A stretch of 62,319 nucleotides of DNA, taken from assembly GCF_001194135.2 (NCBI RefSeq), contig NC_068997.1:5171605-5233923 (forward strand), read 5' to 3'. Made by a program: the position numbers and the translations under genes. Source of the DNA: Octopus bimaculoides. Taxonomy: Eukaryota. Position 1 is the stretch's first letter. Every line of letters starts with the position of its first letter. Shown piece after piece: positions 1-62,319 of the stretch. The notes below the pieces were generated by a model, which worked only from the letters and a program-made list of their open reading frames with translations, had not been told where the DNA came from and did not search any database.

Positions 1-45
<45 letters not shown>

Positions 46-130
46 CATATACATGTGTATATATATATAGATGTATATATAGGTGTATATGTATACATGT
101 ATATATATATAGATGTACATGTGTGTGTGT
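1..130. repeat. (AT)n/(GT)n compound microsatellite; many similar tracts occur throughout, e.g. 4795-5432, 13528-13620, 47388-47422, 49209-49287, 60764-60801
   Basis: Direct reading. Confidence 0.95.
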
Positions 131-433
131 TTAGGGAGAATCATTACACCAGTATTAATAATACATGCACTGGTTCAATTCCACTCCTTTATTACTAGTC
201 ATTTGGTTAAATATCTATTTAAGTAACTAATCTATTGTTTGTTTAACCTGTTTATTAAACAGTCACTCATTTGTTTTGACTAATAGTAAAGAAGTGGAAT
301 TGAACCAGTGTGTGTGTTATAAATATTAGCATAATGACTCTCCCAAGACACAAAATTTGTGTCATACATGTCACATAAAGAATATTGCAAATCAAATATA
401 AAAGTGAAGTGTGTGAGTGTGTGTATCATATAT

Positions 434-473
<40 letters not shown>

Positions 474-1658
474 AGAGAGCAATTCATAATGAAAATTAAA
501 CATAGAATAAATATATAATTACTTAAAACAGTTTTAAACAAACAACAATAATTTCATAGACACACACAAGCAAGGCATAGGTATGGTCGTGTACTTAAGA
601 TGTCCATTTCTCAACTATGGTGTTTTAAATTCAGTCCTACTGCATAGAAACACAAAGAAAATGTTGTTGCCATTCTTATATTTCCAGCAAAGTTCCATAA
701 GTCTGCACTTTTAAAGCAGTGAAATATAAACTTTCCTATAAAAGAGAGAAGGTTGAAGGCAAGTGGAGTAACTGGATGTAAAAATACTTGTCCAACCTAT
801 GTTAACTAAGCAAAAATAATAATAATAATAATAGTAAAAAAGAGAACAAAAATTGCTGTGTATGTTGAAACCCAGTTGTGGAATGTCAAGGTAGAAGACA
901 GAAAGAGAAATAAAACTTAGAAAGTCAGAATTAAAAACTAATGAACAAATGAATACAGAAATGTTGTAAATAAGCAGAACTACTTGTTCATTATTTTATA
1001 GTGATTGTGGTTGAGTCATTTGTACCTTTAACATAATCTTCATGCAAACTTGGGGTAAAACAGTGTGTAGACGACCGTGCAACCAGGAGATGGTGACGAA
1101 GGATGGTTGGCACAAATATAAGAAAAAACAAAAGATGGAATGAGGTAAGTGCCAACAAGGAAAGAGAGAGACTTGACCAGTAAAATGTATAAAAGTAAGG
1201 TTTATTGGTTGTCAACTAGAATGTCTGTGTAAGTGTGAATGCGACATAATAAAGCACAATATAAGTCAGGCTGTCACGTAAACAAAGAGTGTGTGTATAC
1301 AAATATGTGTATGTGAATACAAGAGATACAGCACATAGAAAACAGTCCAGACTATGGGTTTCCCATCTTAGGAGCTGTCCATTCAATTTCATTTGCAAAG
1401 CTTAGAGAGACCTGAGGGTACAGTAGAAGACACTTGTGAAAAATGTTACACAGTAGGATTGAACTCAGCAATTCATGATTGTCAATCAAACCTTTTAAAC
1501 CATTCAACCATAAGAGCACACCACGTGCACAGACAAACATACACAATACATACGTGATCTATTGTATGAAACAAAAGTCAAGTCTAAGACATTATAACAT
1601 ATGAGAGGTATCACTAATAGTTAAGTTGTGATAATGAAGAGACAAGAGCAATACTGAC

Positions 1659-1787
1659 CGGTACAACTTTGGGGTTCTTACTTATCAGATCTGCTGTGGT
1701 CACATGCCTTGTCTGGTCATCAAGACATTTAACATCCAGAGTAAACTCTACAGCACATTCACTACAGAAGTCCTCACATGCACAATC
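1659..1787 (-). CDS. POLR2C: RPB3 coding exon 4 (129 nt); later exons lie beyond the window start
   Basis: CTCAG acceptor; [43 protein letters not shown] with the RPB3 zinc-binding CxCxxxCxxC motif; GTCAGT donor. Confidence 0.97.
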
Positions 1788-3595
1788 CTGAGAAGAAAAA
1801 TATAAGCCAAATCAGATCAGCAGTGATGTCATGGAAAATTAACAGGAGAGAGGGAGAAGGGAGAGTTGGAGAGAGAAGGGGAAGCAAGAGGGAAGAGAGA
1901 ATAAGAAGGAGTGGGAGAAACAGAGAAAGAAGTGAATGGGGGATGGAAAGAATGTAAGGGGGAGTGGGGGAGGAGGTGAGAGAGATAAGGAGAAAGATAC
2001 AAAAGATAAGAAGGGGAGAGAGAGAGAGTTTATGTCAAAGTGGAAAGAGTGAGGGTGGGTTAAGACTGTTTTATAACAAACTAATTTGGTTCTTTGTCAT
2101 TTGGTAACAATAATAATGATGACAAAAGGTCATTTTAACCCCATGACAGGTACTTGTTTTATACCCCTTAAACAAATAAGTTTTTACAAATAAGCAACAA
2201 TGAACTCAGAATATACAGTGTCATAATAATGATCTCTAATGTTGGCACATTGGCTACAAATTGTAGAGACACCATGGTTTGAACTACAGGACCATTAACA
2301 ACTTGGAGTGAAGACTGAACCAACTCGTTTATTCTCATATTAAAAACTGACTAACAACAGCCTATGTCTATCCCCCAGTTTAAGTTAAGTATAGAGAAAT
2401 GATATCCTAAAACTGAGGTGCCACATAAAAAGCAGTGGAGCTGGTGCCACATAAAAAGCAGTGGAGCTGGTGCCACATAAAAAACACTCAGTACACTCTG
2501 TAAAGTGGTTGGCATCAGGAAGGGTATCCAGCTGTAAAAACCAAGTCAAAACAGACAAATGGAATCTGACAATTATAACAAATTATTTATAACCTGCCAA
2601 ACTGTATTGGAACTGCTTGGCCAACCATTTTGTAGCATTGTATAAATTTGTTATATTTTTCAAATTTGTTTTACTTTTTCTATAAGAAACTCTATACTTT
2701 ACTTGGAAGACAGAAGTAAAGAGGCATTCTCTGGTGAGAGTTTAATGCAAGACACATCCAGTCAGCTCTGCCCTAAAATCACACTATCTAAATTCTCAAA
2801 CTGAATACAAGTTTATTAAATATATTTATTAAAATATTTATGACTGTATACAAAAAAATAGGAGTATAGTTTGTTAAATAATAAACCGGCCATATCTGGC
2901 CCAAATATTCTACCTGTTTTATTTCCAAACCAGCCAGAACCAGCCCCTCACACCTACCCTACAATGTCATTCTAAAAACAAGCAATTACATTATCGAAAT
3001 CTCAAAGCTATGAGATAATGCATGATTAATTCAAAACACTGTGAATAAATAAGCATTACATTAGACATGGTAAACTGAATGCTAAAGGGTTAATTCTAGA
3101 TTTTACTAGTTTTAGTCAGAGACTGTGGCCTGGTAGTTAGAGTGTTGCACTCATGTCTGTAAGATTGTGGTTTCAATTTCTGGATCAGGCAGTGCATTGT
3201 TTTTGAATAAAACACTTTATTTTACATTGCTTCAGTCCACTCAACTGTAAATGAGTCACCCTGTAACAGACTGGCATCCTGTTCAGGGGCAATATTGTGA
3301 TCTCAACCACCTGTACACAATGGAAATTGGACAAACAGATATATGGACCGAGGACTTGAGACAATACTGTCCAGAAGTTGATGATGATGATGAGTTGGTG
3401 ATGCTGAGGTACCATCATTATGAAACTAATACAAAAATGGTTCTATTAATACATATTTTATTAACCCAGAGGGATGGAGAGTAAAGTGAATTCTGTCAGG
3501 ATTTGAACTCAGAACATAAAAGTGGTGACATAACAACAGCAATACAAGAAAGAGAAGAATAAGAAAGAAAAATTTCAGGTAATGCTGCTACTCAC

Positions 3596-3717
3596 TCTAG
3601 AATAAACCATTTTGTCCACCACTTCGTCACTGGTGAGAGGAATGAGACCAATACGATGGGATATAAACTCATCAAATAATACCGAGGAATTGGCTTCCAT
3701 CTGGACCCAGTCAATGG
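3596..3717 (-). CDS. POLR2C: RPB3 coding exon 3 (122 nt)
   Basis: TTAG acceptor; (A)[40 protein letters not shown] containing the RPB3/RpoD HR(I/L)GLIP signature; GTGAGT donor. Confidence 0.97.
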
Positions 3718-3869
3718 CTAACAAAATATAAACGACAGCAGCAGCAAATTAAAAGGGAATTAATACATGTATAAAAATTAGTTCTGAGGTTGACACGTGA
3801 CAACATCTAAAGAGAAAAGACAGACAGGAAGTTGATTAACATTACAGGTACTATATATATATATATATA

Positions 3870-4287
3870 CAGTAATCCCTTGATCATCGTGGGTGCTATG
3901 TTCCCAAACCCCCTACAATAGGTGAAAATCCGCAAAGTAGAAACAGTATATTTTTATTTTTTATAATTTGTATATATTTATTTTATTTTAAATGCAAAAG
4001 CAACACCACACATTCGCCTCCTGAGTTTCGCTTTCCATACAGTATGTATGATTCTTTGTTTACTCATCTATGGCACAGTACGTATTTTCTTTTAATATAT
4101 TTTAATTAATGTGTTATACAGTTTAGTACTCTACTGCACATTTATATATTAATTTTTAGGCATGAAAATGCTTATTTTACCACAGAAATAATTAAAATCC
4201 CCCAAAATATAAATACCTATTGGCCACAGAAACCCTCAATTAACTGAGGGTACGATAGGTGAACTGTGATATGGCAACTGATTACTG
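3870..4287. mobile_element. Tigger/pogo-like (Tc1-mariner) MITE
   Basis: Termini CAGTAATC...GATTACTG flanked by TA; no coding capacity. Confidence 0.75.
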
Positions 4288-4303
4288 TATGTATGTATAT
4301 ATG

Positions 4304-4347
<44 letters not shown>

Positions 4348-4792
4348 CGAAGACTTTTTGTCAGCTGTATGAATTATGAGTACTCAGTTTGGTGTACCAT
4401 TAAAACACTGATTTGAACTGCAACTGAAAAGTGTGGTGTTGAGATTGCCTACTGAAGGCAGCTAGAAGTGGTTTCTCCTTGAGCAGGTGGATATAGTTTA
4501 AAATAAAAAGATAAAAGAGCAAAACAATTGGCATTACTCGATAAAAAATTTAATTTAAATAGAGAACATATATATATACAATATTGATTTCAAATTTTGA
4601 CACAAGGCCAGCAATTTCAGAGAGGGAGTATGTCAATTGCATAAACCCCAGTGCTCAACTGGTACTTATATTATTGACCCCGAAAGGATGAAAGGTATAA
4701 TCGACTTTGGCGGAATTTGAATTCAGAACATAAAGATAGATGAAATCTTGCTTAGCATTTCGCCCAGCGTGCCAACAAGTCTGCCAGTTCAC

Positions 4793-4846
<54 letters not shown>

Positions 4847-5420
4847 NNNNNNNNNNNNNNNNNNNNNNNNNNNNNNNNNNNNNNNNNNNNNNNNNNNNNN
4901 NNNNNNNNNNNNNNNNNNNNNNNNNNNNNNNNNNNNNNNNNNNNNNNNNNNNNNNNNNNNNNNNNNNNNNNNNNNNNNNNNNNNNNNNNNNNNNNNNNNN
5001 NNNNNNNNNNNNNNNNNNNNNNNNNNNNNNNNNNNNNNNNNNNNNNNNNNNNNNNNNNNNNNNNNNNNNNNNNNNNNNNNNNNNNNNNNNNNNNNNNNNN
5101 NNNNNNNNNNNNNNNNNNNNNNNNNNNNNNNNNNNNNNNNNNNNNNNNNNNNNNNNNNNNNNNNNNNNNNNNNNNNNNNNNNNNNNNNNNNNNNNNNNNN
5201 NNNNNNNNNNNNNNNNNNNNNNNNNNNNNNNNNNNNNNNNNNNNNNNNNNNNNNNNNNNNNNNNNNNNNNNNNNNNNNNNNNNNNNNNNNNNNNNNNNNN
5301 NNNNNNNNNNNNNNNNNNNNNNNNNNNNNNNNNNNNNNNNNNNNNNNNNNNNNNNNNNNNNNNNNNNNNNNNNNNNNNNNNNNNNNNNNNNNNNNNNNNN
5401 NNNNNNNNNNNNNNNNNNNN
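4847..5420. other. Assembly gap; others at 7229-7872, 13607-13616, 24594-24785 and 34590-34599
   Basis: Runs of N. Confidence 0.99.
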
Positions 5421-5431
5421 ATATATATATA

Positions 5432-6130
5432 TATCAGGTCATCCCATAAGTTCTGTCCGAATTTTGAATAAAGAAAACATGTGATCAAATGTTATATTTA
5501 ATTGCAATTTAATCATCAATGTACTTTCCTTGATTATCTATGACTTCCTTCCATTTATTTACAAGCTTTTTAATCCCATCAATGTAAAACTCTTTTGGGT
5601 TCAAAGCGAAGAACTCTGAAATATCAGTTTCGACCTCCTTCTGGCTTGCGAAAGTTATGTCCCCCAAATGATTCTGTAAACTACGAAACAAATGGGAGTC
5701 TGAAGGAGCAAGGTTGGGAGAATAAGGTGGATGAGGAATTTTTCCCCAACCAAGCTCTCCAATCTTTTGTGATGTGATCTTTGCAGTGTGGGGTCGTGCA
5801 TTGTCCTGATGAAACATCACTCCTTTTCAATTCACTAAAGCAGGTCTTTTTTCTTCAAAGTTTGGTTCAAACGTTCTAATTGCTGACGGTAGACTTGAGC
5901 ATTGATTGTTGCATTAGGTGGTAACAATTCAAAGTGAATTACTCCTCTGCAATCCCACCAGATAGAGAGAAGAACCTTTTCCCCATGAAGTTCCCTTCTC
6001 GGCTGTGGTTGAACTTTTTCCCTTTTACCAAGTCACTATTTACAGCGTTTAACATTTCGATAGAAAATCCATTTTTCGTCACCAGTCACAAGTCTATCCA
6101 AAAAGGGTGAAATGAGTAGAGCATGTCATT
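5432..6130 (-). mobile_element. Mariner transposase 3' half with one terminal repeat, degenerate
   Basis: Minus strand gives LVTGDEKWIFY (about 6060-6100) and FHQDNARPH...HPPYSPNLAPSDSHLF (ORF 5509..5820), i.e. mariner DD34D motifs; the end abuts a (TA)n tract. Confidence 0.92.
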
Positions 6131-7001
6131 TCCAAATTTCTGACAGTGTGGATGGCGTCATGATGCTGTTTTTCTCACAGACTGTGCCCAACTGATCCTA
6201 CTATACTGTGTAGTTGACAAAACCAAAAACAAACAATGTGTGAAATTAAAAATATAAAATGGCAACAATTTACCCCTCACACCCTGTGTGTATGTGTATG
6301 TGTGTGTGTGTGTGTGCGTGTGCGTGTGTGTAATATTAAAATGAGAAGGAACATGGTCAGTGCTCACCCCACCCAAACATTTGAATTTAGATTAATGAAG
6401 GGACATAACTACATACTACATGCGATTTGGTTTACATGTCATGCATCACCCTTACTATGATGATAATTCTTTCTTATTTTGGCATTAGGTCAATAATTTA
6501 GGGAGAGGGGATTAATTATTGACTCAAGAATTAACAGATACTTTATTTTATCAACCCTGAAAGGCAAAGTTGACCTTGATGGGATTTGAACTCAGAATGT
6601 AAAGAGCTGGAAGAAATGTTGCTAAACTGACAGAATTGTTACCTTGAGGTTATTATTCAGGCTCTTTGTGTTCTGAGTTCAAATCCTAGTGAGGTCAACT
6701 TTGCATTTCATCTGCCTGGGGTTAATAAAATACCTGTCAAGTACTAGGGATCAATTCTTTCCTCTCCCTCATTCTCTCAGAATCAGTTGTACTGCATTGG
6801 GAATATGTTCCAGGAAACCACTCCTAGTTTCCCTTTCCTACAAGAAATGATGATAGTTCTGCTGTTCTTCCAGTTTGGTTTGCAACTCCCACCTCTCTTT
6901 TTCTGTATGTACACAAACACACAGACATTTCTCAAAACTATCGTCAAAGACAAGTCAAAAATTTGAATCTCTATTCTGTCCACATCTTTCCCTCTGCCTT
7001 T

Positions 7002-8222
7002 CATCATCATCATCATCATCGTTTAACGTCCGCTTTCCATGCTAGCATGGGTTGGACGATTTGACTGAGGACTGGTGAAACCGGATGGCAACACCAGGCT
7101 CCAGTCTGATTTGGCAGAGTTTCTACAGCTGGATGCCCTTCCTAACGCCAACCACTCAGAGAGTGTAGTGGGTGCTTTTACGTGTCACCCGCACGAAAAC
7201 GGCCATGCTCGAAATGGTGTCTTTTATGNNNNNNNNNNNNNNNNNNNNNNNNNNNNNNNNNNNNNNNNNNNNNNNNNNNNNNNNNNNNNNNNNNNNNNNN
7301 NNNNNNNNNNNNNNNNNNNNNNNNNNNNNNNNNNNNNNNNNNNNNNNNNNNNNNNNNNNNNNNNNNNNNNNNNNNNNNNNNNNNNNNNNNNNNNNNNNNN
7401 NNNNNNNNNNNNNNNNNNNNNNNNNNNNNNNNNNNNNNNNNNNNNNNNNNNNNNNNNNNNNNNNNNNNNNNNNNNNNNNNNNNNNNNNNNNNNNNNNNNN
7501 NNNNNNNNNNNNNNNNNNNNNNNNNNNNNNNNNNNNNNNNNNNNNNNNNNNNNNNNNNNNNNNNNNNNNNNNNNNNNNNNNNNNNNNNNNNNNNNNNNNN
7601 NNNNNNNNNNNNNNNNNNNNNNNNNNNNNNNNNNNNNNNNNNNNNNNNNNNNNNNNNNNNNNNNNNNNNNNNNNNNNNNNNNNNNNNNNNNNNNNNNNNN
7701 NNNNNNNNNNNNNNNNNNNNNNNNNNNNNNNNNNNNNNNNNNNNNNNNNNNNNNNNNNNNNNNNNNNNNNNNNNNNNNNNNNNNNNNNNNNNNNNNNNNN
7801 NNNNNNNNNNNNNNNNNNNNNNNNNNNNNNNNNNNNNNNNNNNNNNNNNNNNNNNNNNNNNNNNNNNNNNNNNTACACTTTCAGCGCACCCACCCCCACT
7901 ACTAACTTGGTCGCCCAGATAGCGGAAGCTATCGATTAGCTCTAGTTTTTCTCCCTGGAATGAGATAGAAGTTGTTTCCTGTTTGTTTGCAGTCTTTATT
8001 GCACCTGAACATCTGCCACAAACAAAAACTAACTTGCTAGTTAACCTGCCTTTGATGTTGCTGCACCTCTTATGTGTCCATAGCTTGCACCGGGTACATC
8101 TTATAGAGTTACTACCTACTCCTTTTCTACATACTGAGCAGGGCCATCTACCTGAAGGGGTTTGTGTTTTATCTACCTTCCTACTTATTAGGATTTTGGT
8201 TTTAGCTAGGTTGACTCTAAGC
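7002..8222 (-). mobile_element. RTE-clade LINE, 5'-truncated, interrupted by an N-gap
   Basis: LRVNLAKTK...DSFRYLGDQVSSGGGCAESV (RT C-terminal region) plus the family 3' UTR ending in a (GAT)n tail at about 7002-7020. Confidence 0.9.
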
Positions 8223-9051
8223 ATATTGACATGTATAGAAATGTACACACAGATAAAAATATATGAATGACAACAGTATTATCTGCTTGTCCATGTGTGT
8301 GTACACACACATGCACAGAAACATATTTCTTAATAGACATTAAGCTACCACTTCAAAAAATAATAAATTCCTTCTTTTAAAAGAAATACGTTTATTATTA
8401 ACTGAAAAGAAAATGATAAACCTCCATTCTTTAAATTTCTCTTAATAAAATTTACTACTGAATATTTATTTTTTTTCTGTTGAATTTTAATAAGTTACTT
8501 TCTTCACAATAAGAAATGCTAAATATCTATTTATCATTCACTCTGTTTTTTATCTGTCTCACCCAACACACAACTAACTTTCACTTCAGTTTTCTCCATT
8601 CATTTATTTTAGAAAATAGTTGGAAGATTATTTTTTAGCAGCTATTTTGAAATTTATTATTAAAATGTTTGTCGTGAAAGAAGACAGTGTAAATCCACAA
8701 TGTCAAGCAAGCATTGCAGATGCAGCCTTGTTTTTTTTTTTACATCAATCTCTTATCTAATACACATCCTCATGAGAGGGAGAAGATGCATTTATATGTA
8801 TCAATACATAACAGGAATCAATGTTGTAACAGCAGGGAACTAAAGCAAAAACAGGTGGTGGTTGTAGTTGCCTAGCCCCAAGTTGATGCTGAATGATCAA
8901 AAGCATGTCAGCCATGACCATCCTGTCTTATTCAGACACAGTGTACCTCAGAGTATATTATGAAATATATCCTCCCATCTTTTAAGATGGTGGACTGTGT
9001 TTTTAAAGAGATTTGATTGCTATTTCTTGATGGTCAAGCTACCATACAGAG

Positions 9052-9291
9052 CAGTGGTTCTCGACTGGGGTCCATATAAAATTTTGTTGTTAAAATTTAT
9101 CTGCAGTAAATTGGTTATACTTCTACAATATGTAAAATATTTTAATTTTTTTTATACAATTCCTAATAATATATAACTATTAAAAATACAATAGGATTTT
9201 TTAAGACACTGAATAGCTGGGGGGGGGGGGTCAAGCAGAATATAATAGGAATCAGAGGGGTTCATAAGTAAAAAATGGTTGAGATACACTG
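9052..9291. mobile_element. hAT-type MITE
   Basis: Termini CAGTGGTTCTCGAC...GTTGAGATACACTG; TSD not clear. Confidence 0.7.
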
Positions 9292-9366
9292 ATGTCGAGT
9301 ATGCTGTAGTAGCTCAACTGAAAATAAGTGTTAGGAAGAAATGAGAAAAAGAATGTGATAACTCAC

Positions 9367-9416
9367 CCATGGTAGGTACTTCTGCTATACATACTCGTCT
9401 AAGAGCATTGGCGGAG
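9367..9416 (-). CDS. POLR2C: RPB3 coding exon 2 (50 nt)
   Basis: Polypyrimidine+CAG acceptor; (S)SANALRRVCIAEVPTM(A); GTGAGT donor; phase fits exons 1 and 3. Confidence 0.96.
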
Positions 9417-10629
9417 CTGAATATAGGAGAAGAGGAGAAAAATTAGTTGAAGTGTGGAAAGTAGATGTTAAAACATTGATAATGATGAGATCAAAAATTC
9501 TGATGATGGCAGTGGTGTTGATGATGATATTAGTGATTATGATGTTGATAATAACTCTAATTATGATGATATCAGTGACTATCATAATAATCATCGTTTT
9601 AACATCAACTTTTCCATGCTTGCATGAGTCAGACAGAATTTACTGAAGTAGATTTTTCTAGTTTGGAGTTCTTCCTGTATCAACCTTTACTGGTTCCTAA
9701 GCAAGGTAATATTTGTTCAGACTAGACATGATTTTTGCAGGATATTGAAAATGAATAACACAGCTTGTATGACAGTGACAATCATTTATAACTATCACAT
9801 GATGTCAGAACATGGAGACACAAACACACACAGAAAAATATAGTGTTGAGAAATATTTGTGTGTCTGTGTGGTTAGAAGTTTGTTCTCAACTACACAGTT
9901 CCAGGCTCAATCTTTGGCACAGGTCTTCTATTATTTGGTAGACAGAAACTGAAAGAAGTCTGTCGCGCACGCGCGTGTGTGTGTGTGTTCCTTGCCTTGA
10001 CATTGCTTGATAGTTTGCAAGCAGGCATCACTGTGATGCAAGCTTTGTCCATTTCCAATATTCTGTGAAAGCATGTCAAGTCATGGGGAAATGTCACCTA
10101 GTTTGGAAACAGGTGAGGGTTGGTGACAAGAAGAGCATCCAGTTGTAGAAAATCCACCTCAACAAATACTGTCCAACCTATGCAAGCATGAAAAAGTGGA
10201 CATTAAACGCTGCTGCTGCTGATATGCATACACACATAATGGGCTTCTTTTAGGTTCCATCTACCAAATGCACTGACAAGGCTTTATTAAGCTTGGGCTT
10301 GTAGTAGAAGACTCTTGCCAAAGGTGCTATGCAGTGGGACTGAACCCAAAATTATGTGGTTTGGAAATAAACCTATCGACCACACACCCCTACCTACACC
10401 TGGTGTATGTATACACACACACACATCATAAAATGCACTGATCGACTTGGGTCTCTACAATATAGTCATATCCCAAAATAGAAGTAATAAATAGCAACAG
10501 TTCACTTAAAACATTTTTAGATTAATTACATAATTACATGGTACTTAAAATGTTGATGATTAATTAGATGGTTCTTAAAATATGGCAAATTAATTACACA
10601 GCCATAAGATGTGGAAGATTTGCATTGTT

Positions 10630-11500
10630 GTTGCAGTTGGATAAGGAGGCAGAGTAACTGCATGCAAGCCAGGGTTTTATTGGTGACTCAGTCATTCTAC
10701 TTGATGTTTAGGATCCCTCTCAGGCCAGAGAAGGAAGGCACTGAGCTGAGAACACAAGCTCTGTAGACTGCAACCTTGGTGTGTGCTGTTAGCTTACTAT
10801 TCTCCCAGGCTCTCATCAACCTAACAAGTGTTGTGGCTGCTCTTCCAATATTTCTATTGATCTCAGACTCCAGATGTAAGTTGTCCAGGATGTTGGAACC
10901 AATGCATGTAAGCTTCTGGACTGCTCACAATTGTTAATGGCAATGGCAGTGGGGTGCTCAAGACCATGGCCCAGCACTTTTGCCTTCTTTAGAGAGATGG
11001 TCAAGTTAGTCTTGACAGGCACTTGTAAAACTGTCCATGAGGCATTGCAGTTGCTCCTCTGAGTGTTACCATGTCCACATCATCTGAAAACAACAGGTTT
11101 CTGATGAGTACTTTGGATTTTGCCAGCAGTTAAGACACACTCAGATTGAGGCTAGGGGTGAGCACACACTCTGTTTCACACCACTGCAAATGCTGAAGCA
11201 TTCTGAGAAAGAACCATCAAACTAAAAGACACCTTTCATGTCTGTAAGGAATGACCGAATGATACTGAGTAACCTTGGAGGGTACCTAATCTTGGCAATA
11301 TCTGCTCATAAGGTCGAAGGCTTTCATGAAGTTGATGAAAGTGATGTGAAGTGGTTGTCTTTGATTTCTGCATTTGTTTTGTAATTGTCGAAGATCATGT
11401 CAATTTTGGAGCATTCTGGTTTGAAACTACATTGAGACTTTGAATAAACCCTTTCAGTGATTTTCTTCAGTTTGTTTAGGACCACAGGAATTAAACCCTT
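10630..11500 (-). mobile_element. Degenerate BovB-like RTE LINE fragment
   Basis: Frameshifted LTISLKKAKVLGHG.EHPTAIAINN / GSNILDNLHLESEINRNIGRAATTLVRL and HITFINFMKAFD; distinct from the PHD-bearing RTE family in this window. Confidence 0.7.
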
Positions 11501-11786
11501 CTCTTAGCAAGGAGATTCTTCTATAGTTGTTGTGATCACTTTTACCCCCTTTCTTCTCGTACATGGTAACAATACTAGTCTCTCATGTCCAGTGGCACCG
11601 TACTTTTCAGCACTGGCACAGGTACAGCAGTTTGTGCAGATGGCACTCAATGCTAGCTGAGCACTTGATGGTCCCCATTGGAATGCCATTCAATCCTAAT
11701 GCTTTGCCGGTGGAAAATCAATCAATGGCTTTACTCAGTTCTTCAAGTACTTGTACCACGTGTGTAGCCCACCTTCATAATCAACC

Positions 11787-11818
<32 letters not shown>

Positions 11819-12544
11819 ATACACATAAGGTTGATCAGTAAAAGGTACTGTGTTGTGACAGTAGATGGTAACAAGGAGATACAGTAAGAGTTGGTGGTGA
11901 AGTAAGATCTGAAGATGCTGGGCTTCATAGGCAAGATAATGCTGGACCATGAATGATTGGAATGTGCCATATCACATATGGGACAATGTGATATGTCACA
12001 TATGGAACAATAAACAATCATGATGATGTATGTTTTCATCAAGTTCGTTTAAGCCTGTGTTGTAAGCTTTAAAAAAATGACTCGATTATATGTTTGACCT
12101 AGTAATTTTGTTTGATTCTATTAAATCGCTCTTCTTTCTCTTTGTAGACAATGTAGACATATTGAAAATTTGTAGTGGTAAATTCTTTATACGACAAACT
12201 TTCTGGAACAAACTTAGGACAGAGTTGCTTCATAAGAAAAGAAAAAGGTATAGAAACGGGGACCAGAATCGTTATTTTCATGATAAGTAACACAAGAATA
12301 CTATTTTAAAAAAGGGGGTAGAGAAAACTGGTATCCTCGCTTTTATTTTATTCTTTCGCATACAGTATGGGACTTCGAGGGACAGATATTCCAAAAACTC
12401 TGCAAAATTTAGTCGGTATTTTTCCTCAACTATTTCCAAGGAGTTCAGAGAAGAGTCTTGCGTGATATGTTGCTATTACAGAATTAAAGAATCTTGCTCC
12501 TCGACTGAGAATTAGGAAGAAACAAAGTTGTGTTGTGTGAGCAA

Positions 12545-12569
<25 letters not shown>

Positions 12570-12580
<11 letters not shown>

Positions 12581-13260
12581 GTCCTTTCGAGTATAGGCAC
12601 AAAGCTTGAAATTAGGGGGGAGGGGGTTCGTCTATTACACAGACGCCAGTGCCCAACTAGTACTTATTTCATCAACTCTTGTGTTCAACTGGTACTTATT
12701 TTATCGACCCTGAAAGGATTAAAGGCAAAGCCACCCTCGGCGGCATTTGAACTCAGAGCGTAAAGGCAGACGGGTTAACGTTTCTGCCAGCTTACCGCCT
12801 TAATAATAACGATAATGGTCGCAAATTTTGGCACAAGGCCAGCAATTTCGGAGGATGGGGCAAGTCAATTACATCGACCCCAGTAATCAACTGGCACTTA
12901 ATAATAATAATCTTTTTTTGGTTAACCTTTTTTCTTTTATTTTCTATAAGTAAAAGGCCTGAAATTTTGGGGGGATGGGGTAGTTAATTATATTGATTCC
13001 AGTGCTCCAACCTCGTTGGCATTTGAACTCAGAACGAAAAGACAAACCAAATGCCGCGTAGCATTTTGTCCGACGTGCTAACGATTCTACTAGCTTACCG
13101 CTTTAGGATAATAATAGTAATAATAATAATAATCCTTTTGGCGTCCTTTCTACTATAGGCACAAGGCCTGAAATTTGGTGGTGGGGAGGGGACTAGTCGA
13201 TTACATCAACTCCAGCACACAACTGGCACTTAATTTATCGACCCGCAAAGGATGAAAAGG
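12570..13260 (-). mobile_element. Cluster of about 4 full or partial copies of the abundant tRNA-type SINE (Meta-domain-like core GCCTTTCATCCTTTCGGGGTCGATAAATTAAGTACCAG), separated by (AAT)n
   Basis: Repeated motifs GGCACAAGGCC, CAACTGG(T/C)ACTTA and ATTTGAACTCAGA; the family name is from memory. Confidence 0.8.
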
Positions 13261-13272
13261 GTATTTATTTAC

Positions 13273-13358
13273 CTGAGGTCTGTGTCCTCCAAAACGAATT
13301 TGATATTCTCATCAGTAAGCTGTGAGATGCTTACAACAGGTCGATTGGCGTAAGGCAT
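13273..13358 (-). CDS. POLR2C: RNA polymerase II subunit RPB3, coding exon 1 (86 nt)
   Basis: Reverse complement reads [28 protein letters not shown], followed by donor GTAAAT; matches the known RPB3 N-terminus [28 protein letters not shown]. Confidence 0.97.
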
Positions 13359-13525
13359 GAATAGCGAGTGTTAAACACATGGAATAGAGAGAGAAAGATA
13401 ATTGCGAAGAAATTTCTTGAAGACGAACAGAACTATATTGTGGAAGTGTGTTCTCAAGCTGATAGTTAACAACAGAGATAAAAGTATGGAAACCAATATA
13501 TCACATTGGTCACCAACTGGATTAT

Positions 13526-13540
<15 letters not shown>
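13359..13540 (-). promoter_or_regulatory. Probable 5' UTR and core promoter of POLR2C
   Basis: Unique, CpG-containing sequence directly upstream of the ATG; the TSS cannot be identified from sequence. Confidence 0.45.
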
Positions 13541-13606
<66 letters not shown>

Positions 13607-13950
13607 NNNNNNNNNNATATGGAAAAAAGACAAAGTAGAAAATGCCAAAATACTTTTATAAAGAACATTACAGAACCGGTTTCGATCCTTGAGATCTTTT
13701 CAACAGTAAATATGAATAATAGATTTTTGAAAAATTATTGAAAAATTAAATTTTGGTAAATTTAAAAGAAAAGTCTTTTTAAAGACATATTTGTATAGTA
13801 TTCAAGTAACAGTGGCATTTTTCTTGTTTCTGCCTGTCTCTGTTTTACTTGTTAACTCTTGAGTGAGTGGGAAAAACTAAAGAGAAAGGCATTTAACACA
13901 TTTAGTAGGAGTTATCTCTATTACTATTTGAAGCAGTTTGATTTGGACTA

Positions 13951-14093
13951 TGCCCGAGGACCCGGAGCTCTGAGGGGCCCCGCACTCTATATGTTAACTC
14001 TATTGATATCAATGCTAAGGGCCCCTTAGCATTGATATCAATAGAGTTAACATATAGAGTGCGGGGCCCCTCAGAGCTCCGGGTCCTCGGGCA
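13951..14093. repeat. Perfect 71-bp inverted repeat with a 1-nt spacer (palindromic MITE-like element)
   Basis: 13951-14021 is the exact reverse complement of 14023-14093; the match extends imperfectly to about 13943-14101. Confidence 0.93.
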
Positions 14094-14169
14094 GTGTCCA
14101 ATTGACCGACGGCTCAGTTCGCCCCTAGTCTACATCAAGAAAAACATTATGGACGATACAGGACAAAAT

Positions 14170-14205
<36 letters not shown>

Positions 14206-14299
14206 CGTGCGTATGTTACTGTGAGGATTTTGCGTGTAAATAGGTGTAACAAAAAAAAAAGTAAAAAGCTGATAACATTTTAACAACGAGTATTCCTCA

Positions 14300-15172
14300 A
14301 TAAAGAGGAGACGTTCAAGAGCTGCTCAGGGACAAACAAAAAAAGACATAAAACCATGGGTACCCTGATTTCCTTATCTCCGATTTACAGGCGTATGCTC
14401 AGGGCAAGCCTGTGCACTCGCACCATTCTCGCCACTTTCATCCACCTTTCAACAAAACGGCTGGAAGGCAACGCTTCACTCTCCACCCACTTCAAGTGAA
14501 AAATGAAAGTGTTTGTTGTCAGCCCTTTCAGTCTCGTCCACTATACAACCTCTTTCGCCGTGGCCACTAGGCATGTAAAAATTGCTTGCCCTTCCCGGTT
14601 AAAAGAAGGCGTCGGGGTGATCTTCACGATAGATTCCGTTAATAGTCGGATCCGCCCACACGTGACAACAGATGTTCGACATAAACCCATATGTCAGCAA
14701 TGCACGGACACTGAACGAATGCGTACAAGACGGTTTCGTCGCTCTGCTCTCATCTTGGACATGTTCGGCTGACGGCACTTCCATGCCTGTAGGAAGTGCT
14801 GGATTTGTAGTGTCAGCACATTATCAGTCACATACTCAGTCCACCACGCAGCGAAGGTTGACAATAGATAGATCGCCTGGCCATCGAACGCGTTCCTTTC
14901 ACAAGAAGGACCACCGCCAGGTACAGGTACACTAGCGTAGCTAGGGGTGGGATGGGGCAGTCCGTTCCGGGCAGCACTTTTGGGTCTACTGTAGGTAATG
15001 TGTTTTTCGTGGGGTCCGGGGTGAGGGCGGAAGAGGCGCCCCGGGCAGCACACACTAGCTACGCTAGTGTTCAGGTGGTTGACCCTATCAAGACCTTTGG
15101 ATTGATCCAAATTGATCAGGGCCCCACTCATGCCAAGTTCTTTATCCACTGTCTCTATGATGTACCGTATTA
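14300..15172 (-). mobile_element. L1/Tx1-clade LINE fragment, internally deleted
   Basis: SGALINLDQSKGLDRVNH (start of RT) joined to a C-terminal region homologous to the copy at 15696-16560. Confidence 0.8.
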
Positions 15173-15319
15173 GGTGGAGGTTGTCGTAGATGGATCTTTT
15201 TAGGATGGCTCGTAGCTAACACTTTGGTCAAAATGTTAAATTCTGCATTTAGCAGAGTTATGGGCTAAGGTTATCGATACAATCCCCCTTGTTTGGGTCT
15301 CTTCTCTACAACGCCACTG

Positions 15320-15630
15320 CTAACAAAACTGAGAATTCTCTCCGACATAGCATGTCCCAGTGACAACAGGATCAATGTAAAAGAAGAAGAAAAAAACTAT
15401 GACGATTTAAAGTGGGAAATACGAAGGTTGTGGTCAATGAAGAGAGTAGACATGCGTCACTACAATACCAATAGTAATTGGTACACTTGGAAGTATCAGC
15501 ACTCAGCTACCAACATAGCTGAAAAAGATCGGTGCAAGTGTGAGGGTAGAACACCTACAAAAATCAGCATTGTTTGGAACTGCAAGAATTCTTGGCAGGG
15601 ATCTTGAAGCATGACCAGTAAACAAGTGTC
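15320..15630 (+). mobile_element. R4/Dong-like non-LTR element, C-terminal restriction-like endonuclease remnant
   Basis: DIACPSDNRINVKEEEKNYDDLKWEIRRLWSMKRV... and, after a frameshift, EHLQKSALFGTARILGR. Confidence 0.72.
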
Positions 15631-15695
15631 ACCTTAGTCTGCTGGCTGTGGACAGCTGACACTTTCCATCATACTCAGCGAAATAAGCTGTGAGT

Positions 15696-16560
15696 TTTTT
15701 AATAAATTTATTTTTTCATTAGCCACAAGGGCTCACATACAAAAACATTAAATGACATACACCATAAAAGGCAAAAACAGGACGATACGAAGGGTTTTAC
15801 AGCGTGTAAATAATATAAATAACAATTAAAAATTTAAACAAATTAAACTTCCAATAGGGGAGGTGCTTTAAGGTCCTCGTGGAAAAACCCACAAAAGCCA
15901 CGGATGCCTGAACCACAGGGCAAGAGCCCTTCTCCTTTGATTCCCTTTTTACAGGTGCATGCTCAGAATTAGTCCTTTCACACTGGCCATTCTTCCAACA
16001 TTCACCCACCTTTCAACAAACTTGCTAGAAAGCAACACTTCCCTCACTTTCCTTTTCAAGTGAAGCTTGAAAAAGTTGATGAGGGTTTGGCTAAAGAGAA
16101 AAGTGTCTGACGTTAGCCCTTTCAAACAAGTCCACCATACTACTTGTTTTGCTACAGTCACCAGACAAATAAAAAATTGTCTGCCCCGCCTGGCCAAAGG
16201 AGGGCGGCGGGGCAATCTTCACTATGGATTCAGCTGATAGTCGGATACGTCCTACATGCGACAGCTGGTGTTCGACATAAACCCACAGGTTAGCAATGCT
16301 TGGGCCCTGGGCGAGGGCGTGCAGAACGGTTTCGTCGTTCTGCGCGCATCTTGGGCAGGCTCGGCTGACGGCACTCCTATGCCCGTAAAGTTTATCCCCA
16401 ACGGGCAGCACCCCTCGGTAGCACTGCCAGGCAAGGGATTTCTGGAAGTTATCCATATAGGCCCAGGCCCGAAAGTTCTCTGAAACAGACCAGTAAGTTG
16501 ATCCTCGTCGACGCCCAGAGTTTCCCCGAGAACGTCGTCGCACTTTCTCTCCTCTAACCC
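15696..16560 (-). mobile_element. L1/Tx1-clade LINE 3' end
   Basis: ORF 16091..16543 (FQKSLAWQCYRGVLPVGDKL...CPRCAQNDETVLHAL, zf-RVT-like zinc knuckle); 3' UTR with AATAAA and an A-rich tail at about 15696-15720. Confidence 0.85.
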
Positions 16561-16562
16561 GC

Positions 16563-16793
16563 TATTTAATAATAATAATCCTTTCTACTACAGGCACAAG
16601 GCCCGAAATTTGGGGAAGAGGGGGATAGTCGATTACATCGATCCCAGTACTCAACTGGTAATTTATCGACCCCGAAAAGGTGAAAACTCAGAATGTAGCG
16701 ACGGGCGAAATACCCCTAAGCACTTCGTCCAGCGTGCCACCGATTCTACCAGTTCGTCAATAATAATAATAATAATAATAATAGTAATAGTAA

Positions 16794-16825
<32 letters not shown>
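16563..16825 (-). mobile_element. Same SINE family, CpG-intact copy with (AAT)n/(AGT)n flanks
   Basis: Same motifs as 12570-13260. Confidence 0.8.
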
Positions 16826-16849
16826 AATAGGAAAAAGAAGTAAAATGGA

Positions 16850-18252
16850 GAAATTGATATATAGACATCCGTTTGTTCATAAATAATTTAGATACCCATA
16901 TCCATCAACGCAAAACTAACGTATTTAGTTTTCCACTGAACATTGGTAAAAACCCGGAGAACTAGGATGCAAACATCCTTTAAAGGATTACAGGTCCTTA
17001 CCATAATTATATATATATAGATAAATATTTTTATTTTTTAAAGCCCAAACCCTGTGAGTTATAAGAAATAAAGCCAGTAAAAGGAAATCTTCGAAGAAAT
17101 GGTGTTGTAACCTAACTTAACTGTTCTTGTATTTTTTTTTTATCACTTACATTATTTTGACTTTTAAAAAAGTAAAAATTACGAGCATATATGTGTAATT
17201 ATATGTTGACCTTATTGAATAGGTACCCCACCTGTTTTATTTTTTTGACTACCATTTCTTCATCATGTCCGTCCAAAATCTATAGCTATATTTTTGAGTA
17301 AAGACAGGCAATGATGCTTGTCTATCTTTTTAGAGATTTGATTTGTGAGAGATGTATGTGTATAGACATGTTTTCGAAGATTACAGAAATTGCAGATAAT
17401 GTAGTTCGCGTAGAAGCAAGTGTGTGTGATGGCCTCCGAGAGGAGAGGGACTAATATGATTTAATTTGCTGACATTTCTTCTGAGCGAAACCGACTAAAA
17501 TAGAAAGTAACAGATTGCGATATCATTGCAGCTTTTTTCTTCCTTCTTTCTTCTTGTGTCTCATTAAATAATTATTACAGCACTGAGGACTACTAATCAC
17601 CAACAAGTCGAGCAAATATATATTTATCTTCCACACAAAACAACAGCAACAGCAAAACCTTAACTTTATTTGTTTAATTCCTAACTCTACCACATTGCAT
17701 GTTTCGAGATTAAGTCACGTCTTCCTTCTTCGGTGGAAATTTATGCAAATATTTGATCTCATCTTTGCTTTTTCCAGGAGTCAAAGCGAAACCCGAACCT
17801 TTGAAAATACTCACAATAGTTTATTAGTATTGTTGTTGTTGTTTTTGATAAAGGTAGATTCAATGTGTTCCTATTTGTGCGTAGGTTAATACACATACTG
17901 ACATCTGTCCCACGTACATTTAGTTCCAATCTCGCACACATCTCTCTCTCTCTCTCTCTATTTCTGTTTGTCTCTAGTCTCTCACACTCTTCAACGTGTA
18001 TGTTTATATATAAGCATGTACGTATAGTTAGTAGCTGTACTTATATCAATAAAAACCACCGCAGTAAACATTACAGTGATTGCTGAAATAGCCACCTGAA
18101 AAAGAAGACGAACTCTTTGGAAAAACGAAACAACATCCAAACAAATAACAGAACCCGAAACAAGACTTGCTCCCTTCTATTCGAAACTTGGATCGTCTTC
18201 ATTGTCAGTTTTAAAGAAAGGAAACCGATAGAGAGAGAGAAAGAGAGGGAGC
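16850..18252 (+). promoter_or_regulatory. Probable promoter and 5' UTR of RPRD1
   Basis: Largely non-repetitive, CpG-retaining sequence upstream of the ATG, with (CT)n and (GA)n tracts; TSS not determinable. Confidence 0.45.
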
Positions 18253-18403
18253 ATGTCGTCTTTTTCGGACAGCAACTTCGTGAAGAAGTTGTCTGAATTA
18301 AACAATACACAACAAAGTATTCAGACTTTATCTCTGTGGCTCATCCATCACCGCAAACACTCAAAGTCCATTGTCCAGGTTTGGTTCCGAGAACTTCAGA
18401 AAG
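18253..18403 (+). CDS. RPRD1B: RPRD1A/B (CREPT-like, CTD-interacting domain) exon 1 (151 nt)
   Basis: MSSFSDSNFVKKLSELNNTQQSIQTLSLWLIHHRKHSKSIVQVWFRELQK, donor AG|GTAAGT; typical RPR/CID N-terminus. One invertebrate gene is expected to correspond to both vertebrate RPRD1A and RPRD1B. Confidence 0.97.
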
Positions 18404-19369
18404 GTAAGTTAATTATTGTTCTTGTTAATTAACCCACTCTAGGCCAACAGAAGCCGTGACCATCCCGTCTTTTATTCAGATACAGCATATCAGCTATCAT
18501 GTCTTAAATCTCCTTCCTCAGTTTTTTAAAAAAAGGTGTGGTCAACGGTGAACAAGATGAGGGGAGACTTAGCTTTCATTTCCAGCTTGTTAATTGTTGT
18601 GGATTGAGCAGAATCTCACCAAATTAGACCTTAAATCACTTCTAGGATATCTTACAAAAACATGCCAATATTTCAGTGTTCGCCATCCGTCTGTTACTTC
18701 GTTTAAGCTCCCTAATTATCTGGTACCTGATACAAGTAGTACTTAGCCGTGGCCCCAGGATCAACAAAGTATTTCAGTTACATGCTGCATGTTGCTATTT
18801 ACTAATATTGTTTCTTTATGGGACTGTAACGATTGTGTGTATGATTAGTAGTTGGCTTATTGGTAAAAGGTTTGGGTTAGGCTGCATGTGGCATGTTGAG
18901 ATGGCTGCGTCTGAAGAAAGCCTGCGAAAGATTGAATCTTACGTAGTTATTTCAATGCTTTGAAATAAATTGGCTCAAGATCATTTACACTCATTATAAA
19001 TTTCAAAGTGTTTCACACCTTCTACGAGTGGGAAATAATACAAATGTAAGTTAAATGGGAATCTATTACAGTTGTAAAAGACTACGACTAAGTTGATGTG
19101 AAGCTTGTGTGAGGTTTACTATCGATAAGTTAGTTGTCAGTATGGTGGGTCACTTTTAGTAAGCAGAACTGGTGGAATTGTTGGAATCAAAATGTATTTT
19201 CTCTTCATAGTATCATTCTCTCTCTATTTTATAACGAGTTAACTGTTTACATGTAACTGTAATTTTACACACTCACACACACAGACATATATATATTTTC
19301 ACACATACTTCAAATATCTGGCAGAGTAGGATATATGCTAGTTAACTGTATAGTTAATCGGGTTGCACA

Positions 19370-20657
19370 GGAAGATTTCATACCCAAAGACTGGTATAGC
19401 AACATCATAGTATCATATAGTCAACTGTTACTAGGATAAATGAAATGCCTTACATAGAAGTAATTACAGAGGTATCAAATTACTGGATCAGGTCATGAAA
19501 ATCACTAAAAGTGATAACTTAAGAAGAAAGTTAACTAGATGAGATGCAGTTTAGTTTTGTACCAGAAAGAAGTACTACTGATGCACTCTTTATATTAAAG
19601 CAATTTCAGGAGAAGTACTTAGCAAAAGATAAACCACTGTACTTTGCATTTGTTGACCTTGTGAAAGCCTTTGATAGGATGCCTCACTTCTTGATATGGT
19701 GTTTGCAGTGGAATCTAAATGTAGATGAATGGCTAGTGAGCTGTTCAAGTCTTGTACAGGTTTGCTGTCAGTAAGATGAAAGTTAATAGTTACAACAATG
19801 AATTTAGTGTGCAGATAGTTCATTGAGGTTTGGTTATCAGTCCCCTCCTATTTATCTTAGTCCTATAGGCCATACCAGAGGAATTTAAAACTAACTGCCC
19901 ATGGGGACTCACCAACATTGATGACCTTGTTCTTATAGCTGAAAGTATTGGAAGTAGAAATGAAATTCCAGGTATGGAAGCAAAATCTGGAATCAAAGAG
20001 CCTTAGAGTTAGTATCGCAAAGACTAATGTTCTAGTTAGCAGGAAAACAAACAGGACACTAATCATTTGTGCAAATGGCTCTCTTCCATATGTTAAAGAA
20101 GTGTATGTAGAAATTTCATATGGTGTATTCAGTGCAAACTATGGACACATAAGAGGTGTAGTGGAATCACAGGAAGGTCAATAGAAAAAGTTGACTGTGT
20201 ATGTAGCTGATGCATAGGTGCAATAAACACTAAGAGCATACAGAAAATAGATTTCCTAGAATGTCCAGGAGAATCCTTAGTGGTAGTAGATAGTTTCTCA
20301 TACCTAGAAGCCCTAATTAGCAGTGGTGGGGTGATGTTCTGAAAGTATAATTGCTAGAAAAAGAACTGGCTGGAGAAAGTTTAGAGAGCTATTACTTATA
20401 TTGGTTACAAAAGGTTTCACTTTCAGAGTGAAAGGCAGATTGTACGATGCCTGTGTATGAACAGCAATGCTACATAGTTGTGAAACTTGAGCTGTGAATG
20501 CAGAAGACATGCAAAGACTAGAAAGAAAAGAAGCCAGCATGCTGTGTTAGATGTATAACATCAGTGTGTATGTATGACTAAGTATAAATGTGTTGAGGGA
20601 AAAATTGGGCCTAAGAGGTATGAGATATGGTGTGCAAGAGAGATGACTGTGCTGATA
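19370..20657 (+). mobile_element. Old RTE LINE fragment in RPRD1 intron 1
   Basis: QFSFVPERSTTDALFILKQFQEKYLAKDKPLYFAFVDLVKAFDR and VWKQNLESKSLRVSIAKT, with many stops and frameshifts. Confidence 0.88.
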
Positions 20658-21548
20658 TGAGGTGGTATCAAAAAGTTTCCGAACTACTTTTGTAGCACGC
20701 CAACAGATGGCAGCACACAGTTGTGTGTGCAGTGAGAGCTAACAGTGATGGTCATGGGACAGTGTACTGAGTGACATCACTGTGTTTACTTGACAAGTTG
20801 TGAATTTTGTGTTTTTGTGATTGCATGTATGTGGTAGTCTGCGGCTTTTGTCATGGACAGGAAGTTGGAACAAAGAGTCAACACGAAATTTTGCGTTAAA
20901 CTTGGGAAGTCTGCTACAGAGACATTGAGCATGGTTCAGCAAGTTTATGGCAACAAGGCAATGGGTCGTATGCAATGTTTTGAATGGTGCAGGTGCTTCA
21001 AAAGTGGAAGAACATCCCTGGAAGATGATGAGCAATCTGGAAGACCTCCCAGGAGTGTCACTCCTGGAAATGTGGAGAAAATTCATCTGCTTGTGAATGA
21101 AGATCGTCAGAGAACAATCAATGATGTTTTGAAGCATTTGAGGGAGGATACTTGGCAACAGGGACTGGATCTGTGAAGAGCAAAGGTACACTCTGTACAA
21201 CAATACACTCTGCCACTGAGCTCTCCTCATTCATGAATTTCCCGCCAAGAACAACATAGTATCACTTCTGCAAGCAACCTATTTGCCAGATTTAGCACCT
21301 GCGGACTTCCATCTCTTCCCCAAGATGAAAATGCAGCTCAAAGGTTGCCATTTTAACGACATTGTCAAGATCAAGAGCAAATTGCAGAAGGTCCTCGAAT
21401 TGCTGACAGAAAACAACTTCCAGGCCAGATTCCAAAAGTAGCAAGAATACTGGGACCAATGTATTGCTACGCAAGGTGACTATTTCGAAGAAGATGATGT
21501 TAAAACTTCAGTAAATAAGTTATTGTTTATTAAACACAACTAGTCCAG
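20657..21548 (+). mobile_element. Internally deleted mariner element
   Basis: 5' TIR TATGAGGTGGTATCAAAAAGTTTCCG; HTH region MDRKLEQRVNTKFCVKLGKSATET...WCRCFKSGRTSLEDDEQSGRP; later DLAPADFHLFPKMK; 3' TIR cut off. Confidence 0.9.
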
Positions 21549-22530
21549 GCTCCAATCCAATCTGGCAAAGTTTCTACAGCTGGATGCCCTTCCTAATGCC
21601 AACCACTCCAAGAGTGTAGTGGGTGCTTTTTACGTACCACCAGCACAACGACCAATCAGGCAGTACTGGCAATGACCACACTCGAATAGTGCTTTTTACA
21701 TGCCACCGGCACAGGAGCCAGTCAGGTGGCACTGGCAACGACCACACTCGAATGGTGCTTTTAACGTGCCACTGGTATGGGTGCCAATCAGGTGGTACTG
21801 TCATTGGCCACGACAACGATTTCACTTGCCTCGACAGGTCTTCGCAAGCGCAGTTTATTGCCCAATGATTGAAGGGTCCTCTTAAATGGGATGGTTATTC
21901 TGCACTGGCATAGACCACAGCTACGGTCTCACTTGGCTTGCCGGGTCTTCTCAAGCACAGCATATCTCCAAAGGTCTCGGTCACTAGTCATTGCCTCGGT
22001 GAGGCCTAATGTTTGAAGGTCATGCTTCACTACCTCATCCCAGGTCTTCCTGGGTCTACCTCTTCCACAGGTTCCTTCTAGTGCTAGGGTGTGATACTTT
22101 TGCACACAGCTGTCCTCATCCATACGCTACACATGACCATACCAGCACAATCATCTCACTCACACACCACATCTGATGCTTCTTAAGTCCAACTTTTCTC
22201 TCAGGGCGCTTACACTCTGTCATGTATGCATACTGACATTACACATCCAGCGGAGCATACTGGCTTCATTCCTTGCAAGCTTATGCATGTCCTCAGCAGT
22301 CATGGCCCATGTTTCACTGCCATATAGCATGGCTGTTCGCACACATGCGTCATACAATCTACCTTTTACTCTGAGCAAGAGGCCCTTTGTCACCAGCAGA
22401 GGTAGGAGCTCTCTGAACTTTGCCCAGGCTATTCTTATTCTAGCAGCTACACTTTCAGAGCACCCACTCCCACCACTGACTTGGTCACCTAGGTAATAGA
22501 AGCTATCAACTTCTTGTAGTTTTTCTCTCT
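21549..22530 (-). mobile_element. RTE LINE 3' part (end of ORF2 plus 3' UTR), antisense to RPRD1
   Basis: EVDSFYYLGDQVSGGSGCSESVAARIRIAWAKFRELLPLL...GRGRPRKTWDEVVKHDL, followed by the repeat-containing 3' UTR. Confidence 0.92.
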
Positions 22531-22574
22531 TAAATATAATATTTAACAATAATTTTGATCAAGAACCTGTTAAA

Positions 22575-22859
22575 CAATGGTTCTCAACTGTTTTTTTAAC
22601 CTTTGGATGCCTTTGATAACAATTTTATTCTTGTGGGCTCCCATAGTCATTCAATGTTTAAAAACTATAGATACTTTCAAAATTTTTGTTTTGCTTTTCA
22701 TACATAAACTTGTGTAAGCTGAACTATATAAAACATTAGAGAAAGAAACCTAGCTGTTTCTTACAATAAATATATCCTAAGTAACATTTTTACATGGACT
22801 CTTAGTATACTACTGTGGACCCCAAAAAATCTTATATCAATCCCAGTTGAGAACCACTG
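22575..22859. mobile_element. hAT MITE with a perfect 8-bp TSD
   Basis: Termini CAATGGTTCTCAAC...GTTGAGAACCACTG; CTGTTAAA at both 22567-22574 and 22860-22867. Confidence 0.92.
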
Positions 22860-22904
22860 CTGTTAAATAAAATCTGAATTCCTTATTTAACTGTAATTTT
22901 CCAG

Positions 22905-23034
22905 TGAAACCAAACAAGAAGCTTCACTTCATTTATCTTGCTAATGACGTCATCCAGAACAGCAAGAAGAAAGGCCCAGAATTTTCCAAAGACTTTGGTA
23001 CCATTCTGCCTAATGCTTACAAACACACAGCAAA
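22905..23034 (+). CDS. RPRD1B: RPRD1 exon 2 (130 nt)
   Basis: TTCCAG acceptor; (V)KPNKKLHFIYLANDVIQNSKKKGPEFSKDFGTILPNAYKHTA with the CID LYLANDVIQ motif; GTAAGT donor. Confidence 0.97.
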
Positions 23035-23399
23035 GTAAGTATTTGTTTAGATTATCATATTAAGAATGTTATTTTTGTTGTTGATTATGCACCCCCTCTA
23101 CTAAGTTCCTATAAAAGAATCTTCTTATAACCAGCCCTTGTTTTATTCAGATCTGGTCTGTATATAATTACATTTTCCAGTGTATTATTTCTGTATAAAA
23201 GGTAAATTTGGCTGTTATTTTTAGCAGGTTCAGTGCTTACCTAAAAACTCCTTATTGTCTTCATTGATGCAGTGGGAGGATCTTCTGGATTGGCATAATC
23301 TTTAGAGCATTGGACTTGTTCTAGCTTGATGTTCTTAGTTCAAATCGTACTACTGTTAGTTTTGCTTTTTATCCCTCTGGGGACAAAATGTTTAGCAGC

Positions 23400-23705
23400 A
23401 TTTGTTTTGAGTTTGAATTTTACATAAGTCAACTTTGCTTTTCATCCTTTTGAAAAGTTGAGTACTGGGGTTGATAAAATAAGTCCTAATCAAGCACTGG
23501 GGTTGATGTTATCTTCTACCTCCCAACTCCCAATTTTAGGCCTTGTACCTATAGTAGAAAGGACTATTACTATTATTGCCATTGGGGTCAATTTTGCCTT
23601 TCATCCTATGAGGTTCATAAAATAAGTACCATTTGAGCACTGGGGTTGATGTAGTCAACTTAACCCCTCTCCCAAAATTGCTGGCCTTGTGCCAAAATTT
23701 GAAAC

Positions 23706-23763
<58 letters not shown>

Positions 23764-24503
23764 AGGCAGCGAGCTGGCAGAATTGTGAGCATACCAGGCA
23801 AAATGCTTAGAAGCATTTACATTCTGTGTTCAAATTCTGCTGAGATTAACATCTCATCCTTTCAGGGTTGATAAAATGAGTACCAGTTGAGCACTGGCAT
23901 TGATGCAATCAACCTATTCCCTCCCCTGAACTTGCTGGTCTTGTGCCAAAATTTGAAATCACCAACATTATTGTTATTATAAGAATCTGGCAGAATCTTT
24001 AGAGCATTGGACAAAATGCTAAGTGGAATTTTGTCAGTCTTTATGTTCTGTGATCTGCTGAAGTCACTTTGCCTTTCATTTGGGGTCACTGAAATAAGTA
24101 CCAGTCAAGCACTAGAATCAATGTAATCAACTAGACCCCCTCCTCTAGAATTTCAGGCCTTGTACCAATAGTAGAAAGGATTATTATTATTATTCAGTAG
24201 TTTTATTTTTATAACGTGCTTTCACTTCACTACCGAGCGCAGCTATTCTTCTTCTTCTTCTTATTATTATTATTATATAAGGTAGTGAGCTGGCAGAATC
24301 ATTAGCATGCCAGGCAAAACGCTTAGTGGCATTTTGTCCATCTTCATGTTCTGAGTTCAAATTCTGCCAAGGTCAACTTTGACCTTCATTCTTTCGGGGT
24401 CAATAAATTAAGTCCTAGTCAAATACTGGCTTCGATGTGATTGACTGTCTGCTCCCTACAAATTTCAGGCCTTGTGCCTATAGTAGAAAGGATTATTATT
24501 ATT

Positions 24504-24505
<2 letters not shown>
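23400..24505 (+). mobile_element. Head-to-tail array of about 5 SINE copies linked by (ATT)n
   Basis: Recurrent GAGCTGGCAGAAT...GAGTTCAAATTCTG...CTTTGCCTTTCATCC...GGCCTTGTGCC...(ATT)n units. Confidence 0.85.
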
Positions 24506-24593
<88 letters not shown>

Positions 24594-24786
24594 NNNNNNN
24601 NNNNNNNNNNNNNNNNNNNNNNNNNNNNNNNNNNNNNNNNNNNNNNNNNNNNNNNNNNNNNNNNNNNNNNNNNNNNNNNNNNNNNNNNNNNNNNNNNNNN
24701 NNNNNNNNNNNNNNNNNNNNNNNNNNNNNNNNNNNNNNNNNNNNNNNNNNNNNNNNNNNNNNNNNNNNNNNNNNNNNNNNNNNNNG

Positions 24787-24881
<95 letters not shown>
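24506..24881. repeat. (GTT)n microsatellite spanning an N-gap
   Basis: Direct reading. Confidence 0.97.
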
Positions 24882-24882
<1 letters not shown>

Positions 24883-24899
24883 CAATGGAAAGCCAAAAG

Positions 24900-26653
24900 T
24901 GATGTATCAAATTGTTGGATCAGGTGATGAAAGTTGCAGTGAGGAACGTAGCCAGCTAATTAGGGAGAGAGTTAGTTTAGATGAGATGCTGTTTGGGTTT
25001 GTACCAGGGAGAAGCACCACTGATGCTATATTTCTGGTAAGACAGCTGCAGGAGAAATACCTAACCAAAGATAAACCTCTGTACTTGGCTTTTGTTGACA
25101 TGGAGAAAGCCTTTGACAAGGTCCCCTGATCCCTTATCTGGTGATCAATGAAGAAACTAAGGATAGATGAGTGGTTAGTGAGAGCTGTACAAGCCTTGTA
25201 CAGGGATGCTGTCAGTAAGGTGAGGTTTGGTAACGAGTATAGTGCAGAATTCGGGGTACAAGTAGGGGTTCACCAAGGATCAGTCCTCAACTCCTCTTGT
25301 TCATCATAGTCCTCCAGGTAATAACAGAGGAATTCAAGACAGGCTGTCCTGGGAGCTCCTCTATGCTAATGACTTTGCTCTAATAGCTGAATTACTAGCA
25401 AAACTAGAGAAGTTGTTTCAGGTGTGGAAGCAAAGTCTAGAATCGAAGGGCCTTAGAGTTAACTTAACAAAAACCAAAGTGTTAGTAAGCAGGAAAGTGG
25501 ACAAATCACAAACCTCTTCAGGTAGATGGCCCTGCTTGATCTGTAGAAAAGGCATAGGTAGGAAATCCTGGTGCAGCAACATCAGAGGAAGGTTAATGGG
25601 GAAGATAGTTTCTGTGCGTGAAAGGTGCATAAGTACAATAACCACCAAAAATGAACAGAAAATAGATTCCATCACATGCCAGCAGGGAAAACTAGTAGTC
25701 GATAGCTTCCATTGCCTAGGTGACCAAATCAGTAGCGGGGCTGGATGCTCTGAGAGCATAGCTGCTAGAATAAGAATAGGCTGGGTAAAGTTCAGAGAGC
25801 TCCTACCTCTGTTGGCAACAAAGGGCCTCTCTCTCTGAGTGAAAGGCAGATTGTATGATGTCTGTGTGCGAACAGCCATGCTACATGGCATTGAAACTTG
25901 GGCTGTGACTGCTGAGGACATGCGTAGGCTTGTAAGAAATGAAGTTAGTATGCTCCACTGGATGTGTAATGTCAGCAGTGTACATGCAGGACAGTGTGTG
26001 AGCGTCCTGAGAGAAAGGTTGAATGGCAGAAGCATCAGATGTGGTGTGCAAGAGAGACGACTGCGCTGGTATGGCCATGTGTTGCATATGGATGAGGACA
26101 GCTGTGTGAAGAGGTGTCACAAACTAACAGTGGAAGGAACCTGTGGAAGTGGTAGACCCAGGAAGACATGGGACAAGGTAGTGAAGCACAATCTTTGAAT
26201 GTTGGCCCTTACAGAAGGAATGACATGTGACCGAGACCATTGGAGATATGCTGTTCTTGAGAAGACCTGTCAAGCCAAGTGAGATCATAATCATGGCTGA
26301 TGCCAGTGCTGCCTGACTTGCACTCATCCCGGTGGCACATAAAAAGCACCATTTGAGTATGGCCGATGCCAGAGCTGCCTGACTGGTGCCTGTGTTGGTG
26401 GAACGTAAAAGGCACCATTCAAGTGTGGCCAATGCCAGTGCCGTCTGATTGGCACCCGTACTGGTGGAATGTAAAAAGCACCCACTACTCTCTCAAAGTG
26501 GTTGGTGTTAGGATGGGCATCCACCTGTAGAAACCTTGCCAAATCAGATTGGAGCCTGGTGCAGCCTCCCAGCTCACCAGTTCTCAGTCAAACCATCCAA
26601 CCCATGCCAGCAAGGAAAGCGGATGTTAAACTATGATGATGGTGATGATGATG
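24900..26653 (+). mobile_element. RTE LINE, 5'-truncated (RT through 3' UTR), in RPRD1 intron 2
   Basis: FGFVPGRSTTDAIFLVRQLQEKY...AFVDMEKAFDKVP, later GRPRKTWDKVVKHNL, a 3' UTR and a (GAT)n tail; several stops and frameshifts. Confidence 0.93.
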
Positions 26654-26821
26654 ATTTTGTTTTCCAAATACAACTTTGCCTTTTCTCCTCCTTCCTCAGC
26701 AGGTAGGAGTAAGTGTTTAATGACATAATGTACCTGTAATACACTAAGGGTTAACTATTTGATTTATTTGTCCTTGTGTTTCCTAAATAAAGAAGTTGAT
26801 GTTGTTGTTCTTCTTCCACAG

Positions 26822-26928
26822 AGATGCTGATGACAAAATTAAACAGACATTGGAAAGAATCCTGAATATTTGGGGAGAGAGAGGAGTCTATGACAAAGAC
26901 TTTATCAAAGTGATGAGGCACAGCCTCA
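26822..26928 (+). CDS. RPRD1B: RPRD1 exon 3 (107 nt)
   Basis: CACAG acceptor; (K)DADDKIKQTLERILNIWGERGVYDKDFIKVMRHSL, end of the CID (RLLNIWxER motif); GTAAGT donor. Confidence 0.96.
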
Positions 26929-27100
26929 GTAAGTATTATTCCTTTATATTCTATATAGACACAAACATGGATATGTGCTTAAGCAGTTTGTTTCACAAGC
27001 ACATGATTTTCGAGTTCAGTCCCACTGTACATCACCTTAAGCAAGTGTCTTCTACTAGAGACTTGGGCTGACGAAAGTCTTGTGATTGAATTTAGAATTT

Positions 27101-27600
27101 GTGCGAAGACTTGTTGAGGCAAGTGAAATCGAAATCGAACTAAATTCGACGACTGGCACCCATGCCAACGTCGTCTCCTTCATTGGACACGAAACTCAGC
27201 TTGCAAAGACTTATTGGGGCAAGTGAAGGCGAAATCGGGATGGCACCTGTGCCCAGCGTCGCCTTTCTGGCACTTGTGCCCGTGACATGAGTAATGATTT
27301 TCGAGCAAGATCGTTGCCAGTGCCCCTGGACTGGCTCTTGTGCGAGTGGCACATAAAATACACCATTTTGAGCGCAGCCGTTGCCAGTACCACTTGACTG
27401 GCCTTTGTGCCGGTGGCACGTAAAAGCACCCACTCCACTCTCTGAGTGCTTGGCGTTAGGAAGGGCATCCAGCTGTAGAAACTCTGCCAAATCAGATTGG
27501 AGCCTGGTGTTGCCATCTGGTTTCACCACTCCTCAGTCAAATCGTCCAACCCATGCTAGCATGGAAAGCGGACGTTAAACGATGATGATGATGATGATGA
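27101..27600 (+). mobile_element. Young RTE 3'-UTR-only insertion
   Basis: Same 3' terminus as the other RTE copies (...GCATGGAAAGCGGACGTTAAAC(GAT)n); CpG-rich. Confidence 0.85.
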
Positions 27601-27766
27601 TATATATAACACACACGTCAATGTATATTGTTGAGCGATATCTATGTCAGCATGTAGATTACATGAGATCTGTCAACATAAACTTTTGTGTAGGACCATT
27701 AACTTAGTTGAAGTTGAATCCCTTTAAATGTTAAATGCATTAAACCTTTTTATACCTTCCCTGTAG

Positions 27767-27999
27767 ACTCTCCTTGGTCAGAGACAACAGATCTGTCATC
27801 CACTTCATCATTATCTAACCACAACATCAACAGTAACAACAACAACAGCACCAACTCCACTACTACCACCACCAGCAGCACCACCACCACCACCACCACC
27901 AATAAATCACCAACAGTGAAGAAGAAGAAACACCAAGAACACCAACTGACCCTTAAGCAAGAAATTGATGCCATGGATGAAATTGGAGAACCCCCAACG
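27767..27999 (+). CDS. RPRD1B: RPRD1 exon 4 (233 nt), low-complexity linker
   Basis: CTGTAG acceptor and GTAGGC donor; open frame (N)SPWSETTDLSSTSSLSNHNINSNNNNSTNSTTTTTSSTTTTTTTNKSPTVKKKKHQEHQLTLKQEIDAMDEIGEPPT bridges the phase-1 end of exon 3 to the phase-0 start of exon 5. Confidence 0.88.
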
Positions 28000-28539
28000 G
28001 TAGGCTTTCTAAATGTTCCTCACCTTCAATTTCTCTTTTTAATTTCTTACCCCTTCCTTCTAATTGCTATCTTTATGTGAAGGAAAAGCTAGCGTCTTAT
28101 GTTGTCATTAGAATAAGTTTAGGGAGCTGCTACTACACTCTCTCTCTAATAAAACAAGGATATTGGAGTAAGAAGGTCTTTGATTTTGTTAGATGTTGCC
28201 AAAGTGCTGTCCTGTACCAACAAAGGAATGATTCTGAAGGAGATTTGACTCCTGTTACCAGCATGTCCATTGACTGCATAGAAGAAATCTCATTGGCTTG
28301 TAATTATGTGTGTTTTCAATGTACATATTACTTTTGAGATGCCAAATGTTTTATATATCAATGTTATGTCGGTGTTTTGTAGGCCTGTAGTAACTTAACA
28401 GCCATGCTAATATAACATCATTGTTCCACTCACACATATTGAGCAAGTGTCCTTGGTCAACCATAGCCTTCTGACTTAAAGTTCAAAGATAGACACATCA
28501 GAGGAAGTGATTGTTTCTATGTGAGCATAAGCTAATCCC

Positions 28540-28890
28540 ATGCTTGGTTCTTGGATGCCTCTCACAGCATCCATCCAGTTGTCACCCAGTTTAACACCAC
28601 ACTATCTGGTCCTCGGGCACCCACTACTACCTGGTTCTTGGGTGCCTTTAGTGGAATCTACTCTGTTGTCATCCAGTTTAACACCACCATGTGATCTTCG
28701 GGTACTTTTTAGCAGTTCACCCTGTTGAATTGGTTCTTGGTTGACTCTAACAGAGTATACCATGTCACAGTTTAATATCACTACCTGGCTCTTGGGTATC
28801 TTTAGTAAAACCACTTTATTGTCCTCCAATTGAAGCCAACACCTGTTTCTTGAGTACCTCTAACAGAATCTACCTTGTTCCAAACATTCA
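28540..28890. repeat. Degenerate minisatellite (unit about 55-60 bp) in RPRD1 intron 4
   Basis: Recurrent (A)CCTGGTTCTTGGGT(G/A)CCT(C/T)TA...CAGTTTAA(C/T)A(C/T)CAC motif, about 5-7 times. Confidence 0.7.
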
Positions 28891-29095
28891 GGTGAGATGC
28901 CCCGCCCCGTCTGGGGATATACCTTTCTCTAATCAGTCCTGAAGTGTTATTGCTAACATGACTCTCCATCCGCTGAATAAAATATCCAAAAAGCAAAACA
29001 AATGAATAAATAATATTAAAATAATGTCTATTACTGATATTTGAATGTGATTTTGTAATTTATTTGATGATTCATTTACCATTTTTTACTCTCAG

Positions 29096-29222
29096 ACTGA
29101 AGATCTCGTGAAAAACCTGTATAATCTAGAAAATTCTCCATCGAGTGATGCTGCTGTCAGAGAAAGAATTGCAGCTCTTCCACAAGAAGTTGCTGACCAT
29201 ACATGTTTAGAAAAGTTAAAAG
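29096..29222 (+). CDS. RPRD1B: RPRD1 exon 5 (127 nt)
   Basis: CTCAG acceptor; TEDLVKNLYNLENSPSSDAAVRERIAALPQEVADHTCLEKLK, matching the CREPT coiled-coil domain; GTTTGG donor. Confidence 0.96.
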
Positions 29223-29336
29223 GTTTGGAATTTTCTTCTATTGTTTAAACCCGGGTAGCTCTGATTGAGTAGACCTAGAATTAAAGACACTCCAGCTGTA
29301 ACTACCTTGTCTTTTGTGTGTGTGTGTATTACCACT

Positions 29337-29592
29337 GCCATATAAAAAGCACCATTCAAGCGTAGCTGATGCCAGTGCTGCCTGACTGGCTCTCATGCCG
29401 GTGGCACGTAAAAAGCACCCACTACACTCTTGGAGTGGTTGGCGTTAGGAAAGGAATCCAGCTGTAGAAACCTTGTAAAATCATATTGGAGCCTGGTGCA
29501 GCTTCCCGGCTTGCCAGTTCTAAGTCAAACCGTCCAACCCATACCAATATGGAAAGTGGACGTTAAACGACAATGATGATGATGATGATGAT
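29337..29592 (+). mobile_element. RTE 3'-UTR fragment
   Basis: Family 3' terminus with a (GAT)n tail. Confidence 0.8.
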
Positions 29593-31001
29593 GTATGTCC
29601 TCTTTCTCGTACCTCTCTCTCTTTCTCACTCTCTCTGGCCAGATAACCACATACCTCCTCTATAGCAAGACACCTGTTTCTACCTCTCTGTCACACTCCA
29701 ACCTTTCATCATCTGACACAAGATCACCTCCTCCAATGTCCCCTTCCCTCTCAAAATTCCCTGTCTTGTAAGTTGGTGACCCTGCTGGTGCTGGTGCCAC
29801 ATAAAAAGCATCCAGTCCACACTCTAAAGTGGTTGGCAGTTGGAAGAAGGGCATCCAATTGTAAAAATCATGCCAAAACTGACTTCATCTGTGCTGATGC
29901 CATGTAAAAAGCACTCAGTCCACCCTGTGGAGTGGTTGGTGTTAGGAAGGGCATCCAGCCGTAAAAAACTTGCCAAAAGAGACACAATAGACTGGGGTAG
30001 TCTTCTACCTAGCTGGCTCCTGTCAATCATCCTACCCATGCATGCATGGAAGATGGACGTTAAATGATGATGATGTGTAGGCCTGTTATGTAGCTAGTGT
30101 ATCATTCTTTTTATAATATGGTAGAGCGTAATTTGAGGAATATCTGGCTGTTATTTTTAGCAGGTGGTGTGACCATGTAATGGCTCTTTTGTTGGCTTAT
30201 TTTTTTGTTTAGCTTTCCTCCAAAAAGTCATCATCTAACACCCATTCCCCTATCAATCTTCTAACTGCAATACTACTCACTCAGGTGTTGTAAATGATAC
30301 CACCTTCCCCCCCCCTCCCCTCCATTTCACATTGTATCCTTACTACTGTCCCTTATTACTTTCTTCTCTTTCCTCACCCATTACTATTTCCTTTCCTTCA
30401 ATTTCTCTCCTGCAAATTGATATTCATGCCCTTCAGACTGATGTTTTGTTTTATTTACAAGGTAAAAATGGGAACAGGACAGAACAAAATCTGGTCCTTG
30501 TTGCTTTTTTTATCCTGGGTCAATCTGATTGAGCAAGTGATCCAGCTATGCTGTTAAATTAAGCTTTTTTCTATACACTCTAGAATGTAAAATGTGCACA
30601 ACGCATCCCAGATATGTGTCAGCTGTTCTCAGGAGTATTTGTGATTGTATATGAGGTTTATATTTTCTCTGTCTCAAATCAACAGTATATTCACGTGTGT
30701 ATATAATAGTACTTTATCATCCGAGGTCAAAAAAGGGTATTCTGATTTGCATCTATAACATCTGTACTTTACTGTTTCAGGTCAACAAAATTAATATATG
30801 TTTGTGTGTGTCATATCAGTACCAACCCAGAGCAATACTCTAAAGGGGCTTACTAGTGTGCCTTTTGTAGAGAGTTAGTAACTATACAAAACCTTATTAT
30901 TTTCTGGGCCTTGGTTTTCCTAAGGATATCAAGTCAGGAGAAAAGTAACTGAAATCAAATCATCTGTCTATTTCTTGAACAATGGAATCCTTTGTTTGCA
31001 G

Positions 31002-31177
31002 ATAAAGAAGATGCACAGAAGTTGTCTGAAACAGTAGATGAAGCTTATAGTTTGTTGACTGAGTACAACCAAAGACTGAGCCAAGAACTCATAGACAGGA
31101 AAGAAAATGCTCGTATGGTGCGGACCTACCTGAATCTTCAACGAGATCTTCTACAAATTGCAGAGTCTAGACTCATT
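31002..31177 (+). CDS. RPRD1B: RPRD1 exon 6 (176 nt)
   Basis: TTGCAG acceptor; (D)KEDAQKLSETVDEAYSLLTEYNQRLSQELIDRKENARMVRTYLNLQRDLLQIAESRLI; GTAAGA donor. Confidence 0.96.
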
Positions 31178-31213
31178 GTAAGATTATTTTTGTTTTCTTT
31201 TGAGCTTTTACAT

Positions 31214-31461
31214 TAGTGGTTCCCAAAATGGGGTGGTGCTGTCCCCCTGGTGGTGGTGGGGTGGTAATGGGGTGGCCAGAAGAGGCAATGGATGTAAAAA
31301 ACAAAATATTGAATTAATTAGACGAAAGTTTTATTTGTGAAATACAATTGTTTTGAATTTGCTGCAGGAAATGATCTAGATTTGTGGTGTTGAAGGGGTG
31401 CACTAGGAATGTGGTCTGAGTGCCATGGGGGTGGCAGCCTGAAAAAGTTTGGGAACCACTG
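31214..31461. mobile_element. hAT-type MITE
   Basis: Termini TAGTGGTTCCCAAA...TTTGGGAACCACTG; degenerate 8-bp TSD TTTTACAT/TTTTATCT. Confidence 0.78.
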
Positions 31462-32418
31462 TTTTATCTGAACAATTTTGTTTTTAATGTTTCCTGCTCT
31501 GTGTGAATAAAATATCCGACCACAATTAGAGACTGGATAGGTTTAAATGTTTTAATTGTACACTGTAAAAATGAGGTTAATAGGTTGGATAATTATAATC
31601 TTGTTAAGAAAAACACATATCAGGCATGTAAACAATTGACACAAATAAGACAAAGATGATTGGCGATTGATCTGAATGGAAATTAGTGTGACTGTGTGAT
31701 TAATAAGTTTGCTTCCCAACCACATGGTTTTGGGTTCAGTCCCAGAGCAAGGCAGCTTGGGCAAGTGTCTATTACAATAGCTCCAGATTGGCCAAAGCCT
31801 TGTTGTAAATGGTTTTAGTTGCTGGAAACTGAAGGCTGTGAATGTATGTTTGTGTATGTTTGTCTTGATGTCACATGGTTGTTACAACTATCAATAATTT
31901 GCAAGTGAGGTCCTTTGTTTCTAATCTTCTGTGATTGAAAAACATTACCTTGCTTGGAAAAAGGTGAGGATTGGCGTCAGGAAGAGCATTTGACCATAGA
32001 AAATTTGCCTTGATGAATACCTTCTGACATGCAATCATGGAATAATGGGTGATAGGTCGAATGTAATCAGGGGAGGTCATCTAGTATACTTTGATCCATT
32101 AGTATTCATGTTACTCCGTTAAATGTAATACTTATTTATTCACATTGTTTTGAATTAATTATGCATCATCTTGTATCTTTGAAATTTTCATAATGGCATT
32201 GAAGGATATGCATAACAGGCTGGATTTGGCTGGTTTCAACGTAGAACAACTAGAATGTTTTTGGCTGGATATAGCTGGTTTAAATGCTTAAAGGGTTAAG
32301 CACACTCACCTTTAAATATATTAATAGTTTAAAACAAAAACCATTTTTTGTTCTTTTCTGTGTGTATCTTGTTACATTTAGTTTATATTTTGAAGCATTA
32401 ACATTTTATTTATTGTAG

Positions 32419-32553
32419 GAATACAAACGAAAGTTGACCAATGTGACGACAGTCCGTGAAGAGTTACAGTCACACATCCAAAACTTACCAGACTTAACAT
32501 TATTACAAGATGTTACCCCATTACCATCCGCAGGAGACCTCTTTTCCATTTGA
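32419..32553 (+). CDS. RPRD1B: RPRD1 exon 7, final coding exon (135 nt including TGA)
   Basis: TGTAG acceptor; EYKRKLTNVTTVREELQSHIQNLPDLTLLQDVTPLPSAGDLFSI*, ending in the conserved PLPSAGDLF motif. The joined CDS is 352 aa with no internal stop. Confidence 0.97.
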   Translation, partial: EYKRKLTNVTTVREELQSHIQNLPDLTLLQDVTPLPSAGDLFSI

Positions 32554-32617
32554 CCAACCACAACATTAATGAAGTCTTTTTTTTTAATGTTTTTGTTATC
32601 CCTCCACCCCATTTTAG

Positions 32618-32872
32618 AATAAATTAGTTATAATGCTAACAGGAAACAATGAAAAAAAAAATCCAACTGACATCAAATTTGTTTTCTTTCAAGGTTTGTA
32701 TATTGACCATGGCAAACACAGTTGTATTGGGCAACTGTTGAAGATGTACATTTTTTTCTTTCAATATATTATTCTTATATACTAGCTTTTGTTTTTCTTT
32801 ATTAATGCCTTGTGATGTTAGTTATATTCCTTTTTACATTTCATCTGTGGGATGAGGAATCAATACAATAAA
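32618..32872 (+). terminator. Candidate polyadenylation signals of RPRD1 (AATAAA at 32618-32623 and 32867-32872)
   Basis: Hexamers in a T-rich stretch downstream of the stop; which one is used cannot be told from sequence. Confidence 0.45.
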
Positions 32873-33387
32873 GTACCAGTGATTTATTCAACCCTAGGTT
32901 ACCATCAACCTGCACACCTATGATTATCATGTCTTTTTTTTTTTTTAGTTAGAGAAGGTAGTTTCCATGACATGTTACAAGGCCTCCAAGACTGGTGAGA
33001 TGGAGGAAGATATTCTTAAACTGGACACTTAACCTGAAAACTCCTAACAGGGTGAGTGGACTCTGCTGAAGTTTCAGTTGTAGTGTTAAATTGAGCTACC
33101 GTGCAAGTGGGCCATAATGGGATTTGCATCTAGAATGCCAAGAGTTAGAACAAATACCACAAGGTATCCATCCTTTCTTACAATCCTACCAATTCACTAC
33201 AAAAGCATGTCTGTCCTGGATATGTTGGGCAATGTTTGTAAACAAAAGGCTCGTTTTTATGTCACTTATTTCTAGTCCTCCATACCAGTAAGTCTGAGCT
33301 GTTTAGTGTTTGCTAGACTGAGAGATTATTACCTCGCTTAGCTGTAGAAAACTCTGCTCTTTACAAGCATAGAAAAGTAAAGATGAA

Positions 33388-33424
<37 letters not shown>

Positions 33425-33426
<2 letters not shown>

Positions 33427-33760
33427 TGGATGTATGGTAAGATGTTTGTTTCCCAACCACATGGTTCTGGGTTCAGCCTCACTGCATGGCACCTTGGGCA
33501 AGTGTTTTCTACTATAGCCTTGGGCTGACCAAAACCTTGTGAATGGATTTGAGACAGAAACTGAAAAGAAACCTATCATGTGTGTGCATCTTTGTCCCCA
33601 CCACTGCCTGACACCATTCGGCGAAAAAGACTATTTAAATAAGTACCAAGCTTTAAAAAATAAGTAGTAGGGTCCATTCGTTCAGCTAAAAATTCTTCAA
33701 GGTGGTGCCCCAGTGTGGCAACAGTCTAATGACTGAAACAAGTGAAAGATTAATGATGAT
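33425..33760 (+). mobile_element. Second SINE family (tRNA-like head, CCTTGGGCAAGTG core, GGAAACTGAAAGAAG motif); other copies at about 9865-10205, 10245-10390, 26965-27095, 31690-32070 and 56040-56400
   Basis: Recurrent GTTTCCCAACCACATGGTTC...GGCACCTTGGGCAAGTG...CTACTATAGCC motifs. Confidence 0.72.
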
Positions 33761-35114
33761 TATTCACACACACACACACTGGATCCATGACCAGATACGT
33801 TGAGAGACTTTCATCTCCATGGGTCTTTCATCACTACAAAGACACACTACATTCATTCATTGATAGAAACACCCTCACCAAACATAACACAAAAAGTTAC
33901 AGTCAGGTATGGCGAGACTTACTCAAATTGACAAATGAAATTACAGATATTTTACTCCTCCCATCCCCCTTATATTTTGATTATGATGAAAATTTATAGA
34001 AAAAACACCTAGGAAATGATCTTGTTTGAAATATTTAACCACCGAAAGGTTTAAAAGCAGGAAAATTGCAACTACTAAAAACATACAAGAATAAACAAAA
34101 AGACAAATGAAAGTTTTTCTTATATTTTTTTTTTACCTTTCAAATTTTTATTCAAGTATGTAAAAAGTACAAAGACAATAGTTGGACCTGAAGTATTTCA
34201 CATAGTTTAGGAGTTTTTAAAAATTTTTTGGTTGAATTTTTTAAGGAGGGGGGATATTTTTTTTTGTTTTTTTTTTTAATTGATACAAAAATACTTTTTT
34301 TTAACCTTTTTTTTTTTTTTGAAATTATAATTTTTTAAATATTTTTTTAAAAATTGTTTCCTTTTTTTTTCCTGTCAAGTTTTTTTTCCACCCATCTTCC
34401 CTCACAGAGCAACGTGATCTCTTTCACATGACAACAGTGGATTTAATAATGGAATTAAATAGAGAGTAGACGGGGCATGAGTGAGGATAGGGCAAAAAGA
34501 TTTATACAAAGAGCTTGAAGAATATACAAATAGGCTCTGATCAAGCAGAAAGACAAACAAAAGTATTCCAAAGGGTGGGTATCTAAGAGNNNNNNNNNNA
34601 TAGAGAGTAGACGGGGCATGAGTGAGGATAGGGCAAAAAGATTTATACAAAGAGCTTGAAGAATATACAAATAGGCTCTGATCAAGCAGAAAGACAAACA
34701 AAAGTATTCCAAAGGGTGGGTATCTAAGAGTACATCATCTAATATGTCCTCTTCTTTTTTAGAACAGTGTGGGTGTGACTTGAAAAAAATTGGGTTGCTA
34801 TTTCTTCACTATGAAAGGTTTCCCTCTCCACTTGACTTGGACTACTACAGGGGGGGGGGGGGTTTTGCTAGAATGTAGTTGCAGGTAAAGACAGTAAAAA
34901 GGATGGTACTTCTGGCCCAGTGAGTGAGAGGTACTTCCAACCCAGTGAAAATTTAGAGTAGTAAAACTAAATAAGGGCAATAAACAATCAACCAAAACAA
35001 GTCATCAGTAATAGTAGTGTACTAATAGCAGTAGTAAGAGATTCTTTTAACTTGCATGCTGTCTTCATTTAGAGGACAGAATGGCTTGTGTGTGTGTTTA
35101 TGTATATAATAATA

Positions 35115-35325
35115 ATAATAATTACTGTAGGCACAAGGCCTGAAATTTTGAGAGAATTAAGTTGATTACACTGACCCCAGTATATGACTGGTTCTTATTT
35201 GATCAACCCTGAAAGGATGAAAGGCAACATTGACCATGGCAGAATTTGAGTTCAGACCATGAAGAGCTGGAGGAAATGTCTAAGCATTCTTTACTGACAC
35301 ACTAATGATTCTGCCAGCTTGCTGA
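35115..35325 (-). mobile_element. Single decayed copy of the same SINE; further copies at about 4580-4795, 6470-6770, 46840-47050 and 48700-49000
   Basis: Motif match. Confidence 0.75.
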
Positions 35326-36125
35326 CATGTTTATATATTGTGCATATTTTTATAAACATATACATGCACAGTTATTCTGACATACAGAAACTAGTTAATA
35401 GGCCCACATACACTTTAAAACATCATTAGATAATAGATGTAACAACAAACAGTGTATTCTGCATGTATGTATACATATATATATACACAGTTATGCAGAT
35501 ATGTACAAACCAATTAAAAAGCAGATAGATATACATCATTAAATTACAGCTATATAATAATAGATGGGTTTTAGTTTAAATGTCTTGCCAACTGGGTCAG
35601 AAGCTGCAATATCAGGACAAATGGTAAACTGGATTGTGGGCAATATTGCAAGCAGCTAAATGAATAATTTAATTCTATTATTGGTTTTGTTCATTGCCTG
35701 CGATCATACTGGAATCATGCCATTAAAATTACAATCGATTACACCAACTTGCTTCAAATAGAATAATGTGTTCAACATAGAACCATGTTTTAAGCTGCAT
35801 GCAAATTGCTGGGCCAAATTTGTCCAAACCTCTCTCCAGAAGTCTCAACATGAAATACCACAGACAGTTATCATTGTTAGCTGTGAAGACAGACTGGCTT
35901 CAATTGGATGCTGACATAATTTGTTTAGCTGGTATTTATTTATATTATTAATTAGTGAGAATATATGAAAAATGCTTAGACAAGTCAGAGTCAGTCTTAG
36001 CAAAACAGGAAGGAATGCTTTTATTGTCTTGCTGTTATTCCCAAGCACACTGTCCAATAAATTAACACTGCCTACCATCCATGCTTCATTTATACATGTG
36101 TGTAATTAAATATGTATTTATACAT

Positions 36126-36164
<39 letters not shown>

Positions 36165-37924
36165 TTTCATTTTTTGCCAGTTACAATGTGAGTAAAACAA
36201 AACTTCTGAAAGAAACAAAAATATATCAGAAATTCATTGTCTTTTCCTACCAGCCACCACCCAATTCAACAGCAAAGTTGAGAAAATGATATTTACAGAC
36301 ATTATTATAAACATCAATTTCTGTTAGGAAAGAGAAACAGGTCTACTTACAAGACCACACTTACATACACACATGCACTGCAACTATCATTTACTGAGTG
36401 GCTCCCAAAGGTTGTCCATTCTGCCTCTTCTTCAGAACTCCTCAGACTATAACCTAGCTGGCTCCAACTGGTGTTTTATAATGTCTGCTTTTGTGTTAGT
36501 GGTTAAATGTCAGATGAGAAACCCTTTCTAAACAATTGCTGGCTATGAAGGCAATAATAACCTATGTTGCCAAAAAGTTATGTATCTGTAAAAGAAAGAG
36601 TCCCAGCAAGTAAACTAACCTCAATATATCACTGGTACTTTATTTAACCAATAATTCCCATCTCCCAACAAAATAAAATGTAAAATCCACCCTGGCAGGA
36701 TTTGAACTTAGAACACTAAAGGATATAACTAAACATTTAATCCACCTGACCACCACCATTGTCTATTTGATTATTCAACTAAGGAACATAAACCAACAAT
36801 GGTAGCTGTAGCACCATTTAGCCTTAGACTAACCTTGATAGGCCAGACCTATGATCAATCCAAGATTACATTATTCAATGTGGTTGTCTCTTTTAAAGAT
36901 GCTAGGGTATGACTTGGCAGCTATTTTCAGCAAAATGAATGACCACATCGATGCTCCCCTAGTGGTTTGTATATGTGTGTGAATATATGACTATATACAG
37001 CAGCTATATATGAAAAAGGCTTCCTGGGCAGTGTGTGTGTGCTCAACTGAGAACATGGCCAATATAGTCCAGGAAACAGATCAAACAGATCAAGCTCAAA
37101 AGCTTTTATATCTAGTCAATAATTCTATTTACCAAGACCTTAGCATCACAAACAGTGATGTCTAGCTAGGATAAGAAGATTCTAAGCTGGTGTCAACACT
37201 ATCACTAGTTATTGCCAGGAAATTTAAATGGAAAAGTGATGAAAGAAAAGAAATGAGTGGGGGCAGATAAAAAAAATTATATTGGCTGTAACATAAAAAT
37301 TGTTTTTGTGTCCATGTATTTCTCTGCATGTGTGAATGCTTGAATGTTTGCATGTGCAAAGCATTGAAGATCATTGTTATATATACTTGTAATAGAAAAT
37401 TATTCTATTTTTGAAAACAAAGTCAAACATGCAAATACAAGGAGTACATGTAGGAGAAAGAAGGAGTACACCTAGGGGAGAATATTTATAGCACTAGCAC
37501 ACCATCACTGAAACTGGGTATTTGGATTTATACAACATTCATGGCAAAGAAAATCAGTTTAATCCTGTTTGGCTACCATTTTCCCATTTGTTTGGATGAC
37601 TGGCAAAATATAGCCATTAATACTCAGTCCCATGGAGCAGCACCTTGGGCAAGTCACCATCATTACCATTTAACATCTTATATATGTGTGTGTGTATGCT
37701 TGTCTTGACATTGTATGCTAACTGCAAGCAAACATGATCATCATACAAGCAGTATCTTCATTTCTAGTCTTCTGTGAAAAGCACATCAGGCCATGGGGAA
37801 ATATTACCTTGCTTGGAAACAAGTGAGAGTTAGCAAACAGTTGTGGAAAACCTGCCTTAACAAGTTCCATCTGACATGCAAGCATAGAAAAGTGGACATA
37901 TGATGATGATTATAATTATTATGG

Positions 37925-38515
37925 TAAACTAGCAGGACTGTTGTTTTGAGTTCAAATTCTGTCATGAACTTCAATTTTTATCTTTCCAGGGTCAATAAAA
38001 TAAAACACTGGTCAAATTCTCAAAATTGCTGGCCTTGTACTTAATTCTGAAACCATTATTAAGGTCACATGTTAGAAGAATTGTTAAAGCATTGGCAAAA
38101 TCCTTAGCATTATTATTTCCATTATATTCTGAGTTCAAATCCTGCTGAAGTCAGCTTTGCCCTTCATCCTTTTAGGGTCAATAAAATAACATACCAGTCA
38201 AGTACTGGTAGTAGTGTTATCGAATTACCTACTCTCCTCAAAATTGCCAATCCTGTGCCTAAGTCAAAAACCATTATCATCATCATTATTACTATTAAGG
38301 CAGCAAGCTGGAAGAATTGTTAGAGTATCAGGTAAAATGCTTAGTGGCATTTATTCTGAATCTATTTTGAGTTCAATTCTGCAGAGATAGACTTTGCCTT
38401 TCATCCCTTCAAGGTCAATAAAATTTAAGTACCAGTTGAATACTGGGCATGACGTTACTGACTTATGCCTCACTCAAAATTTCAGGCTGTGTTTATAGTA
38501 GAAAGAATTACTATT
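37925..38515 (+). mobile_element. Head-to-tail array of about 3 decayed SINE copies
   Basis: Same unit as 23400-24505, CpG-depleted. Confidence 0.75.
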
Positions 38516-39188
38516 ATTGAGGTTGTCACTTCAGAAATAATAGGTTATGTGACTAAAGGTGCCCAGAGTTGTTTTGATCAAGGTCAGCCCTGATGCAATG
38601 GACTTTATATTAAAGATATTCCATCTTTGACCAGCCATATTTAGTTGGAAATAGTGTATCTAATGCATCCTTCATTTTCTTTCTAAAGTCTGTGTGGTGT
38701 GCTGAAGATTTAGACTTTATTTCTAGTGCATCAAGCAACCACATGGAAGCTTCCTTGGTTTAATCCACCAAATAAAGCAAGTACCAGTAATATATTATCC
38801 CACAAACTTCTAAAATATTGAGTGAGCTGTCAGATATAATAGATCAATAGTTATAAAAGCTTTAAAAAGGTATTTTATCTATTGCTTTACTGATTCTATC
38901 ATCTCCAAAAGTATGATGGGGTCTGTTACACATCAATAACAGACATTCTTTTTGTTGTCTAACAAAATATGCTAGATGTATAAAAAACAAAAAAGAAAGA
39001 AAAAGAAAACCCATGCAAATATCAAAATGAAACTTTTATAAATTAGCCAACAAGAACTTATAAGAATTACCCTGAATTCCACCCTTATATAATAGCTTTT
39101 TAATCTTGGACATTCCAAAAAGTCATAATAGAGTTTAAATGGTTTATGACTAAACTTTCTTCCTAACTAATGTGTGTGTGTGTGTATG

Positions 39189-39230
<42 letters not shown>

Positions 39231-40469
39231 TTAGGTATAACGTTAATCACTGTAGACGGTATTTAGGTAGGATATGTAGTAATCAACCAAATGGACTTAA
39301 TATATTACTGGTGCCTGTTTTATAGACCTTGGAGAATAAAAGGCAGAATTAATACTGACAACATATAACACTAAATGTGCTAACACCATTATTATCAATG
39401 TCGAAAAGCTTAACCCTACATACACAGAGAGAGTTTATGCATAAATCTATCCACCTGCTTTACACAACTGTTTCAGTGTTGTGGAAATTAGTTGCAAGAA
39501 ATGTTTTGATTTTGTGTGTGTGTGTGTGTTAGAATAAACACAGAAAAATATATAAACTACAAAGTAAAAACCCTTATTCCTTTATATTTTCAATTTCAAA
39601 ATAAAATTAAAGTAGAAAATGCAAAAACTGAAAGCTTTGCTGTTATGCCAGACAGTGAAAGTAAAAGTTGTTTGGAGGAGTTAAAGGAATCAGGGAGTGG
39701 AAGGAGCAGTTTAAATTTATTCGTTTTTATGCTTGTGTTTCCATGTTAGCATAGGTTGGACAAATATTCATTATTGAGACATTGCTTATAGCAGGATACG
39801 CTTTCTATTGCTAACCATTTTTTTTTTCTGTTTTTCCAAGAGAAGTATTTTTATACCACAAGTCTTTGAAAGTGCAGAGCTAGGAGAAAATTGTAGACAG
39901 GGAACAACAAACTTCACTACTTCTAGTTAAGCACTTTTCACACATACACACACACACATATATACTTAATCATTTATTTAATAATATACATGAAAATGGC
40001 AAAATGTTGCAACATCTCTTGTAGGATGAGAACACTGCGTCTACTGTAAACCATACAGAAATGTTAACCACTAACCCCAAAGTGACACCACAATTGTCAA
40101 CTGCCTAAATAAGCAGACTTCATACTATTTCTAGCTTTTAAATTCCACCAACAAAGCACTGGTCGACTGATCCCCAAACCACATGCCCGAGACAAACTTC
40201 TTAACCATCCTTGTGCCTTTAACTATAAATAATAAAATACATTACATTTTCACATAAACCCTAACTCTAAACTACCCCTACACACACGTGTACTGTAGTT
40301 TGGTGCTAGTTTCCAGGTATTTAAAGGAGAGAGAGAAATCCTGACTGGCTGAGCTGATCAACCACTACAGAAGGAGCGCACTGAATATCTATGTCCAAAA
40401 AATTAGACATGATCATAAAACCCTACTACAAATCCAACAAATATCTTTTTCAATATCTCTAAGCAAAGT

Positions 40470-40505
<36 letters not shown>

Positions 40506-41117
40506 TGCAACACAAAACTCTATAAGAATGTGTTAGCATTTTCTGGTGTTTTACATGAAAAACAAATGTTTAACTATATGCTTTATACCTACACACAATT
40601 GTAACAAGAAGAGAGTTAAATTGCAAGGTGTTCACAAACTGTGCCATGACCTGGCAGTGTTTGGAAGAAATACAAAAAAAAAAAAGTTTCACCAATTTCA
40701 GACCAAACATTTTTTGGTAAATAAGGAACACAATTCATAATCCCTCTAATTTTTATTCTATTTTCTTCCAGACCTTAGAAAAAGGTTCACATCTCACCAA
40801 TGACTATTTTGATTTTTTTTTTCAAATATAATTTACGTTATCATCATTGCCAGGAAAAATATTTTAGGACACAAAATCGTGATTTAATATTGAGGTGAGC
40901 AGAAGAGAGTGAGATTGTATGAGAAAAGTGATTGTTTCCTATGTTAAAAGACACATATCTTGGCTGAATGCCCTTCCAGTTCGCAGTTATACAATTTGGA
41001 GCAGCCAGAGTTATGGGCCTTACACTGTGGCACAATAACAGGAGTAAACCAAGTTTGAACTCGTTAGCATCTGGCCACTAGCTCAACACAATCATTGTGT
41101 GTGTATATGTGTGTGTA

Positions 41118-41154
<37 letters not shown>

Positions 41155-44100
41155 ATTGCATAATTATTGAGCGCACAAAAGCTTGGCTGTCGCTCACATG
41201 CAAGTATGGTATAACCTTAGTAACTTGTACCATATATGCACAAGTTGTTTTAGGTGTCTACACAATCACAAACTAGCAATACTTTTGACTTAGAGGAATG
41301 TAAAATAATGTGAGAGAGAAAGACAGAATTTCAACGGAACAAGGCTGGTAGTGTCAGCAAAGTAGACTAGAGCAACATGGAATGAAGTGCCTTGTTCAAG
41401 GATACAACAAGCTGCATTGTCCAGGAACTGATCCCATGCTCTTACGATGATGAGCTTGAAGTACATCAGAAGAACAAGAGGAAGAAGACAATTAAAAATT
41501 TTAACCATAACCAGTACAGACACTCCTACATAATCACATATTTTATACATACACATATATACACAGTGTTGATTGTTGGAAAGATGTGCACCCAATAGCA
41601 TAGTCGATATTGATAATATATTTTATTTTGATTGAACCTCTTGCTACTTTGAATTTTGCCTGTGGGTGCACAGGCAAGTTATGACTTGTCGCAGTAAGAA
41701 AGTGACTCAATCAAATAAAATATATATCCTATATATACATATATGCACAAATGAAGGTATATTCTTCATTTAAAACTTTCTGTTTCTCAATGATGTCAGA
41801 AGTACCAAAGGGCAATTAAAATCAACTACAGAGAAGAACGGTAGATAAATCTCAAGAACTAAGATTTCTCCAACAGTGTCATGACAAACTTATTGTCTCG
41901 AGATAGTCACAAACATTTGTTTCTGCCTCAATAGGTGTCATCAGCATTAGAATTGTCATTACCTATCCCGAGCAGTCAAGGGACATTACCCATGGTGACA
42001 AAAGTATACTTCCTAAGTTACTCATCATATGACTGGTTGCACTATATACACACACACACACACACACATTATTAGTTTTTCACACAAACTAAGAAGTAAG
42101 TTATTACAAAAATACTTTGATGATTGATACTAAACAGCTAAAGACAGAAAAAAATAAAAGCTTCAGGTAAAACTGCTATGATTGGTAACATCGCCAAAAT
42201 ATCCACCACAAACCTGTTGCCTACATTATGGAGCCATAATAGAATATATCTTCTGGTTCCGTTATGGAAGAATAGTAAAGTCATACATAAATATTATAAT
42301 TTCAATGTGGCCTACTGTGAAGGACATAGAATGATGTGGTGAAATTTATATACTCAAATGAAAGCAAGACTAGATTGAAGGTCTTCTATGGATAGATAAT
42401 TGTGTTAATGGAAGCCTAAGATAGACATTGAATGTTATTCAAAGATTTCTTCTAAACACTTGTAAATTGACAATTCAGACAAGAATAGAAATAGGGTTGC
42501 CAGATCAAATAATGGAAATAGCTGAATAACAAAATGTTCAAGTCTTCATATTTAAATTACACAATGAAGAGATCACAGCAGATAAAACTGTCACAAAATT
42601 TCAACTACAACAGTAAAAACACTTAACCTTCAAAAACAATTACACTACAGCCTATACCATTCATTATATTTTGAACATCAAACTACAAGTTTCAAGACAC
42701 ATATTGGTGTAAAAAGTGTGGTAAAATTCTAATTACAAATAGTTGAATACTCTAATAGATTTCTTTAGATGGAGAGAGAGAGAGAGAGAGAAATACAGAA
42801 AATTCTAATAAAGTGGGTTTTATATAAGGAACTAGAAAAATAGGGAAAAATTGGAATTAAATAATTTTAAAAGCTGCAGTGAGTGAAGTCTGTTAGAAAT
42901 TTTGTTTGACAATCTAATCTTGTCTGAAGACAATATTGGTTAGGATTTATCTATTAATAAATTGTTTACTAAGGAGGGAAGGCAGTGCTCATGTTCTGAT
43001 ATTGGCAAGACAGAGGGAGCGAGGAAGGGACGGTAGGGGAAGGTCTCCTACTGCCAAACTAGAAACCAGGCTTGATTGCATCCAAAAGTGTAGACTCAGC
43101 TAGAAGCACCCAAGGTGGGCCTTTAGTAAAGGTTGTGGTGTGACACCATAGACCAAACAATAGATTAAGTCTAACACTCAAGAATGCCATCACCAGGTTT
43201 AAACTCAGAATGCAAAGAGCCAGAATAAATACAGCAAAATCAGCCCATCCAACACAAATAATTCCATCAATCCGCTGTAGCAGATTAGTACTTTATTTAT
43301 TGAGCCCCAGAAGGATAAAAGGCAAAAATGACTTCAGAGGGAACTGAACTCGCAATGCAAGAAGCTGAAATAAAATCTCTATTTCATCAGATGTTCTCAC
43401 ATTTCTGCCACTTTATCACATAAAGGGTTGTCCTGTTCAGAAATAGTTTTACCAACATATACTATAATAATTACTTTAAAGGAAACTGTGATGGCTACAG
43501 TAAGCTGCTGGATATCATTTCATTAAACAGTTTAATCAAAATAACCGATTCCTAATTTAGTAGAGAAAAACACTATAAAGAATTGTGTTGCCAGTACAAT
43601 TCTAAAGAACAGCAAACCAACAAATAAGTAGTAGTAGCAGTGATGGTGGTGGTAGTAGTAGTAATGGCTGTAGCAGCAGCAGCAGCAGTGGTGGTGGTGG
43701 TAGAAAAGAGTATTCTTTTAAAACAAAAATATTTTTAGAAAGAATATATTCGTTCCCTGAAAACTGACAGGAAAACTTCGTTTTCTAATGTTCAATTAGC
43801 AAATATTTACCTGAGGTAGATTTTTATATACAATAAACTGATAGGCAAATGTCACAATTGATTTTAAATGTCACAGAAGCCTAGACTAAGCTGTAATTAA
43901 AAAAAAAAAAAATTACATTCATTTTTTGGAAAAGTGAATCTGAAAGCACATAAAGCTATAAATGATAGATGTAGGTTTGAGTGCCACAGACAGATTTTGA
44001 CTTTTTCTATCCAAAGTGGGTTTTTAACCCAATATTTACAGCTGTGCTTCGAGATCTACTGTTCTAAAAAAGAATATTTCACATCCTCTCAAAAATTCAT

Positions 44101-44177
44101 AAAATTATTATGACATCAACAATATACAATTTTTGCTAGTAAGAATAAAATTTCTAAAATGGATAGAGAAATTTGAA

Positions 44178-44251
44178 GGACTGCTTTGGTACAATAGTAG
44201 AATGCCTGTCATGTCCACAGGAGATGTGGGTTCGATTCCCACAGGCTGCCA
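44178..44251 (+). pseudogene. tRNA-like pseudogene or SINE head
   Basis: Perfect T-arm GTGGG-TTCGATT-CCCAC, anticodon-like stem CCTGT/ACAGG and an A-box-like TGGTACAATAGTAG; acceptor stem does not pair. Confidence 0.6.
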
Positions 44252-44892
44252 TCAACTTTTTCTATCCAATTGTTTCTCAATCCAATATTTATTTACATGG
44301 TATATTTATAGCTTTAAATGCTTTGAGACCCACTGTTCCAAAAAAGAATTATTTTACAATCTTTTGAAAGTTTAGAAAATTCTTATGACATCAACAATAT
44401 ATAAACTGATGAGCAACCAACTAGCATCAATAATTAGAAAATTTTAAAGGAAAAAAATAAATAAAACAAAATAGATAAAATATTGTTTTACATTTCCTGT
44501 GAAATATGCAAAATAAATAAAATAAAATTGAGGAAAGAACTGGTCTAATAAGTTGAATATTTAAAAATAATAAATAAGTAAATTAGAGTAAATATCTCAT
44601 TAAGAAATTGCTTCCACAATTAGGTCTTATTTCAAAGATGGCAGGTATTGTTATAAAACCTTATTGTTAAAATATGCAGCATCAGTTGCAGGGTGTCATC
44701 AGAGCTGAACATCAAACAGGATTTACAGTCTTCTCTGTCCCTTTCTAAACTTCATATAAAATCTTTGAATTAAACACAGAAGCAGAAATAAATTTGGGAC
44801 AACTGGGTATTTTCATATTACATATGAATAATTAATCAAAAAAGGAAACTAATAATCAATTATATGTATATGTGCATGCACATATATAGGGC

Positions 44893-44925
<33 letters not shown>

Positions 44926-47381
44926 GTGCTCCATGTTCCATGGTGGTACCATGTGATTCTTCTCAGTGCCCCTGAGAAGAAAAAAAAGAGTTCTAAAATA
45001 TTGGTACCACTGCAAGCCATATACATACATGAGAATATTTTACTCTGTACACACCCCTGTATCAACTTATTAATTGTACAACAGGTTGTCTCAGACTTCT
45101 GATGAAGAACCTAATATGTACATACACATACAAACATATATATGTATGCATGTATGATATGTTGCAAAATATTAGATTTGTAGAGAGCAAAAAAAAAAAA
45201 AAAGAAAAAGAGGAGGAAAATGGAACCAAATCTGAAGACAAACCCATACCTCTGACAACATCGTTGCAACTCACAAACTCAGCTGTTATATAGGTGATCT
45301 TTCCATTTATTACCCTGAAAATAAATTTAAGAATAGATTTTTTTTCTTTTTTTCTGTTCTAATTATAATTTATTTTTAGTGTTTGCTTTATTTTAAAAGT
45401 TGTGTATGTATGTGTGTGTGTGTGCATATATATATACTATGGTTTTCTTCTCCGATTCAGTGAGGCATTAAGCTAACATTGAAAGATCTCAAAGAGGTTT
45501 TCTTAGTTTGGAAAGCTGTCACAAAGTACATGCAATCAGTTCATGGTGCTATAAATAAAAGTTTTAGCAACTGTCTGGCATGAGAGAAGTTCAGGGGCAA
45601 GGGGCTTAAGGAAGATGTGGAGAATATTAAATGAATGCAGTAGCAAGCTCCAGGAGAAACTGTAACAGCTATTTAGCCACAAAGGAGTGCCTAAATAAGT
45701 AATCGCCAACATCTCAATAACAAATAACCTTAAAGGTGGTAAGTCTATGAGCAAGGGTACCACTATGTGGTTGTTTAGCCTGCAAGAAATAGCAGTTTAA
45801 TCTCTTTCAAATCACAGCATTCCATCCTAAGGAAAGAAGGACAAAAGATAATGTATTCCTAGATAAAATATGCCTGAATATAAGATGGGATAGTCATGAC
45901 AGGAATACCTTTGGCCATAGGCATGTCTGCTCAGTCAGGGTAAAATAACATTAAAGCTAAATCCATGGAGAATTAATTACATTAACTAATCAGAATTTAT
46001 AACAAAAACAGTTGTACAATAGGATGTCAGGCTGATAGAGGCTCAGTAATTCACATCCTGAAATAACAATGCAGCTACATTGTTTCCATAGCGGCAATAG
46101 TAACTCATGTATCAATAACTTGATTATCTAATGTACCACCAGCAGGTATATTTCACACCCAAACAGCAAGAGCATTGTAGAATTAAGAAATGTTTCCCAT
46201 TAGTTTGTAGCATTGGAAAGTATTGTTGATCTCAAATGGATGAAATGCTGTTTCAACCCCAGCAAACACAGAAGAATTAAAGTAAATATTTACAAAATAT
46301 TTACTTTGATCTTCCACTATTTACATCACTTCATTGTCCTTTTTTTCTTTCTAAACAATTATGACTGCTACTAATTAAGAAATCAAATTTTCATGAGTCT
46401 TTTACAAATGACGAGCACAAATGTAAGAGTCTGTAACTCTCGGTTACTAATGTTGAAAAGAAAAAGAAAAAACTGTAAAAAAAAAAATACTTCATCTATA
46501 AATAAGTTGGAGCAAAATATCTTCATTCCAGACCATTCAACCTGGACTGAGAGAGGAGGTGAGAAATTAGAAAAAAAAAGAAAAAAAAGAAAACTTTAAA
46601 TTATTTGTTTTTGTTTTGTCTTGTTTTAAAAATTCATGATTTTTCACAGGAGCAGGAATTCAAATTTATAGATTCACATCAACAGCAATATGGTGACATA
46701 ATTAGATGCAATGTCCATTTAGTTTAATCAAAGTACTAAATCAGGTAAGTCTAATATTATCCTCTAAATTTTCCAGTACAGCTAAAGTAAAAGAAAAGGC
46801 TGAGCATTATCATCATCATCACCATCTAAAATAATGGTCTTAAATTTTGCCACAAGGGCAGCAGTTTTGGAGGAGGGGGTAAGTCAATTACATCAACTCA
46901 GGTGTTCAACTGGTACTTATTTTATCGACCCCAAGAGGATGAAAAGTAGAGTCGACTTCGGCAGAATTTGAACTCAGAACATAGTGATGGGCAAAATACT
47001 GCTAAGCATTCCGTCCAGCTTGCTATCAATTCTGCCAGCCCGCTGCCTTATCACCATCTAAAATAATGAGATTGGTTCTATCTCATCTTATATCTCATTG
47101 CTACAAAAATCCTACACCTCAATTCTCCCGTCCTTCACATGGACATCACCAACACCATCATAAATGACTACTATCTTTAGTGCGAGCTAGAGAAGAAATT
47201 TAATTTAAAGACAATTTTGGCATGCAGAAATCAATCAGCAGCTCACATTCAAACATTTCATTTTGTTTAAAGACATTCAAATATATTTAAAGTAAAAAAA
47301 AAAAATTCTATGTAACAATAAAGCAACATTGTACTTCATAAAGACAACCTACTCACCCAACCATTATAAATAGATCCATGA

Positions 47382-47427
<46 letters not shown>

Positions 47428-48239
47428 CACACACACCACACAAGACCCTGCCTTTTTATACTTTCTACAAAAACACATCAAAATCAAAAATCCATGACTT
47501 CTTAAAGCCAGACAACTCATTAACAATGTTGTTTTCATCTAACAACTGTTAATTTGATGAAAACCTAGAATACAATTTTAAAATCATTTACTGAAGCTAG
47601 TGCTCCAGTCTGGCTACACAAATAACAACCTTAAAGCTGACAAGCCTATGTGTGAGGGTGCTGCTATATGCTTGTTCAATCTGCTAGAAATAGCAGTCTA
47701 ATCTCTTTCAAATCACAGCCTTCCATCTTAAGGAAAGGACATTAATGGATGTAGTCCTAGACAAACTAACCCTGAATAAAAGACAGGATGGCCATAGCCA
47801 GAATGCTTTTCATTGTAGGTCTGCCTGCTCAGTTAAGGTGAAACAAACTACAATGCTAAAGTTATATTCACAGAGAATTAATTATATTAATTAATCACAT
47901 TTTATGACAAAAACAATTATTTTTTAAAATCATTTTACAAACATTATTAGTTGAGATAACTAACCCTTCTCTATTGAAATACTATATTCTAGAATTTAAA
48001 AAAAGGTGTGTTGAAGTGTAATTGTAATTAAGCAAGGATTTGGAATGGAACTGATGTTCTTGCCAGGCATTTAAACACCCAGTCTTCAGTGATGCTAGTT
48101 GTAACAATAACTCTTTCTAGAAGACCTGAAATTTTGGGGGTTGGCTTTAGTTGAATACATTGCCCCAGTACTTGACTGGTACTTGTTTTATCAACACTGA
48201 ATAACAATTATAATGATGATGATGCAAAGTGACAGAAAA

Positions 48240-48615
48240 ACAGTATGAACACAAGCCAAAGGGTGAGTAATAATTACAGGATTTCTCCAAAACGACTGAC
48301 CATACTATTGAAACAAGGAGACTAGAATGATTATAGAGAACAAACAACAAACATACACAAACTTTGCAATCATATGATAATAAAGCAGATATCAAAGAAA
48401 TTGAGAAATAACAGGACCTAGCCAGAGAGATTAAGAGACTGTGGAAGAGAAGAGTGACACTTGCTTATGTGGTAACTGGTACACTTGGCACAACACCCAA
48501 ATTGCAGAGACTGAAGAATATTGGAACTGAGAGAAGTTTCGTAGACCTGCAGAAAAGTGCAATTTTGCATTCTGCCAGGTAAGACTGCTAAGATTCTTGA
48601 GATTTGAGGAGACTT
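48240..48615 (+). mobile_element. R4/Dong-like non-LTR C-terminal remnant
   Basis: QDLAREIKRLWK...GTLGTTPKLQRLKNIGTERSFVDLQKSAILHSAR; related to 15320-15630. Confidence 0.7.
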
Positions 48616-49205
48616 GTCACCAAACCTCAAGAAACATCTCTGCTAACTAATGTAGCATATACTAGATATAAGAGAATAACAAAAGCAATTTTTTTCTAAT
48701 TTGGCACAAGGTCAGCAATTTTGAGGGGGGGGGGTAGATTGATTAAATTGTCCCCAGTACTTGACTAGTACTTTATAAATGATAATAATAATAATCCTTT
48801 CTACTAAAGGCACAAGGCCTGAAATTTTTGGGGAAAGGACTAGTTGATTACATTGACCCTAGAATTTCACTGGTACTTAATTTATTAACCCTGAAAGGAT
48901 AAAACGCAAAATTGACCTCAGCAGAATTTGAACTTGGAAGGTAAGGACGGACAAAATGCTGCTAAGCATATCGCCTGGCGTTGCTAATGATTCTGCCAGT
49001 TAAGAACCTAAGCACTGGAAACAATTGAAAGAGTAAAATGAAGCCAGATACTGAAAGATATTCCAGGGAAATAAAATTGCAACTAATTGATGGAGAGCTT
49101 TATCTTGCAATAACTAAAATACTAGGGACATAACTTGTAAAGTCACGGGGTTTTTATTCTGTAAATGGGAATAACTGAAATTTTGTGTTATGGAATGAAA
49201 TAACC

Positions 49206-49291
<86 letters not shown>

Positions 49292-51174
49292 TGTGTATGT
49301 CACAAACAGAGACATGGTTTTGTGGCTCACTGCAAGAATTCATCATAAACTAAACATTAACTCATGAAACACCAACTGTACATAACGCAGAGGTTCTTTG
49401 GGAGCAAGTTTCCATACAGAGTTCCAGACATGCCAGTACCATCATATTAGAAGAATCAATAGACATCACATGACATTGCAAGCCATCCTAATTTGATAAA
49501 TTATCCAAGCCAGATGACATTTGACATAAATGGTGTTGTTACTAAAGGTGGTCAGTCCAAACAACTTACATTGCTATTTTAAGATAGTGAACATCGACAA
49601 TTCAGTAAGCTATGTCACACCTCAGCAGATGGTTTTTCTAAACTAAAGCCAGTCAATCCCAACATTAGATAGAGGAAGAAATAATATTCATAACTGAACA
49701 GATCTATATGGTGTTATGTACAAGGGCATTATTATATATAGCCATTTTTCTCTGAAAACAATTGCATATATATATATACACACACACACACACCATATAT
49801 AACCAATCACATATATGTAATCAATTTTCTCTGAAAACAATCACAACATTTTGAGATTCACTCCACGTTTCTCTAGTTTAATTAAATTCAACTGGAGACA
49901 GCAAGTGCTTTCAAAACCTAATTCATTTGTAACCAGCTCAAACAAAAGTGTTAACTTTTAATTCATTCACCTTAGTTAAAAATCTAAAAGGTAATTACTA
50001 CAATATCAAGATATGTGATCTGTTTTGAATGTACTCTCATTAACAATGAAGGATTTTTCCTTTGTGACACATTCATGCAGTCAAAACGCTTCACACCATT
50101 TTTGTCTCTAGTAAAAGAGGATAAATAAAATTAAAAGACAATCCCACCCCTCTACCCTGTCACCACCACCACTACTGCATAGCAGCAACAGCAACAAGAG
50201 ATGGTCATGCAACACAATGATACCTAAGTGACTTCAACGAAAGACATTATGAAAACAAGAACAAGGATCAACATACCGAGAAAGAGAAATAAATTTTAAT
50301 CAGGACACTGAGAAGAAGAGCGTTCATGACATTCAAGGGGAAGTCACTGAAGTCGCACCATTGAGATCTAAGTAAACTGAATTAGCAACTTCAAAATAAT
50401 TCCTTTCAGATGAGTAAAAGGGAAGGGATGTAAATATACCAGGAGGTAAAGGAGAGAAAGAATAATACCTTGGTAACCTTTTGTCACTACTATATACTTC
50501 TATACTGCCTTTGTTTTACATTTTTGAAAATAATGAAGAATTTATTAAAAGAACTTTGTCATTATTTGAGCTGGTGTTTGGAACATAAATTAGCAGAGTT
50601 TCAATGATAGGCTGCAATTTAGATCATTTTCAAAATGGGAGGTTTGTATCATAGAGCCTGGGGTGATCTCAAGTGGGTTGGTATCAAAATGGTTTATAAA
50701 GCACTACTGAGGAAAACTATGGAATTTGGTTTAAACTGAGGCAAAGCTTGGAAAATTTCAAAATAGAATTTCTTTACATTGACATAACGAGAGAAAGTAA
50801 ATGCAAATTATTAGTGAAGGTGAGAAAGATTGCAGAGGGATGGGGGAGGGAGGAATTAAAAACTTTTTTCTTTTTTTCTATTCCTGAAATACTGGAATTA
50901 TATCAGCAGTTGAAAGCAAACTGAAGTAACTATGCAGCATAGTATAATGAATGCCAGCACCAAAGACTGCTTGTTGACCAATGGTGCAACATGTTACTAT
51001 ACATTCAATAGCAACCACACAATATCTAATGTAAATAGTGTTTACAGGAGCAAAAGAGTACAGTAAGAACATAGCTCACATCTATTTCATACACACAGAC
51101 ACAGAAATCCTTAATAAATATCAAGTCCACCAGCAAAACTAATCAGGGAGTGAACACACTGCCTTTAACATTCA

Positions 51175-51209
<35 letters not shown>

Positions 51210-51672
51210 CACACATACACACAGTGCATTATTATTCTGTAAATGATTTTGAAAACAAATGAGTTAGTTCATAAAACGTGGAATTCGTTTGGTGCCTTCT
51301 CTGTCCCACACACTTTATATTTCAATATGCTGTCTAAATATTTTATATTTAGAAATAGGAAAAGGCAAATTCAGAAGAAAATGTTTAGAAAATCCCTGTC
51401 AGGATTCAGTCCTCCAAAACGAGACCCTATGATAATTAACTAGGCAGACTAATAAGAGCAAACATTAAGATGCTCCTTTATAAATATAATTTTAAAAATA
51501 TTTCTAGTACTTTGTCACACATTTTAAAATAAAATTTGATACAAAAAAAAAAAAACTTTTTTTCATATTTTAAAGGTTAAAGCATGATTTTCTTTTGCTT
51601 TTCAATTTAAAAAAATGACTAGTTTAATAGGAATTTCACTTCGTAAATATAATCCATCTATGTGTTTGTGTA

Positions 51673-52546
51673 TAAGGTCTGATCAATAAGTATCTAGACT
51701 GTTGCCATAGTAACAAAGCTAAAGCACACAGAGTGAAGCCACTTAGCACAGACTGACCTTGAACTCTGCTGTACATGCATACTAAGTTTTAACATTCTAG
51801 CTCACTTCCACTGTTTACAGCAGTGCTTGGAAGGAAGGTGTGTAGCATGTGAATTTTGCATTGACCATGACAGAAAGTTGTCATGGTGATATTTGTTCAG
51901 AGGCCTACACAAAGCTGCAGAAAGTGTAGGGGGAGGAGTGTATGAGCTGCACACAAGTGTACGAGTGGTTCAGAAGTTTCTATGATGGCCGAAAAAAATC
52001 GATATTGACAAAAGTTCTGGGAGACTCGCAACCAGCAGAACTGAGAAAAGCATTTCAGATGTGCATGCAGCTGAGGGCAGATTGTCAAATCACCATCCAT
52101 GGATGTGCGGATTAGTTACAGTTCAGTCCATTATCACTAAAGATTTGGGCATGAGACGCCATGTCTGCCAGGTTTGTGCCAAAACTGCTTTCATCTGACC
52201 AAAACGACACTCAGGTTTCAGTTGCACAAGATCTTGATTGTGTCAAGAACAATGAAAACTTTTTGAAAACTTTGCACAGGTCTCTGAACAGGTATCGCCA
52301 AGCTTTTGGCAAAATTTGATGCAGGTTCTTTGCTCAGCTTTCTCTGTCATGGTCAATGCAACCATCACATGCTACACACCTTCCTTCCAAGCACTGCTGT
52401 AAACAGCGGAAGTGAGCTAGAACGTTGAAACTTAGTGCACATGCACAGCGGAGTTCTAAGTCAATCTGTGCCAAGCAGCTTCACTCTGTGTGCTTTAGCT
52501 TTGTTACTATAGCAACTGTTCAGATACTTATTGGATCAGACCACAC
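51673..52546 (+). mobile_element. Non-autonomous mariner derivative with ~210-bp terminal inverted repeats
   Basis: About 51673-51882 is an imperfect reverse complement of about 52335-52546; the interior has decayed mariner HTH sequence (EECMSCTQVYEWFRSF). Confidence 0.85.
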
Positions 52547-53338
52547 GATATCCTTATTCACACACACATACATACGTTTATATACACACACACAAACATA
52601 CATGTATACACACACAAAACTACTGTAATCGAAGTCTCAAGGTGGACAAGAAAAAAAATTGAAATTGAAGAGGAAACAAAAAACTAGTTTTAAAAAAAGG
52701 AAGTACTACATGTTTCCACTTGGCAAAAAAAAAAAAAACCTAATGGTACAGCTTGCATCTACCATCAAATTAATGTTGCTGCATTAGATTTTTACAGAGT
52801 TAAAAGTCACTGATAAAAATTAGTTAAAATATACTTAAAAATCTATAAAGAGAAAAAAAAAAAAAAAAAAAATTAAAGCGACGCAGTCAAAAGCAGACAG
52901 ACCAATTAACCAAAGTAGGAAGTAATGAACTGCTCCATAAGTGTAGAAATTAGTAATTAAATTACAGTTGTTCATGGACTATGTATACATTAGATGTGTG
53001 AAATGAAGATAAAACACAAGCAAAAAATGGAGGGAGGGAGGGGAAAAAAACGTTCATTTGGTGCTCATTCCCCCATCTCTTCCCTGTTGTGTTAGCAATC
53101 TATGTTCAGGCTTAAACTTAATATGTACAACTGTTGACTACATATATCCATACATCCATCCATATGTAAATATATGAATACATTACAAAAAAAAAAAAAA
53201 AAAAAAAAAAAGACCCTGCTGTTCCCTTAAGAATATTTATTGATGGTGATTGAAGAAACAGGCTGTGTAAAGAGAAAGACCTAGATTTAAAATTTATTAG
53301 GGCAAAGTTTAGCTGGAACAATTATGAACTTATCATCA

Positions 53339-54550
53339 TCATTTGTGCAGATCCATGGTATATTTCTGCCTATGTTCTCGAATATTTTTTTTCTGTATAT
53401 CTATTAACTGCTGTATCTGCATTTGTAGTTCACCAAATTGTTCTCGTCCACCTGTGGCATTTGAAGCGGAGGCAGTTGTAACAGAAGAGGGGAGAGGGTT
53501 TGTTAATGCCTGAGAAGAGTGCAAATTAGATGGCCCGCTTCCATTAGACTCTAGGCTGTGTCCAATTAGTTTTTCATTGTCCAGTCTTAAATCTGAACCT
53601 TGACAATAAGAGTTATAGCGTAATGATTGCGATGCAGACAATTGTTGCTGTTTGGATCCACTTTTGTAAGGTGTCAGAGATGTATCACACACTTTCTGTC
53701 TTCGAGCAGAGTTCCTATATGTCGAATCAAACTGTACATCATTCGAAGTGCAAGAAGGGTTTACAACGGGGTAAGCATTATTTGGATTAAAATGTGACTT
53801 ACTAGAAGTAGCTGAGCTCTGTAGCATGGGATCGATTCTGCCTGTCACTGATTTCTGTGAATAGGAGTCTATATGACCCTTCATGTTAACCATATGGTTC
53901 ACATCTTTCATACGGTCTAAGGGGGGATAGTCCACCTTACTATTGTGTAGTTGTTTCATGCTAACATTTGCTGAACCCGTATGGTTATCAAGTTTTAATC
54001 GGTTTTGATTGCTCCATTTGCCAGACACTTGGCTAGACCCGGGTAATTTAGCCTCACCATCACACGGAGGAATGGGAGTTTTTATAGTTAGTTTCAGAGG
54101 TGCATTCTGATGGGGACGCACAATGTGTGAATGTCTATCAGATAAGGACTTAGAATCTGCACGTGGCACAGAACTTTTGTGCATCTTTTTTCTTTGATCA
54201 AGTTTTGGATTACTACTACTACTGCTACTACTAACTGAAGCAGCAGCAGCAGCAGAAGCTGCTGCATGTGTTGCTGAAACTCCAGGAACACCAACAGCAG
54301 TAGAGTCCAATGGAAAACTAGATTTTTCAGGTTGTGATAGTACTTTCACAGGAGTTTCCACCTTAAAGCGGACCTTCCGGTCTGAAGGCGAAGAGGCAAT
54401 GTTCAAGCGTTCCTTTGTGAAATCGCTTTCGGCAGATGGACCGGGGCTGCTGCCAGTGGCTGTAGAATTAGACGTTCCTCGTATATCAAGACGACTTTTC
54501 TTTTCAGGTGGTCCATCTTTGTCTTTATCTTCATCTTTATCTCGACCAGA
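53339..54550 (-). CDS. CCNT: Cyclin T large final coding exon (1212 nt, 403 aa plus stop), disordered C-terminal region
   Basis: TTTGTAG acceptor at 54551-54552; phase-0 frame SGRDKDEDKDKDGPPEKKSRLDIRG... runs into ORF 53339..54406 and ends ...KYTMDLHK*. Confidence 0.9.
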   Translation of the reverse strand, partial: SGRDKDEDKDKDGPPEKKSRLDIRGTSNSTATGSSPGPSAESDFTKERLNIASSPSDRKVRFKVETPVKVLSQPEKSSFPLDSTAVGVPGVSATHAAASAAAAASVSSSSSSSNPKLDQRKKMHKSSVPRADSKSLSDRHSHIVRPHQNAPLKLTIKTPIPPCDGEAKLPGSSQVSGKWSNQNRLKLDNHTGSANVSMKQLHNSKVDYPPLDRMKDVNHMVNMKGHIDSYSQKSVTGRIDPMLQSSATSSKSHFNPNNAYPVVNPSCTSNDVQFDSTYRNSARRQKVCDTSLTPYKSGSKQQQLSASQSLRYNSYCQGSDLRLDNEKLIGHSLESNGSGPSNLHSSQALTNPLPSSVTTASASNATGGREQFGELQMQIQQLIDIQKKNIREHRQKYTMDLHK

Positions 54551-55352
54551 CTACAAATAAACAAACACAACATTTGAACTCTCAAAAGTAACGTAAGAGA
54601 TATATCAAAAGATTCAGAATCAAGAAATTCTTAACCTTCCACCGACACAAGAAACTAACCATTAGCTTTGAGCAGTCAATTGATTTACTTAAATTCACCC
54701 GACCGCATACACATACCCAGTTGATTTACTGAAATTTCCACACACAGACCATTAATTTACTTACTGTCTCTGTCTCTCTCTCTCACACACGACTGCTTAA
54801 CTTAATAAATTTACTTGAATTAGAAGCTGGTGGTGATAAAACTATCACAAGCTATGAAAATCTACAGAACGACCAAATACTGTGGATAATGATATTGTTA
54901 TTCACTGAGTGGGTTTAGTCATTGGACTGCTGCCTTCAAGGTTAAACTCGGTCCTGTTCTGGCATCTTCAGATGGTTGAAAAGCCAAATCTACCTCAGTG
55001 AAATTTGAGCAGACATGCATTGCTGGGTGTTTCATAACTGATGACCAATCAATTCATCAACCAAAATAAACAGAACCTATTGAGTATATGTAAGCAATAA
55101 CAGTCAAATCGACAAGTCTTTCATTGTTGACTTTAAAAAGAAAAGATAAGAGGGGCACATTTGATAATGTAATCATATGCACAATATCTAACAAGAGACA
55201 ATGATTATGGTTGGGACATCTTTGATTATGGGTCTGTTAGGTCATAGCTGAGCGCAGGCTAAACTGCAACTAACTATTCAAATGAAACACTGGCTCATTA
55301 CCCTGTACTGATGGAAAATTCAATTGTAAAAGAAGTACATTTTAATACATAC

Positions 55353-55426
55353 TCTCCAAGTCATGATTTTTTTCTTTAATCGAGTTGGACATCCATCAAG
55401 AACTTCTAGGAAATCGATGGTAAGCT
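55353..55426 (-). CDS. CCNT: Cyclin T exon (74 nt)
   Basis: (E)LTIDFLEVLDGCPTRLKKKIMTWR, compare [24 protein letters not shown]; ATCAG acceptor, GTATGT donor; phases consistent. Confidence 0.95.
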
Positions 55427-57057
55427 CTGATTGAGAGAAGATACAGACAAATAAGACAAAATTTAACAAAGCAACAAAATAGATGCCTTAATACAATATA
55501 AGGATAATGGTAAAAGATGGTCTCATAAAAAACTGAGAAAGGGTATCCAACTATAGAAACCATGCCAAAGTCAACACTGGAGATGAAAGTACTCTGGCTC
55601 ATTGGATACAGTCAAACTATCCAACCAATGCCAGCAAAGAAGACATGCTAAATGATGATGTGAAATGCAAGTAATATGGATGTTTCTTATTTAAAAATAT
55701 GCCCTAACTTTACTGTATTTGTTTTAGGAGTTTGACTGACAAATATATAAGTTAATCAAATACCAACAGTCTGATTTTGAGGTTTTTTGTTATTTTTACC
55801 ATCTTACAATGTTAGAAGTACAAGTTTTATAAAATATTTTAAAGTAAATGTCTATGTTAGCTGTATGTTAATGCTGCTACATAAACATTAACCTAAAAAT
55901 TAGTATAAAACATGAAAGTACTTGAGATAGTGTAAAATTGTAAAAATAAAATGTGATATTCAGACTGTTAGAATTTGATTGACCCATGTGTGTGTGTGTG
56001 TGTGTGTGTGTTAACAGAGACATTTTAATGTCCACTATTCTATGTCTACATGGGTAATGAATTTTACCAAGGTAAATTGTTTATGGCTTGATGCCCTTCC
56101 TATCATCAACACTCACTTTGTTACCAAACAATGTAATATTTTCTCAAGGCCAGATGTTTCCAGGGAAAATTTGAAACAAATGACACTGCTTATATGGTAG
56201 TGACACTTATTTACAACTATTGCATGATGTCAAGACAAGGAGACACACATACATATAAGACAGGTTTCTTTCAGTTTCTGTCAATTAAATCCATTCACAA
56301 GGCTTTGGTTAACCAGCGGCAATAGTAGAAGACACTTGTCCAAGGTGTCACATCATGGGACTAAACCCCAAAACATGTGATTGGGAAGTAAATTTCTTAA
56401 CCAAACACCCATATAATACATATACTTTTCATAAAATTCAATATTCATTATATATTTAGTAAACAGCCCAAATAAAATATTTTCTTTAATAATTATCTTT
56501 TACATTTAATACATCTATTACTTTCCATTTGTTTTACAATGGAATTTTTAAAAATTTAACATTAAAAAAATGAATTTATCTCTGTAGTTATTAATGTTCA
56601 ATTTCATAAATTTCAATTAACACAAAATTATTCTGATTAGCCAAGAGTTTAGTAATGAGTTTACTTGTCTAATTTTATGTGTACTTAATTAAAATGAATT
56701 TACAATGAAACATTAGATTATTAAAAAGCTAACATTATTATTTACAATGGATTTCTAAGGAAACATAAACAGCAAGTCATTTCTCTGACATTTGCTTACT
56801 TACGTTCTATTAAGAGCAACTAATATCATAAGACACCCCCACTTCAAACATCACTGTTGTTAGCTGTTCCTATGAAATAGGAACAAACCTACAGCTAAGA
56901 CAGTGTGAAGGTGAGGTTATGATACTTGCTCAAAGGTTTTCTAGGTTTTCTATTTTTTACAAACCAGATTTTTACATAGGAAGGTGTATAAGTCAGAATT
57001 TCAGATCCATGAGCTAGATGTCTGTAGGCTGTACTGAAGATAAGACACAATGCTCAC

Positions 57058-57130
57058 CCTCAAGAAGATCTGGAGTGACAGACTTTTCAACGTACGAATA
57101 CCAAGGTTTCCCTTCAGCAGACGACTGCAA
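57058..57130 (-). CDS. CCNT: Cyclin T exon (73 nt)
   Basis: LQSSAEGKPWYSYVEKSVTPDLLE, compare [24 protein letters not shown]; CTCAG acceptor, GTGAGC donor. Confidence 0.95.
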
Positions 57131-57897
57131 CTGAGAAAAAGAAAAAAGAAATATACATAAATTTGTAGTGTAATATACGGATTCTATATATATAAAAATA
57201 TCTGCACAGTCAGTCATCACCTACTCCCCCTTCTACCAACTCATGCAACCTTCACTGATCCTCAGTGTTGATTCCTGTCCCTACTCACCTCATACGTTGA
57301 AGGTCCACGCAGACATCTTATCACTAAAATTATCTCTTTCCAGCTCCACCTGATCACTCCCACCTTCTTGTCTAACGTGAGTAATCCTCTACAACAGAAA
57401 ACCTGTTCTGGTCCCTTTTCCTCATATTTTAACCCATCTCCAAACATAAAGAGGCCTCCTTAGGGGTTCTTAGCCTTGCAAGCTGCATGGTGGCCTCACA
57501 TATGTTAGTAGCACAAAAACAAGAAAAAAAGCACACAATAAATGCTGTAAAGTTATCAGTTGTAGAAATGAAGCCAAAATAGATACTAAAACATGATGCA
57601 GTCCTTGGACCCATCATACTCCGTCGAAACATCCAAGCCATGGTAGCATGGAACATGGACATTAAATGACAATGACAACTGTTAAACTGTTATATTTCAC
57701 ATCAAATACAAACTGCAAAAAATCAGTCTATATGCCTGTGTTTATGCGTGTTTTACAAGGAATCTTTAGTCTTTACTGATTATCTTTCGTGTTACTGACA
57801 TAATTTTTTTTTTCCATCTTAGACTGGTGTTAGTAAATACTGTGAGTGTATCTGTGGGGGAGTTTGTAAAAATAAATTAAAAGCAAAATGAACTTAC

Positions 57898-57988
57898 CTC
57901 CCAGCTACCCCACCTACTAGCAAGATGTATACAGACACAAGCAACTACTGTTGGTTTGTACATCAAGCACATTGTGGTTAAATGCAAA
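57898..57988 (-). CDS. CCNT: Cyclin T exon (91 nt)
   Basis: (S)[30 protein letters not shown], second cyclin box; GACAG acceptor, GTAAGT donor. Confidence 0.96.
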
Positions 57989-58801
57989 CTGTCCAAAAAG
58001 AAAAATATTCAGTGTTAGCTGACAGTAAATTCAAAGTAGAATACAACAAAATACATTATTTCACAAATTATTAATCTGGGAGAAATTTTTCACAACAAAG
58101 TAAAAAGACCTTTTTTATTTTAATATTGTTGGTAGTGTCACACAAAAACGCTCAGTACACTCTGTAATGTGTTTGGCATTTGAAAGGGCATCCAACTTTA
58201 GAAATCATGTGAAAGTAGACAGTAGAGTTTGGCACAGTCTTCTGGCTTGCTAGCTCCTGTCAAACCATCTAACCCATGCTAGTATAGGGAGCAGTTGGTA
58301 AAGGATAATGATGATGATGATGTATAAGTTGTGTCCAAAAAGCTGCCAGTTTCCTTAAGCTGATGATCTCGATCTCAACAGTGAATGTTGTTTCCATGTG
58401 TTGGTTTTTCATTAAACATGCGATGATATTCACGACAAACATGGCTCACAGATTCAAATTTTGCAAAGAATGTGTCAAACTTTCCTTTGCACCACCCACA
58501 TCTTGACTGATGCATCAGCTTGGTGTAGCATTGTTTGCATCACTGTCACATGGCTAGCTGTGTATGCATCTTGCATTTTCTTCATTCATCCAACTAGAAT
58601 ATTGATTAGATGTGTGCCGAGCAACAAATACAACCCACATCGAACTGCACTAAACTATACATAAATTTTATTAGTTGATCTCTTATTCAACATGTATATG
58701 AAATGAGTAGTGTTGCAAGTTATATCAATAAATAGTTCTGAAATCCCATCATGAATTTATAGATACACTGTATCGATGCAAACAGGCCACATCACTAGTG
58801 A

Positions 58802-60245
58802 ATGCATTCAGGGAAACAATCTAAGAGAGACAACTGTACCAGTAGTCGTCCCATCGAAAGAATAGAGGTACATATATGGTCGTTGCTAGTAGTGGACGTC
58901 ATGGTGGAGGGAAAGGTATCACAAGCCCTCATGGACACAGGCTGCTCAACAACCCTAATGACTCCAGAGGTGGTAGAAGAATGGAGTGGAGTGAGTAGTG
59001 TAAGGGCTGTTGACAGAGGAAGTTGCGATGTGGAGATGGTGGTAAGAGGAATGAGATTGAGGTTGCATGCGATCGTGACTGACCGCGTGGTGGACGGAAT
59101 CGATGTAGTGATGGGGATGGACGCAATTGTCCATTTGGGAGGTGTCACAGTCAATGAAGCCGGTGTAACGTTTGATGATGCAGGGGCACTATGTGCCGTG
59201 AGTTCGCGACGGGAGAGTGGTGAGAGCTGCAAAGAAAAATATGCTGCACACACCATTACAGACAAGGATTTTGGGGCTGTGTTCAACGGCCAGCAATGGG
59301 CAGTGGAATGGTACTGGAAGGGAGGTCCTCTGACATCGAAAAATGCAGTAGGCTGCTATCAGCATACCCTGAAAGGGGATACCAGAATCAAGTTCGAGAG
59401 AGAGGTGGAACAGTGGATCAAGGAAGGCATTCTGATCCTTTGGAAGGAGGAAGTGGAGAGTGGAGTGCTACCACTGATGGCAGTGGTGCAGCTGACGAAG
59501 CATAAAGTCAGGCTGGTATTAGATTTTCGAGAGCTGAACAACCAGGTATTGTGCCATATGGGCAGTTTGGATGTTTGCAGCGAAACCTTGAGAAAGTGGA
59601 GGCAGATGATAGGGGCCTCCACAATCATCGATTTGAAGTCAGCATATCTGCAGCTGTATGTGGCTGAGAGACTGTGGAAATACCAGCTGGTAAGATACAA
59701 GGGCTGGACATACTGCCTGATCGGGCTGAATTTAGCACTGAAGATTACGGCAACAATTCTCAAAACCATCCTGAGAAAGGTGGACAAAGTGAAAAGAGCC
59801 ACCAATTCCTATATTGACGACATCCTAGTGGACAAGAGCATATTGTTGGCAAAGGAGGTCATAAGCCACCTGAAGAGTTTTGGGCTAACTGCCAAGCCAC
59901 CGGAGGCAAAGGAAAGCTGCACTGGGACTCAAGCTACTGAGAGACAAGGCTGGCATGCTGGTGTTCTGGAGAGGGAATAAGATACCAGAACTGGGTACCA
60001 GGACAAGTAGGTGAGAACTGTTTTCTGTGTGTGGGAAGCTGCTGAGACACTACCCGATTGCAGGATGACAACGGACGGCTGCAGCTTCATCAAGAGGCGA
60101 GCTGAAGGAGTGAGGTGGAGTGACAACGTGGGCGAGAAGACAACTGCCATGATGCAAGAAGTCTTGGAGAGAATGACTGCAGAGAACCTGGTAAAAGGAA
60201 ACTGGTATGTGCCCAAATTGAAGAATGTGATCGTGTAGTATGACA
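58802..60245 (+). mobile_element. Ty3/Gypsy pol fragment (aspartic protease, RT, start of RNase H) in a cyclin T intron, antisense
   Basis: 392-aa ORF with ALMDTGCSTT (protease), VRLVLDFRELN, IIDLKSAYLQ and SYIDDILV (RT); frameshifted continuation; no LTR pair seen. Confidence 0.9.
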
Positions 60246-60759
60246 CTAGCAGAAGGTGTTGGTCATTGGTCATTGCCTCCATGAGGCCCAACGCTCAATG
60301 CATGTTGGCTTGCCAGATCCTGTAAAACCACCTAACCCATGCCAGCATAGACAACAGTTTGTGTGTGTCCGTCCGTCCGTCCATGTCTGTGAACACATAT
60401 ATACATACAATAGGAATCTACAGAGTTTTTGCTCATCAAATTTCAATCAAAAGGTTAACCTGAGAATACTGGAGAAGACTAACTAGCCCAAGGGACATGC
60501 AGTGAGATAAAATTCATAAGCACAGGGTGACAAAGCTTATTCTATATCCACATAGTCATACATGTATGCATATGTACCTATAAATACATGTGTGGCCAGC
60601 ATTCGCCATGATAGATTGCTAGTCACTACACATTCTTTATTTTCTTTCCTTGTTTCTTTCTGTGGAAGAGTGTAGGCTCAAAACTTTTTCACTTCCCAAG
60701 CGTTAAACTAATACATCTGTTTGTTGTCTACACCACCTGTCTTTGTTTTTTGTTTGGTG

Positions 60760-60804
<45 letters not shown>

Positions 60805-61225
60805 ATCATATTAGTTATAAGGATGTATTTATCATAATGATTGTGGCTCCATGGAAGGACAAGTTGCAGAATTATGGTGTGAAGATTAACACTATCAAAT
60901 GAAGCATTAACTGTTTCATCCCACTGTTGTCACACCACCCAATTTCAATATTTTTAGTAGGCATCAACAAAAGAATCTCTTTGGGGTTATGACCCCCCTA
61001 CAAATATCAGCCAAAGCTCCTGAAAACAAACCTTTTAGCAACAACAACAAAGACATCAGATGATGTAGTCCTAGATAAACAAGTTATAAGAACACACTCC
61101 TTACCACCACATAGCCAGTAGGTAGTGGTTCTCTACAGGCAGGGATATTTACACAGCCCCACCCACCACAACCACTGAAAAAAAGAAAAGAAAACAATGA
61201 GTTGAATTGATAGACTAGAACATAC

Positions 61226-61271
61226 CTGTTTGTTGCAAGGAAGTATGATGTCTGAGCAAGATCCTTACTGG
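61226..61271 (-). CDS. CCNT: Cyclin T exon (46 nt), first cyclin T exon visible in the window
   Basis: TTTTCAG acceptor; (A)SKDLAQTSYFLATN(S), nearly identical to vertebrate cyclin T ASKDLAQTSYFMATNS; GTATGT donor. Confidence 0.95.
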
Positions 61272-61359
61272 CTGAAAATTAAAAGTAGCAAAATAAAGCA
61301 TGTCCAACAAGTTCAACAGAATTATTTTGTATTATCATAATCATCATTGTTGTTATCTA

Positions 61360-61950
61360 TGTTCTGAGTTCAAATCCTACTGAAACTAACTTTACCTTTC
61401 ATATCTCCACAGTTGATAAAACAAAGTACCAGTCAATGCTGCATATAAATCCCCTTCCCCCAAAACTGCTGGTTTTAAGCCTAAATTAGAAACAATTATT
61501 ATTATTATTATTATTATTATTATTGTTACTAAGGCAATGAGCTGGCAGAATCACTAGCACGCTGGACAAAATGCTTAGCAGCATTTCACCCGTTGCTGTG
61601 TTCTGAGTTCAAACTCTGCCAAGGTTGACTTTGCCTTTCATCCTTTCAGGGTCGATAAATTAAGTACCAGTAAAGTACTGGGGTTGATGTGATTGACTAT
61701 CCCCTTCCCCTCAAATTCCAGGCCTTGTGCCTATAGCAGAAAGGATTATTATCATCATGAAGGTGGTGAGTATCATTAGCAGACTGGGGGAAATGCTTAG
61801 TAACATTTCATGTCTTTAAGTTCTGAGTTCAAATTCTGCACAAGTTAACTTTGCCTTTCATTCTTTTGGTCAATTACACTAAGGTCAGTGTAATTGACCT
61901 ACCTCCTCAACCGAAATTGCAGCCCTTGTGCCAAAATTTGAAAGCATCAT
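61360..61950 (+). mobile_element. Head-to-tail array of about 3 SINE copies
   Basis: Same unit, with (ATT)n linkers. Confidence 0.8.
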
Positions 61951-62013
61951 TGGGGTTAAGCTGCCTATTTTTGACAGCTTGAAAGATTTAGAAATTATTG
62001 AATTATCATAACG

Positions 62014-62319
62014 TCGTCGTCGTCGTTTAACGTCCGCTTTCCATGCTAGCATGGGTTGGACGATTTGACTGAGAACTGGTGAAACCAGATGGCTACACCA
62101 GGCTCCAATCTGATTTGGCAGTGTTTCGACAGCTGGATGCCCTTCCTAACGCCAACCACTCAGAGAGTGTAGTGGGTGCTTTTACGTGTCACCCACACGA
62201 AGGCCAGTCAGGCGGTACTGGCAACGGCCACGCTCATCTCGCTCGAGAAACCTCATGTGTCACCCGCACAAGAGCCAGTCCAGGGGCACTAGCAACGATC
62301 CCGCTCGAAAATCCCACAA
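62014..62319 (-). mobile_element. Young RTE 3' end running off the window edge
   Basis: Near-identical to 7021-7190 and to the reverse complement of 27420-27590. Confidence 0.88.

Follow-up and report, generated by a model that had tools for sequence, protein, structure and literature searches.

In the study of Irimia et al. (2012, PMC3514665), a conserved 5'-5' orientation with a spacer below 1 kb marks those conserved ancestral microsyntenic pairs (CAMPs) that are co-regulated, and the CAMPs of the bidirectional-promoter type, e.g., HSPE1-HSPD1, offer the closest comparison for the POLR2C-RPRD1 pair described here. Like these, POLR2C and RPRD1 are non-paralogous and conserved in 5'-5' orientation, they are separated by a spacer well below 1 kb and remain paired in protostomes and deuterostomes, and both are housekeeping genes of broad expression whose functions are related. 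Unlike these, the pair is known from gene order alone, was not seen at the RPRD1B gene of Callorhinchus, and has a spacer of 4.9 kb in Octopus. It adds a new case to the conserved divergent pairs, a class already known. Neither synteny nor a head-to-head arrangement of POLR2C with RPRD1A/B was described in the literature searched, and the supplements of PMC8851819 gave no match for the pair.

For the second adjacency at this locus, RPRD1 and cyclin T (CCNT), the microsyntenies of the coleoid genome reorganisation are the nearest relatives (Schmidbaur et al. 2022, PMC9023564): the adjacency is likewise new and occurs in octopods, not in other molluscs. The portion of the microsyntenic blocks available from that study included neither RPRD1-CCNT nor an entry with a CID domain. 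One Octopus-Euprymna block in it pairs an Rpb3-like gene with a SCA7-domain gene and does not include RPRD1; this Rpb3-like gene could be POLR1C. As in functional or operon-like clusters of animals, the trio of POLR2C, RPRD1 and cyclin T consists of neighbors in one pathway, but it has no shared transcript, no shared orientation and no conservation even within Octopoda.

Gene content of the octopus locus

The window analysed is a stretch of 62,319 nucleotides of the Octopus bimaculoides genome that carries, in this order, POLR2C/RPB3 on the minus strand, RPRD1B on the plus strand and cyclin T on the minus strand. The products of all three genes act on RNA polymerase II (Pol II). The original prediction had proposed POLR2C head-to-head with RPRD1 and RPRD1 tail-to-tail with cyclin T, and exons, database matches and Pfam domains agree with these identities, the order and the orientations. 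RPRD1B is complete with seven exons, for POLR2C only exons 1 to 4 and for cyclin T only the last five exons lie in the window. All 13 introns of the trio have GT-AG borders. Exons were located by tblastn with human probe sequences that were approximate and served for location only; statements on identity rest on database matches.

The 5' part of POLR2C (1659..13358, minus strand) was delimited by tblastn, splice sites, translation and Pfam. The coding exons 13358-13273, 9416-9367, 3717-3596 and 1787-1659 encode residues 1-129 in frame, and the remaining exons lie past the left end of the window. Against the approximate human POLR2C probe, the exons had 59-72% identity each (tblastn). The best database matches were annotated as 'DNA-directed RNA polymerase II subunit RPB3' and were 80-84% identical in molluscs. 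Within residues 1-129, the Rpb3/RpoA insert domain PF01000 (RNA_pol_A_bac, 2.9e-10) splits the Rpb3/Rpb11 dimerisation domain PF01193 (RNA_pol_L, 2.1e-9). The zinc-loop cysteines CxCxxxCxxC are visible in exon 4, and the junction of exons 2 and 3 lacks no residue compared to the orthologues. The full open reading frame is expected to have about 275 residues; the orthologues predicted in O. vulgaris, Haliotis and Liolophura have 274. Judged from its sequence, the octopus gene is the ortholog of the Pol II subunit RPB3, not of the Pol I/III subunit RPAC1.

RPRD1B, a CREPT-type CID protein, has its complete coding sequence at 18253..32553 on the plus strand (tblastn, splicing, Pfam), with the exons 18253-18403, 22905-23034, 26822-26928, 27767-27999, 29096-29222, 31002-31177 and 32419-32553. 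Once spliced, they encode a product that matches XP_014784780.1 (O. bimaculoides RPRD1B) at every one of its 352 residues. It shows the RPRD1 architecture of an N-terminal CID (2.9e-42, residues 8-123) and a C-terminal CREPT coiled-coil (2.6e-48, residues 209-351).

The 3' part of cyclin T (53339..61271, minus strand; tblastn, database match, Pfam, splice sites) comprises the exons 61271-61226, 57988-57898, 57130-57058, 55426-55353 and 54550-53339, the last including the stop codon. They are 100% identical to XP_014784769.1 (O. bimaculoides cyclin-T1-like) and encode the second cyclin fold (CycT2-like_C, PF21797, 3e-37). The exons of the N-terminal, CDK9-binding cyclin box (Cyclin_N) lie past the right end of the window; this PF00134 domain is present in the orthologues of O. 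sinensis and Argonauta and missing from the RefSeq models of O. bimaculoides. An open reading frame of a retroelement pol gene (58802-59977, plus strand) is located in the intron between the first two cyclin T exons of the window.

The claim that no further protein gene lies inside the trio holds as far as it is testable by open reading frame searches and the annotations of O. vulgaris and Argonauta. Twenty of the longest open reading frames of the window and 92 from the two spacers yielded nothing but fragments of reverse transcriptase or protease and noise below threshold, and the annotations of the two other octopods list no intervening gene.

Five N-gaps are present in the window, none of them in coding sequence, and the adjacencies might be viewed as an assembly artefact of a gapped scaffold. 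Two of them, 4847-5420 and 7229-7873, are not covered by the other assemblies examined, but both fall into intron 2 of POLR2C, with the flanking exons intact. The other three are a gap of 10 N within a microsatellite of the divergent spacer (13607-13616), a gap in RPRD1 intron 2 (24594-24785) and a gap of 10 N in the RPRD1-CCNT spacer (34590-34599), and all three are spanned by the independent assembly of O. vulgaris, which is colinear with positions 9160-41190 of the window. The gap at 34590-34599 is an unmerged overlap, because one 130 bp segment of O. vulgaris aligns on both flanks. Furthermore, Argonauta shows the RPRD1-CCNT adjacency directly, and in O. sinensis RPRD1 and CCNT are located on contigs of equal size. 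An artefact is therefore highly improbable.

The trio had been interpreted as a non-random, perhaps ancestral Pol II microcluster. The comparison with other animals leads us to regard it as a likely composite of two adjacencies of very unequal age, an old POLR2C-RPRD1 pair and cyclin T as a newcomer.

The POLR2C-RPRD1 pair across animals

POLR2C and RPRD1 are arranged head-to-head in the abalone Haliotis asinina, the chiton Liolophura sinensis, the scallop Pecten maximus, the acorn worm Ptychodera flava and the feather star Anneissia japonica, with start codons 384, 373, 349, 374 and 345 bp apart, respectively; in Pecten, POLR2C exon 1 was located by tblastn, it is not in the gene table. The adjacency of these non-paralogous genes thus extends over four classes of Mollusca, Octopus included, and over Hemichordata and Echinodermata, and the 5'-5' arrangement with a spacer below 1 kb was found in five species, with the 4.9 kb of Octopus as exception. 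In Dreissena, POLR2C and RPRD1 are on contigs of equal size. Outside the cephalopods, the survey of the pair covered five bilaterians from these three phyla. As the comparison of gene order indicates, POLR2C-RPRD1 is a divergent pair of the bilaterian ancestor and more than 500 million years old. This part of the proposed microcluster, its ancestral and non-random character, stands for the two genes: the head-to-head arrangement with 345-384 bp recurs in three other mollusc classes and two deuterostome phyla.

Outside this range, the sponge Geodia has POLR2C without an RPRD1 partner, head-to-head with a gene of the RLL/RTRAF family. A pairing with POLR2C was not seen at RPRD1B of the elephant shark Callorhinchus, the one vertebrate paralogue examined. 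The human POLR2C and RPRD1 genes are on chromosomes 16, 18 and 20. The pair appears to have been lost in vertebrates, so that surveys anchored on the human genome would overlook it.

Judged by its spacing, the pair probably shares a bidirectional promoter. About 350-385 bp between the start codons would offer space for one short promoter region only, from which both genes may be driven. POLR2C and RPRD1 would then stay linked because a breakpoint in the spacer would harm at least one essential gene. Alternatively, the pair might have been retained neutrally, the spacer of about 350 bp being a tiny target for breakpoints and co-regulation being unnecessary. The spacing is indeed consistently tiny, a conserved motif was not found, and the sole break observed, that in Argonauta, occurred in a clade in which the spacer expanded about 13-fold in Octopus. 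Against this, all five bilaterians sampled outside cephalopods and vertebrates have kept orientation and spacing for more than half a billion years, a pattern that PMC3514665 associates with co-regulated pairs. Moreover, a break in so short a spacer would strike promoter sequence anyway, and in this respect neutral retention overlaps with a shared promoter. We consider purely neutral retention doubtful.

The divergent spacer in octopods

In Octopus, the divergent spacer measures 4894 bp between the start codons of POLR2C and RPRD1 (13359..18252) and is colinear with that of O. vulgaris (4873 bp). It corresponds, in expanded form, to the spacer of 345-384 bp in other bilaterians and contains microsatellites, a repeat in two diverged copies (14384-14791 and 15948-16387) and an open reading frame of a zf-RVT retroelement (16094-16561, minus strand). 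When the five short spacers were searched for motifs, they shared no more k-mers than shuffled controls did, and motifs of the ETS, YY1 and NRF1 types, which were spotted by eye in the spacers of some species, are not present in the Octopus spacer. A promoter block is not distinguishable there, because O. vulgaris is colinear throughout and Argonauta shares just coding exon 1.

Under the composite reading of the trio, the spacer would have grown to 4.9 kb in the Octopus lineage, taking in the retroelement fragment and the repeats. This growth probably split the two promoters or placed a 5'-UTR intron between them, and it would also relax the constraint on gene order. Such a relaxed constraint is consistent with Argonauta having lost the pair. 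In Argonauta hians, a POLR2C exon was not found within 10 kb on the upstream side of RPRD1, where a PI3-kinase gene is located instead.

Cyclin T as neighbor of RPRD1

The convergent spacer between the stop codons of RPRD1 and cyclin T has a length of 20,785 bp (32554..53338). It contains scattered interspersed repeats and a tRNA-Thr(TGT)-like element (44179-44251, plus strand); none of its open reading frames had a Pfam domain. With this convergent orientation and a repeat-bearing spacer of 20.8 kb, promoter sharing is impossible for RPRD1 and CCNT.

Among the species sampled, the tail-to-tail arrangement of RPRD1 and cyclin T was observed in octopods only, with 20.8 kb in Octopus and 5.1 kb in Argonauta. 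In O. bimaculoides, as in O. sinensis, both genes are on contigs of equal size. In two bivalves and two gastropods they are on separate chromosomes, as the contigs of RPRD1 and cyclin T measure 44.2 and 55.1 Mb in Pecten maximus, 131.4 and 112.7 Mb in Sinanodonta woodiana, 90.9 and 80.8 Mb in Patella vulgata, and 59.9 and 35.4 Mb in Gigantopelta aegis. The POLR2C and CCNT contigs of Solemya differ in size. Within 10 kb downstream of RPRD1, cyclin T was not found in Haliotis, Liolophura, Pecten, Ptychodera or Anneissia. On a cuttlefish-like contig from an ENA metagenome assembly, RPRD1 was absent from the 10 kb downstream of cyclin T, a span shorter than the distance in Octopus. Argonauta has kept RPRD1 and CCNT in convergent orientation, though POLR2C is gone from the upstream side of RPRD1. 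The microsynteny check thus came out in favor of POLR2C-RPRD1 beyond Octopus; the three genes were not found as an adjacent unit in Argonauta or in the five other bilaterians. As a three-gene unit, the predicted microcluster fails on the position of cyclin T elsewhere in other molluscs and on the loss of POLR2C beside RPRD1 in Argonauta: it is neither ancestral nor maintained as a unit.

One selected, co-regulated Pol II module of core subunit, CTD reader and CTD-kinase cyclin, assembled in cephalopods within a shared regulatory domain, would accord with the common target of the three products, with the absence of an interrupting protein gene and with the presence of the RPRD1-CCNT adjacency in two octopod superfamilies. 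Yet the trio was not kept whole in Argonauta, where POLR2C does not adjoin RPRD1, four further molluscs carry cyclin T on a different chromosome, and the convergent orientation with a 20.8 kb spacer holding a tRNA-like element speaks against a module. By a rough estimate, in which 100-300 of 15,000-30,000 genes belong to the Pol II machinery, one of the two outer neighbors of a fixed pair would come from this class with a chance of about 1-4%, which is not small when many windows are scanned. A selected module is hence unlikely. A more elaborate proposal, by which the bilaterian pair was selected to couple RPB3 as assembly platform with RPRD1 as CTD Ser5-phosphatase scaffold and octopods captured cyclin T into the same chromatin domain, forming a core/reader/writer hub, is speculative and quite improbable.

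The preferred reading of an old pair with a late neighbor accounts for cyclin T more simply. Cyclin T probably became the neighbor of RPRD1 by chance, in the octopod or at most the cephalopod lineage, and the extensive genome rearrangement of this lineage may have brought it to the 3' side of RPRD1. Because the genes are tail-to-tail, separated by a long spacer and without a common promoter, the simplest view is that they came together by a neutral accident and have so far stayed unbroken. Its retention in Octopus and Argonauta is as compatible with weak selection as with neutrality.

Conclusions

The proposed Pol II microcluster of cephalopods is not to be regarded as one functional unit. What emerges instead is a clean head-to-head pair, in which a core subunit of Pol II is joined to a regulator that binds the CTD. 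If the promoter is shared, POLR2C-RPRD1 would be a simple system for a matched supply of polymerase subunits and CTD-phosphatase scaffolds. The octopods, with an inflated spacer in Octopus and a broken pair in Argonauta, present a natural experiment on the question whether the expansion of a spacer frees gene order.

Results and discussion

Exons were first located with human probe sequences and then refined with octopod proteins and by splice-site reading. POLR2C (RPB3) is encoded on the reverse strand by exons at 13358-13273, 9416-9367, 3717-3596 and 1787-1659, covering residues 1-129, with the remainder past the left window end. RPRD1B (CREPT) is complete on the forward strand with seven exons from 18253 to 32553, and cyclin T (CCNT) is represented on the reverse strand by its last five exons (61271 to 53339), the cyclin box lying past the right window end. 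All 13 introns are of the GT-AG type and the reading frames of the three genes are open after splicing. The spliced RPRD1 product equals XP_014784780.1 in every residue, and the window part of cyclin T is 100% identical to XP_014784769.1, both proteins being from Octopus bimaculoides, the species of the window. Pfam domains were RNA_pol_L and RNA_pol_A_bac for POLR2C, CID and CREPT for RPRD1 and CycT2-like_C for cyclin T. The gene order, orientations and adjacency of the original prediction were confirmed. The N-terminal cyclin box is missing from both O. bimaculoides cyclin T RefSeq versions and present in the O. sinensis orthologue; the first 65 residues of version.1 match repeat-like sequence in RPRD1 introns (19833-20037, 25294-25487). 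The annotation of cyclin T in this assembly is probably incomplete.

The claim that no other protein gene lies within the trio also held in the ORF searches and gene calls. Pfam was searched with 20 of the longest ORFs of the window and with 92 spacer ORFs and yielded, apart from sub-threshold noise, only three retroelement hits, and the gene calls of O. vulgaris and Argonauta had no gene between the trio members. The hits were a zf-RVT match at 16094-16561 (-), an RVT_1 fragment at 25266-25835 (+) in RPRD1 intron 2 and an aspartic-protease/reverse-transcriptase ORF of 392 codons in a cyclin T intron (58802-59977, +). The last of these has a YIDD reverse-transcriptase motif and is a retroelement pol gene fragment. 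ORFs in POLR2C intron 2 (5512-6460) resemble by eye mariner/Tc1-type transposase fragments (e.g., ...DNARPHTA...PYSPNLAPSD...); the one compared with Pfam (5512-5826, -) had no match. ARAGORN and Rfam (37 bits, just over the gathering score) recognise one weak tRNA-Thr(TGT)-like element in the RPRD1-CCNT spacer at 44179-44251 (+), followed at a distance of 8 nt by a T-run. This element may be the head of a tRNA-derived SINE or else a gene transcribed by Pol III; the RPRD1-CCNT spacer of Argonauta yielded no such element.

All five N-runs are outside coding sequence: two in POLR2C intron 2, one, in a microsatellite, 250 bp before the start codon of POLR2C, one of 192 N in RPRD1 intron 2 and one of 10 N at 34590-34599, 2 kb downstream of RPRD1. 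The independent O. vulgaris assembly (chromosome OX597830.1) is colinear across 9160-41190, thus three N-gaps are spanned. Both flanks of 34590-34599 (~130 bp) align to the same O. vulgaris stretch (segment L001, 25249-25379), hence this gap is an unmerged contig overlap and not missing sequence. RPRD1 intron 2 measures 3.8 kb in the window versus about 0.55 kb in O. vulgaris, which lacks a 3.4 kb repeat-rich insertion (23215-26607) holding the RVT_1 fragment and the 192-N gap.

RPRD1 orthologues were examined with 10 kb flanks and the DNA was re-checked by tblastn. POLR2C and RPRD1 were head-to-head in all five sampled non-cephalopod invertebrate bilaterians, with start codons 384 bp apart in the gastropod Haliotis asinina, 373 bp in the chiton Liolophura sinensis, 349 bp in the bivalve Pecten maximus, 374 bp in the hemichordate Ptychodera flava and 345 bp in the crinoid Anneissia japonica. 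In Pecten, POLR2C exon 1 is present in the DNA though the gene table lacks POLR2C; in Dreissena, both genes are on a contig of the same size. As the pair occurs in the sampled protostomes and deuterostomes, it was by parsimony present in their common ancestor. The region upstream of RPRD1B in Callorhinchus yielded no POLR2C, and the human counterparts of the pair map to chromosomes 16, 18 and 20. The sponge Geodia barretti (segment L010, 9111-10001) has POLR2C head-to-head, at 144 bp, with an RLL/RTRAF-family gene (PF10036), not with RPRD1. The short, constant spacer fits a bidirectional promoter common to both genes; the five short spacers shared no motif beyond chance.

In abalone (L004, 1412-4485, +) and chiton (L005, 1909-5125, +), one and the same POLR2C intron harbours, on the opposite strand, a small protein-kinase gene that is orthologous between the two. 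Of the solved structures, those of NEK-family kinases are nearest to its C-terminal half. The octopus counterpart of this intron extends past the left window end.

Of the two origins proposed for the cluster, the ancestral one stood for POLR2C-RPRD1, but not for cyclin T. CCNT and RPRD1 are on different contigs in four molluscs, Pecten maximus (55.1 and 44.2 Mb, respectively), Sinanodonta woodiana (112.7 and 131.4 Mb), Patella vulgata (80.8 and 90.9 Mb) and Gigantopelta aegis (35.4 and 59.9 Mb), and in none of the five short-spacer species did the 10 kb downstream of RPRD1 contain a cyclin. RPRD1 and cyclin T share a same-size contig in O. bimaculoides and O. sinensis. Their arrangement is tail-to-tail, with a spacer of 20,785 bp in the window and of 5.1 kb in Argonauta; in this orientation they have no promoter in common. 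Beyond cyclin T of a cuttlefish-like contig, RPRD1 was not found in the 10 kb covered. Cyclin T joined RPRD1 in the octopod lineage, or possibly earlier within the cephalopods. The trio is real as an adjacency. Since Argonauta has RPRD1-CCNT without POLR2C and the short-spacer species lack a nearby CCNT, it is neither ancestral nor conserved as a unit. If a genome of 15,000-30,000 genes includes 100-300 that belong to the Pol II machinery, we roughly estimate a chance of about 1-4% that such a gene flanks the pair on an outer side, which is not unusual when many windows are scanned.

POLR2C and RPRD1 are separated by 4894 bp in the window versus 4873 bp in O. vulgaris. This spacer is colinear between both species and holds microsatellites, a retroelement ORF and a repeat present in two diverged copies. 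Spacer expansion may have uncoupled the two promoters and so relaxed the constraint on gene order. The broken pair of Argonauta hians fits this idea: the gene that ends 3.8 kb ahead of RPRD1 there encodes a PI3-kinase, and a search of the 10 kb flank gave no POLR2C exons. The searchable literature yielded no description of the POLR2C-RPRD1 pair. It fits the class of co-regulated conserved microsyntenic pairs described in PMC3514665 and is an ancient divergent gene pair, probably a co-regulated one.
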